Positions 1 to 60,563 of a DNA stretch of 60,563 nt are shown piece after piece (the stretch's first letter is position 1; each line of letters begins with the position of its first letter). A program made the position numbers and the translations under genes. Origin of the DNA: Catajapyx aquilonaris. Lineage: Eukaryota. The notes beneath the pieces were generated by a model. That model saw only the letters and a list, made by a program, of their open reading frames with translations. It made no database searches and had not been told where the DNA came from. The stretch is from positions 1-60,563 of the forward strand of contig KZ538579.1 of assembly GCA_000934665.2 (NCBI GenBank), written 5' to 3'.

Positions 1-659
1 AAAAAAAGGAGAAGTTTGGTATATCTTCCATGTCTGAAGATGTGTAGAGTGGAAAGAAGGGCGGGAGGAAGAGGTTCTCAACCCCTTTTTTCAAAGTCAA
101 GGACCGCCATCATGGAAGGAGGATGGAGGAGGTACAGGGTGTGGAGGGGGGGAAAAGAAGGTGGATCGTAACATAGGGGGGGTTGGCATTTGGTGTGTGT
201 GTGTAGCTGCTAGCATTTGGGCTTTCTCTCCTTTTGCGAATACCCGGCCGGACTGGACTTGTTGTTTATTATCAGCCTCNCCCCCCCCCCCCCCTCCCTC
301 TTCCTCCCGTCCATGTCTACCCACCAGCATTGCCCACACCGAAAAACCTACTCTGCCCAATAAGGAAGTGCGAAAGTTTCATCCCGAGAATCCTTTCTTA
401 CACCCACCACATCACGTATCTACCAGGTACGACTGCGTCACCCAGTCGCCAAGGGGACAGAGAAAAAAAAAGAAGTCTCTTGGCCAATGGCTAAATGGCG
501 CTACTGTGGGCGACAAAAGGTTACGGGGTTGACCGCAGCAGCAATAGGAAACTATTCGCCAAGGCTGACTACTACGGCTGTCCCCATGCGGTACCGTATC
601 CCTCTCGTAGATGACGCCCTGCCACTCTCAGGGTCGTCGCAAGGGTAAACTTGGCAACG

Positions 660-910
660 CTGCCCCCCCACTTGGACGTAGTACGATATGCCACTACCAG
701 TTGGCGCTAATCCTCCCTCTCTTCAAACTATAATCCGGCCACTTCAAGTGGTAACTGCATGCACGTTGGTGATGAGTCAATTGTAGGGACAAGGTCGCGC
801 CTAGCCAATTCTATATATGATGAACGTTGGTGATGAGTCGATCGTAGGGATAGGGTCACGCCTAGCCAGTTCTATATATGCTGCACGTTGGTGATGAGTC
901 GTTGGTAGGG
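660..910 (-). repeat. Interspersed repeat family R3 (GGTGACTCATCACCAACGTGCATG), reverse copy with three ~59-bp internal tandem units
   Basis: cacgttggtgatgagtc-type unit repeated near 762, 824 and 884. Forward relatives at ~5125-5425, 9513-9532, 13143-13385 and 15700-16510. Confidence 0.7.
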
Positions 911-1471
911 CAGTGTTGCCAAGTTTTACTGTATGTAATTATTGCAAAAAAATGCGAGGAAGGTTTTCAGCTAAAAATTGACTCCACAGGATTAGAACTG
1001 GTGAGGTAATAATCCATGCCTTGCAAAATTAAAACATTTGTAAGAAGTTGCTTGGCTTTTTAAGCTATACTCGTTGGCATTGATGCAATGGGATAAAGTG
1101 ACGTAACTGATGACTGTATGACCCATTGTTTAATTTATTCCCAGAAAAAAAAAACAATCACGCTATAAGTATGCGCGATTCGAATCACGTGCACTGCCAA
1201 GTGCCTGCTGGTGTTTGAAAATAAAATAATATTGGGTCGAGTCATTATTATGCATTAGCAACCAATTTGTTAACTGTTAACGCGACTTTTTATATATATA
1301 AAAAATGATATTTATTATAATGATATAACGACATTGCCGTTGCATTACGACCTTGATCTGAAAGGGTATGAAGGTAAATTGTGGAGCAAACTACCCTGAG
1401 ACCGGGATCAGGGGAAGGTCAGCCGTTCACCTGGCAACCATGACATTTACTGGGTGCAACAATTACTCCTC

Positions 1472-1504
<33 letters not shown>

Positions 1505-1729
1505 TTTAACTGCGTAACGGTCTCCCCACCAAAAAAATCCGGGACGTTTTATTTAACCCCCGCTCTTCTCGCGAGTGACATATTATGGCAAAAAGGGCAG
1601 CTCTGCCAGTGCAATTACTGCGAGAACATATCGTCTCGTCAACCTTGCTGCAATGGATTTTACAAGTGCTTGTGGGGGACACAACCTGCAATTTTTAAAG
1701 CACTTCATTTATTATTGCGTTAGAATATA

Positions 1730-1840
1730 CAGTGCTGGACATATTAGCAGTCCCTAAATATTTACTTAATTGTCAGGTAACGTCAGCTCTGCAAATGTCG
1801 ACAAATAAACATTTAGGGACTGCTAAAATGTCCAGCACTG
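1730..1840. mobile_element. Tc1/mariner-type MITE (111 bp)
   Basis: TA|CAGTGCTGGACATATTAGCAGTCCCTAAAT ... ATTTAGGGACTGCTAAAATGTCCAGCACTG|TA. A degenerate relative lies at ~37163-37234. Confidence 0.8.
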
Positions 1841-1852
1841 TACCAGGACTGT

Positions 1853-2203
1853 CAGGGAGCATACACTGCATAAGAGGCGCAAACTTCGGTCAGCGCCATT
1901 GATTTCCGCGTGTCTCTGTTTGGGGCAGTTGCTAAGGCTGGCGGCAATTTTGAAGTGTGGGCAACGCCAACGAGGGTACAGGCAAAAATAGAGTCCGCCA
2001 TCTTTGATTAGCGCGTGTTCTTGCCGTGTAGTTGCCATGACCTCCAAAACCATCAAAGATGGCGGACCCTATTTTTGCCTGTACCCTATTTATACCTCGT
2101 TGGCGTTGCCCACACTTCAAAATGGCCGCCAGCCTTGGCAACGGCCCCAAACAGAGAGACGCGAACATCAAAGGCGCCGACAGAAGTTTGCGCCTCTTAT
2201 GTA
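1853..2203. mobile_element. Long-palindromic MITE family M2, copy 1 (right end truncated)
   Basis: Starts CAGGGAGCATACACTGCATAAGAGGCGCAAAC; ~150-bp inverted arms; homologous to 15771-16110 and 45745-45984. Confidence 0.8.
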
Positions 2204-2886
2204 CTGCCTAAGATTTGAGACACCACTTGCGATAATATGCGATTAATTTAATAATATTCCGTAATTGTACGGAATGTGTGTCTAAAATGTGAAGTGTGAC
2301 GAGTACATGTAATTAATTAATTAATACTGATTGTGTTCGCTCGCGTTCTGTGACGTTACTTTCAACATGGGTTGCAACTTATGCTTCCACATGAATCTCA
2401 GCCTAAATTGGCTATCATGCCCGTTACATGCACCATTTCTTCTCCTTGCAATCAATTACCTTCGTCTATACCAAAATACCGGTTTATTTCTCGCCTCTCA
2501 CAAAGTAAGACTTATAACTTCCATCTTTTGTTAATCCCTTTTTTTTCTGGAGCAATATGAGAGGCGTAACCGGTTGGCTGCAGAGGCGTGACCTTTTCCG
2601 CGGTATCTCTCTCTTTTTTTGCGAAATGTCACGCACCTGCAATTAGTTGCAAGTAAAAGTGCATTGCTATAAAAAGATAGCCGCTTTCCAAGTGGGCAGC
2701 ATCTCAAACCGGATGACCTTCGCGCAGGGAATGGCTACCCCCCTTTTTTTTGTGTGTATATGGAGGTTGAAGGGACTTTTGTCCAATCATCGGGACGAAA
2801 AGAGTGCACATTATTGTTTTAATAAAAAAAAGAAGTGTGAAATGTTGCTAAAACTTGTTTTTGTCTCTTTTTTCTTTGCAGCCAAG

Positions 2887-2952
2887 ATGGATTGGCGACG
2901 GGCGTTGGCGTTGCTGATATCATGGGCCTGCTTAGCCATATACATCGTGCAG
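2887..2952 (+). CDS. dpy: dumpy coding exon 1, signal peptide (MDWRRALALLISWACLAIYIVQ)
   Basis: Polypyrimidine acceptor ttttctttgcag ends at 2881, good Kozak context aagATGG at 2887, donor CAG|gtcagt at 2953. A phase-0 join to exon 2 gives a complete signal peptide ...YIVQ-VPGVDA|DP. Confidence 0.8.
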
Positions 2953-5900
2953 GTCAGTTCATTTCTTCGTTATTAGTGGCGGACTCAAAATGGCCGCCCT
3001 ATCAGCCCACCCGCAATTTTTGTGATGGAAATGGTGAAAAATGCGGGAAATACGAAGCAATTAATATTCTGCCAGTTGACATCTTCGTCAGTGTGGGACT
3101 GAAAATGGTCGCTCTATTTGTTATGGGAATTTGGTAGGAAATGCGGGAAATATACAGCAATTAATTCTCTGTCGATTGACCTCTTCGTGGGGATTCAAAA
3201 TGGCTGCCCTATCAGCCCACCAGCTATTTTTGTGATGGAAATGGTGAAAAAATGCGGGAATTGCGAAGCAATTACCACTCTGTCAACCGACCTCTTATAT
3301 AGCTGAATTTTTTAACGAGCACAACCGAGTGCGCACCCACACTCGCGCAAGTCCATTGCTCAGACGACAACGTTGCCACGCTTAATCCTCAGGGGCCAAA
3401 TTCACACCGGTAACCTCTAAGGTTCGTTCCAGAACTTGGCAACGTCGCAAAATTCGGCCATGTTGTAAACCCCCCTCCCCCCCCCCCCCCNCGTAGTGTT
3501 GTAAACAATTTTCTCGAATTGTGTTGCGCACTCGGTCGAGCTCGAAGAATTATGCTATAATACACTGCATATTATTTATTAATTATTTATCGATGTTTAT
3601 GAATATGTATTCATATTGCATATTTTATATTTATTTGTATTTATTAACGAAAATATATTTATTATTTATATTTATATGTAGTTACATTAATATTTATGAA
3701 TATTATTACTTATCGATATTAATACTTATCGATATTAATATATAAATTAATATTTTACATTTATTAACAGTTATTCATTAATATTATTTTATTAACCGTT
3801 ACATATTTATATTTATTAACCGTTACATATTTATATTTATAAACATTCATATATTTATACATATTTATTAATAGTCATATTATATTTATAATATTTAGTT
3901 ACATAAATACCCTAGCTATTAATATTATTTATTAATATTATTTACGAGTGTTAATATTTATTAATATTATTTATTAATAGGCCTATTATTTACGAGTGTT
4001 AATATTTATTAGGATTATTTACGAGTGTTAATATTTATTAGGATTATTTACGAGTGTTAATATTTATTAATATTATTTACGAATGCTAATGTTTATTAAT
4101 TTATATTTTTATTAGTATTTACATTTATTTATTATAGCGAAGCTATTTGGTTGCGCCCATTTAAAAAAAAAATCATGTACAGCGGGGGATTCAAAATGGC
4201 CCCCGTATTAGCCGTACCCGCAATATTTGCGATGGAAATTGGATGGAAAATACGGGAAATACGAACGAATTAAAAATATATTTCTCTGGACGTGTCGTGT
4301 ACACTTGGTTGTCGTACGATTTGAAGATAAGACGAGTATGATAATTCGGCCAACCTGTTGCCATGCATATACTGCATACTTGGAAAGGTCATGCGCTGCG
4401 TCTGGCTCAGCAGCCAATCGGCGCCCGGCTGAGCAGGGGCAATTAGGTGCATTCCCCCCCTTTAATTGCAATGCAATGCACCCGAGTGTCAACAATGGTT
4501 CGTGATTTTTTTTTTGTGTGGTTGTTGCAGTCTCTCCCTTGGGTACTATAGCTAGATGGGCGTGTCCCCGTCTCCCTGCAAAAGGGAAGAGGCCAAGGTT
4601 GCACTAAGGTCGGTGGGCGGTCGGGATTTACAATCGGCGCCCCTCGGCCGCTGCTCAAAAAAAAAAGAATCGGCCAAAAGCTTCGTAAGATAAAAAGGAA
4701 AAGGAGCCCTCCAAAAAAAGAGATGGGGGTCTTCAGAAGGTGTTAAGGCCATTGTCGTCATCGCTCCGGGAGACCGCGTGGGTCTGGCCGGATACTTCTT
4801 CTTCTTCGGGGGGAAAGGGAAAGGGACTCTCCCTGGTGGTCACTCTATACACATCCACTATACGCATGTACATATGGGGAGTGGGCAGCAAGTGGCAAGG
4901 ACGACCAGTCTCCAGAAACGGGATACAAGGGAACACGCATAATCTAATTATATCATGTCCGGAAGAGAGGCAAGCCGGAGGGGTAGCAGAGTGTGTCTCC
5001 TGGCACGTACGGACCATAAGGGATTGCTCATCGTTACTTCCGCGCAACGGTCCTCATCACAAGGATGGAGGAAACAACGAGATTTAATTCCAATTAATAT
5101 ATCGCGGTCTAATCGTACGACTTATAATAGAATTGGCTAGGCCCGTCCAACTATTACTCGTTAGGGTGTGACTCCGTTCCTATACTCATCACCTGGGTGC
5201 ATGACTGTACCATACTCGTCACTCTCCCCGTTCAATAATGAGAGGACAGGTATACACGCTCTGTAGCGGTCTGATAGGGTGGGGCCCACTTCCATCGACG
5301 GTCTGGTGGGTGACTCATCACCAACGTGCATGTAGTACTACTTTCCCCTTGAGAGCGGCAGTAGCGTGCGGAGAATGAGCCTATGCGCCAACTGGTAGGG
5401 GCCTATCGCACTACGTCCAAGTTGGGCCAAATTTTGGCAATGGGTTCGCAACTGTAGCCGATTATTTTGAACGAACGCAACCGAGCGTGCATGTTTGGCA
5501 TTATGACTGACTATGGTAAGCGCTGCACTTATTTCCAACGCTATGCTTGGGGAGGGGAAAAAAATGACCGACATTTGCGACGTTGCAAGACTCAGAGGCT
5601 ACGGGTGTTGGGTAACTTAGGCAACGTTGTCGGAACAATGGAACTGCGCGAATGTTGGTGCGCACTCGGTTGCTCTCGTAAAATAATATACCGTCAAACG
5701 GGGTGAGATTGTGCCAGCTCAATACAGCGAGCCCTACCGCTAATTTTACTAGAGTTTAACGCCTGCTGCCAGTAGGGCTGACTGTTGTCCAAAAATGCGC
5801 TGGCACAATCTCACCACGTTTGACGGTAGCCTGCCCAACGAATCCACCATATCGCACGTATTTCCGACACTAATCTTGCAACATTGTACGACAATAACGG

Positions 5901-8900
5901 TTGATTCTACCTATACGTACACGACGCACCCTCTTTTTTTTTAGCAAAGAAAATTCGGCGATGTTCGAATATGACATGGAGCAGGCTGCGCACTCTCTCT
6001 TTTTGTTTGTATGTCTCTCATGAGACGACCCATTTCCCATCCCCGCAAGACTGGACCAACACTCTTCCAGAATCGTACGTGAATCCGGTCTCATCAAGAG
6101 AGAGACTTGAATGAGGGAATAAATCAGCAGCAAGAGTCACCCTGTACTGTCCTAATGACAAGTAGGCTCTCGTGCGAATTGCACGTTTGTGTATGTACGC
6201 ACATGTACCCATTGTTTTACGCTGATTGGCCGAACCGAGAGAAAGTCGTGGGAAAAAAAGGAACCGCGATGCAGAAATATCCTCAGGAGGTATACATAGG
6301 TGGGTGTATAAAAATTGTGTTACTGTACATGGATTGGAGAAATTATGTAGTACCGAACCTATCAACTAGATGGCGCACACTACTGATGACTCACCGCGGA
6401 CAAACCTGGCCATCGAGTTTCCTGAACAAATTGCTCGGATAATTCGAGTACCGGTAATGTTTTTTTTTGTAATTAAAGCGCAATCGCCCCCCCCCCAAAA
6501 AAAAAGAAATCGTTACAAGGCAAGGATACTGGTTCACCTTGTGTGGCCAGCTGTAAAACATTACGTGCAAGAATTCCAGGTAATATACTGGGATATTTTA
6601 TGTCTTATGGGGAGAGAATGCAATGAGCGTTATTAATAGATCGGTCGATAATTTAGCGAAATTATAATTTTAAATGCGACAGTGTGGTCCAACGTTAAGT
6701 TCAACCAGACACATGTTGGATCTTTTAGGAGCCTTTTGTTGTCTTCTTCTTCTTCTTCATTGACTGAAGACAATGGTTGATGCGTCATGTCATGAGGTTG
6801 GCCCCTTTTGTTTCCTTTTTCTTCTTTTAACTGATGTAATGGCCAATAGCTGGCCTGGGTCCAATCCGGATCCCCCCCTGTTGGCGCCATCCGAAACTCA
6901 TAAGTCACTCTACAGGGGGCCCTCATCCGGACAATAAAAGAGGACGAGCCCTCAACAATGCTGCACAAAATTGGGCACTGCGGGGACTGCCAAATTCCGC
7001 GAATTATTTTTTAAAAAATCGGCACGACTTTTTTTAAAAAAGGGTCAGTCGGTAAGCAGAAAATATGAGGACAAAGTTTTTCCCCCAGCAAATCTAGGAA
7101 ACCCCCCTTTTATTTCTAGGCCTGCGACCTGCGGTGGTGAAGGCCATCGGGCTTTCGACGGAAATGACCTCAACAATGCGAGTATAGACAGTGTCAACGA
7201 ATTGGCTCGCATTGTTGTGTGAGGGGGCCAATCGGAAGCGTCGCGGTAACAACATGTTGCGGACCAATCAGATGGCATTATACCAGCAAGAATTTTAATA
7301 TGGATTTGCGAAAGGCGGACGCATTTATTACACGACAGGCGAGTTCCAGATATGCTACGTCAGAATAACCGTGTAATCAACCGTGCGGAACAAGCTCGGC
7401 CTTTTTTTTTTTTTGAACAAAAATCTTCTGTATTCTCTCGAAGGATTTGGCCAGCATTTGAGTCCGTTGCAAGGACGTCGACCTTCCACTCAATCGCCTG
7501 GGGGACGCCCTTTTTGCGCACACACACCATTGTATACACGTTACACACACACACATCCTCTCTGTTCACCTCCAGACAGATTGTTGCTGGGTTGCTGGAG
7601 AGGTATTAACAATCCCTGATTATACCGCTCTAAGCGTCTGACCAATCCTTCAATATAATATCCAGTAGCTCCACCAGCAACTATTTAAATCGCGAATTTA
7701 CAGCCAGATACACACCAGGGGGTATATAATCATACGGGCTGGAGGCTGCGTAGGCAAACAGGTAGTAAAAATCCTGGAGCAGACCATGCATAGCTATGCC
7801 CCCTTCCAAAAGAGGTCTTCGTCCTTTTTTTCCCTCCCCGTTGCAGCCAACTGCTCAAGATTCTCGTAATAATAATAATGCGAGGATGGCCAGCCAGCCA
7901 TATGCATGCGCAACAAGCCAACAGTAAACATCCTCGAGAGTTGAACCAATCAAAAAGCGTCAGAGACATACAATTGTTTAACCCCAAAGCAATGTTTCGC
8001 ATTCTGGACACACTACTCGGATTCAAGGAAGGGTACTCTACCGGAGAAGCACGATTACATGTCAGAGTGAAAGGAATTGCTCGAATATTATTTGTTTATT
8101 TATTTATTTAATCGCGCACCCCCAGAAACAATGTCAATTATTAAGAAGTTGTTACTTCTCAAGATTATCTATAATATTAAAATCCTGAGTTGTATTGTTA
8201 CGCGTTCTGATTGGTTATACCGCAACGCTTCCGATTGGCCCCAGTTCTGCGCATGCGCAGGTGGATGAAGCGCCTCTGGTGGTACGATCGAGGAACTGCC
8301 GGCTGGAGGGTCTACATCGCTCCCTTCCCACCCCCGAGCTGTTTTTTCTAGCGCTTATTCTCAATTTTTTTTTTAAAAAAAAAATTGGTTTAAAAATTAC
8401 TTAATAAGCAGTCGGGTTTTAAATACAGGGTGGTCCAAGTTCAAGTGTCGTTTTATAACGGCGATTAATAGAAGCGCTTAACGATGACGTAGCAGCGACG
8501 TGTAAAATTGCCCACTTCGATGGCGCCGAAGATGCGCCGAAGTGGGATATTTTACGCGTCGCTGCTACGTCATCGCAAAATCACTGCTATTAATCGCCGT
8601 TATAAAACGACACTTGAACTTGGACCACCCTGTATATGATATGGCGAATTTATGTTCCCGCAATTTCTTCGCAGTTTCTGCGAAATATTTCCGTCTTATT
8701 GTATGGTCCGGTTGTGTCAATCCATTAAAAATATTGCCGGGTATATTACGACTGGGCATCAAAGGCTGACAAGCCGACAACCTTTTTCGGGCCCGCAAAT
8801 TTGTGCAAATTTTCTCTGGCCTGCCAATGGCTGCTCGAGGCCCCAAATTGCAGCTCATCTTCAGTTTTGTCCAATCCAGACGCGTGAACACAGCCGACTA

Positions 8901-11900
8901 TAAATTTTGCGAATAGCGTGCAACAAAAAAAAGGTGGAGATGCGAACCGCACGACCGCAACATAATCGCGAATTTTGGCATCCCCCATTCAATTCGCAAA
9001 TCCGTTTCCCAAAGGCAACAATAATCGGATGCCACGCTTCACCTCGCAAAGAACATAACCGATCTCGTTGCAAAAAAAAAAAGAATTGGCGAATATCAGC
9101 CGCTCCATCTGTTGGGAAATATGCGAGCTTGCTTTCACCATGTTGCGATAATGAGATTAGCGGACGTACCTCGTGACGTGGCTATATAGGATGAGCTCTA
9201 GCTTAATTTTTTTTTGTTCCGGACAATTTTGACTGGCGGTTAGTTATGTGGGCATATTTTTTTTATCGCAACGAGTTGAGTAACTTTGTTACACTAAGGG
9301 TTTACTTTCTAATGGGCTGGACCAAACAGGTTCAAAAAAAGGACCTTTAATTTGAGGTAATCGGTCATGTCGTGCGGATTAAAAAAAAAGGGGGGGGGGG
9401 GGAAGTCACGCAATGACTAAGTATAAAACTGGATTATCTCGTGATTCGTCTTCATTCTCTGGATTACAGCTGATTCCACATCAACCTGGTACCTGACTCT
9501 TTACTTAGTACCGGTGACTCATCACCAACGTGCTTCACCCTAAGCATGGCAGTCAACACGGACAAACTTGTGGACAGAGAGAATAAGCAGATTATAGGCA
9601 TATACATGCCCATTGTTCATGTCGGGGGGTGTCATTACATGTCACTCGGGACATCCATATACATTCTTTAATTCCGTCATGATTGTCATACGTATGTACA
9701 GAAGGCCACGGAGGCGTAATAAGTGGAGAATGTGTATATGTACAGAAGATAATGAGTCAGTCTTATATATTAGAAGAAAGTGGATGCTGGAACACGTCCC
9801 ATTCATTGCATCTTCGGCGTCTTTAACCTTCCCACCCACCACCCACCCACCTTCCTCTCTTCAGTCAATAGCTCATTAACATATGGACGACGACACCCCA
9901 CTTTTTTGTGTCGGGGGGTCATACCTGTGTGCATAATTTGAGTACTTTGGATGACTGACCTCTTTAGCAGGGTCGTTGCGCACGACGAGATGACTCATCC
10001 TGTACCTATAGTTCTAATGGATGTAATTTGTTTCGATTTCAGGTACCTGGTGTAGATGCGGATCCATCGCCAGTGGTGTCCAGAAAGACGGGTCGGTCGT
10101 CCCGACAGTCGTCGACGTTGCGAGGAGGAGGAGGTTCTTCGGCGTCGTCTAGTCTGAGGCTGCCGGGCGTCCAGAGAGAGATCTTCTTCCTGAACCTGGA
10201 GGACGGCTACTTCGGCTGCCAGGTCAACGACTCGGTGGACGTCCTGCAGCTGTTCGAGCTGTCCAAGCTGTGCGACGGACTGTCCCACTGCTTCAGGGCC
10301 TCGGACGAGCTGCACCAGGAACTCAAGTGCTCGGACGACTGCGAGAGGAACACTGGTGTCAACTGCAGGAACGGAGCATGTCTCCAGTCGCAATGCCACT
10401 GCAACGACGGCTACGGAGGAAAAGGATGCGAGATGCCAGGTCAGTACACACTCAATAAGGAAGGCCTCATCACTTACAAGAGTATGCTCAAAATAGCCTC
10501 CAAGACAGGCCTCACAAGAGTAAGGTAGCAGACCTGAAATTAGCCTCCAAGAGAGCTCACTTACAAGAGTATGGTAGCTAGCAGACCTGAAGCTCAAACT
10601 AGCCTCCAAGAGTGGAGCCTCGCTTAAAGTAGGTTAGACCTGAAGCTAGTCTCCACGAGAGGCCCCACAAGAGTAAGGTAGCAGACCTGAACGTAAACTA
10701 GCCTCTAAGAGAGGCCTCACTTAAAGGAGTAAGGTAGCAGACCTGAAGCTCAATCTAGCCTCCAAGAGAGGAGCCTCACTTAAAGGAGTAAGGTAGCAGA
10801 CCTGAAATTAACCTCCAAGAGTGGATCCTCACTTAAAGTAAGGTAGCAGACCTGAAGCTAGTCTCCAAGAGAGGCCCAACAAGAGTAGGGTAGCAGATCT
10901 GAAGCTGAAACTAGCCTCCAAGAGAGCCCTCACGTAAAGGAGTAGGGTAGCAGATCTGAAATTAGCCTTCAAAGGAGGAGATCCTCCCGTCTTGGAGGCT
11001 AATTTGAGCTGCTACATGCGACTGTATCCATGCTGTACCACAATTCTACAGACAAACGTCGAGGGTGATGTTTCAGCAGCTTCAGAATACAGCCTACGAC
11101 ACTTCCATCGTCTCGGCCCCAGTTTGTATTTGCATCGTTCATTGTTGAGGCTATGAATAAAGCAAATTGTACCGTTTCTCACCGCGCTCAATTTTGGTTA
11201 AACCGGGGATAATCACAATAATTGCGGCGTACAACAGTATTTATGAATAAGCGCAACAGTACATAGGGCATGAAATTACGACACATTGTGTCCGGGTTGT
11301 AGCCACAGCAAAAATACCGATGCTATAGTATAAACGGGGAGGGGCAGCATGTGACGTAGCAGAAGCTTGCGAATGACTCCATTTTCCTTGTCAATACCAT
11401 ATAAGATTTGCAAATAAACGAGTGGGTGATTCATGCAATTGTAAACAAGACGTTGCAGCATGAAGGAATTCAATAAGGGGGGGGGGGGGNNNNNNNNNNG
11501 GAACAATTATGTCCATATGTATACATGATGCCTTACTTGGCGATTCGGAGTATGTGAGAGGGGACGCAATATTACTAATTATTATTCCGGTTGTTATTGT
11601 CCGAATGTGTCGGAAAGTAGTGTTGGAATGTGTCGGAAGTTCGTTCCCATTATCAATCAGAAGAAAAAGCTGAAGTTACATTTTTTTAAAATAACAAAAA
11701 TTGCAAACCCTCAAGTAGGGAAACCTTGAGGCAGGTTACAAGAGTAATTCCCACGGAGCCCCCGCAATTTGCATGACATTAACCCTCGACTCGAACAAAT
11801 GGACGAAAATGTGAGAATGACTTCTCCGATGGTCCAATCTGATTATACATACGGAATACACACACAAAAAAAATCATGTACAGCATAAAAAATGGGGGTA

Positions 11901-14900
11901 GATTGTATACGCCGTTTGTTTTATTCTTCCTCGTTGAAATGAAATTATGTGAATCGCAGGAAAATATTTTGAGCATAAAAAAATTTGTTCTTGATTTCAC
12001 TCACTTTCCAACAAATCCATTTTTCTAGTTTTGTTATTTCCAATAATAATAATATTTAATAACATTTAATTAATAACATTACGTATTATTAGTTATTAAT
12101 TAGTAAATTTTTTATCGATACACAATAATGCAACTCAAATTATTAATAATGAAATAAAATGCAAATAATACGAGTGATAATAAAAATAAATAATTACGAA
12201 GAAAAATAATAAATAATGAAATTAATAAAATGAAAATAATAACTAGTGAAATAAAATTAAAATAAACGAACAATAAAATAAATAAATAAACAATGAACTT
12301 AATACTACAATAAATAAATAAGCAACAAATTATTAAAAATGATTTAAGGAATAATAAAATAAATAATAAAATAAATTCACGAGTAATAAGATAACATTAA
12401 CGAAATAATCATTGATAATATTTAATAGTTTTACTAGTATCCATATATTATGTGTGTTTCCCCCCCGAATATTAGTCATAATTTGTGCATGTATAGTTTT
12501 TGGGGGGGTCTCTCGCAGAAAATTTGCAAATTATTATGCATTTTCATACGCGCACATGTTTCTCACGTGTTTCTCCAAGTCCTGTGATTCCATAATTATT
12601 ACTAGAATTTTGTTTAAAAAATAGTTCACCGTCCGATTTGCTAATTTTGTGTGTACTACTGTATTCGTTGTACTAAATGAATTGTGATTATATTATTTCC
12701 AGATGTGAACGAGTGCAAGTACCGTCCTTGCGACGTGTTCTCCCACTGCACCAACACCCTCGGAAGCTTCTTTTGCACGTGCTTTCCTGGCTACGAGGGC
12801 GACGGTACCAACTGCAGAGGTACAGTACAGCGCAATAATAATTATTTTTCGTCCAATTAAACCCCCCCTTGTCCGCACGTGACTGGATCTTTATTTGGCC
12901 TCTCAACCGGTTTTGGAGGCTCACATACAACGCATCCGTCATAAACAAGGTGTAATTGTGTGTCCGTTGGGGTCAGAAGTAACCGTACCTGCATTGTCTA
13001 AATACCGATACTGTACACACTGTATGTCGGCTTAGTATGCCATTTTTTTGACTTATATAGTTATGAAATTGTGCGACTTTCACGACACACGCTTTGCTGC
13101 GAATTTAGCGGACAGGCACTGTACGGTACTTGGATTTCCATCATATGCAGAATTGGCTAGGCGTGACTCTGTCCCGCCTATATATACACACACGCGTTAA
13201 CTCATCACCTAGGTGCATGTAGTTACCGCATAGCTTTCACTTTCCCTGTTCAACAATTAGAGGGCAGTAGTCCACGTGGTGACTCATCACCAACGTGCAT
13301 GTGGTACTATTTTCGCCCTGAGAGTGGCAGTAGTGGATGTGCAAACTTGTAGTGGCGTATCGTACTATACGTCCAAGTTGGGACAGGCTGTCAGTATTAG
13401 TTTGCTAATTATAATCCGCAAAATGTTGAAGAGGAGGTTAAGTAAACCGACCCCATTTTTTTTGCCCATATTTTGATTTCGCAAAAAACAAAAACGTATA
13501 GCATCTGACCCCAAATGATAATCCCTCCTGATACAGTGTTGCACAATCTGAGAGATCTAGATCCACCCTCAATTTTCGCATTTCGCAAAACCGGAATGAA
13601 AAAAAAAGAGAAGAGCTTGCCCTGTGCCTTACTTATATTGCATGACGGTTAATGGACGCTCGGTGCAGCCAATTAGTGCAGGTGAAGGGGGGGTGGATGG
13701 TGGTGCAATTACCCCCCCCCCCTCCTTACCCCCACTCTTCTTCTCTGCTCCATCTCAACCCTCCTCCAGTTGCTTTGGAAGGAAGGTCTTTGCCCCATGG
13801 AGCGGACGTCGGCCCCGCAAACTTCTTGCAACATGAGGATGCGGGGGTGGTGGTGGTGGGGTGGCTAAGAGCCGTTGTCCTTTTTCCGCCTCAACCGTGG
13901 TCATCTTCAACCCACACCGACAGCATTTGTTTGCCCAACTATGGTGGCCATTGTGCCTCCAACCATCCAGAGGTCATCGACTATATTGGTGTGGGCATCT
14001 TTGCAATTTGGATAATTTGTCATCCTGTACAATGCGCCAAACTATATGGATTCATCTTTGAACGAACGCAACCGAGTGCGCAGCACAGTTCGCGCAGCTT
14101 GCATTGTATATACACTGTGAACCGAAAAGCGCCACAAAGCATCAAAAGATCATCAACCATACTTTTTTTTAATGCTCTCGAGATGCTCTTTTAATCGGTG
14201 TACAGTGTACTGCCGTCATATGTGAGAGGACCGTAACTCGATATCCACTTCCCTTGCGGCGAGAAAAGAAAGCAAGTGTTACCGAAAGCATCCAAGAGGT
14301 GGCGTTGGGGGAAGGGGGAAAAAAGGAACGGCACCCCAACTCCACCTGTTGGGTGCTTTTGGTACCACTGCTTTTTTTTCTCGCCGCAAGGGGAAGTGGA
14401 CATTGAGTTACGGTCTTCTCACATCTGACGGCAGTGTAGTGGACGTATTTCCAACGCTACGTTTGGAGCCGCGAAACAAAATGGCCGACCAGTACTCTGA
14501 AGCTGCGTGAGTGTGGGTGCGCACTAGGTTGCGCTCGTAAATAGCGAAGTTAAATTAATTTGTAAACTAAACCGTATTTTACAAGGTGCTGTGCAAATAG
14601 TTTAACCTCGCAATTTATCGCAATCTCGTCTCTTAAAAACACGTCTGGCGCCTCCCACCGTATAATAAGCAAATTTTTTAATTGCGGTTTTGCCTGGCAA
14701 ATTGCGGATCGTTTAATGGCAATAATGTCGGCTCTCGGGGAGCCTCGAAGAAAATGATACCTGCTTCACCAGCAGGGTGGTACACACTCGATGATTTACG
14801 GCTCATAATAATCTCCCTGGCCTTTAAATTGCTTCGTGATCGGAATTCCTCAGCGAGGGCCATTGCCCGTCATTTTTTTTGTTTCAAATAATTAAAAAAA

Positions 14901-17900
14901 AGAGAGAAGAAGGCAGGACCTACCTTTAATTAGCGAGCTTTATTTAAAACACTGCGGCCTCCGCACGATTTTTAGTTTGTGTGCGCGCAAATCCGCCAAT
15001 CAGGAAATATTTCGCACGCTTCGCAATTTTGTGTGTGTGGGATATTAACTTCCTGGTTGAACGAAGCTAGGAGCTACTGTTATCATCTGGTATATTTAAT
15101 ACATGTGTAGTGGAACCCGTTGCTAATATTTGGCCCAAGCAGTATGACAGTGACAATCAAGCTAGCCCGCCGATTTACCACGTAGTACTATTTTTACGGG
15201 AGAGATGGCGCATAATCCCTCTGCACACTCCTGCCAGTCGATCGTGCGAGAGATTGCGATACTATCAGGTCGGACAAACATCAGACGGAGAGAATAAGCT
15301 TATTAGCCCGTTTTGTGTGTGTAAATATCTCCAGGAGGATATGAAACATATATAAAAGGCCAGGTTTGTATGTATGTTAGTTTATCCATGTCAGTGGAGG
15401 CTTGCTGGTACTAATGATGGAACCTTACTGGCGTTGCTGTAATAAATGGTCTTTTTTTTTAATCTGCCGGAAGTACAGCTCTTTCGACCCGTAGCAAATA
15501 AGCATCAGCTGGCATGTGTGACTCTTGCGCATCGCTGTACTACAGTACCGTACACCCGGTAGCCTAAGTCGACTCCATTCAGCCGATCCTCTTTTATTGC
15601 TATCATTAAAGCAGCAGCTTGCTACGGGACACCGGCTTTATTTTTCTGGGTAGGAATGCGGGCCAATCTGTGGACGTAGTACCACATGTCTCACATAGAT
15701 GACGCACTACCTCATAAGCAGAGTTGATCACTTTCCCTGTTCAACCTTCAACAATGAGAGGACATACAGCCATGGAGCATATAATAAGAGGCCCAAACAT
15801 TCGATTTCCGCTTCTCTCTGTTTGGGGCCGTTGCCAAGGCCGGCCGCCATTTTGAAGTGGGGGCAACGCCAACGAGGTATAAATAGGGTACAGGCAAAAA
15901 AATAGGGTCCGCCATCTTTGATTCGCGCGGGTTCTTGCCGTGCAGTTGCCATGGCCGCGAAAACCATCAAAGATGGCTGACCCTATTTATACCTCGTTGG
16001 CGTTACCCCCACTTCAAAATGACCGCCACCCTTGGCAACGGCCCGAAACAGAGAGACGCGGAAATCAATGACAATGACGTTTGCGCCTCTTATGTAGTAT
16101 ATGCTCCCTGATACAGCGGTCAGAGGGTGGGACACACTTCAATGTAGTCTCTGATTGGACTTTGTACGGACGGTGACTCATCACCAACGTGCAGAGGTGG
16201 GCACAGCTAACTTTCAATAACAGCTAACTTGTTCAGCAAAACCATGGACATCGCGCCAAATCCTTAGCAGCTAGAACGGTTAGTGGAAACCCCCCTAATC
16301 ATTCTAGCTGTTTATCATTAGCAATTTAGCGCCGCCCACGGTTTACTAACCGAATTAGCTGTTAGCGGAAGTTAGCCGAGCTAAAAATTTCGGTTAGCTT
16401 GCCCAGCTCTGCCAACGTGCATGCAGTACTACTTTCCCCCTAATGGCGGCAGTAGTGTGCGGAGAGGGTACTGTAGCTTGCGTGCCATCTAGTAGTGGCA
16501 TATCGTACGTTCTTTCCTCTGGTAGTTCCGGTGTACGGCACGGATGGCGGTAGCTGGCAGGGCGTAATCGGAGGCTATCGCTTCCGGATATACATCACAG
16601 ATGGCGTTGCTGAAATGGCGCGGTGTGTTCGAAAAGTTCCGTTGCGAAGAACGGGCTCCTCTGCGAGTTTCCATATAAGCGGCTACATTTGAGATTGCTT
16701 TTTTTTCCTTCGCAAAATAAGCAGTCGCGGTTATAACAACAGGTGCGAGACGACTTCCTGGTAAAGGGACGGCATTCCTTCCAGGAGATGTTTGGGAATC
16801 GCGTTACTCCTCCCCCTTGGGAAATCCTGTGCAGATACTAGGAACTGGATCTGAGTCGCACGGGAGGTGGTGGTGTAAAAGACTTGGAGGGGGGGGGGGG
16901 AATCTCAAAGTAACTTACGTGTAACGGGGGTTTTGATGCTTGCGCAGTTCCGGTCTATTCTCTTTTTTTTTCGTACCTTTTTTTTCTTTCCCTTTCTTCG
17001 GACATGGATGGCCGCCCTCCTAAAACAAGGAGGGGATTGGCCCCCCCTGCCTCATACATACACTCCTTCGAAAGATGAGAAAAAAAATTAGGCAAAAAAT
17101 CAGTCAGCGAGTCTGTTGTAATGACCGTGAGGGGGTCCTTCACCAGATGATGTAACCACCCCCCGTCCAAGATGGTTATCAAAATTCAGCCAGGTATGGG
17201 CCATGGCAGGTTGCATCACGAAGAGGGGATGATGAGGGCGGGTGTAATTAGCTCTAATTATTATCCAACACTGACGTAACAGGTGCGTATACTAGTTGGC
17301 GCCATCCAGAGTTATGTATCCGAAACATTTCTGCCGTCAGATATGAGAAGACCGTAACTCAATGGCCACTTCCCCTTGCGCCGCTTGCGGAGAGAAAAAA
17401 AGCAGTGGTACCAAAAGCACCCAACAGGTGGAGTTGGGATGTCGTTCCTTTTTCCCCCTTCCCCCAACGCCACCTCTTGGATGATCTCGGTAACACTTTC
17501 TTTCTTTTCTCGCCGCAAGGGAAGTGGATAATGAGTTACGGTCCTCTCGCATCTGACGGCAGATTTACTATCCGTCTTGTGCGTCGCTGGCTGACGAACG
17601 TTATTGTGGCTTTGCCAATTTGCAGTGGCAAGCCGTTGCCATTTTTGCCGTTATTCCATGTTGAATGCATCGGGATCTTATACAGGGTGGACGAACTTCA
17701 AGTGTCGTTTTATAACGGCTATTAATAGAAGCGCTTTAGATTGACGTAGCAGCGACGTGTAAAAAGGCCTACTTCGATGGCGCCGAAGCTTGGCCGAAGT
17801 GGGACATTTTACACGTCGCTGCTACGTCATCGCAAAATCACTGCTATTAATCGCCGTTATAAAACGACACTTGAAGTTGGTCCACCCTGTATTAAGCACA

Positions 17901-20900
17901 AATAAGCTTCCACTGATATCTATTGAAAACGTCCCCTGGATGTTACCTTTGGACATCCATGGGATATCCAGATCTGAGACATCAATGGATATCCGCTGGA
18001 TTTTCGGTTGACATTTGTGGATGTCCCCTAGATATCCATGGGACGTCACTGTGCTACTTTGGATTGTTTTATAGTATTTACCCGACTTCGCATATATCGT
18101 ACACATTGTTGCTCGAAGTACGTTTTCCTTGCCGTGCATCGCGATGTGCTCCGTTTAGTATTTTAATGAGCTCGGCTGCCAACTCTAAAATGCCCTTGAT
18201 CACGAATCGCTTTGCACGCATGCGCAGTACATATTCTCTACTGGTTTATTGTAATCGTTCACATCCTGGATTATTGTTACTTCCTTACATTTTTCAAGCA
18301 GCTCCGATTCCCACGTCATCACACACACAACAATGATGCACGGCATCAATCGTATGATGAATACAAAATGTACTATAGAAAAACCCTCGCTTCGATCACT
18401 TTTTACTAGGCCTGCGGTCTACGGTGGTGGAGGCCATGTTGTTAATCGCTTCATCGTGGGGGGAGCGAAGTAGACCTTCCGGTCGTCAGCGAACGAATTG
18501 ATAGTTCCTCCCGCCCACCAGAGGCGCTGTCTCCACCATGCGCATGCGTAGACTGCGAGCCAATCGGAAGAGTCGCGGTAACAATATGCGGCGGACCAAC
18601 CAGAAACGAATTAATAGTTCCTCCCGCCCACCAGAAGCGCTGTCTCCACCCACTGCGCATGCGTAGAACGCGAGCCAATCGGAAGCGTCGCGGTAACAAT
18701 GCGGCGAACCAAAACGAATTTCTAGTTCCTCCCACCCACCAGAGGCGCTGTCTCCACCCATTGCGCATGCGTAGAACGCGAGCCAATCGGAAGCGTCGCG
18801 GTAACAATGCGGCGAACCAAAACGAATTGCTAGTTCCTCCCACCCACCAGAGGCGCTGTCTCCACCCATTGCGCATGCGTAGAGAGGGAGCCAATCGGAA
18901 GCGTCGCGGTAACAATATGTAGCGTACCAACCAGAAACGAATTGATAGTTCCTCCCGCCCACCAGAGGCGATGTCTCCACCCAATGCGCATGCGTAGAAC
19001 GGGAGCCAATCGGAAGCGTCGCGGTAACAATATGCGGCGGACCAACCAGAGAGCAGCTTATTATTTTATACATGCACGCCCACTATACGATATATATTGA
19101 AATGTGTGTGTGTTTTCACCAACAGACATCGACGAGTGCAAGATACCTGAGCTGGCGGCCAGGTGTGTTCCGAATGCCGAGTGCTGCAACCTGCCGGCCC
19201 ACTTCGTCTGCAAGTGCTTCCCGGGATACGAAGGAGACGGGGAGGTGGAGTGTCTCGGTATGTCATCTAGTAGAGCCTACATGTCATTATTCACACTGTC
19301 GCATTTGCTATAATTGTATCTGCATGTTGTTGCAGACATTGACGAGTGCAAGGACCCTGAGGCCTGCGGACACAACGCAATCTGCGCCAACCAACCAGGG
19401 AACTACACTTGCACATGTCCCGATGGCTACAGAGGGAATCCGTTTGACGGGGTACTACGCTCTCATGTCATGTCCAGTAGATGCGGTACTGACCCGTGTT
19501 GTTTGTTCCAGTGCGTGGATGTGGACGAATGCGATGAGCGTGGCTGCGGACAGAACGCCAAGTGCACCAACCTGCTGGGAGGCCACACATGCGAGTGTCC
19601 AGAGGGCTACAGGGGGGACGACCCGTACACCTCCGGATGCGCGGACACGGACGAGTGCGCCTTGGGGTTCTGCGGAACCAACGCCATTTGCACCAACCTC
19701 CCTGGGTCGTACAGATGCGAGTGTCCAGCAGGATTCAGAGGCGACGCCGCTACACTCTGCAGAGGTCAGTACCTATAACGTGCACACAATGTACCATATG
19801 TAATATTCAACAGGAATTATTTAACTGCTTCAGCTACTGACTAATGCGAAACAAGGAGTACCGTACTGGTGCTTCCATTACTTTAACAATTTAACCGTTG
19901 GTGGCGGGTGGCCTCTCGTTAACACCTCTTCCAGATGTGGACGAGTGTGCTGCGGAGACCTCTCCGTGTGCGTTGTCCAACACCGTGTGCCAAAACTCTG
20001 CCGGGGGATTCGAGTGCCAGTGCAGCAGGGGCTACGAAGGAGACGCTTTGCGGTCCGGGTGCGTGGACGTTGACGAGTGCTCCAAGGGACAGAACGCTGC
20101 GGTGTGTGGGGTCAATGCCAAGTGCTTCAACGTCCCTGGGGACTACAAGTGCCTTTGCCCCAAGGGATTCCAGGGAGATCCGTCTCACTTTTGCCAGAGT
20201 CAGTTGACTTACTTGGTGGTGGTCGGTCGGTGATGTCTGCAGGTGGTGGGCGCAATCATTAGTAACCATTTCTTCTTACACTGTTGTTGTAGTCAGTATG
20301 TGGATTAGTCACTGCACGAGTCGGGGCCAGTGTTGCCCTCGAGGCGATGCATCTGACATGTTATGTGTTTGCAGATGTGAACGAATGCGAGGCAAACCCA
20401 TGCGGACAACATGCTGTTTGCACTGACACTGTCGGAAGCTACGTGTGTCACTGCAAGGAAGACTACACTGGAGACCCATACACAGGATGTGTCGGTGCGT
20501 ACCACTCTCTCTCTGGTAACCGGTTATGCGGCTGATTGCTGAAAATGTTTTCCAGATATAAACGAATGCGTCGCTCTGGAAAAACCGTGTGGCTTGTACG
20601 CTGTGTGCGAGAACGCTGCCCCTGGATACACATGCTTGTGTCCATCCGGGTTCTCGCCTCATCCCGATCCGAAAGTGGCCTGCGAACAGGTAGATGTGAG
20701 CACCCTCTGCAAGTCCGATTTCGACTGTGTCAACAATGCAGAGTGCGTGGAAGGGCAGTGCTTCTGTCGTGATGGGTTCGTCGCAAGAGGAGCCGTTTGC
20801 CACGACATTGACGAGTGTGCCAGTGGACAGCCATGCGGTCCAAACGCTGTTTGCACCAACACTCCAGGCTCATTCAGATGCGAGTGTCTTCCCGGCAACA

Positions 20901-23900
20901 TCGGACGACCACCGATCAAGCACTGCAAAGGTACGTTCACATTTGTTGGGCATTCCGACAAGAGTCTAACGATGATCATTTCCAGCTCCATGCGAGGGAG
21001 TCAAATGTGATGACCACGCTTTCTGCCGACCTGATGGTGACGAGGCTTACTGTGTGTGCAACGATGGATGGACATTTGACCCCGAGAATGTCGGCGCTGG
21101 TTGCCAGGATGTGGATGAATGCGATGCTTCTCAGGGACGATGGGGACGATGCGGACAGGAAGCTCTTTGCACCAACACTCCAGGCAGCTTCGCCTGCAGA
21201 TGTCCTCCAGGCTACTCCGGAAACCCACTCCAGCTCTGTCTGGACGTGGACGAATGCGCCTCCAGACCCTGTGGTGCTGGAGCCATATGCACGAACTTGC
21301 CTGGATCATTCAGATGCTCATGTCCTGAAGGATGGCTGCCAGATCCCGATCCCTTCTCGAGATGCGTTGAAGTCGTGAGATGCGCTGGAGACCACGAGTG
21401 TCCTGGAAACGCCTTCTGCGATCCGGTGGGACGATGCTTGTGTCCCGATCCCAACGTTGGAAACGACTGCAGACGTAAGCTTCACTCTCTTACGATTGCT
21501 GCATGATTACCAAACTAAGTGTGCACCAGAGAAGTTCATGGCGTATGTTTGATGTTGCAGATCCGTGTGAAGAGGTGTCGTGCGGCCCTCGCGCTGAGTG
21601 CATGCTGATCAACGGTATGCCCAAGTGCATGTGCGCGCCTGGGTACACTGGAGGGAATGACGGCGGATGCGTGGATGTTGACGAATGCGATGCACCCAAC
21701 ACCTGCGGTGCAAACGCGGTGTGCCGGAACGACCTGGGCGGGTTCAGCTGCGAGTGTCCCGCAGGATGGGAAGGCGACGCGTACTCTGGAGGATGCCGTC
21801 CTGGAGCCACCCCGCCTCCAGCGTGCGGCCCTCAGCGCCCATGCCCTTCCGGAGAGCAGTGCGTGAAGGACGCGACCGACGCCCCCGTGTGCGTCTGCCA
21901 ACGTGGCCACACACGCGATTCCAGCACAGGACGCTGTCGTGACGTCAACGAATGCATCGAGAAGACGGACAAGCCACCATGCGGACCAAACGCAATCTGC
22001 AGGAACCTTCCAGGCAGCTACGAGTGCCAGTGTCCTCCTGGATACAACGGAAATCCATTCAGCTTTTGCCAAGGTAAATTGCCAGCCCCAAGTAACACGT
22101 AGATATCCGTCGGACATCCCTGGATATATCCACTGGACATCTCTGTCAATATCTGTCGGACATCCCTGGATATATCCACAGGATGTCACTGTAGATATCC
22201 ACAGGATGTCATTGTAGATATCCACTGGACATCTCTGTATAGATATCCATGGGACATCGCTGTAGATATCCATGGGACATCTCCATAGATATCCAAGGGA
22301 GATCCCAGCATGTCTCGTGGATCGGTCTGACATCCTGGGGACGTCCAGGCCCGATAATGCTCCATACTTAACCGGTGTTGCTTCTGTTTAGAATGCACGA
22401 GCGTAGAATGCAGCTGTCCGCCTCCGTACCAAGTCCTGAACGGCAGCTGTGTGTTGTCCGGATGCTCTGAGACTCAACCGTGTGCTCCGAACGCGGAGTG
22501 CATCACGGTCACCGGAGGACTCAGCTACTGCGCCTGTCCTGCCGGGTTCCTCACACTCCCGGATGGTAACTGCCAAGGTACGTACCGCGGTTTACCGTCC
22601 GTGCCGTACGGTACAGCATCTTTTACCATTTCAGATGTGGATGAATGTCAGGGCCACGTTAGCCCTTGCGGATTTGGAGCCATCTGCACCAACCTTCCCG
22701 GATCCTTCACCTGCTCGTGCCCTGGAGGTCACGAGGGCGACCCCTTCCACGGGATCTGTGCTCCGAGCCAGGTCAGATGCGACTCGGACTCCCAGTGTGC
22801 GCCTAACGAGCGGTGCGTGCAGCCTGGTCTCTGCGTGTGCCCACCTCCGTTCTTCGCTGACACCGACGATGCCCGGAGATGTAAGAGCCCATGCGAGCGG
22901 TTCCCATGCGGACCACATGCCAAGTGCACTCCGTCTGATCCGCCTCGTTGTCTGTGCGAGGCTGGGTTTGAAGGAGATCCTCTTGTTGGATGCACCGATA
23001 TTGACGAATGCGCTTCCTCACCCTGTGGAGCGAATGCACGGTGCTTCGATGAACAAGGAGCGTTCAGATGTGAGTGTCCGCGTGGCACCAGAGGCGACCC
23101 GTACGTCGGTGGGTGTCGAGGAAAAGCACAGCCTGAGTGCCAAAGCAGTGCGGACTGCGGGCCGCGGCTGGCATGCCGGGAGGGAACATGTGCTGACCCA
23201 TGCGACTCGTTACCGTGCGGACCCAACGCACGGTGCCTGGTGCAGGACCATGCGCCATGGTGCCAGTGTCTGCCCGGCTTCCACGAGGTGTCGGACGGAG
23301 CCTGCATTCCAGTCTGCCACGGTTACTCATGCGGCACCCAGGCCATATGCGTCGCCACCTCAGACGGACCATCATGTCGATGCCCAGATGGGTTCTCCGG
23401 CAACCCATTCCCAGGCGGACTCTGCGCACCTGATGTCTGCTCCCCGTCCAACCCATGCGGAGAGGCTCAGGTGTGCGTCGGCGGACGCTGCAGACACAAG
23501 TGCGTCGATGCGATATGCGGAGTCGGAGCCAAGTGCGAAAAGGGAACCGGAAGATGCGCATGTCTGCCGTACTTTGTTGGAGATCCGGACCTGCTGTGCG
23601 TCCCACGTAAGTACCTGCGTTTATCTTACGCCAGCAATTCCTTAACATGTGTTTCATTACAGCTGTGGCACCTCCGTTGTGTTCACCACCATGCGGATCC
23701 GGTGCTCACTGCGAGTATGGCCAACCGAACCGATGCATATGCGACCCTGGCGCTAGTGGGAATCCATACGAATCATGCGGAACCCAGACCAACTCATGCC
23801 AGGACACCAAGTGTGGTCGTCTGGCCGAATGTCGCCAGGGACAGGGACGAGTCGACTGCGTGTGTCCTCCGGGATACCAAGGAAACCCATACGTCTCATG

Positions 23901-26900
23901 CGAGGACGTTAACGAATGTGCAGGTCCCGATGCATGTGGAGCCAATGCGGTTTGTCTCAATGCGCCTGGCAGCTACGATTGTGCCTGCCGCGAAGGGTAC
24001 GGAGGGAACCCGTTCCTGATGTGCATGACGGCCGAGGAGAAGCATGACACCTGCGAGGGCGTACAATGCGGACCCAATGCCGTATGCAGCGGAGGACAAT
24101 GCTCATGCCCTGGCGGTACGACTGGCGATCCGGACGACCTGCTGCGAGGATGTCGTCTCAGCGGCTGCTCATCTGATACGGACTGTCCCGGATCGCACAT
24201 TTGCCTCGCGACCAAAGGACAGAGGCGGTGTGTCGATGCCTGTGCCAAGACGCAATGCGGACCAAACGCCTTGTGTGTAGCTGAACGACACCGTGCCGCA
24301 TGCGTTTGCCGAGATGGTTTTTCAGGCGATGCATCAAACGTACACCTAGGATGCCATCCGCCGCTGCCGCGAGACGACTGCAATGCGGACCACGACTGCA
24401 GAGGCGGATTTGTGTGCCAGGTGGACCAGACGGGTCTGCGGAGATGCTCCGACCCGTGCCTCCGAGTCGCATGCTCTCAGAACGAAGTGTGCGAACTGCG
24501 TGACGGCCGACCTGTTTGCGCATGCAGCGCTGGCACTATCCGGAATCCGGAGACCTCCGTGTGCGACATACCATCCATACCGGACTGCACGCACGACAAC
24601 GACTGCTTGGACCATGCGACATGCGTCCCAGATGCTCTTGGCGTACTCAAATGCCGTGACGCCTGCCTCGGGACAATATGCGCACCAAACGCAATCTGCA
24701 TCGCCATATCCCACCGAGCGCAATGCCAGTGCACCGCTGGGTTCACCGGTAATCCCAACGATCGTACCGGATGCCGTCCGCTGACACGTGACCTTTGCGC
24801 TGTGAACGCCGAATGCGCTGAGGATGAAGATTGTGTCGTGCGAGATGGTGCACGCATTTGCTTGCCCGCATGTGCCAGCCTTTTGTGCGGACCAGGTGCT
24901 GTTTGCGTGGCTCAAAACCACGTAGCCCAATGCCGCTGTCCGCCTGGTTTGTACACCGGGGATCCCATTAAAGGATGTGAGGCGGTCGCATGCGTTTACA
25001 ACGAGGATTGTCCGCCTGAGCAGTTCTGCGATCGGCTGTCCCACTCGTGCAGACAAGCATGTGGACCTGATGCATGCGGAGTAGGCGCCGTGTGTGTTGC
25101 CGAGGCACATGCACCGCAATGCTCATGTCCGCCTGGACTTGTGCCGGACCCGCATCCGGACGTAGGCTGCGGAGTACCATCAACTGGATGCCAACCAACA
25201 TCGTGCCATCAGTCCGCAATATGCGAGCTTGAACCTACATCGAGGACACCGCTATGCAAGTGTGGGCCAGGACATGTCGGTAATCCGCGGTACGGTGAAG
25301 CCGGATGCCATCCTGAAGGACAGTGTCCAAAGGGTGATTCGGACTGTCCGCCCGATGCGCTTTGTATTGGCGGACGCTGCCAGGATCCGTGCGTCGGACT
25401 GTGCGGACCAAACGCACAGTGCAGAATGGAGCAGCGAGTACCGCTGTGTTCATGCCCACCCGGGTTCGTACCGGACGCGGCTTCCGCCGGGAACGGATGC
25501 GTGAGACAAGTGCGGCCATGCTCAGGCGATGCGGAGTGTGGCAACGGCGTATGCGTCGCCCAACAATGCAAGGTCGCATGTCGCGACTCAGGCGACTGCG
25601 CTGAAGGCGAGAGATGCCAGAGCAGCGTGTGTATGCTCCCATGCGTCGCACACGCGCAATGCCCTGAGGGCCAAGCGTGTGCTCGTGGCTTCTGCATACT
25701 GGGATGCCGATCGGATGCTGAGTGTGGACCGGACCGTGCTTGCTTGAACAGAAGATGCCAGGATCCGTGCGATAGGGAAGGCGTGTGCGGTGCAAATGCG
25801 CTGTGTCACGTCGACGAGCATGCGCCGTACTGCTCGTGTCCAGACGGATTCGAGCCGGAGCAACAAGGATGCGTGCGTTCCCTTCTGTACTGTCTGGACT
25901 CATCGGTGTGTCCGTCCGGTCATATTTGCCTAGCCGGACGATGCCTGCCGTCATGCGATGGGCATTCCCATTGCGCTCAGGGTGAGCGATGCCACCAGGG
26001 CGCATGCTGCAAGATATGCGTGTCCGACGCCACCTGCCGTCCTGGTGAAGTCTGCGCGGAAGGAGTGTGCCAGCCTGGCTGCAGGTCGGACGCTGACTGC
26101 CGCGAGCACGAGCTGTGCCTGGCCAACCAGTGCAGATGCGCCCCTGGATTCATCCCCGCTCCTGAAGGCCTGGGTTGCTTGGACATCAACGAGTGTGACG
26201 ACCACACTTGCCATCCCACAGCCTCCTGTCTGAACCTCCCTGGGTCGTACCGCTGCCTCTGTCCTGAAGGGCTTGTCGGAGATCCCTTCCAAGCGCCGGG
26301 ATGTGTGTCGCCTGACGAGTGTAGGCACGATGCGGATTGTGCGGATTCACTGGCATGCAGAGCGGACGAGCATGGGACTGGACGGCTGGCCTGTCGGGAC
26401 CCGTGCGCTGGACGGCAGTGCGGACCAAACGCATTGTGTAGAGCGGAGGGGCACAGGGCCGCATGCGTGTGTCCGCCTGGGCACGTCGGAAGTCCAGATG
26501 ACCTGCGACTTGGATGCGCAAGGCCAGAGTGCTTGGCTAACGAGGACTGTCCGACTCACCGGGCCTGCAACTCACTGGTCAACAAGTGTGTCGGTACGTA
26601 CGCTATCTGTACTGACAGAGCCACAATAATGTTTGTTGCGAATTAGGCCGACGACGGCTATTGTGGATTTACCAATCGCTGGTGTCGTATTAATTGGCAA
26701 ACACACAATAACGTTTGTTGTCAAGCCAACGAATGTTATTGTGGCATTGCCAATCGCTGGTTTCTTATTAATAAAGCCACAGTAATGTTCGTTGGGTCGC
26801 AGGCCAAAGAATGTTATTGTGGCTTTGCCAAGTGCCAGTAGCCACAATAACGTTACTTGCTCAGAGAATGTTATTGTGGCTTTGCCAATCGGCAGAGCCA

Positions 26901-29900
26901 CCGTTAGTTGCACCTTAGGCGATTGAACTTGATTGTCGCTTAGGCCTACGAACATTATTGTGGCTTTCCCAATATCCAAGCTCTGGTGTCTCATTAAGCC
27001 ACAGTAATTTTCATTGCGGGCCCATGTCAAAGAACGTTATTGTGGCTTGGTCAGTCATGGCAAATCAACGATAACGTTCTTCGCAGCACAGGCCTACGAA
27101 CCTTTGCCATTGCTTTGCCATTGACACCGCCAACTGGCAAAGCCACAATAATGTTCGTTGGGTCGCAGGCCAACGAATGTTATAGTGGCTTCCCATGTAA
27201 ACAGTGTTGTAAACGACTTGAAATGTTTCCAGATCCGTGCGAGACTGCCCTCTGCGGGAAGGGCTCGTGCAGAGCGGACAACCACGTGTCGGTGTGTGTC
27301 TGCTTCCCTGGATTCCAGGCGGACAGCACCGGGAAATGCATCGACATTGACGAGTGCACGCAGCGGCCATGCCATCCGTCCGCAATGTAAGGAGCGTCCT
27401 TTCCTTGTTAATGAGCGTACGCTGATTGCACTAACATTTGCAGCTGTCACAACGGACCTGGAAGCTTCACCTGTGCCTGTCCGGACGGACAGGTTGGTGA
27501 CCCTCTCCTGTCCGGTTGCAAGCGGCCTGGTGAGTGTGTGTCCGATGCCGACTGTCCTGATGCGGCCACGTGCCAGAATGACCATTGCCGCAACCCATGC
27601 GACACCCCCGGGATATGCGGGATCGGTGCCGAGTGTGCGGCCAAGGACCACCTGGCCCACTGCAAGTGTCCGTCCAGGACTGTTGGCGACCCGGGCGTAC
27701 AGTGCACCGCTCTGGAGTGCCTGGACAGCTCAGACTGTTTCCTGACGTCCCATACATGCGTGGAGCACCGTTGCGTGGACGCATGCACACTGTCCAACGT
27801 GTGCGGTCGTAACGCCGTCTGCCGTGCGGAGAACCACCGGCCCATCTGCACCTGCATGCCTGGCTTCACTGGAGATCCAGCCTTGGGATGCTCGTCTCTG
27901 CTCTTCTGCGTTGCGGACCACGACTGTCCCACTGGAACCAAATGCACCGCCCGTGTGTGCACAGGTACGTCCCGCTTCGGAGTTGGTCGGACACGGTTTA
28001 ACCTCATTTTTCCGCAGCTGTTTGCAGCAGTAGCCGTGACTGCCTGGTCGGTCAGCTGTGTCTCGCCGGAGTTTGCCGACCCACCTGCCACACCCAAACG
28101 GACTGCGTACTGTACCAGCTCTGCCAGGACGGATTGTGCGCGGAAGAACAGAGATGCCGGACGGACAATGACTGCCAGGGACCAGAGCAGTGCAGGCCAG
28201 ACGCACAAGGAAAGGTAATTTCGTTGTCCAAATGCATGGGCTAGAAACTAACCAGTTGCACTTGTGTCCAGCTTGACTGCCAACATGTGTGTGACGGTAC
28301 CGCCGCATGTGGCCGTAACGCCCAGTGTGTGGCTCAGCTTCACCGAGCCGAGTGCCGCTGTCCGGACGGCTACTATGGCGATCCGTCCGATGAGAAGAAA
28401 GGATGCGAACGAATCGAGTGCCAAACGGACGCTGAGTGTGCGCAAGACCATCTCTGCCGCGACTACCGCTGCGTTATCGCCTGCCTGGAGAAGGATCCAT
28501 GCGGACAGAACGCGTTGTGTGCATCGGAGAACCACCGACAAGTGTGCTACTGCCAGCCTGGTTTCACAGGTACTGACGCATCATCTCATGAGTATTCTGT
28601 GTGTTACAAACCGTTTGTCGCACGTAGGTGATCCGGTGTCCGGCTGCCAACCGGTCGACTACTGCCAGTCCCACCCGTGTGGCCCGGGCGCCATTTGCCT
28701 GAACAACCGTGGGTCTGCCAAATGCCTCTGTCCACTCGGCACCGTTGGCGACCCGTACGGATTGGGATGCGGACCTGCACACGAATGTGAGACGGATCAG
28801 AACTGTCCGGATACCGCCGCATGCATACCGAACCCGGATAGGCGCACCTGCGTGAACGTGTGTTCACAAGGAGGGTGCGGCCACAATGCCGTCTGCCAGG
28901 CCAACCTGCACCGAGCGACCTGCGTGTGTGCCCCAGGCTTCTCAGGCGACCCCATCCGAGGCTGCACGCCTGAGCCGCATCCGTGCCGCCAGCACAGCGA
29001 CTGCCCAGCGGACAACTACTGCAACCGTGGCACCTGCAGATCCCCGTGTTCCAACGATGCCGAGTGTGAAGCGGCCGAAGCGTGTGTCCGAGGCCAGTGT
29101 GCCGACCCATGCGCTACGACCAGTGCATGCGGACTTAACGCCAAATGCCACGTCGAGGGGCATGCCAAGGTGTGCACCTGTCTGTCCGGATTCATGGGCG
29201 ACCCTCACGCCGAATGTGTCCGAACACCTCTCCCATGTTCGCCGGACATTCCCTGCACCGGACCTGCTTCGGTATGCAACCACGGGGTATGCCTGCCGCC
29301 CTGTGGTGCCGACACAGACTGCGCGCTGAACGAGAAGTGTCTTAACGGAATCTGCATGTGTACGTATCTATCGGGGAACTGCTTGTCGCCCATAGCTGGC
29401 GTCTTCTTAAATTGGCATAGCCACAATAACGTTCGTTGTGATTGCATAGCCACATTAACATTCGTTGTGATCGCTTAGCCACAATAACGTTTGTTGTGAT
29501 CGCATAGCCGCAATAATGTTCGTTGTGATTGCATAGCCACAATAATGTTCGCTGTGATTGCGTAGCCACAATAACATTCGTTGTGATCGCATAGCCACAG
29601 TAACGTTCGTTGTGGCACAGCCAACGAACGTTATTGTGGCTTAGGACAATGAATGTTATTGTGGCTTTGCCAGTTGCCCCAATTGCCACGTTAACGTTCT
29701 TGGCCTGCACGTGCACCACAGCGAACGTTATTGTGGCTCTGCAATCACAACGAACGTTATTGTGGCCTTCCATGTAAATGATTGTATGACGCAATGTTTG
29801 CCGTCTTCCAGTGACATGCCGACAGGACAACGACTGCTTCTGGGGGCAGATCTGCCTCAGGAACATGTGCCTCCTCGGGTGCCGCCAGCCGTCCGACTGC

Positions 29901-32900
29901 TCCCCTGGCGAGACCTGCCACGAGGAGAGGTGCGTCGACCCCTGCTCCAACCTGGGGTCGTGCGGACCCAACGCCGTCTGTGCTGTTGTGGCCCATCGTG
30001 CCCATTGCTCGTGTCCTACTGGCCTCATTCCCAATCCGACGCCACAAGTTGGGTGCGTGCGACAGCCGTTCCCGTGCACCGCAAGCCGGACATGCCCCGA
30101 CGGCACCTCCGTGTGTGAGTCTGGGCTGTGCCGTCCGCTCTGCTCATCCGACTCGGCTTGTTTGAGCTCGGAGCGATGCCACCAGCAGGTGTGTAAGCCG
30201 CTCTGCCGACGGGACAGCGATTGTCCCAGAGGTGAACTGTGCAACGGACTGGTCTGCGCGCCTGGTTGCCGAGCGGACGCAGATTGCAATCAGGACAGAT
30301 CCTGCATACAGGGACAGTGTGTCGGTAAGTGTTGCGCTTGCTCAATCATGTACAGCCATTAATAATTATTGGCTGCTGCAGATCCATGCGACTCGCCTGT
30401 TGTGTGCGGAACCAACGCCCGATGCAGTGTTTCGCAGCATCGTGTCCGATGCGAGTGTCCGAACCCGCTCGTGGGCGACCCACACAGCACCTGCAGACAT
30501 CCGCCTACGCCATGCCTCCCAGGCGACTCATGCCAGCCTGAACAGCAATGCTTCGAGGGAATGTGCCGATTGCGGTGCAACAGGTACGTACTCACATTCC
30601 TTGGGTGTAAACCGATGCTGACAATTCATTGAAACAGCGACGGCGACTGCCTTGGCGACGAGACCTGCGTCGGTGGCATGTGCCGACCGCTGTGCAGCAG
30701 CGACTCTAATTGCGACAACGGCCACATTTGCCATGAGCGTGTGTGCGTCTTGGGATGCCGGACGGACACCGCCTGCCCGTCCCGTCAAGCTTGCATTAAC
30801 CAGCAATGCAGGGATCCATGCGACGGTGCCACTGCATGCGGCTCATGCGCGAGATGCGAGGTGCTCAACCACGCCGTGCAGTGCAGCTGTCCGTCGGACA
30901 CCGTCGGAAACCCACTGGTCGCATGCATCAGACCGTCGTCGCAATGCAGCGGACACTGCCAGCCGCCAGCCGCCTGCGAGGACGGCTTCTGCTTAACCCC
31001 CTGCCGCTCCACGCCGGACTGCACCTGCGGAGAAGTCTGCGACGCTGGGAAGTGCCGATCGCAGTGCAGCTCCGACACCGACTGCACTCAAGGTCAGGTG
31101 TGCCACTCCGGGTTTTGCCGAGCCGGTTGTCGCGTCAATGGCGACTGCGCCGGTGAGCTGTCGTGCGTCTCTGGGCAGTGCGTGGACCCATGCCGATCCA
31201 GCCCGTGCGGCAAGAACGCCATATGTCGCGTATCGCAGCACCGTCCAATCTGCCTCTGCCCGGACGGATATCAGGTAGGTGCCACTTGTCTAATCTATTG
31301 ATCATGGCATTAACGTCGCACGTTGTTACCAGGGCGACCCGACCCGCGAGTGCCAACAGTACGAGTGCCTGCGTGACGAAGACTGCGAGTTGACCCGCCG
31401 TTGCGTCGACCAACACTGCCGCAATCCCTGCCTGGACTCGGACCCATGCGGAATCAACAGCCGTTGCCGCGTCGTCAACCGACGAGCCGACTGCAGCTGT
31501 CCGCCCGGGTACTTCGGCAACCCGCACGTGGAATGCAAGCCCGATCTGGATGACTGCGCGGGCAACCCGTGCGGGTCGAACGCCCAGTGCGTGGATCTGG
31601 TCGGGGAGTTCAGATGCAACTGCCAGCCCGGATGCACCGGCGATCCGCTCCGAGGCTGCACATGCGCCGATCCCTGCAGCAACAAGCGATGTGGGTCCGG
31701 CGCATTGTGTCGGATAACGGCGAAGCAGACGGCTGAGTGTTACTGTCCGCCGCATTTGGTCGGCGATCCGAACACCGGCTGTAAGTAAGCTGTTGACGGA
31801 TATGTTTACAATTGTATAACGCATTGTTCCGCAGGCAATATCGACAAGAGCGTGGACTGCCGGACGCAAGGGTGCGGACAGGGAGCGTCGTGCGTCCGGG
31901 AGGGCCAGCTGTTCGTGTGCCAGTGTCCGCCAGGCACCAGTGGTAACCCCGAGGTATCCTGCACATCAGGTCAGTAGTTGACAGGCACCGTGTCCGCCTT
32001 CTTGTGTACATACCCTCCCCCCTGTATAGTCCCAAACGTTTCTATCGTCTCTTCCGCACTTCCTACTGGGGGGTTCAGAGGTCGAATGCACAAGGGACTT
32101 TGAGTGCCCGAAAGACCAGGCCTGTGTGCACCAGAGATGTGTGGACCCATGCAGACTCCGTGATGCTTGCGGGGTGAACGCATTGTGCAGGGTCATCCTG
32201 CACCGTCCCCGTTGCTCCTGTCCGCACTGCCATGTCGGCAACCCCAACACCCTTTGCAGGCACGACCCCGGTTGCTACCTCCCACCCGATCCGACCCCCG
32301 ACCCGCCAGGTCACTGCACGTCGCACCGGGATTGCCCGCAGCATCTCGCATGCGATAGACGACAAGCCGCCTGCGTGGATCCGTGCGCTAATAGGCACTG
32401 CGGTGTGGCTAAGCGATGCGACGTTCGAGCGCATCGGCCCTTGTGCGTGTGCGCACTTGGCTTTCGGCTTAACGAGTACGGCGTCCTCGAGTGCACGGCG
32501 GCCCAACCCGGGTGCCTGCACGACCAGGACTGTCCGTCCAACTTGGCGTGCACCGCCGGTTCATGCCAAAGCCCGTGCCACGCCCACAAGTGCGCGTCGG
32601 ATAAGACGTGCCAGGTGGTGGACCACAAGGCGGCTTGCGTCTGCGAGCGAGACTGCGAGCCATCCGTTTCGCTGTGCATAAGCGACCCCGGCTGCCCTCC
32701 CGACCTCTCCTGCATCAACCACGTCTGCCAGAACCCATGCCTGTACAGCTCCTGTCCCGACAACACCCCTTGCTACGTTGAGGACCACCAGGCAACCTGC
32801 CGCTTCTGCCCTCCGGACTTTGTCGTTGACCCCAACTATGGTTGCATCAAAGGTAAAAAAATTAATGAACCGGACGCTAACCAGGCGGAGGCAACATTAA

Positions 32901-35900
32901 TAATTTTTTTAAGGCGAACTAAAGAAAAGCTCATTAGCCCCCAATATTTTAATTAACTAATTGCTGAGCTAACGGAGTAATTATTAAGTGTTAAGCCACA
33001 CGAGCGAGAAGGCAATCGACGCAATCGGACCCGTCTTCTTTCACTGTATCGCTACTTACTAAAAATTGTCAACTTCAACTCTAATCTATCGCCTGACATT
33101 CGATCATTGCGATTGCGATGGGATTGTCAGGCTCATACGCATCATACGCAAACATGACTTTTCTATCCTGTCTTCTGCCTTCTTGTTTCTGGCCTGTCCG
33201 CTTAGCGCAACATATCATGACTTAATGTCCTTTCCACAGCCACCGCAAGATGCACACGGGATGCAGACTGCCCATCCAACCAGGCCTGCCTTGAACGCAC
33301 ATGTCAGAGCCCCTGTAGCGGGACATGTCCTGTTAAAACTCAGTGTCGGGTAGAGACGCACAGGCCCGTCTGCTATTGCAAGTCAACCAAAGACGGCGCA
33401 TGTCGAGCCAAGTTAGACGCAATGCACGCTAAACGCAACACGAAAGACGAACGCAACACGAAATTTATCCAGGGTACGACGGAGCCGGACGAAATGAACA
33501 TGGTGCGGAAAAAGCGGTTCGCGCCGCAAATTCCATCGCCAGCCGGAATCGAGGAGACGACAAAGTGGCCCAGTATGTACCAGGAAGATAGTACTGAGTT
33601 GTCCAAGTCTATTGAGACCTTGTACGCTTTGTTAGTCGAAGCGGTGATTACTCGAATGCGGTTTCCGACGACGGAGCCGCCTGCTCATACGTCGCCTGTT
33701 CAAGTAGCGATGGTGTCGGAAGCGACACGTGATGAGTTCACGACGAAGGGGCCGGTCGGTCCGGATCTGTCCGCAAATGGGATTACTGATAAGGACATTG
33801 TCACTGAATCATCGTTGGAGCAAAACAGAACGATGCCGGAAGAAGGCAACAGCATCGGTGGTGCCAGAGCGACAAGAATGCAGCATCCGTCGACCCATGG
33901 AAATGAATCAGACGATGCGACTACAACAGCGGCTATTACAGAAACGACCACCATGCTGGACATTACGACGTCAGTGTCAAGCGATGATGTTCCGGTTGCG
34001 ATGACCACCGAATCTGAACTACCGACAACCACAATGCCCGAGGAAGCCACGACATACGTACAGGACTCGCATGAAATTGTAACGACAGACATGCCCAAAG
34101 GTCAGCTCCGACAAACCAGAATGCAGCAGAACGTGCCCGAGTCGGCAACTGCGACCGAAGCGACCGACGTAACGACTGACATGCCGGACGAAACGACAAC
34201 AAATCTTCCGCCAGTCAGATCCGCAAGAATGGAACAGCCGCGGGAGGCCAAGAAGCTGATTGAACTCGTCGAAGGATTCGAACAAGTCGGTAAGACCCAC
34301 AGCGACTCCAACTGTACCAGCGACACTCTGAATGTGACCGACAGCGACAACAGCGGAGTTGCAAAAGGCGCGATAGTCGTCTCTAAGAATCCGGCCAGAT
34401 CCGCACGAGCTCACTCGGATGAGGATGTGACGACTGAGCTGCCTGAGGTGACGACTGCGGACATACCGACATCAAGCGAGATGACACTGGTCGAGTTGTT
34501 TTCGCTACTGTTTGACCTGGATGCGGAGGATCTTGCGAAACGAATGCAGAGCTTAAGAGCGTCTCAGGAAGATGAGGCGACAACGTCCGCTGATTTCACG
34601 ACGACGGATGTGCCGACGACCGAGATGGTTCCGACCACAACGGATGAGTCGACAATCCGGCCGCCAGTGGTCGTCCCCATAACGACCCTGTTGAGTACAA
34701 CACCATCCGTACCGACAAGCCTGAGCCTGCAGACTATAGCTAACATTCTAACCGCACTGACCGGTTTCACTGCGGGCGCTCGAGGTGCGGCTCCCACCAT
34801 TCAGATTGAAACGTCGACGACGCCGATGACCGAAGCGACCACATTTGAACCAGACGCAGCAACCGATGTTGTGGCGAATGAAGTCGATACGCTGTCTAGA
34901 TTTCAACGAGAGGACACGCAAGCATCGGACATGGCATCCACGACCATGTCCATCGAAGAAGAGACGCCGACCAACCCAATTCTGCCGTACCCATACAGCG
35001 TCGCTAATATTGACGGAATGACGACCGAGTCCGCGACGGAATTCGGAACGACCGATGTGGACATCACGACTGAAGTTACGACGTTGCCGACTAGCGACAA
35101 CACCGTCGAAACGGAGCGGTTTAACGCCAGTGACATCCTGCAGGGGATACGTATGACCCCACCGCCAATCGTGGTTCGTGTGTACCGCGGCGACTTCCAT
35201 ACGACCACGCCCGCACCGGGGACATGCACCAACAACGCTCATTGCCCTGTTAGCAAGTGCTGCATTGCGTCTTCTTGTGGCGACCCATGCGCCGTGTACC
35301 GTCCGTGCAACACGACATGCTTAGTCGAGCACCACAGGCCTGTGTGTCTCTGTCCAAGCGGGTCTCCACCCACGTGTAGGGTTCGACCAGGTAAAAAAAC
35401 ACAGCACAAAATATTGCACGCGGTCGCTTTGTTGGCGCGTGAACATGTGGGCGCTGAAACTTTGTCCGTCGGAAGCTTATGATATGCAGCAGCGTACTGG
35501 TGGCCGTACCCCCCCCTCCACACAGAACACACGTTTCATCCGCAGGGTTGGACGTAGTTGGGCATGTCGCTGTGGCTTCATGCTGTAGTGTCGCATTGTC
35601 TGTTTGTGCTTCTCGCTTTTTATTCCCCCTCCTTTTTTCCGCAACCTAACAATTCAAACCCGAATGTTTTTTTTTGTTTTCAGCTCCAACGATGTGTTTG
35701 TCCGCTAAATGTGTAGATCAGTCACTCATCATGGGTTGTATGCTGGTCGGTAACTGGCTAACAAGTAACCTAAGTAACAATATAGTGTCTCGCAATACAT
35801 GTCACCAAACTGTTCACACACGCAAGCGATTCAACCAAATTTGTTCGCTTCAATAATTGTTACTTTTAGCCCCAAATCGCTGAGCGAATCGTTCACCATC

Positions 35901-38900
35901 TAAATGCGGCAACAATTGGTTTAAAATGCCGAGCGAATTGTTAACATGCGCATGCCGCAACAATTCGCTGAGCGAATTGTTCACATTCAAATACGGCAAC
36001 AATTGTTCGCTGAGCGAATTGTTAACATGCATATGCCGCAACAATTCGCTGAGCGAATCGTTCGCTTTCAAATGCGGCAACAATTGACCGCTGGGCTAAT
36101 TGTTCACATGCAAATGGGCAACAATTGGTTTAAATGCTGAGCGTATTATTTACATGTAAATGGCGCAACAATTGTTCGCCGAGCGAACTGTTCGCATACG
36201 AATGCGGCAACAATTGATCGCCGAGCGTATCGTTCGCATGCAAATGGGCAACAATTGGTCGCTGAGCGAACATGTAAATGCGGCAAAAATTGGTTGCTGA
36301 GCGAATCGTTCAAATTCAAATGCGGCCTTAAGCCAATAGCGATATTGCGTGTGATATGTTGGTGATACGTATGATGCAGAAACATGTACAGTATCGAGCA
36401 ACTGTGGTTTCGGAGAGCGAGTAATTGCGGCCCGGAATGATATTCATCAGATCCGCCGACGACCCCCAACTTGTTCTAATGTTCTGGTTCCTTCCCAAAC
36501 AGTGATCGGTTGCAAGGACAATTCCGACTGCCCCTCGGAGGAAGCCTGCATCAACAAGCAGTGCCAGAACCCGTGCCTGGTGGCCAGCCCGTGCGGGTCG
36601 CAGCACGTCTGCAAGGTGGAGCTGCACCAGGTGACGTGCATGCAGGTGTGCGAGTGCAGGAATTCCCACGAGTGCAGGCCTGGAACCGTGTGCGACGGAT
36701 GCCACTGCCACCCTGTCGACGGTAAGTACGCCCGCTCGGCACGCCCGACAATCTGATTGTTAACGCTGCGAACTTCCCGACTACAGAGACGACCGTGTAC
36801 CCGACGGAACGAGGCTGCGGCGTCTGCCCGCACAACCACGTTTGTAACGAAGTAACAAGCCAGTGCGTGCCAGGTAAGTCCCGCTTAACGTGTCCGAGGC
36901 AATGGGTTTGTGTGTGTTGCTGTTTTGCGCCTTCCTCCCCGAACTACCAACAAAAAATATGACATGTCCCCGCTACCTGACATCCTGAGAATGAACCGGA
37001 GCTAACAAGCGGCCACTAACCAGCGGGGGAAATCGAGAGACGTCCGCAACAGACTACGAGACCTCCTCGCCAACTTACGCTGCTTCCAAAAAAAGAATAA
37101 CAGCCTGTCGCTGTACAACCGTTGCTTGGGCTGTACTTTCCCCAACTCTTTTTTGTCCGATGTACGATGCTGGACGTGCCCCTAAATGTTTATTTGGTTG
37201 CCATGTAAACGCTTAGGGGCATGTCCAGCACTGTCCGCTTTAACGTCTTACATGTGAGCGATTCGCTCACATGTAAGCGCCGAGCCGCTATCGACTACCT
37301 CTTCTTACTCATATTTCATTTCCTCTGACATTTTTTTCTGCTGCGATGTCAGCAGTACATGCTGGTGGCCGTCAAATAACATGGTTCTGGTCCTTCCGAG
37401 GTATTGGGTCGAATGTATATAGTTTTAGCTCTAATTGTTGTGGAGTATTGTTACTAGTTGTTATTTGGTGATTGTAAACAGTAACAGTAACGTTGTAATA
37501 ACGAGGCAACTACTCGTGAGGATCCACACACACGCATGCGGATATGTACAGCAAACACCTCTCAATCCACAGCGGACACGAGCGAAGGAGATACCACGGG
37601 TCCGCACACCACCACAGACACTTCCGATCAGACGGACAAACCTTCGCCTAGAACCGATCTTAACATTTCAACAACTGACGTGCCTAGCTCTTATCGGACA
37701 CCACAGTACGACGACACGAGTACACAGACGATACCTTCAGACGACCGACACACTTCTTCCGTCTCATCTCACACTCCGCCGTATGACGAACATACCGTAA
37801 CGTCTTCTTCTCACACTCCGCCTTACACTGAACTCGACTTCAACTGTACGCTCTCCTTCGAGGACACGTCTTTGCCGCCAGACGCTTTCAAATCCTGCTC
37901 GCAAAACGCGGACTGTCCGGCGAGCCTTGTTTGCCGCGGCGGATCTTGCTTTGACCCTTGCACTTCCGACAGTAACCCATGCGGCCGTAACGCCCTGTGC
38001 CGAGTCGCGCACCACACCACACAATGTATCTGCCCTGAAGGGTACACAGGATCGCCTACCGAGCAGTGCCGAGAAGGTAGCTAACCTTGTTGGGGATGAC
38101 TGGTGCTGACCTTTTTTTCTAACTATTGCATGCAACAATTGGTGTACATACATTTTGTGTACGAAACGGTGCACTTGTTTAGCATTCCGCAGAGATTTCC
38201 ACTTGAGTAGACTTTTCACCGAGGCAAATTCATTTCCCTTTTTTTGGTCTGCCTTCTACTCTGCTGCTTGCTCATTTTTTGCGGGGGGTTTCTGGCACCT
38301 TGTTTTGTTAGCGGCACTTTTCTCTTGGCGGCGGTGTAGTAGCGTGCCACAGTGACGAGGAGTGTGCGTACGAGCAGCAGTGCCTCAGAGGGTCGTGCGT
38401 GCTGCCTTGTACGGAGCGGAACCCGTGCGGGGTCAACGCCGCTTGCTACAACAGGCACCACTCGGCCCACTGCGAGTGTCTGTACAACTACAACGGGAAC
38501 CCGCTGTTGGAGTGCAGACCAGGTACGGTCTAATCGCATCTGTACTGACGCATATGCTAACATGCCGATTTCGCAGGTGTGACGCCGCAGCCCGTTTGCC
38601 ACTACAACGAGGACTGTCCCGACGGATTGTTCTGCGACCGGCTGAACCGCGTGTGCATCAACGTTTGCTTCGAGGACTCATGCGGACTGAACGCCATCTG
38701 CACGCCATCGCAACACCAGGCGCACTGCCAGTGCTTGGACGGACATACCGGAAACGCATTCGTCGAGTGCCACCGAGGTACGCTCACACGTCGAATGACG
38801 TTCGCATGGCGTTAATTCGTTTAAATCGACAGCCGTGGGTTGCCGAGGGAACAACGAGTGTCCCCCAGACAAGGCCTGCATCAACGGGCATTGCAGCGAC

Positions 38901-41900
38901 CCATGCCGCTGTGGCGCCAACGCCGTCTGCGAGGTCGTAGGTCACGTCCCGACCTGCAAGTGCGCGTCCGGATTCACCGGGAACCCCATCAGGTCCTGCC
39001 GTCCTCCCAGCGACCCATGCAATCCCAGCCCATGCGGACAGGGAGCCAGATGCGAACTGGACCAAGGCAATCCCGTCTGCTTCTGTCCACGAGGCACGAC
39101 CGGGAACCCATTCGAGAAGTGCAGTAAGTGTCCGCAGTGTCCCGGTTTGAATTAATTGGCGCTGACTGTCGCAAACAGTTCCAGAGGGTGACGAGTGCAG
39201 GGACAGCCCGTGCGGACCCCACTCGGGATGCCGCATCGTTGGAGGACGACCAACCTGCTTCTGTATGCCGGAGTACGTCGGAAACCCTCCGGCGGAACTC
39301 TGCCGTCTTCCGGACAACCCGTGCGATCCGTACCCATGCGGACTGAACACGCAATGCACCGTAATTAACGGTTACGCCAAATGCACATGCCTTCATGGTG
39401 AGTATCGCATCGTTACAACCTCGCTTCGTACGGTAATGAACATGTCGTGCAGGATTCGTCGAGAGTCCCAACACAATCCGAGGTTGCCACAAGCCCCGTT
39501 CGCCATGCGATCCGAACCCATGCGGAACCGGCGCTCTCTGCGACCCGACCAGGAACCCGCCATGCTACTGCTCAGCCGACCTCATCGGAAACCCATACAC
39601 ACGATGCAACCGTAAGTCGTCCAATCGGCATCGTTTGTACAAAACCTTCCCATATGTTACGTCGCATGAAAATTGGTCGGTACGCTTCGTTGAAAAGCAG
39701 TTGCGTAGCGAATGTAATTTCATAGTACAGTAGGTGTAGTTTATAGGGCACGTTTACATGCCTCATTTTCACGCAAGCGATTTGATCAGCGATGGCAATG
39801 CTGATGAAATCGCTCGCATGTAAAAGCGGCTTCAGAGATTGCCGAGCGATGAAACCAATTGCTTGCGGCGGAGGCGACAATCGCAGTTCGCTCCCAATTG
39901 ATTTAATCGCTGAGTGAATCGCTCACATGTAATTGTCGATTCGTAGTTTTGTAGCAAATTGTAGCCGCATGTGATGTAAAGCGAACGTTGGTCGGAATGT
40001 CGCATGGAAAAAATTGCTTTGAATTTACGGTACGCTATTGGCATGATGTACCTTTTCCTCAAACGGTTTTTCCAATTTTTTGTCGCATTTACATTTGGAC
40101 GATTTCATCAGCGATCGATTTATCGTTGAGTGAGTCGCTCACATGTAAACGCGGCATCGCCTTGTCGTTTGTAGAGCGGTTTTCCTTGCAGTGTAGTTGT
40201 AGCGTTGGTGGTAGTTGTCGCAATTGTACATATTGTGGAATACGCAGCCCCTGTCCAAGCGCATTGCCGGCCTGGACCGTGCGGACCCAACAGCGACTGC
40301 TTCTCCGTCAACAACCGCGAGGAGTGTCGCTGCAAGCACGGGTTCATAGGCGACCCGTACTCCGGGTGCCACCCGGGCCCAGTCGAGCCCTGCTGGCCCT
40401 CCCCGTGCGGACCAGGCGCCCACTGCTACCCCGGCCCGCCTGTGGACTGCCGGTGTCCGCCAAGCCTCCACGGAGACCCGCATGGCGCCAAAGGATGTGG
40501 ACCGGAGTGCACCGTCAACGAGGACTGTCCGTCCCAGCAGCTGGCCTGTCTGGCGCACCGCTGTCAAGATCCGTGTCCTGGAGCCTGCGGACTCCAGGCC
40601 ATCTGCGTGGCCCGGGAGCACAGGCCTGTCTGCTCATGTCCCCCAGGTTTCAAGGGAGATCCGTTCTCACGATGCATCAAGGAAATACGTAAGTCCCCGA
40701 CACCACCAGTTGACAGCGCACTGCACCGACATATGTACATACACTGTACACTTGCACATAGACCGTAGACATCGCACTGTACAGAACATCATACGACATG
40801 TCGGAACATCATCGCTGCTTAGCGGACTGACCTCACTTGAACGTCCTCGTAGTTGCCGCACGTACCATTAAAATGTTCGTGACGACGCGGGAACCATTAC
40901 AATGATAACGTTTTTCTCCGTGTAATCCGACTCTTGTCGTCACGAACATTTCTTTCCCAGCACGACATGTTTGATGACATTCAACATTGGCAGCGATGAT
41001 GCGTCCACTTAATTTAGTCCGCTTCGATCAAACTAACCGTGTCGTTTCCTCGCAGCCGTAATTGACGTGACAACCGTTACGCCTGGACAACCGTGCCGTC
41101 CAAGTCCATGCGGATTGAACACCGACTGTCGGGTCGTGTCCGGCCGACCTGTGTGCTCGTGCATCGAAGGCCACCGTGGCGACCCGCTCAGAGGGTGCCT
41201 GCCCGAGTGCATCGTGAACCAGGACTGCGACCCGCATTTGTCGTGCATCCAGTTCAGATGTCTGGACCCATGCAAGGACCTCTGCGGGGTCAACGCGGAG
41301 TGTCACGTCCACGCGCATGTGCCTGTGTGCACCTGCCTGGCCGGCTACACTGGCGACCCGCTCAGCCAGTGCATCCTCGGCCCAACGGTTGATCCGGGCG
41401 ACCGACATGACCCGTGCGCTGGTAACCCATGCGGGCCCAACTCGCACTGTCGGTCCGATGGCGCACATCCGATATGTAGCTGTCTACACGGCTACTTCGG
41501 GACGCCGTGTCGTCCCGAGTGCATAATCGACTCGGAATGTCCCGCCAACCGAGCCTGCGTTCAAGGACGGTGCATCGACCCATGCTCCGGAGCGTGCGGC
41601 TTCAATGCCGTCTGCTCCGTCGTATCGCATCGTCCCATATGCCAGTGCCAACCGGGCTACTCGGGAGATCCGTTTGTATCGTGCCAGCCGTACAATCCTC
41701 CGACGACTGAGCCGCAAGACCCATGCTTCCCGTCGCCGTGCGGTTCAAACACAGAGTGCCAACGACAAGGGTCAGTCGGTGCCTGCAAATGCCTTCCGGA
41801 ATTCTTCGGGAACCCATACCTCGGATGCAATCCCGAGTGCGTGGTCAATGCGGACTGTCCCAGACGCCAAGCGTGCATTAACAACAAATGCAAAGATCCA

Positions 41901-44900
41901 TGTCCCGGAATATGCGGAGTCAACGCCGAGTGTCAGGTACGTGCGTTACACCGAGGTTAATGAAATGTAGGTAACATTGTGTCCGTCGCAGGTGTCCAAC
42001 CACATTCCGACGTGCTTCTGCAAACAAGGCTACGTCGGCGATCCGTTCACTTCGTGCCACTTCCCAGAGCCAACTCCGCCACCGAAAACGGACACCAACC
42101 CATGCTTCCCATCGCCATGCGGTCCGTACAGCCAGTGCCGTGACAGTGGCGGTACCCCAGTGTGTTCCTGTCTGCCTACGTACGTCGGTAGCCCGCCTAG
42201 ATGCCGTCCCGAGTGCGTGGTGAGCTCGGACTGCCGACTGGACCAAGCCTGCCTGAACCACAAGTGCGTCGATCCATGTCCGGGAACATGCGGATTGGGC
42301 GCCCTCTGCAAGGTGTTGAACCACAATCCGATATGTTCATGCCCTCCGAACTACAGCGGAGATCCATTCACACGATGCGTACCGTTCGAGCCATGTAAGT
42401 ACGTTCATAACATGTACGCAATAACGACTAATCGCGATTAATTCGACAGCCACTCCAAGCCCTGGAACTGAGCGGACTCCGACGCCATGTCATCCGTCAC
42501 CATGCGGTTCGCACAGCAACTGCACCGCTGTAGGCGACAGGCCGGTGTGTACGTGCCTCGAAGGATACGTTGGAGGGCCTCCGAACTGCAGGCCAGAGTG
42601 CACGTTGAGCTCCGAGTGTTCGCCGTTCCTGGCTTGCGTTCAGTACAAGTGCAGGGATCCATGCGTCGGACTGTGCGGAGAGAACGCGGAGTGTCGCGTG
42701 GTGGCCCATACCCCGATGTGCATCTGCAACCATGGGTACCAAGGAGATGCTTTCTTCGGATGCAACCTAATACGTAAGCCGATTCAATTATCAAGTTGCG
42801 GCATTATTGTACATGTTCAAATTGCAGCTAAGGAAAAGCCGAATCCGTGCAACCCATCCCCTTGCGGCACCAACGCGGAATGCCGCCAGCACAACGATGC
42901 TGCGTCTTGTTCGTGCATCGCTCCGTACCAGGGCGACCCGTACAGCGGCTGCCGACCTGAGTGTGTCCGCAACGACGAGTGCGCCCCTCGATTTGCATGC
43001 ATCAACACCCGATGCCAGGACCCGTGTGTGGGCACCTGCGGCACCAACGCTCAGTGCCATGTGGTCAACCACATCCCGACATGCAGCTGCAGTCCTGGGT
43101 ACGAAGGCAACCCGTTCTCCGGATGCGCTCCAATCCCGGAGCGGACGACTCCGCAGCCGCCGGTACGCGACCCATGCAGCCCGTCACCATGCGGCCCGTA
43201 CAGCCAATGCCGAAACCTGCAGAACCACGCCGTCTGCAGCTGCCAACCCGAGTACATCGGAAGTCCCCCGAGCTGCCGTCCGGAGTGCTTCCACAGCGGC
43301 GAGTGTCCACTAGAAAGAGCGTGCATCAGACAAAAGTGCCAGGACCCATGTCCCGGAACATGCGGAATCCAAGCCGTCTGCAGAGTCGTCAACCACAATC
43401 CGATATGCAGCTGTCCGCCCGGATTCAACGGAGATCCGTTCGTCGCCTGCGAGCTGCAAACAAGTGAGTTTATATTGTCCGTAAGCGAAACTGGAGGTGA
43501 CGCTGTCCGTTTCCAGCGCCTGCTCCGGAGAGAGGGACGCCGCCGCCTGATGTCAACCCGTGTGTGCCGTCCCCATGTGGACCGTACGCCGACTGCCGTG
43601 TGTCCAGCGGACGTCCGGTGTGTTCATGCCAACCGAACTATCTGGGGGCACCGCCCAACTGCCGTCCGGAATGCATCGTCAACTCGGACTGCGGACCCAA
43701 CAAGGCCTGTCTGACGGAGAAGTGTCGCGACCCCTGTCCGGGAGCATGCGGAACCAACGCCAGATGCGAAGTCCGATCCCACACTCCGTCCTGTGCCTGC
43801 CTGCCGAACTTCGAGGGCGATCCGTTCGCCGGATGCGTACCCATAGTGGACAGTAAGTGCCTTCCCTTTCTTCCAGCTTTCGGACATTGCTGTCCCACCA
43901 GTTGCTAGATGCCACGAATGTTTCAGTTCCACCTGCACGGCCGTGTTCCCCGTCCCCGTGTGGGGCAAACGCAAAGTGTACGGAGCGGAACGGGGCAGGT
44001 TCATGCACCTGTTTCCCGGAGTATTACGGCGACCCGTACGTGGGTTGCCGTCCGGAGTGTGTCATGAACTCAGAGTGTCCCCGGAACAGGGCGTGTGTCA
44101 GCAACAAATGTCGCGACCCCTGCCCCGGGCTGTGCGGCCCCAATGCCGTTTGCAGCGTGATCAATCACGTGCCGACCTGCGCTTGCTTCGAAGGATATAC
44201 CGGCAACCCTCTCTCTGCATGCCATGCTATCCCACGTAAGCTCTCCTCTCATTTTCATTTTCCGCAGTGGTTTTGCATGCTTATCTTTTCTTATTCAGCT
44301 CCAAAAGTGTTTCCTATCGGGCCGTCTGACCCGTGCGTTCCGTCCCCATGCGGACCGCACAGTCAGTGTCGGGCTCTGAATGGGTACGCGGTATGCTCAT
44401 GCCGGCCCAGCTACATCGGTAGCCCTCCAGGATGCCGACCCGAGTGTGTGGTCAGCTCCGAGTGCTCCTTGGAAAAGGCATGCTTAGACCTGAAGTGTCG
44501 CGACCCATGCCCCGGAACATGCGGAATCAGCGCAGTCTGCAGAGTCGTGAACCACAACCCGATATGCAGCTGCCCTCCAGGCCTCACTGGAGATCCTTTC
44601 TCTCGCTGTCTTCCAGAGCCAAGTACTTCCTTGCAATTCTATATCTTTATTTTCCAGGGGAATGCATGTTCTGTCAATGCTGTCTTTTTCTAGCTCCTCC
44701 TATAGACGACCGTGTCCATGCGGACCCTTGCGTGCCCTCCCCATGCGGGCCTTACTCGCAGTGTCAGGTCAGGGGTCAGCAGCGTGCATGCTCTTGCCTC
44801 TCTGGATACCTAGGCCGCCCTCCCAACTGCAGGCCCGAGTGCACCATAGACGCGGAGTGCCCTGCCAACTTGGCATGCCTCTGCGAAAGGTGCACTGACC

Positions 44901-47900
44901 CTTGCCCCGGAGCCTGCGGGTTCAATGCCCTGTGCTCCGTGTTTGGGCACAGGCCCAGGTGCTCCTGCTCTCCCGGACACACGGGGGATCCATTTCACGG
45001 ATGCTCTCCTATCCGGCCAAGTAAGGATGCGACCGACTCCTAACGTATTAACCCTATAACATATGTCACACACGATGCAAACACACATTACAGCCACCGC
45101 GGCTCCCAGAAACCCATGCCGGCCGTCCCCATGCGGCGCAAATGCAAAGTGCGTTACGCGTAGCCATGCGGGCGCCTGCGTGTGCCTCCCGCAGTACTTC
45201 GGCGACCCGTACTCCGGGTGCAGGCCGGAGTGCGTCCTCAATTCGGAGTGTCCTCGAGCCAAGGCGTGTGTCGGCAACAAGTGTCGCGACCCTTGCCCAG
45301 GTCTATGCGGTCAAAATGCCCTCTGCAATGTCATCAACCACATCCCCACTTGCTACTGCCTCCCTGGTTTCACTGGTAATCCAGTCTCTTCTTGCCAGTC
45401 TATTCCACGTAAGAACAACTCTTCTCTCTTTAATCACTGTGTACATTTTGTACTTTTAATTTTCACCTTGTGTATACATTTATCTGTGCAAAACACACAA
45501 CGGAAGATCTTTACTACTTGGCAACGAAAGTGGCTGTAGTCGTGACTGAGCCACAATAACATTCGTTGGTTGGGTTACATGACCCACATTAATCGCAATT
45601 AACTGAAATTATCGTGCTAATTAACCCTTCTGTGGCTGGACCATTCCGAGTGCGTTCAAATGAGCATCTCGCCATGGCAAGGCCACAATAACGTTCATTT
45701 CCCTGTGGCGCCACAAACGTACATAACCCACATTAAAGCATTTGATTCCGCGTCTCTCTGTTTGGGGCCGTTGCCAAGGCTGGCGGCCAAGTGGGGGCAA
45801 CGCCAACGAGGTATCAATAGAGTACAGGCAACTACATGGCGGGTGAATCAAAGATGGCGCACCCTATTTTTTGCCTGTACCCTATTGATACCTCGTTGGC
45901 GTTGCCCCCACTTCAATATGGCCCCAAACAGAGAGACGCGGAAATCGAATGTTTGCGCCTCTTATGTGTAGTATATGCTCCCTGGTTATACATGACCCAC
46001 AGTAAGCGCAATTAACTGAAATTATCGTGCTAATTAACCCTTCTGTGGCTGCACCATTCTGAGTGCGTTGAAATGAGCATCTCGCCATGGCAAAGCCACA
46101 ATAACGATCATTTGCCTGTGGCGCCACAAACGTACTTGATACAGTTACATAACCCGCATTAAGCACCCAGCTCCGCGCATTTAACTAAAATTATCATGCT
46201 AATTAACGGACCCTGCTGTGGCAACACCACAATAACGTTCGTTGCCCTACCAAAATCTAGTATAATTGTTGTGGTCGTATGAGATAACCCACAATAAGTT
46301 GTTCAATTAACTAAAATCATCGTGGAGCGCTTCGGAATGGGCATCTCGCCATGGCTAAGCCACAGAAACGTTCGTTGATGTGCAGCACCACAACTTGTAC
46401 AGTAATTTTTGTGATTGTTGATGTAACTGCGCAAGAATTACTGTACGTTGTGCAGCTGCAGGCCAACGAACGTTATTGTGGCTTTCCCACCGCGAGCTGC
46501 ACTTCGCCGCGTAGTAAAGATCAGCCGTTTCTTCTCCTGTGCAATTCTTGCTGTACTTTGCTCACACTTTGCTCACACGACAGCACCTGACCCGAGGCCT
46601 CAAGTAAAACTGAGGAGGCCATGCGACAAGAGCCCGTGCGGCCCATTCAGCACCTGCGAGGACAAGTCCGGTTTCGCAGTGTGCAAATGCGCTCCCGGAT
46701 ATTCCGGGCTGCCTCCGTCGTGCAGACTGGAGTGCCTGACCAGTGCGGACTGTCCGTTAGACAGAGCCTGCCTGAGTAACCGATGCAAAGATCCGTGCAT
46801 AGGCACATGCGGTTTGTACGCGCAGTGCAAGGTCCTGAGGCACAGCGCACTTTGCACCTGCCAACCCGGACACACCGGAGATCCATTCGCGCAATGCACT
46901 CCTACCACTAAGAGTAAGCCCTCTCTCTCTCTCTGTACATGTACTTGTCTCTTAACATCTCTCTTCGCACCTCTTCTAGCTGCACTCTCACCTGACCCAT
47001 GCCTTCCCTCCCCATGCGGACCATACTCTGTTTGCATTGTGACCCGTAACGGACCCGCCTGCTCCTGTACCCCCGGGTGTCTGGGTCGACCCCCACACTG
47101 CAGACCCGAGTGTCTCCAAAACCACGAATGCCCCGCAGCATTAGCCTGCGTCCAGAAACGTTGCCGAGACCCCTGTCCCGGAGCCTGCGGACCCAACGCC
47201 GCATGTCGGTGTCAGAACCACCTCCCGGTTTGCTCCTGCAAACCCGGATTCAGAGGAGACCCATTCCGCGCTTGCATACCTGTACCCACATGTAAGTCCA
47301 CACACACACGTACACCCACAGGGTATCTGGCTAACCGCGCAACTAAAATCATAACCAGGATGTTACATTGACCAGTCCACAATATGTAATGTGTAATCTG
47401 TACAGCTCCGACGGACAAGACGAGGACAGCGTGTGATCCGTCCCCATGTGGGGCGAACGCAAAGTGCACAGAGCGCAACGGAGCGGGTTCATGCACTTGT
47501 TACCCAGAGTACTTTGGCGACCCTTACGTTGGGTGCAGGCCAGAGTGCATCGTGAACTCAGAGTGCCCCCGGAACAAGGCCTGTGTCAGCAACAAATGTC
47601 GTGACCCCTGCCCCGGAGTGTGCGGCCCCAATGCCCTCTGCTCCGTTGTAAATCACGTGCCCACCTGCTCTTGCTTTGAGGGGTACACAGGCAACCCTCT
47701 CTCTGCATGTCATCCTGTCCCACGTAAGAAATTGCATGTTGTGCATGTCTGCATGTCACTTACTTTTTTCCTTCTGTAGCACCCAAGGTACATAAACCGC
47801 AGGACCCGTGTGTGCCATCCCCATGCGGACCACACAGTCAGTGTAGAGCACTGAATGGGTACGCGGTATGCTCATGCCTTCCCAACTACGTCGGAAGCCC

Positions 47901-50900
47901 ACCTGCATGTCGACCTGAATGTGTGGTCAGCTCCGAGTGCTCATTACAAAAGGCATGTGTAGACCAGAAGTGTCGTGACCCTTGCCCTGGAACATGCGGA
48001 ACCAACGCTGTCTGCCGTGTGGTCAACCACAATCCAATCTGCAGCTGCCCTCCAGGTCACGAAGGCGACCCATTCAGTCGATGCCACCCAGAGCAAAGTA
48101 TTAGTCTCCACATTTTTCCCATCACAAATGCATGTTGACCTTTCCGTTTCGCAGCTACCCATGCGACCAAAGAGAAGGTCAATCCGTGTGTGCCGTCACC
48201 CTGCGGACCATACGCGCTGTGTGTGATCAAAGGCGCAGGCCATGACCTTCGACCTGGTTGCTCGTGTCTGGCTGGATTTGTAGGAAGGTATCCGAACTGC
48301 CGCCCTGAATGCACTTCCGACCCTGAATGCCCTTCGAATCTGGCTTGCATTGCCGAGAAGTGTCGTGACCCTTGCCCCGGAGCATGCGGGTCAAACGCCC
48401 AGTGCACCGTAGTGGGTCACAGGCCACGTTGCGCATGTGTGCCCGGATTTCAAGGCGATCCATTCTCAGGCTGCTATCCAATCCCTGAAAGTAAGAATTT
48501 GTAGCCCAAAATTTGTAGCCAAAATGTATGTTCAATATCAATTTTGCAGCAACTACAGTAGTAGTCCCAGTGGAAAGATTACAACCTTGCAATCCATCCC
48601 CGTGCGGTGCAAATGCAAAGTGCGAGGAACGTAACGGAGCAGGTTCGTGCACTTGTCTTCCCGAGTATTTCGGCGACCCTTACGCTGGGTGCCGACCCGA
48701 GTGCGTGGTCAACTCAGATTGCTCCAGGTCAAAGACTTGCTTCAGCAGCAAGTGCCACGATCCGTGTCCAGGGCTGTGTGGTTACAATGCCGAATGTGCC
48801 GTTTTGAACCACGTACCCACATGTAGTTGCCGCGTAGGATACACCGGCGATTCGTACTCTGCATGTCATCTTATCCCACGTAAGAGCATGTCCTATTGCA
48901 TGTAATTGCATGTAATTGCTTTTTTCCCCCCCTCTTAGCTCCAACTACAGCAAGACCCTCTGTACAAGACCCATGCTTGCCGTCCCCATGCGGTCCTCAC
49001 AGTCAGTGTAGGAATTTGAATGGGTACGCCGTATGTTCATGTAATCCTGCGTACGTTGGAAGCCCGCCCAACTGCAGGCCAGAGTGTGTGGTCAGTGCAG
49101 AGTGTCCGCTGGACAGGGCGTGCGTAGGCCAAAAATGCAGCGACCCATGTCCCAAAACGTGCGGAAGGAACGCCCACTGCAGGGTCGTGAACCACAACCC
49201 GATATGCAGCTGCCCTCCAGGTCACGCTGGTGACCCCTTTTCCGCATGCCATCTGAGTAAGATCCCTTTTGCATGTTGGCTCGTACGGTATGTCACCTTT
49301 GCATGTTCTTATCCCCCACTTGCAGCTCCGCCTGTCACTGATCCGCCTCGAGCGAACCCATGTGCACCTTCCCCTTGTGGCCCGCACTCTCAGTGTCAGG
49401 TCAAAGGTCAGCACCCTGCATGCTCTTGCTCCCCTGGATATGTCGGGCGACCTCCAAACTGCAGGCCCGAGTGCACCATAGACGCAGAGTGCCCTGCGAG
49501 TCTTGCATGCATAAACGAAAGGTGTGGCGACCCTTGCCCCGGAGCATGTGGCGTCAATGCCCAATGCTCGGTCATAGGTCACAGGCCTAGATGTACGTGC
49601 CTGACTGGATACCAAGGAGATCCGTTCTCAGGCTGCTTCCCAGTCCCTGAAAGTAAGTGTTGCAAGCGACTAACCCCGGACACATGTAAATTTCCCCCAT
49701 TGTTTCAGCAACTACGCAAAGTCCTAAGGAACACCGCGATCCTTGCCAGCCGTTTCCATGCGGCTTCAATGCCAAATGCGAGGTCCGAAACGGTGCAGGT
49801 TCATGCTCATGTCTGCCCGAGTACTTCGGCGACCCTTACATTGGCTGCCGACCTGAATGCGTCACCAACTCGGATTGCGTCCGGAGCAAAAACTGCCTGA
49901 GTAACAAGTGTAGGGACCCATGCCCAGGGTTATGCGGACCAAACGCTGAATGCCATGTGTCCAACCACGTCCCAACATGTAGCTGCATTGTAGGGTACAC
50001 CGGGGATCCGTTCACTGCATGTCATCCTGTCCCACGTAAGCTTAAAATTGATGGTACGTGTAGTACAAGTGAATGACCCTTCCTTTGCATGCAGCTCCAA
50101 CAAAGAGTGGACCTGACCTCCCTGTAGACCCTTGCGTACCGTCCCCATGCGGACCGCACAGTCAGTGTCGGAACCTGAATGGGTACGCGGTATGCTCATG
50201 CGAACCAGAGTACGTAGGAACCCCTCCTGCATGTCGACCCGAGTGTGTGGTCAGCTCCGAGTGTTCCCTGGAAAAGGCTTGCATCAAGCGTAGATGCAGT
50301 GACCCTTGTCCAGGAACATGCGGTCAGAATGCCCACTGCAAGGTCGTGAACCACAATCCAATCTGCAGTTGCCCTCCGGGTCACACTGGCGACCCTTTCG
50401 CTGCATGCTACCCACGGAAGAGTAAGTGTCCCCTATTTGCATGTGCCTGTACATATAATATTGCATGTGTTGCCTTGCATGTGTAGCAATTGGGCACGAA
50501 GGAGGTGCTCCGCCCAACCCTTGCGTGCCCCCACCATGCGGACCCTACTCCCAGTGCAGGGTCAAAGGTCACCAGCCTGTATGCACCTGTTCCCCCGGAT
50601 ATGTCGGACGCCCCCCGAACTGCAGGCCTGAGTGTTCAATCGACGCTGAATGTCCTTCGAACCTTGCTTGTCTGTCCGAACATTGTCGCGACCCTTGTCC
50701 CGGAGCATGTGGACTCAATGCGAAATGCACAGCGTTCAATCACAGGCCGCAATGCTCATGTCTGCCTGGTTATCACGGAGACCCGTTCTCCGCATGTTCA
50801 TTGGTACCCACACGTAAGCGTCTGACGATGCAAATTTATGGCCATCCCAAACTAATTGATTGGTATTTCTTGCAGCAACTCAACGGCCTCCAGACACACG

Positions 50901-53900
50901 GATTAACCCGTGCGAGCCATCGCCTTGCGGTGCCAACGCCAAGTGTACGGAGCGGAATGGCGCAGGAGCCTGCGCGTGTCTTCCTGAATACTTCGGCGAT
51001 CCATACGTCGGCTGCAGACCTGAATGTGTCGTCAACACAGACTGCCCTCGTACTAAGGCTTGTGTTAGCAACAAATGCAGCGACCCATGTCCTGGCCTCT
51101 GTGGATCCAACGCTGAATGCCAAGTGCGGAACCATGTGCCTAGCTGTACCTGTCTGGTCGGGTACACCGGTAACCCACTCTCGTCGTGCAACCCAACACC
51201 TAGTAAGTACCGCAATTTACGTACCCAGTACATCTGTTACATATGGTTATCATTACAGCGACTCCTCCGAAAGTACTGCCCGACACCGACCCATGCCTGC
51301 CATCACCGTGCGGTCCATACAGCCAGTGCCGTGCTCTCAATGGGTACGCGGTATGCTCATGCGAACCAGGGTATGTCGGAGCCCCACCGGGATGCAAGCC
51401 GGAGTGCGTCGTGAGTTCAGAGTGCAGCCTGGAGAAGGCCTGTCTGGAGCTCAAATGTCGCGACCCATGCCCTGGAACGTGCGGTAGAAACGCGCAATGC
51501 AAGGTCGTCAACCACAATCCCATCTGCAGCTGTCCGATAGGCCACACTGGAGATCCCTTCACGGCATGTCTGCCTGAAATAGGTAGGTAGTTGACATTAA
51601 TGGTGCTACATTCGCCAGTACGACACCATTAATGTGATCAGCCAGTGTCATTTACTAACATGCTGATTTTCATCTGCAGTGACCTCATCTGAGAGGACTC
51701 CGGTTGACCCCTGCGTGCCTTCCCCATGTGGACCATACTCCCAGTGCCAGGTCAAAGGTCAGCATCCGGCCTGCTCCTGCTCGCCCGGATACATTGGACG
51801 CCCGCCGAACTGTCGTCCTGAATGTGCGATCGACCCTGACTGTCCACCCAACCTGTCCTGTCTCTCCGAGAAGTGTCAAGACCCATGCCCCGGGGCGTGT
51901 GGCAGCCTGGCCGTGTGTCGCGTGTCGAGTCATCGCCCGCAATGCGCGTGTCCACCAGGATACACAGGAGATCCGTACTCAGGATGCTACCAGATCCCGG
52001 AAAGTAAGTTCGCATGCATTTTTTTGTTGGGTTCGGCATTTATTCACTACTACTTTTCTGACTCGAGTTCTGTCATGACGCGACCGTATAACCCCCAAAA
52101 AAATAACCGGACCGACCCTATGCAATTAACACGACGGTTAATTGTTACAATGACGTTTCAGCAACAAGCCAGAAAACGTACCTTCCCGAAACAAGGAACC
52201 CGTGTTCCCCGTCTCCATGTGGGGCGAACGCAAAGTGCACTGAGCGCAACGGAGCGGGTTCATGCACTTGTTACCCAGAGTACTTTGGCGACCCTTACGT
52301 TGGGTGCAGGCCAGAGTGCATCGTGAACTCAGAGTGCCCCCGGAACAAGGCCTGTGTCAGCAACAAATGTCGTGACCCCTGCCCCGGAGTGTGCGGCCCC
52401 AATGCCCTCTGCTCCGTTGTAAATCACGTGCCCACCTGCTCTTGCTTTGAGGGGTACACAGGCAACCCTCTCTCTGCATGCCACCTCCTTCCACGTAAGG
52501 CTGATTTGTCTTGTTTCTGTTGCATGTATTTTGCATGATCACTTTTCTGTCCAGCTGTGACCAAGGCCCCGCCACTTCCCGACGCTGACCCCTGTGTGCC
52601 ATCCCCATGCGGACCACACAGTCAGTGTAGAGCACTGAACGGGTATGCCATTTGCTCGTGCCTTCCCAACTACGTCGGAAGCCCTCCTGCATGTAGACCC
52701 GAGTGTGTGGTCAGCTCCGAATGTTCCCTGGAAAAGGCATGTCTTGACCTCAAGTGTCGTGACCCCTGCCCCGGAACATGCGGAACCAACGCTGTCTGCC
52801 GTGTGGTCAACCACAATCCAATCTGCAGCTGTCCTCCAGGCCTTGCAGGAGATCCATTTGTTCGCTGCCTTCCCCAGCCAAGTACTTTATATGCCTTTTC
52901 ACTCTCTGATTTTGTCAGTGTACCCGTCAAACGTGGTGAGATTGTGCCAGGTTGGGTGAGATTGTCCCAGATGGGGTGAGATTGTGCCAGATGGGGTGAG
53001 ATTGTGCCAGATGGGATGAGATTGTGCCAGGTGGAGTGAGATTGTGCCAGTTGTGGCGAGATTGGGCCAGATGATGTGAGGTTGGGCCAGGTAGGGATGA
53101 GATTGGGTCAGGTGGGGTGAGATTGTGCCAGATGGGGTGAGATTGTGCCAGTTGTGGCGAGATTGGGCCAGATGAGGTGAGGTTGTGCCAGTTGTGGCGA
53201 GATTGTGCCAGAGGGGGTGAGATTGGGTCAGGTGGGGATGAGTTGGGCCAGGTAGGGATGAGTTGTGCCTGGTCGGGGGTGAGATTGGCCAGCGCATTTT
53301 TGGGATAACAGTGCCCTGCTGGCAGCAAGCGAATTTAGGCATGTTTCACTAATACATTGAGGAATGGTTAAGGTTGGCAATGACGTGGTAGGGCGCACTG
53401 TTGTCCCCCCTCGAAAAATGGCACAATCTCACCACGTTTGACGGGTATGTGAGCTAGAATCTATGACCTTGCATGATTTTCTGTCTCTCTCTTTCTTTGA
53501 CTCCAGCTCCTCCAGTCCGAGGTCACGAAGACAGAGACCGCGTCAGTCCCTGCGTCCCCTCCCCTTGCGGTCCCTTCTCCCAGTGTCAGGTCAAGGGTCA
53601 GCAACCCGCTTGCTCGTGCCTCTCCGGGTACGTGGGCCGTCCCCCCACCTGCCGTCCGGAATGCTCCATTGACCCCGAGTGCCCCAGCAACCTGGCTTGC
53701 GTCACGGAGAAGTGTCGCGACCCTTGCCCCGGAGCATGCGGGTCAAACGCTCAGTGCTCGGTGTTTGGTCACAGACCAAGATGTTCCTGTTTGCATGGCT
53801 TTCAAGGAGACCCCTTCTCGGGCTGCTATCCCATCCCGGAAAGTAAGGCCTTCTATGTTTCCTTACACCACTAATATAAACCGGACTCACCAACCCCACA

Positions 53901-56900
53901 CACTAATCAGAGAGATCCCAATGGTGACAACAATGATCACACGCTTCCAATCAAGTTATTTAAAGCAATTGAAAGTATCCCATGGAGGATCGCATATTTT
54001 AATGCTCATGCCTTTTTTTGTTGAAAAAAGCATTACAGGAGCATTAAAATGTGTAATGCTCCATGGGAGACTTGAGTAGTTGCGGCTTTCAGTGAAATTC
54101 TTGCGAACAATGTTAGTGTATAAACGTTTTTGCCGATTAGCAATACGTGCAAATATTTCAAAAAATTAATGAGCATTATTAGAATATAATGCTCACAATT
54201 CAGCGCAAAGTTTATACATGCTTCCTATTTACATGAATATCCGGAATCATACTGTAGATTTCGCCACGCCATTTTTTTTGGCAGGAGTCCTATGATGTGC
54301 TTAGTTATAAAAATTATTACATTTATTTATGCGAAGTAATTACATATTTTGAACACATAATTGGCAGCCATGAAAGAGCTTTATGCTCATTCTGAAAGGA
54401 CATAATAATGTCGCACCAGGATTTTAACAAATTAGTAATCTTAGATGACATTCTGAGATTGTACTGTACATTACCCTGTACTTACGAGCGTATTATAAAA
54501 TTAATGCCACGTATTATTTATGCAATAATCACGCGTTTTTCTGCCCATAATTGGCAGAGTAATGAAGGAGCTTTATGCTCATTCTGAGAGGACAAAATGT
54601 TGCACCAGGATTTTTAGGTATAGTAATCGAAGATGACTGAGATTGTACATGACCCTGTACAGTTCTAATTACTAAAACAATTATTATCAGCAGCCATTTG
54701 GTTCACCTACATATTTGTGGTTTTTGCAAAAATTGAAAGCAACATATTTTTGACACCTGTTGTATAGATCAATATGATGATAAATTAAAGGCCACACGTT
54801 TCTTTGACCAAACCAATAGCACATAACATACTAAGAGGACCACTCATTCTGTTGGGAACATACCGCTGTCATAATTAGCATTCACTTGGGTTCCCCCAGG
54901 ATTTTTGGTCTCTGCACTAAAAAGTGTGTAACCAATTCGTAACAAGTCACTAAGCAAACTGACAACTAACGCGATTAAAACTTGACTGATCATTATTTCA
55001 GCAACCACATCAATTCCGAAAGAATTAGGAAACCCATGCGACCCGTCGCCATGCGGGTCAAATGCAAGGTGTCAGGAGAGGAATGGGGCGGGTGCTTGTA
55101 CCTGTCTGCCCGAGTATTTCGGCGACCCGTACGTCGGTTGTCGTCCTGAATGTGTCACCAACTCAGATTGCGATAGGACCAAGAACTGCGTCAGCAACAA
55201 ATGCAGGGACCCGTGCCCCGGGTTATGCGGACCAAACGCGGAATGCCATGTGTCCAACCACGTGCCGACATGTAGTTGCATCGTAGGATATACCGGTGAC
55301 CCATTCTCCGCATGTCATCCCATACCACGTAAGGTTGTATAGCCTGGGGATTGGTTGGGGGAGACTTAGAAATGCTTTCTGTGTTGTAGCCCCGACCAAA
55401 CGACCACCTGAGGTGCGCGACCCTTGCGTACCGTCCCCATGCGGTCCGCACAGCCAGTGCAGGAACCTCAATGGGTACGCTGTGTGCTCATGCAATCCCA
55501 CGTACATTGGAAGCCCTCCTGCATGTCGACCCGAGTGTGTGGTCAGCTCCGAATGTTCCCTGGAGAAAGCATGCCTTGACCGGAAATGTCGCGACCCTTG
55601 CCCCGGAACATGCGGTCAGAATGCCATCTGCAGGGTGGTGAACCACAATCCGATCTGCAGCTGCCCTCCAGGTCACGAGGGTGACCCGTTCGTTGCATGC
55701 CATCCCCAGCCCAGTAAGCTCTGTCCGTTGTCCAGTGTTGAGGTCACTTTATTGCATGTTGCATGTCTTGCTTCAGCTCAACCCACAAAGGATGTGAGGC
55801 CACCCAACCCTTGCGTGCCTTCCCCATGCGGACCCTACTCCCAGTGCCAGGTCAAAGGTCAGCAGCCCGCCTGCTCATGCTCGCCTAGATACGTCGGACG
55901 TCCTCCAAACTGCCGTCCGGAATGCACAGTGGATTCGGAATGCCCTTCGAATCTGGCCTGCATATCCGAAACATGTCGTGACCCTTGCCCCGGAGCATGC
56001 GGGTCAAACGCGCAATGCACTGTGTTCAACCACAGGCCCAGATGCTCGTGTGTACCAGGCTACCAAGGAGATCCTTTCTCCGGATGCTACCCACTCCCGG
56101 AGAGTAAGTCATAAATTAATTGTGCGCATTGAACTTGTAGGTATAACGGCTTCTACTTTGGTGAGCTAGGCACGACTCAAACTCCTAAGGAATATGCGAC
56201 CCCATGCAATCCATCCCCATGCGGTGCAAATGCCAGGTGCGAGGAACGTAACGGTGCAGGTGCATGTACCTGCTACCCTGAGTACTTCGGCGATCCGTAC
56301 GTCGGTTGTCGTCCTGAATGCGTCACCAACTCTGATTGCGATAGGACCAAGAACTGCGTCAGCAACAAGTGCAGGGACCCATGCCCCGGATTATGCGGAC
56401 CAAATGCGGAATGTTACGTTTCAAACCACATACCGACATGTAGCTGCATTGTAGGGTTCACCGGAGATGCGTTTTCAGCGTGTCATCCCATACCACGTAA
56501 GAGAGCCTAAGGTTGCATTGTGTTGAGCATGTTTAGTAACCACCATTTGCATGGTCCAGCTTCCACCACGGTCAGACCTGAAAAAAGTGACCCTTGCGTA
56601 CCGTCCCCATGCGGTCCGTACAGCCAGTGCAGGAACCTCAATGGCTATGCTGTATGCTCATGCGAACCAACGTACATTGGAAGCCCTCCTGCATGTCGAC
56701 CCGAGTGTGTGGTCAGCTCCGAATGTTCCCTGGAGAAAGCATGTCTTGACCGGAAATGTCGCGACCCTTGCCCCGGAACATGCGGGAGGAACGCCCACTG
56801 CAGGGTCGTGAACCACAACCCGATATGCAGCTGCCCTCCAGGTCACGCTGGTGACCCCTTCTCTGCATGCTACCCCCAACCGAGTAAGCAACTTTTTTCC

Positions 56901-59900
56901 TTTTATTTCTATTTTTTCCATCTTGAGTGCATGACCTTCTCTTTCTCCAGCTCCTCCTCCAGAAAGGGAGGATCCCACAAGAAACCCATGCGTGCCTTCT
57001 CCATGCGGTTCGTATTCGCAGTGTCAGGTCAAAGGTCAGCAGCCTGCATGCTCCTGCTCCCCTGGATATATCGGGCGACCTCCAAACTGCAGGCCCGAAT
57101 GCACATCCGACCCCGAATGCCCTTCGAATCTGGCTTGCATTACTGAGAAGTGTCGTGACCCTTGCCCCGGAGCATGCGGGTCAAACGCCCAGTGCACCGT
57201 GGTGGGTCACAGGCCACGTTGCGCGTGTCTGCCCGGATTCGAAGGCGATCCATTCTCAGGGTGTTTGCCCATGCAAAGTAAGATCATTTTGACAATGTTC
57301 ATTCCACCAGCAGATTAGTCACACCAGTGCATTGTTGCAGCAACTACTGAAATACCGAGGGAGCACCGTACTCCTTGCGAGCCATCCCCATGCGGTTCTA
57401 ATGCCAGGTGCGAGGAACGAAACGGTGCGGGTTCATGCACCTGTTTGCCCGAGTATTTCGGCGACCCTTACTCTGGGTGTCGACCCGAGTGTGTGGTCAA
57501 CTCTGATTGCGATCGGACCAAAACCTGCAACAACCACAAATGCACTGACCCATGCCCCGGATTGTGCGGACCAAACGCTGATTGCCATGTGTCCAACCAC
57601 ATCCCGACATGTAGCTGCATTGTAGGGTACACCGGTGATCCGTTCACTGCATGTCATCCTGTCCCACGTAAGTACACAGGTCAAAAGGTCGAGAGGTCAA
57701 GTTGTAACGCGGTTTGTCCACGCAGCGTCAACCACTGGACGACCTGAAAGAAGCGACCCTTGCGTACCGTCCCCATGCGGTCCGTACAGCAAGTGCAGGA
57801 ACTTGAATGGGTATGCGATATGCTCGTGTGACCCCGGATACGTGGGGTCACCACCTGCATGTCGACCCGAGTGTGTGGTCAGCTCTGAATGCCCCTTAGA
57901 GCAAGCATGTCTTGACCGGAAATGTCGCGACCCTTGCCCCGGAACATGCGGAAGGAACGCCCACTGCAGGGTCATCAACCACAATGCGATATGCAGCTGC
58001 CCTCCAGGTCACACGGGTGACCCCTTCTCATCGTGCCATCCTGAACCGAGTAAGATAAGCCTCTTGCATATCCGGATTCCCGTTAATTTGTGATGCATGT
58101 TTTAGCTACACCGGTGAGAGGTCACGATTCGACCCCGAGACCCAACCCGTGCGTGCCCTCCCCATGCGGGCCCTACTCCCAGTGCCAGGTCAAAGGTCAG
58201 CAGCCTGCATGCTCCTGCTCCCCTGGATATGTCGGGCGCCCTCCAAACTGCCGACCTGAATGCACTTCTGACCCCGAGTGCCCTTCCAATCTGGCCTGCA
58301 TTGCCGAGAAGTGTCGTGACCCTTGCCCCGGAGCATGCGGGTCAAACGCCCAGTGCACTGTGCACAACCACAGGCCCAGATGCTCGTGTCTGCCAGGCTA
58401 CCAAGGAGATCCTTTCTCCGGATGCTACCCGGTGCCAGAAAGTAAGGCTCGTCATTTCGACCTGTTGTTGTGACCCTTGACCGTTGTTGTGGATTTTCAG
58501 CATCCCCGCATCCAACACCGGATCATAGAAACCCGTGCGATCCAACCCCATGTGGGGCCAATGCCAAATGCGAAGAGCGTAACGGTGCAGGAGCGTGTAC
58601 TTGCTTTCCGGAATACTTCGGCGACCCTTACGTCGAATGCAGGCCCGAATGCGTCACCAACTCTGATTGCGATCGAACCAGAAATTGCGTCAGCAACAAA
58701 TGTCGTGACCCATGCCCCGGATTATGCGGGCCAAATGCGGAATGCTTTGTCGCAAACCACATCCCGACATGTAGCTGCATTGTAGGCTACACCGGAGATC
58801 CTTTCACCGCATGTCATCCTGTCCCACGTAAGCATGTTTTTGATTTGGGTGAACGTTGCATGTGTTAAGCCTTTCTCTTTGCATGGTCCAGCTTCCACCA
58901 CGGTCAGACCCGAAAAAAGTGACCCTTGCGTACCGTCCCCATGCGGTCCGTACAGCCAGTGCAGGAACCTCAATGGGTATGCGATATGCTCATGCAATCC
59001 TACGTACATTGGAAGCCCTCCTGCATGTCGACCTGAATGTGTAGTGAGCGCTGAATGTTCATTGGAAAAGGCATGTGTTGACCGAAAATGTCGTGACCCA
59101 TGCCCCGGAACATGCGGAAGGAACGCCCACTGCAGGGTCGTGAACCACAACCCGATATGCAGCTGCCCTCCAGGTCACGCTGGTGACCCCTTCTCTGCAT
59201 GCTACCCCCAACCGAGTAAGCCCATACTTTTCTTGTGTTGAGTGCATGATTGCATGATTTCTGTTCCCGTAGCTCCTCCTCCAGAAAGAGAAGATCCTAC
59301 AAGAAACCCGTGCGTGCCCTCCCCATGCGGGCCCTACTCGCAGTGCCAGGTCAAAGGTCAGCAGCCTGCATGCTCCTGCTCCCCTGCATACGTAGGCCGC
59401 CCACCCAACTGCCGACCAGAGTGCTCCACCGACCCTGAATGTCCAGCCAACCTGGCCTGCATATCCGAGAAATGTCGTGACCCTTGCCCCGGGGCATGCG
59501 GGTCAAACGCCCAGTGCACTGTGCACACCCACAGGCCCAGATGTTCGTGTATTCCAGGCTACCAAGGAGATCCATTCTCTGGATGCTTCCCCGTACCGCA
59601 AAGTAAGGCTTCATTTGACTGGTTAGTAGGGTGTGCAATCATGTGACTGGTTATTTCAGCAACTCCTCCAACTAAGGAGCATGTCAGACCGTGTGACCCC
59701 TCGCCATGTGGGTCAAATGCGAAATGCGAGGAAAGAAATGGGGCGGGTGCTTGCACATGTCTGCCCGAATATTTCGGCGATCCGTATGTCGGGTGCAGAC
59801 CCGAGTGTGTCACTAACACTGATTGTGACAGGACCAAGAACTGCGTGAATAATAAGTGCAGGGATCCGTGTCCAGGATTATGCGGGCCAAACGCGGAATG

Positions 59901-60563
59901 CTTCGTCTCGAATCATATCCCGACTTGTAGCTGCATCACAGGCTACACCGGAGACCCTTTCACAGCATGTCATCCCGTACCACGTAAGCATGTGTGTGCA
60001 TGACCATGTTGCATGTGTTTGACCTCTTGCATGTTGCAGCTTCTACCCAAGCGCCACCTGAAGTGCGTGACCCTTGCGTACCGTCCCCGTGCGGTCCGTA
60101 CAGCCAGTGTAGGAACCTCAATGGCTATGCGATATGCTCATGCAATCCCACGTACGTTGGAAGCCCTCCTGCATGTCGACCCGAGTGTGTGGTCAGCTCT
60201 GAATGTCCCTTAGAGCAAGCATGTCTTGACCGGAGATGTCGTGACCCCTGCCCCGGAACATGCGGAAGAGATGCCCTCTGCAGGGTCATGAACCACAACC
60301 CCATCTGCAGCTGCCCTCCAGGTCACACCGGTGACCCCTTCTCTGCATGTTATCCCCAGCCCAGTAAGGCCCCTCTCAGCATGATTTGTTTAAAAAATAT
60401 CCCAGCATGATGCATGAACTTCTCTTTCTCCAGCTACTTCTCCAGAAAAGGAAGGTCCGACCAGAAATCCATGTGTGCCCTCCCCATGCGGTCCGTATTC
60501 TCAGTGTCAGGTCAAAGGCCAGCAGCCTGCATGCTCGTGCACTCTGGGCTACACAGGTCGTCC
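2887..60563 (+). CDS. dpy: Dumpy orthologue (giant EGF/DPY-module apical extracellular matrix protein), multi-exon, 3'-partial; 76 coding exons traced, ~10,000 aa in window
   Basis: The N-terminal motifs FFLNLEDGYFGCQVN..LQLFELSKLCDG..C..SDEL..ELKC, DVNECKYRPCDVFSHCTNTLGSF and AARCVPNAECCNLPAHFVCKC match my recollection of the Drosophila Dumpy N-terminus. There are hundreds of EGF repeats and C-x5-C-x5-C-x4-C (DPY) modules. All inferred introns are GT-AG and exon phases chain without a frameshift. Confidence 0.93.
2978..3300. repeat. Tandem ~100-bp repeat (3 units; another unit at ~4185-4270)
   Basis: Recurring tcaaaatggc...tttgtgatggaaatggtgaaaaatgcgggaaata...gcaatta. Confidence 0.7.
3311..3546. 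mobile_element. MITE family M7 (TIR AACGA[AG]C[AG]CAACCGAGTGCGCA), copy 1
   Basis: aacgagcacaaccgagtgcgca ... tgcgcactcggtcgagctcg; same TIRs at 5466-5683 and 14057-14541. Confidence 0.6.
3560..4140. repeat. AT-rich low-complexity region with ~30-bp tandem units
   Basis: attatttacgagtgttaatatttatta repeated at 3935-4100. Confidence 0.85.
5466..5683. mobile_element. MITE family M7, copy 2
   Basis: tttgaacgaacgcaaccgagcgtgca ... tgcgcactcggttgctctcgtaaaa; interior similar to 14440-14500. Confidence 0.65.
5691..5826. mobile_element. TA-flanked MITE family M1, short copy
   Basis: TA|CCGTCAAACGGGGTGAGATTGTGCCAGC ... GCTGGCACAATCTCACCACGTTTGACGG|TA. Confidence 0.85.
8426..8632. mobile_element. 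mariner-type MITE family M4, copy 1 (207 bp)
   Basis: TA|CAGGGTGGTCCAAGTTCAAGTGTCGTTTTATAACGGCGATTAATAG ... CTTGGACCACCCTG|TA; nearly fully palindromic. Confidence 0.9.
10043..10439 (+). CDS. dpy: dumpy coding exon 2, conserved N-terminal domain plus first EGF
   Basis: ORF 10028..10528, acceptor tttcag|GTA, donor G|gtcagt; contains the LNLEDGYFGCQVN motif. Confidence 0.93.
10460..10990. repeat. Minisatellite, ~50-60-bp unit (~10 copies), directly after the exon 2 donor
   Basis: aaggtagcagacctgaa...tagcctccaagagag..cctcactta repeated. Confidence 0.85.
11490..11499. other. Assembly gap (10 N) inside a poly-G run; single Ns also at 280 and 3491 in poly-C runs
   Basis: N characters in the sequence. 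Confidence 0.95.
12030..12430. repeat. A/T-rich low-complexity tract
   Basis: (aataa)n-like sequence. Confidence 0.8.
12703..12819 (+). CDS. dpy: dumpy coding exon 3, Ca-binding EGF (DVNECKYRPCDVFSHCTNTLGSFFCTCFPGYEGDGTNCR)
   Basis: Acceptor tttccag, donor G|gtacag, 117 nt, phase 1-1. Too short for the ORF track; read directly from sequence. Confidence 0.92.
14057..14541. mobile_element. MITE family M7, copy 3, containing a nested M5 element
   Basis: M7 TIRs at both ends; the 14208-14438 insert has its own TIRs. Confidence 0.65.
14208..14438. mobile_element. MITE family M5 (TIR CTGCCGTCAGATGTGAGAAGACCGTAACTC), copy 1
   Basis: Terminal inverted repeats; interior is the reverse complement of 17331-17562. 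Confidence 0.8.
15771..16110. mobile_element. MITE family M2, full-length copy with 7-bp target duplication ATACAGC
   Basis: ATACAGC|CATGGAGCATATA ... TATATGCTCCCTG|ATACAGC (15764-15770 and 16111-16117). Confidence 0.85.
16192..16411. mobile_element. hAT-type MITE (220 bp) with 8-bp TSD CCAACGTG
   Basis: CCAACGTG|CAGAGGTGGGCACAGCTAAC ... GTTAGCTTGCCCAGCTCTG|CCAACGTG; it interrupts an R3 repeat whose empty site is seen at ~5310-5345. Confidence 0.88.
17331..17562. mobile_element. MITE family M5, copy 2 (inverted relative to copy 1)
   Basis: ctgccgtcagatatgagaagaccgtaactc ... gagttacggtcctctcgcatctgacggcag. Confidence 0.8.
17683..17889. mobile_element. mariner-type MITE family M4, copy 2 (207 bp)
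   Basis: TA|CAGGGTGG ... CCACCCTG|TA; same length as and highly similar to 8426-8632. Confidence 0.9.
17910..18062. repeat. GATATCCA[CT].GGA[CT].TC-type repeat element, copy 1
   Basis: Same motif family as 22087-22345. Confidence 0.55.
18490..19050. repeat. Tandem repeat, 5 units of ~108-115 bp
   Basis: Unit aacgaatt.atagttcctcccgcccaccagaggcgctgtctccacccattgcgcatgcgtagaacgcgagccaatcggaagcgtcgcggtaacaa. Single relatives at ~7225-7272 and ~8205-8300 (reverse). Confidence 0.92.
19126..23606 (+). CDS. dpy: dumpy coding exons 4-13, tandem Ca-binding EGF region
   Basis: Exons 19126-19257, 19336-19451, 19512-19764, 19935-20198, 20375-20494, 20556-20930, 20986-21474, 21561-22073, 22392-22577, 22635-23606. 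D[IV][DN]EC...C.N..GS[FY].C.C repeats, GT-AG introns, consistent phases. Confidence 0.92.
22087..22345. repeat. ~22-bp tandem repeat (gtagatatccacaggatgtc-like) in intron 11
   Basis: Recurring gatatcca[ct].gga[ct][ag]tc units. Confidence 0.75.
23663..26593 (+). CDS. dpy: dumpy coding exon 14, 2931-nt EGF/DPY exon
   Basis: Core of ORF 23647..26646 (999 aa); acceptor cattacag, donor G|gtacgt. Confidence 0.92.
26615..27192. repeat. Dispersed GCCACAATAACGTTCGTTG motif repeats in both orientations
   Basis: Over 10 copies of gccacaataa / ttattgtggc; the same motif occurs at 29420-29770, 45550-46485 and ~17596. Confidence 0.75.
27233..32852 (+). CDS. dpy: dumpy coding exons 15-25, EGF/DPY region
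   Basis: Exons 27233-27386, 27444-27964, 28018-28214, 28272-28569, 28628-29359, 29812-30324, 30382-30583, 30638-31274, 31333-31780, 31835-31969, 32079-32852. Phases 1/2/0 chain correctly. Confidence 0.88.
29420..29770. repeat. 29-bp minisatellite (~7 units, gccacaataacgttcgttgtgattgcata) followed by inverted copies
   Basis: Directly visible tandem units in intron 19. Confidence 0.85.
33240..35390 (+). CDS. dpy: dumpy coding exon 26, Thr/Ser/Glu-rich (mucin-like) spacer flanked by DPY/EGF modules
   Basis: Acceptor tttccacag at 33239 opens the same frame as ORF 33422..35482; donor G|gtaaaa at 35391. 2151 nt, phase 1-1. Position is analogous to the Ser/Thr-rich region of insect Dumpy. Confidence 0.85.
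35870..36330. repeat. ~40-bp tandem repeat (~11 units, cgctgagcgaattgttcacatgcaaatgcggcaacaattg)
   Basis: Tandem units visible in intron 26. Confidence 0.85.
36503..40688 (+). CDS. dpy: dumpy coding exons 27-35
   Basis: Exons 36503-36721, 36787-36873, 37552-38076 (Thr/Ser-rich plus EGF, weak acceptor), 38340-38522, 38577-38777, 38833-39123, 39179-39397, 39453-39611, 40248-40688. All phase 1-1 with lengths divisible by 3. Confidence 0.84.
39746..40155. mobile_element. Possible PIF/Harbinger-like MITE
   Basis: gggcacgtttacatg ... catgtaaacgcggc imperfect TIRs with internal tcgctcacatgtaa repeats; TSD unclear. Confidence 0.4.
41056..43852 (+). CDS. dpy: dumpy coding exons 36-40, first EGF-DPY-EGF modules (proto A/B/C)
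   Basis: Exons 41056-41936, 41992-42394, 42450-42773, 42828-43463, 43517-43852; PC.PSPCG...CRPEC..NSDC...KAC...KC.DPCPG.CG repeats. Confidence 0.9.
43927..45020 (+). CDS. dpy: dumpy array triplet 1 (A 43927-44235, B 44299-44622, C 44694-45020)
   Basis: Three phase 1-1 exons of 309/324/327 nt, each one EGF-DPY-EGF unit. Confidence 0.9.
45094..47291 (+). CDS. dpy: dumpy array triplet 2, divergent (A 45094-45408, B 46584-46913, C 46980-47291)
   Basis: 315/330/312 nt, phase 1-1. Confidence 0.87.
45575..46210. repeat. ~150-bp direct repeats (45575-45735, 45988-46135, partial 46146-46207) flanking an M2 MITE
   Basis: acatgacccac...aattaactgaaattatcgtgctaattaacccttctgtggctg...gcgccacaaacgtac is duplicated. 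Confidence 0.8.
45745..45984. mobile_element. MITE family M2, copy 3 (left end truncated)
   Basis: Ends ...gtttgcgcctcttatgtgtagtatatgctccctg, as does the copy ending at 16110. Confidence 0.8.
47406..48490 (+). CDS. dpy: dumpy array triplet 3 (A 47406-47723, B 47780-48097, C 48155-48490)
   Basis: 318/318/336 nt, phase 1-1. Confidence 0.9.
48550..49652 (+). CDS. dpy: dumpy array triplet 4 (A 48550-48879, B 48939-49256, C 49326-49652)
   Basis: 330/318/327 nt, phase 1-1. Confidence 0.9.
49709..50813 (+). CDS. dpy: dumpy array triplet 5 (A 49709-50035, B 50095-50421, C 50487-50813)
   Basis: 327/327/327 nt, phase 1-1. Confidence 0.9.
50876..52003 (+). CDS. dpy: dumpy array triplet 6 (A 50876-51202, B 51259-51582, C 51680-52003)
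   Basis: 327/324/324 nt, phase 1-1. Confidence 0.9.
52162..53842 (+). CDS. dpy: dumpy array triplet 7 (A 52162-52494, B 52555-52881, C 53507-53842)
   Basis: 333/327/336 nt, phase 1-1; the B-C intron carries a MITE. Confidence 0.9.
52923..53445. mobile_element. MITE family M1, long copy with an internal 20-bp minisatellite (~18 units)
   Basis: TA|CCCGTCAAACGTGGTGAGATTGTGCCA ... TGGCACAATCTCACCACGTTTGACGGG|TA; tandem GGTGAGATTGTGCCAG.TGG at 52934-53292. Confidence 0.9.
54356..54660. repeat. Local ~120-bp direct duplication (54356-54481 and 54546-54660)
   Basis: cataattggcag...gagctttatgctcattctga.aggaca...gcaccaggatttt...gagattgtac...accctgtac occurs twice. Confidence 0.75.
55002..56103 (+). 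CDS. dpy: dumpy array triplet 8 (A 55002-55328, B 55390-55713, C 55777-56103)
   Basis: 327/324/327 nt, phase 1-1. Confidence 0.9.
56170..57277 (+). CDS. dpy: dumpy array triplet 9 (A 56170-56496, B 56560-56883, C 56951-57277)
   Basis: 327/324/327 nt, phase 1-1. Confidence 0.9.
57341..58441 (+). CDS. dpy: dumpy array triplet 10 (A 57341-57667, B 57726-58049, C 58106-58441)
   Basis: 327/324/336 nt, phase 1-1. Confidence 0.9.
58501..59602 (+). CDS. dpy: dumpy array triplet 11 (A 58501-58827, B 58892-59215, C 59273-59602)
   Basis: 327/324/330 nt, phase 1-1. Confidence 0.9.
59660..60563 (+). CDS. dpy: dumpy array triplet 12 (A 59660-59983, B 60040-60363, C 60434-end, truncated by window)
   Basis: 324/324 nt plus a partial C exon. 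Confidence 0.9.

Follow-up and report, generated by a model that had tools for sequence, protein, structure and literature searches.

Dumpy, one of the largest proteins in animals, connects the cuticle with the epidermis, the tendon cells and the trachea. Alternative splicing has been proposed for the classic genetic complexity of the Drosophila dumpy locus, and the fly gene is indeed reported to be alternatively spliced, as a sequence-only reading of the DNA analysed here had stated (PMC2930355). That splicing report names no cis element or regulator (PMC2930355). A literature search returned no paper linking fly dumpy with Rbfox, A2bp1 or GCAUG, the matches being to the worm Dpy phenotype, and neither 'dpy' nor 'dumpy' was found in eight supplementary files of a Drosophila Rbfox1 muscle paper (PMC8742874).

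The (U)GCAUG sequence is the Fox-1/Rbfox element, and Drosophila has one Fox-1 orthologue, whose RRM is almost identical (PMC2777236). Copies upstream of an exon are described for several genes: a UGCAUG at -34 of calcitonin/CGRP exon 4 blocks SF1 at the branch point, exon 9 of F1-gamma is repressed by several upstream GCAUG sequences, and exon 5B of C. elegans egl-15 is repressed by an upstream UGCAUG together with GUGUG (PMC2777236). In intron VI of C. elegans xol-1, the number of motifs sets the dose response to FOX-1 (PMC7787662).

The window (the whole 60,563-nt stretch of Catajapyx aquilonaris contig KZ538579.1 that was analysed) contains a dumpy-like gene on the + strand, the 3' part of which is a 12-unit A-B-C exon array (Table 1). 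The array was annotated independently by tblastn with three reference exons followed by frame-aware GT..AG refinement, which yielded 12 A-B, 12 B-C and 11 C-A introns, all in phase 1. The intron coordinates quoted in the sequence-only reading are those of this annotation, and a separate small DP gene model recovered 33 of the 35 array introns. The array exons are 312-336 nt each, all multiples of 3, and each encodes EGF, DPY and EGF; the last C exon (unit 12) is truncated by the window end. Because the exons are multiples of 3 and the introns are in phase 1, skipping of an exon would preserve the reading frame. The Pfam domain Dumpy_DPY (PF21164) scores 40.7-47.1 bits in the A, B and C exons (cut-off 27) and 83.6 bits in 42425-43711. 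EGF_3 matches flank DPY; those above the 28.5-bit cut-off are confined to the A exon and to 23611-26643 and 42425-43711. The array thus exhibits the repeated EGF-DPY-EGF modules by which a Dumpy protein is recognised. Atlas neighbours are arthropod Dumpy/EGF clusters, which is taken as a lead only. The array continues past the 3' end of the window, and the C-terminus (ZP domain and transmembrane anchor) lies outside it. A scan of the window with Rfam at gathering thresholds gave no matches.

Table 1. Coordinates of the exon array and its introns, with their TGCATG content (3'ss, 3' splice site).
Feature	Position	Strand	Length (nt)	Content or evidence
A-B-C exon array, dumpy-like gene	43927..60563	+		tblastn periodicity, intron refinement, exon lengths, Pfam
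A-B intron, unit 1	44236..44298	+	63	1 TGCATG, ending 19 nt from 3'ss
B-C intron, unit 1	44623..44705	+	83	1 TGCATG; alternative acceptor 44693
A-B intron, unit 2	45409..46583	+	~1175 (long)	0 TGCATG; acceptor uncertain
B-C intron, unit 2	46914..46979	+	66	0 TGCATG; TTAAC branch-like site
A-B intron, unit 3	47724..47779	+	56	3 TGCATG (8-nt micro-tandem repeat)
B-C intron, unit 3	48098..48154	+	57	1 TGCATG, 20 nt from 3'ss
A-B intron, unit 4	48880..48938	+	59	2 TGCATG (10-nt tandem repeat) + 1 extra GCATG
B-C intron, unit 4	49257..49325	+	69	2 TGCATG
A-B intron, unit 5	50036..50094	+	59	1 TGCATG, 3 nt from 3'ss (TGCATGCAG)
B-C intron, unit 5	50422..50486	+	65	3 TGCATG
A-B intron, unit 6	51203..51258	+	56	0 TGCATG
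B-C intron, unit 6	51583..51679	+	97	0 TGCATG; CTAAC branch-like site (in 'tactaac')
A-B intron, unit 7	52495..52554	+	60	2 TGCATG
B-C intron, unit 7	52882..53506	+	625 (long)	1 TGCATG, 31 nt from 3'ss; donor uncertain; 20-nt minisatellite inside
A-B intron, unit 8	55329..55389	+	61	0 TGCATG
B-C intron, unit 8	55714..55776	+	63	2 TGCATG (7-nt tandem)
A-B intron, unit 9	56497..56559	+	63	1 TGCATG, 6 nt from 3'ss, + 1 GCATG
B-C intron, unit 9	56884..56950	+	67	1 TGCATG, 17 nt from 3'ss
A-B intron, unit 10	57668..57725	+	58	0 TGCATG
B-C intron, unit 10	58050..58105	+	56	1 TGCATG, 6 nt from 3'ss
A-B intron, unit 11	58828..58891	+	64	2 TGCATG + 1 GCATG in donor region
B-C intron, unit 11	59216..59272	+	57	2 TGCATG (8-nt tandem); alternative acceptor 59284
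A-B intron, unit 12	59984..60039	+	56	3 TGCATG + 1 GCATG
B-C intron, unit 12	60364..60433	+	70	1 TGCATG + 2 GCATG
Intron before first A exon	43853..43926	+	74	0 TGCATG
C-A intron	45021..45093	+	73	0 TGCATG
C-A intron	47292..47405	+	114	0 TGCATG
C-A intron	48491..48549	+	59	0 TGCATG; alternative acceptor 48558
C-A intron	49653..49708	+	56	0 TGCATG
C-A intron	50814..50875	+	62	0 TGCATG
C-A intron	52004..52161	+	158	0 TGCATG; 1 GCATG / CATGCA adjoining donor
C-A intron	53843..55001	+	1159 (long)	0 TGCATG
C-A intron	56104..56169	+	66	0 TGCATG
C-A intron	57278..57340	+	63	0 TGCATG
C-A intron	58442..58500	+	59	0 TGCATG
C-A intron	59603..59659	+	57	0 TGCATG

The hexamer TGCATG occurs on the sense strand 15 times in the A-B introns, spread over eight of the 12, and 15 times in the B-C introns, spread over ten of the 12. 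The sequence-only reading had counted about 30 copies by eye in 18 of these 24 introns and none before A exons; there are exactly 30 in 18 introns and none in the 12 introns preceding A exons (11 C-A introns and the one before the first A exon), and each of its per-intron counts (three introns with three copies, six with two) is correct. The difference in motif presence, 18/24 vs 0/12, is significant by Fisher test (p = 3e-5). The reverse complement CATGCA, noted earlier as rare, is found 1, 0 and 1 times in the A-B, B-C and C-A classes respectively, giving 30 sense copies to 1 antisense copy in the 24 introns. The GCATG core that characterises a Rbfox element is present in 19, 18 and 1 copies in the same three classes; a T precedes 30 of the 37 sense copies in A-B and B-C introns, giving the 30 TGCATG. 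A preference for U1 is a property of Fox-1 proteins, which this T fits. The TGCATG copies are preceded by T in 21 of 30 cases and followed by T in 19 of 30, for an extended consensus of T-TGCATG-T. Other Rbfox-type words (GCACG, GCTTG and others) are not enriched, and GCACG is absent from the A-B and B-C introns.

Chance does not readily produce these counts. The 22 short A-B and B-C introns (1405 nt) hold 29 TGCATG copies, compared with a mean of 0.32 in mononucleotide shuffles and a mean of 2.0, with a maximum of 8 in 5000, in dinucleotide shuffles. TGCATG is the commonest hexamer in the short A-B and B-C introns and makes up 12% of the bases of those of 56-70 nt. The rest of the gene region provides two controls, and the motif is enriched over both. 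Positions 1-43852 of the window contain 26 sense and 25 antisense copies, or about 0.6 per kb per strand, and the 21 predicted short introns upstream of the array (1242 nt) contain a single copy (17/22 vs 1/21 introns with the motif; Fisher test, p = 1e-6). The upstream introns are an imperfect control, since they come from an approximate gene model in which at least one 'intron' (19655-19728) resembles coding sequence. Presence or absence per intron is the sounder statistic, because the multiple copies in four introns are made up of 7-10 nt micro-tandem repeats. When the two introns flanking one B exon are compared, both carry the motif in eight units, neither in two and only the B-C intron in two (p = 0.09).

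Each of the 17 short introns with the motif has its 3'-most copy ending 3-37 nt (median 17) before the 3' splice site, in the proximal intron flank of a B or C exon. All copies together lie 3 to 50 nt from the acceptor. A 3' bias of all motifs within the intron was considered and set aside (mean relative position 0.59, p = 0.075), and proximity to the acceptor is clear for the 3'-most motif only.

Two further signals in the exons were discarded. The complete array exons contain 26 copies of TGCATG, all in the frame nnT-GCA-TGY encoding Ala-Cys, and 50 of 84 Ala codons before Cys are GCA vs 29 of 127 elsewhere. A bias toward NNA-TGY is also seen for Pro, Thr, Ser and Val, and in non-array exons (23/64 vs 39/274). 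This codon bias is general, so the exonic copies are treated as mostly codon context plus shared ancestry and not as part of the intronic code. There is a residual exonic excess in the array (p = 0.005) for sites that are not independent. Lower silent divergence of B exons was likewise rejected as a sign of selection at the RNA level, being too weak and confounded by gene conversion: the mean 4-fold silent p-distance (p4) is 0.43 for B vs 0.55 for A and C without units 2 and 6, and 0.55 for B vs 0.61 for A and 0.58 for C with them.

The new element of the follow-up is a comparison with 71 homologous loci from metagenome contigs, which fall into 15 similarity groups. Regular (T)GCATG is missing from the A-B and B-C introns of 14 of the 15 groups; 13 groups have none or only stray copies, among them six with median introns of 60-82 nt. 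Among deduplicated short introns of the homologous arrays, the motif is found in 0/26 A-B and 1/46 B-C introns. The sole B-C TGCATG of group 13 is 37 nt away from its acceptor. In group 2, which has introns of 650-2900 nt, all 4 distinct A-B and B-C introns carry GCATG at 7-36 nt before the acceptor and the final 70 nt of the C-A introns have none, a pattern with a rough chance of 2e-5. This group 2 GCATG lies hundreds of nt from the upstream donor, so the element is associated with the B and C acceptors. The sequence-only reading had proposed looking for the same asymmetry in dumpy orthologues; it is found in group 2 and fails in the other 14 of 15 groups. As nearly all groups show no enrichment, the motif is lineage-restricted and not a general dumpy feature, and it is dispensable for dumpy arrays in general since most homologous arrays lack it. 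The interpretation given in the sequence-only reading is partly supported, in the motif pattern and the probable selection on it but not as a general property of dumpy.

The favoured interpretation, to which an even chance is given, is that the TGCATG copies are Rbfox-type upstream-intron elements controlling, and most likely repressing, the use of B and C exons. The (U)GCAUG elements would be part of the acceptor region of the introns before B and C exons, and their most likely reader would be the Rbfox/Fox-1 protein of the organism. An upstream-intron element near the branch point and pyrimidine tract is in the classical repressive position. In cells expressing Rbfox, the B and C acceptors would be weakened, the donor of an A exon would be joined to a later, motif-free A acceptor, and the B and C modules would be lost in frame; the more motifs a unit has, the less Rbfox it would need to respond. 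That Rbfox reads the motif, that the effect is repressive and that any alternative splicing takes place are all inferred.

A different role for the same motif, judged unlikely, is that of a constitutive intronic splicing enhancer, where A-B and B-C introns with poor branch sites would need (U)GCAUG, bound by Rbfox or another factor, for efficient removal in all Dumpy-producing cells and no exon would be skipped. The YTRAY branch consensus (-45 to -10) is scarce in A-B (1/12) and B-C (4/12) introns compared with C-A (7/11) and upstream introns (12/21), and the A-B and B-C introns also differ in composition, having more T and a higher pyrimidine fraction. The motifs in 56-70 nt introns additionally lie at most 60 nt downstream of the A and B exons, where the Fox-1 map places activating sites (PMC2777236), and this makes the direction of the effect ambiguous within the window. 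However, six A-B and B-C introns are motif-free. Four of these, all A-B, have no YTRAY either yet presumably undergo splicing, which leaves the weak-branch argument loose. The homologous short introns of most other lineages do without the motif, and in group 2 it is far from the upstream donor and close to the acceptor. An association between the motif and a missing YTRAY within A-B and B-C introns was tried and dropped (p = 0.57, not significant). The element could also be selected at the RNA level and have a reader other than Rbfox, either an RNA-binding protein of similar specificity or pairing between introns that orders their removal, although this is thought very unlikely. The T-biased flanks on both sides could mean a longer site, and the distribution across lineages is patchy. 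Pairing is improbable because TGCATG is self-complementary over at most 4 nt and its reverse complement has just one copy in the 24 introns. We know of no other protein family with a (U)GCAUG site. Also against such a reader, (U)GCAUG is the site that defines the Fox-1 family, with strong conservation from nematodes to mammals (PMC2777236).

The motif might instead have spread passively, an ancestral unit with TGCATG in two introns being multiplied by tandem duplication, gene conversion and micro-tandem slippage with no selection. This history would explain why copies in four introns are micro-tandem repeats and why micro-repeats are also present in motif-free introns (48496, 57678), and it agrees with the A-B introns of units 9, 11 and 12 ending alike (TTTGCATG-g/t-t-CAG) and with the recent conversion of exon A between units 3 and 7 (p4 = 0.06). 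Some motif positions are common to young units, so the 18 motif-bearing introns are not 18 independent events. Passive spread is nonetheless judged highly improbable, as divergence at silent sites between units approaches saturation (median p4 0.59), under which a neutral hexamer is expected to survive in about 5-16% of cases, yet at least one copy is found in 18 of 24 scrambled introns. The introns were earlier described as barely alignable, and pairwise intron identity is indeed about 0.45-0.70, taken as approximately the level of unrelated sequences under this scoring (an assumed baseline); in the youngest units, too, intron alignment is confined to the splice sites and the motif. The variable position of the motif relative to the acceptor, the 30:1 strand ratio and the same class-specific placement in an unrelated long-intron lineage also speak against passive copying. 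With the introns otherwise saturated, the motif looks selected, as had been claimed; it is specific to the sense strand and to one intron class and nearly absent from other short introns of the gene. It persists among paralogous units despite their saturated silent sites and is present in one other lineage, and it is absent or stray in 13 of the 15 locus groups. Selection on an RNA element is the best reading of the TGCATG copies.

Under the favoured interpretation of Rbfox-type control of B and C acceptors, sites before two of every three exons suggest that cells could tune protein length by exon skipping. A more specific proposal, regarded as rather doubtful, is a length dial coded by motif number, in which each B or C acceptor would carry zero to three sites and rising Rbfox would remove B and C modules unit by unit and in frame, giving a shorter, A-enriched fibre in particular tissues or stages. 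If this dial is real, the group 2 placement would mean that it has arisen twice, or that it is ancient and has been lost repeatedly. That a Rbfox rheostat sets both the length and the stiffness of the Dumpy filament is speculation. The periodic, class-specific Rbfox-type sites amount to a concrete and testable cis code with a candidate trans factor, and their patchy distribution makes the lineages a natural experiment in how splicing regulation is gained and lost. If the interpretation is correct, a single RNA-binding protein would, unusually, act on dozens of homologous acceptors within one tandem exon array with minimal introns.

The array resembles the described upstream-intron (UIF) silencers bound by Rbfox, in which sense (U)GCAUG sequences, often several, lie a few tens of nt before the 3' splice site of a cassette exon and near the branch point (PMC2777236, PMC2018636). 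It differs from these silencers in that the putative element recurs periodically over at least 12 homologous exon triplets and in introns of 56-70 nt, where every site unavoidably falls downstream of the previous exon as well. In xol-1, several high-affinity motifs cluster in one intron, the other introns of the gene have none, and sensitivity is set by the number of sites (PMC7787662); comparably, the A-B and B-C introns of the array carry zero to three motifs each and the other intron classes nearly none. The xol-1 system uses GCAUG together with GCACG in one intron of the 466-nt class and leads to non-productive splicing (PMC7787662), whereas the array has no GCACG in its A-B and B-C introns, spreads its motifs over many introns and would give in-frame outcomes. 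Drosophila dumpy shares the protein architecture of the array, being built of EGF and DPY modules on exons divisible by 3, and RT-PCR and genetic evidence indicates that some of its exons are skipped (PMC2930355).

On the + strand, a large cysteine-rich gene occupies the window from roughly 19 kb through to its end. In the 3' part of this gene three exon types (A, B and C) recur in tandem, and the introns are named by the exons that flank them (A-B, B-C and C-A). The Dumpy DPY module (PF21164) was identified above the curated Pfam cut-off in all three reference exons (A, B and C), with EGF domains on both sides, and in an ORF just 5' of the array; further upstream the DPY matches are weaker and sub-threshold. 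Neighbouring entries in the protein atlas are Dumpy/EGF clusters from arthropods, which serve as a lead only. Array exons are 312-336 nt long, invariably a multiple of three, and all 35 array introns are in phase 1, 33 of which were recovered by a small gene model. Most of these introns measure 56-97 nt, and three are long (625-1175 nt). One long intron holds a minisatellite, and peptide stretches that recur in translated ORFs suggest dispersed repeats, possibly transposon fragments, one of them within unit 2, in its long A-B intron.

Coordinates of the array, associated features and the group 2 homologous loci
Feature	Location	Strand	Remarks
A-B-C tandem exon array	43927 to window end	+	strict order, 12 units, last C exon cut by window end
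ORF with PF21164	42425-43711		
TGCATG, upstream intron	19321	sense	9 nt before predicted acceptor near 19335
TGCATG, upstream intron	21500	sense	within 86-nt intron 21475-21560
Exon A, unit 3	47406-47723		
Exon A, unit 7	52162-52494		
Micro-tandem duplications, 7-14 nt	48496-48525, 57678-57700, 46948-46974, 47381-47402		unrelated to TGCATG
20-nt minisatellite	52935-53292		consensus GGTGAGATTGTGCCAGGTGG, 17.8 copies, inside long B-C intron of unit 7
Recurring peptide stretches	~1990-2240, ~15890-16110, ~45620-46010; also ~8506-8766, ~17763-18008		
Group 2 members	e.g. L040:2769-3502, 3821-4576, 5877-6601, 6917-8518		L025, L040, L041, L050, L052, L054, L056, L061, L063, L064

TGCATG, the DNA form of the Rbfox/Fox-1 site, is enriched in the A-B and B-C introns far beyond chance. 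Fifteen copies are spread over 8 of 12 A-B introns and another 15 over 10 of 12 B-C introns, and there are none in the 11 C-A introns or in the one leading into the first A exon. Counted per intron, 18/24 A-B/B-C introns contain at least one copy versus 0/12 of those preceding A exons (p = 3e-5), and this recount matches the sequence-only reading in every detail. Its statement that the reverse complement is rare in these introns also holds, as CATGCA occurs once there, overlapping a sense copy, versus 30 sense TGCATG; a C-A intron has one more. The shorter GCATG is found 19 times in A-B, 18 in B-C and once in C-A introns. Among the short A-B/B-C introns, of which there are 22 (1405 nt in all), TGCATG occurs 29 times; 5000 shuffles that preserve dinucleotides gave 2.0 copies on average and never more than 8. 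It is the commonest hexamer of these introns, and T is favoured at both flanks. Window 1-43852 has a background of 26 sense versus 25 antisense copies, or some 0.6 per kb for either strand, and 21 short upstream introns of the same gene, predicted with an approximate gene model, contain one. Outside the array, two further sense copies in upstream introns of this gene may be additional elements.

From 44236 onward there are 57 TGCATG; besides the 30 of the A-B/B-C introns, the complete exons contain 26 and the truncated last exon one. All 26 complete-exon copies read nnT-GCA-TGY (Ala-Cys) at conserved positions, one of which lies 14 nt upstream of the donor in A and B exons. These copies were not counted as part of a code, as they largely reflect a general NNA-TGY preference seen both in array exons (43927-60363) and in the non-array exons at 19-44 kb. 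GCA encodes Ala in 50/84 cases before Cys versus 29/127 elsewhere, and the preference extends to Pro, Thr, Ser and Val. In four-fold codons, third-position A before TGY reaches 60% versus 23% for Ala, 45% versus 25% for Pro, 46% versus 23% for Thr and 39% versus 17% for Val.

Scanning metagenome contigs with a B-exon alignment provided 71 homologous loci with the same A-B-C periodicity in 15 similarity groups. Periodicity and phase-1 introns (305/305 annotated) are conserved across the groups, and in some loci (e.g. L037, L011) the intron between neighbouring modules is missing, with 33 such fused junctions, 17 being of the A-B type. With near-duplicates removed, TGCATG occurs 6 times in 12.1 kb of A-B, 7 in 21.0 kb of B-C and 11 in 23.7 kb of C-A introns, which is background level and strand-symmetric; the enrichment is therefore not general to dumpy arrays. 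Deduplicated introns of at most 150 nt carry it in 0/26 A-B, 1/46 B-C and 0/21 C-A cases, and six groups with median introns of 60-82 nt, much like the window, have none. The A-B/B-C versus C-A asymmetry to be checked in orthologues is absent from most of the 15 groups, and appears in group 2 as GCATG near B/C acceptors. Ten closely related loci make up this group, and their introns are AT-rich and 650-2900 nt long; 4/4 distinct A-B/B-C introns have GCATG 7-36 nt before the 3' splice site (rough chance 2e-5). The C-A introns of the group have no GCATG in the last 70 nt, and ordinary CTAAC/GTAAC-like branch sites are present there. In all other groups, GCATG falls in the last 50 nt of 0/39 A-B, 3/65 B-C and 0/47 C-A introns. 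Exon identity to the window is highest in groups 2 and 4 (A exons 77-78%), and group 4 mostly lacks the motif despite this identity. The (T)GCATG enrichment is clearly lineage-restricted.

The best reading of the intronic copies is a sense-strand RNA element under selection. Passive inheritance with slippage is very unlikely to account for them, although multiple copies form 7-10 nt micro-tandem repeats in four introns, a kind of repeat that motif-free introns share, and the A-B introns of units 9, 11 and 12 have a motif-bearing 3' end in common. The copies are thus not all independent, and presence per intron is the safer statistic. Judged from their sequence, the array units are old; a median fraction of 0.59 of four-fold sites differs between units, and at that divergence about 5-16% neutral hexamer survival would be expected. 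Array introns are barely alignable, as had been noted, with pairwise identities of about 0.45-0.70, taken as little better than unrelated sequence. Even in the youngest units (8-12) splice sites and motif alone line up, and the distance from motif to acceptor varies from 3 to 50 nt. Unit divergence, expected survival and scrambled introns together support the earlier proposal that the motif was selected rather than copied. Separately, micro-tandem duplications unrelated to TGCATG are frequent in the short array introns, and slippage may be a general route for turnover or length upkeep of these minimal introns. The A exons of units 3 and 7 differ at 6% of four-fold sites versus 33-90% in other A pairs, and their downstream A-B introns are ~62% identical, which suggests a recent, exon-confined gene-conversion tract.

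In introns as small as those of the window, a motif lies downstream of the preceding exon and at the same time upstream of the following one; wherever an intron has motifs, the 3'-most copy ends 3-37 nt from the acceptor (median 17). In group 2, hundreds of bases separate the motif from the upstream donor, and it adjoins the acceptor, a placement indicating that the element belongs with the B and C exon acceptors. The A-B/B-C introns are rich in pyrimidines, and a YTRAY branch consensus is seldom present in them; C-A and upstream introns differ in this respect. Constitutive enhancers serving introns with weak branch sites are a rather unlikely explanation. Elements of this type in the upstream intron flank are described as repressing the exon (PMC2777236 and PMC2018636). 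A reader other than Rbfox, or RNA pairing, is improbable. (U)GCAUG is the site by which Fox-1/Rbfox proteins are defined, a family shared by nematodes and mammals and highly conserved, with one orthologue in Drosophila (PMC2777236).

The Rbfox splicing reading is plausible, since it fits the known positional rules and has some support from a second lineage, group 2. In the best-supported model, Rbfox binding would weaken the B and C acceptors, donors would then join the next A acceptor, which is motif-free, and B/C modules would be removed in frame. Sensitivity would be graded by motif number, 0-3 per intron, with none in units 2 and 6. Alternative splicing and exons with lengths divisible by three are reported for Drosophila dumpy, and the available sections of PMC2930355 name no cis element or regulator for this. 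Literature combining dumpy with Rbfox1, A2bp1 or GCAUG concerned only the worm Dpy phenotype or unrelated uses, and dpy is not mentioned in the supplements examined of the fly Rbfox1 muscle study. No description of such a motif arrangement was found in the literature searched; subscription papers and other supplements may differ. Among known systems, as excerpted in PMC2777236 and PMC2018636, a UGCAUG at -34 of calcitonin exon 4 blocks SF1 at the branch point, and F1-gamma exon 9 and egl-15 exon 5B are repressed by upstream copies. In a further case, xol-1, the dose response is set by how many sites a single intron carries (PMC7787662). Beside these, the motifs of the array are candidate Rbfox-type elements of the upstream intron, deployed with an unusual periodicity.
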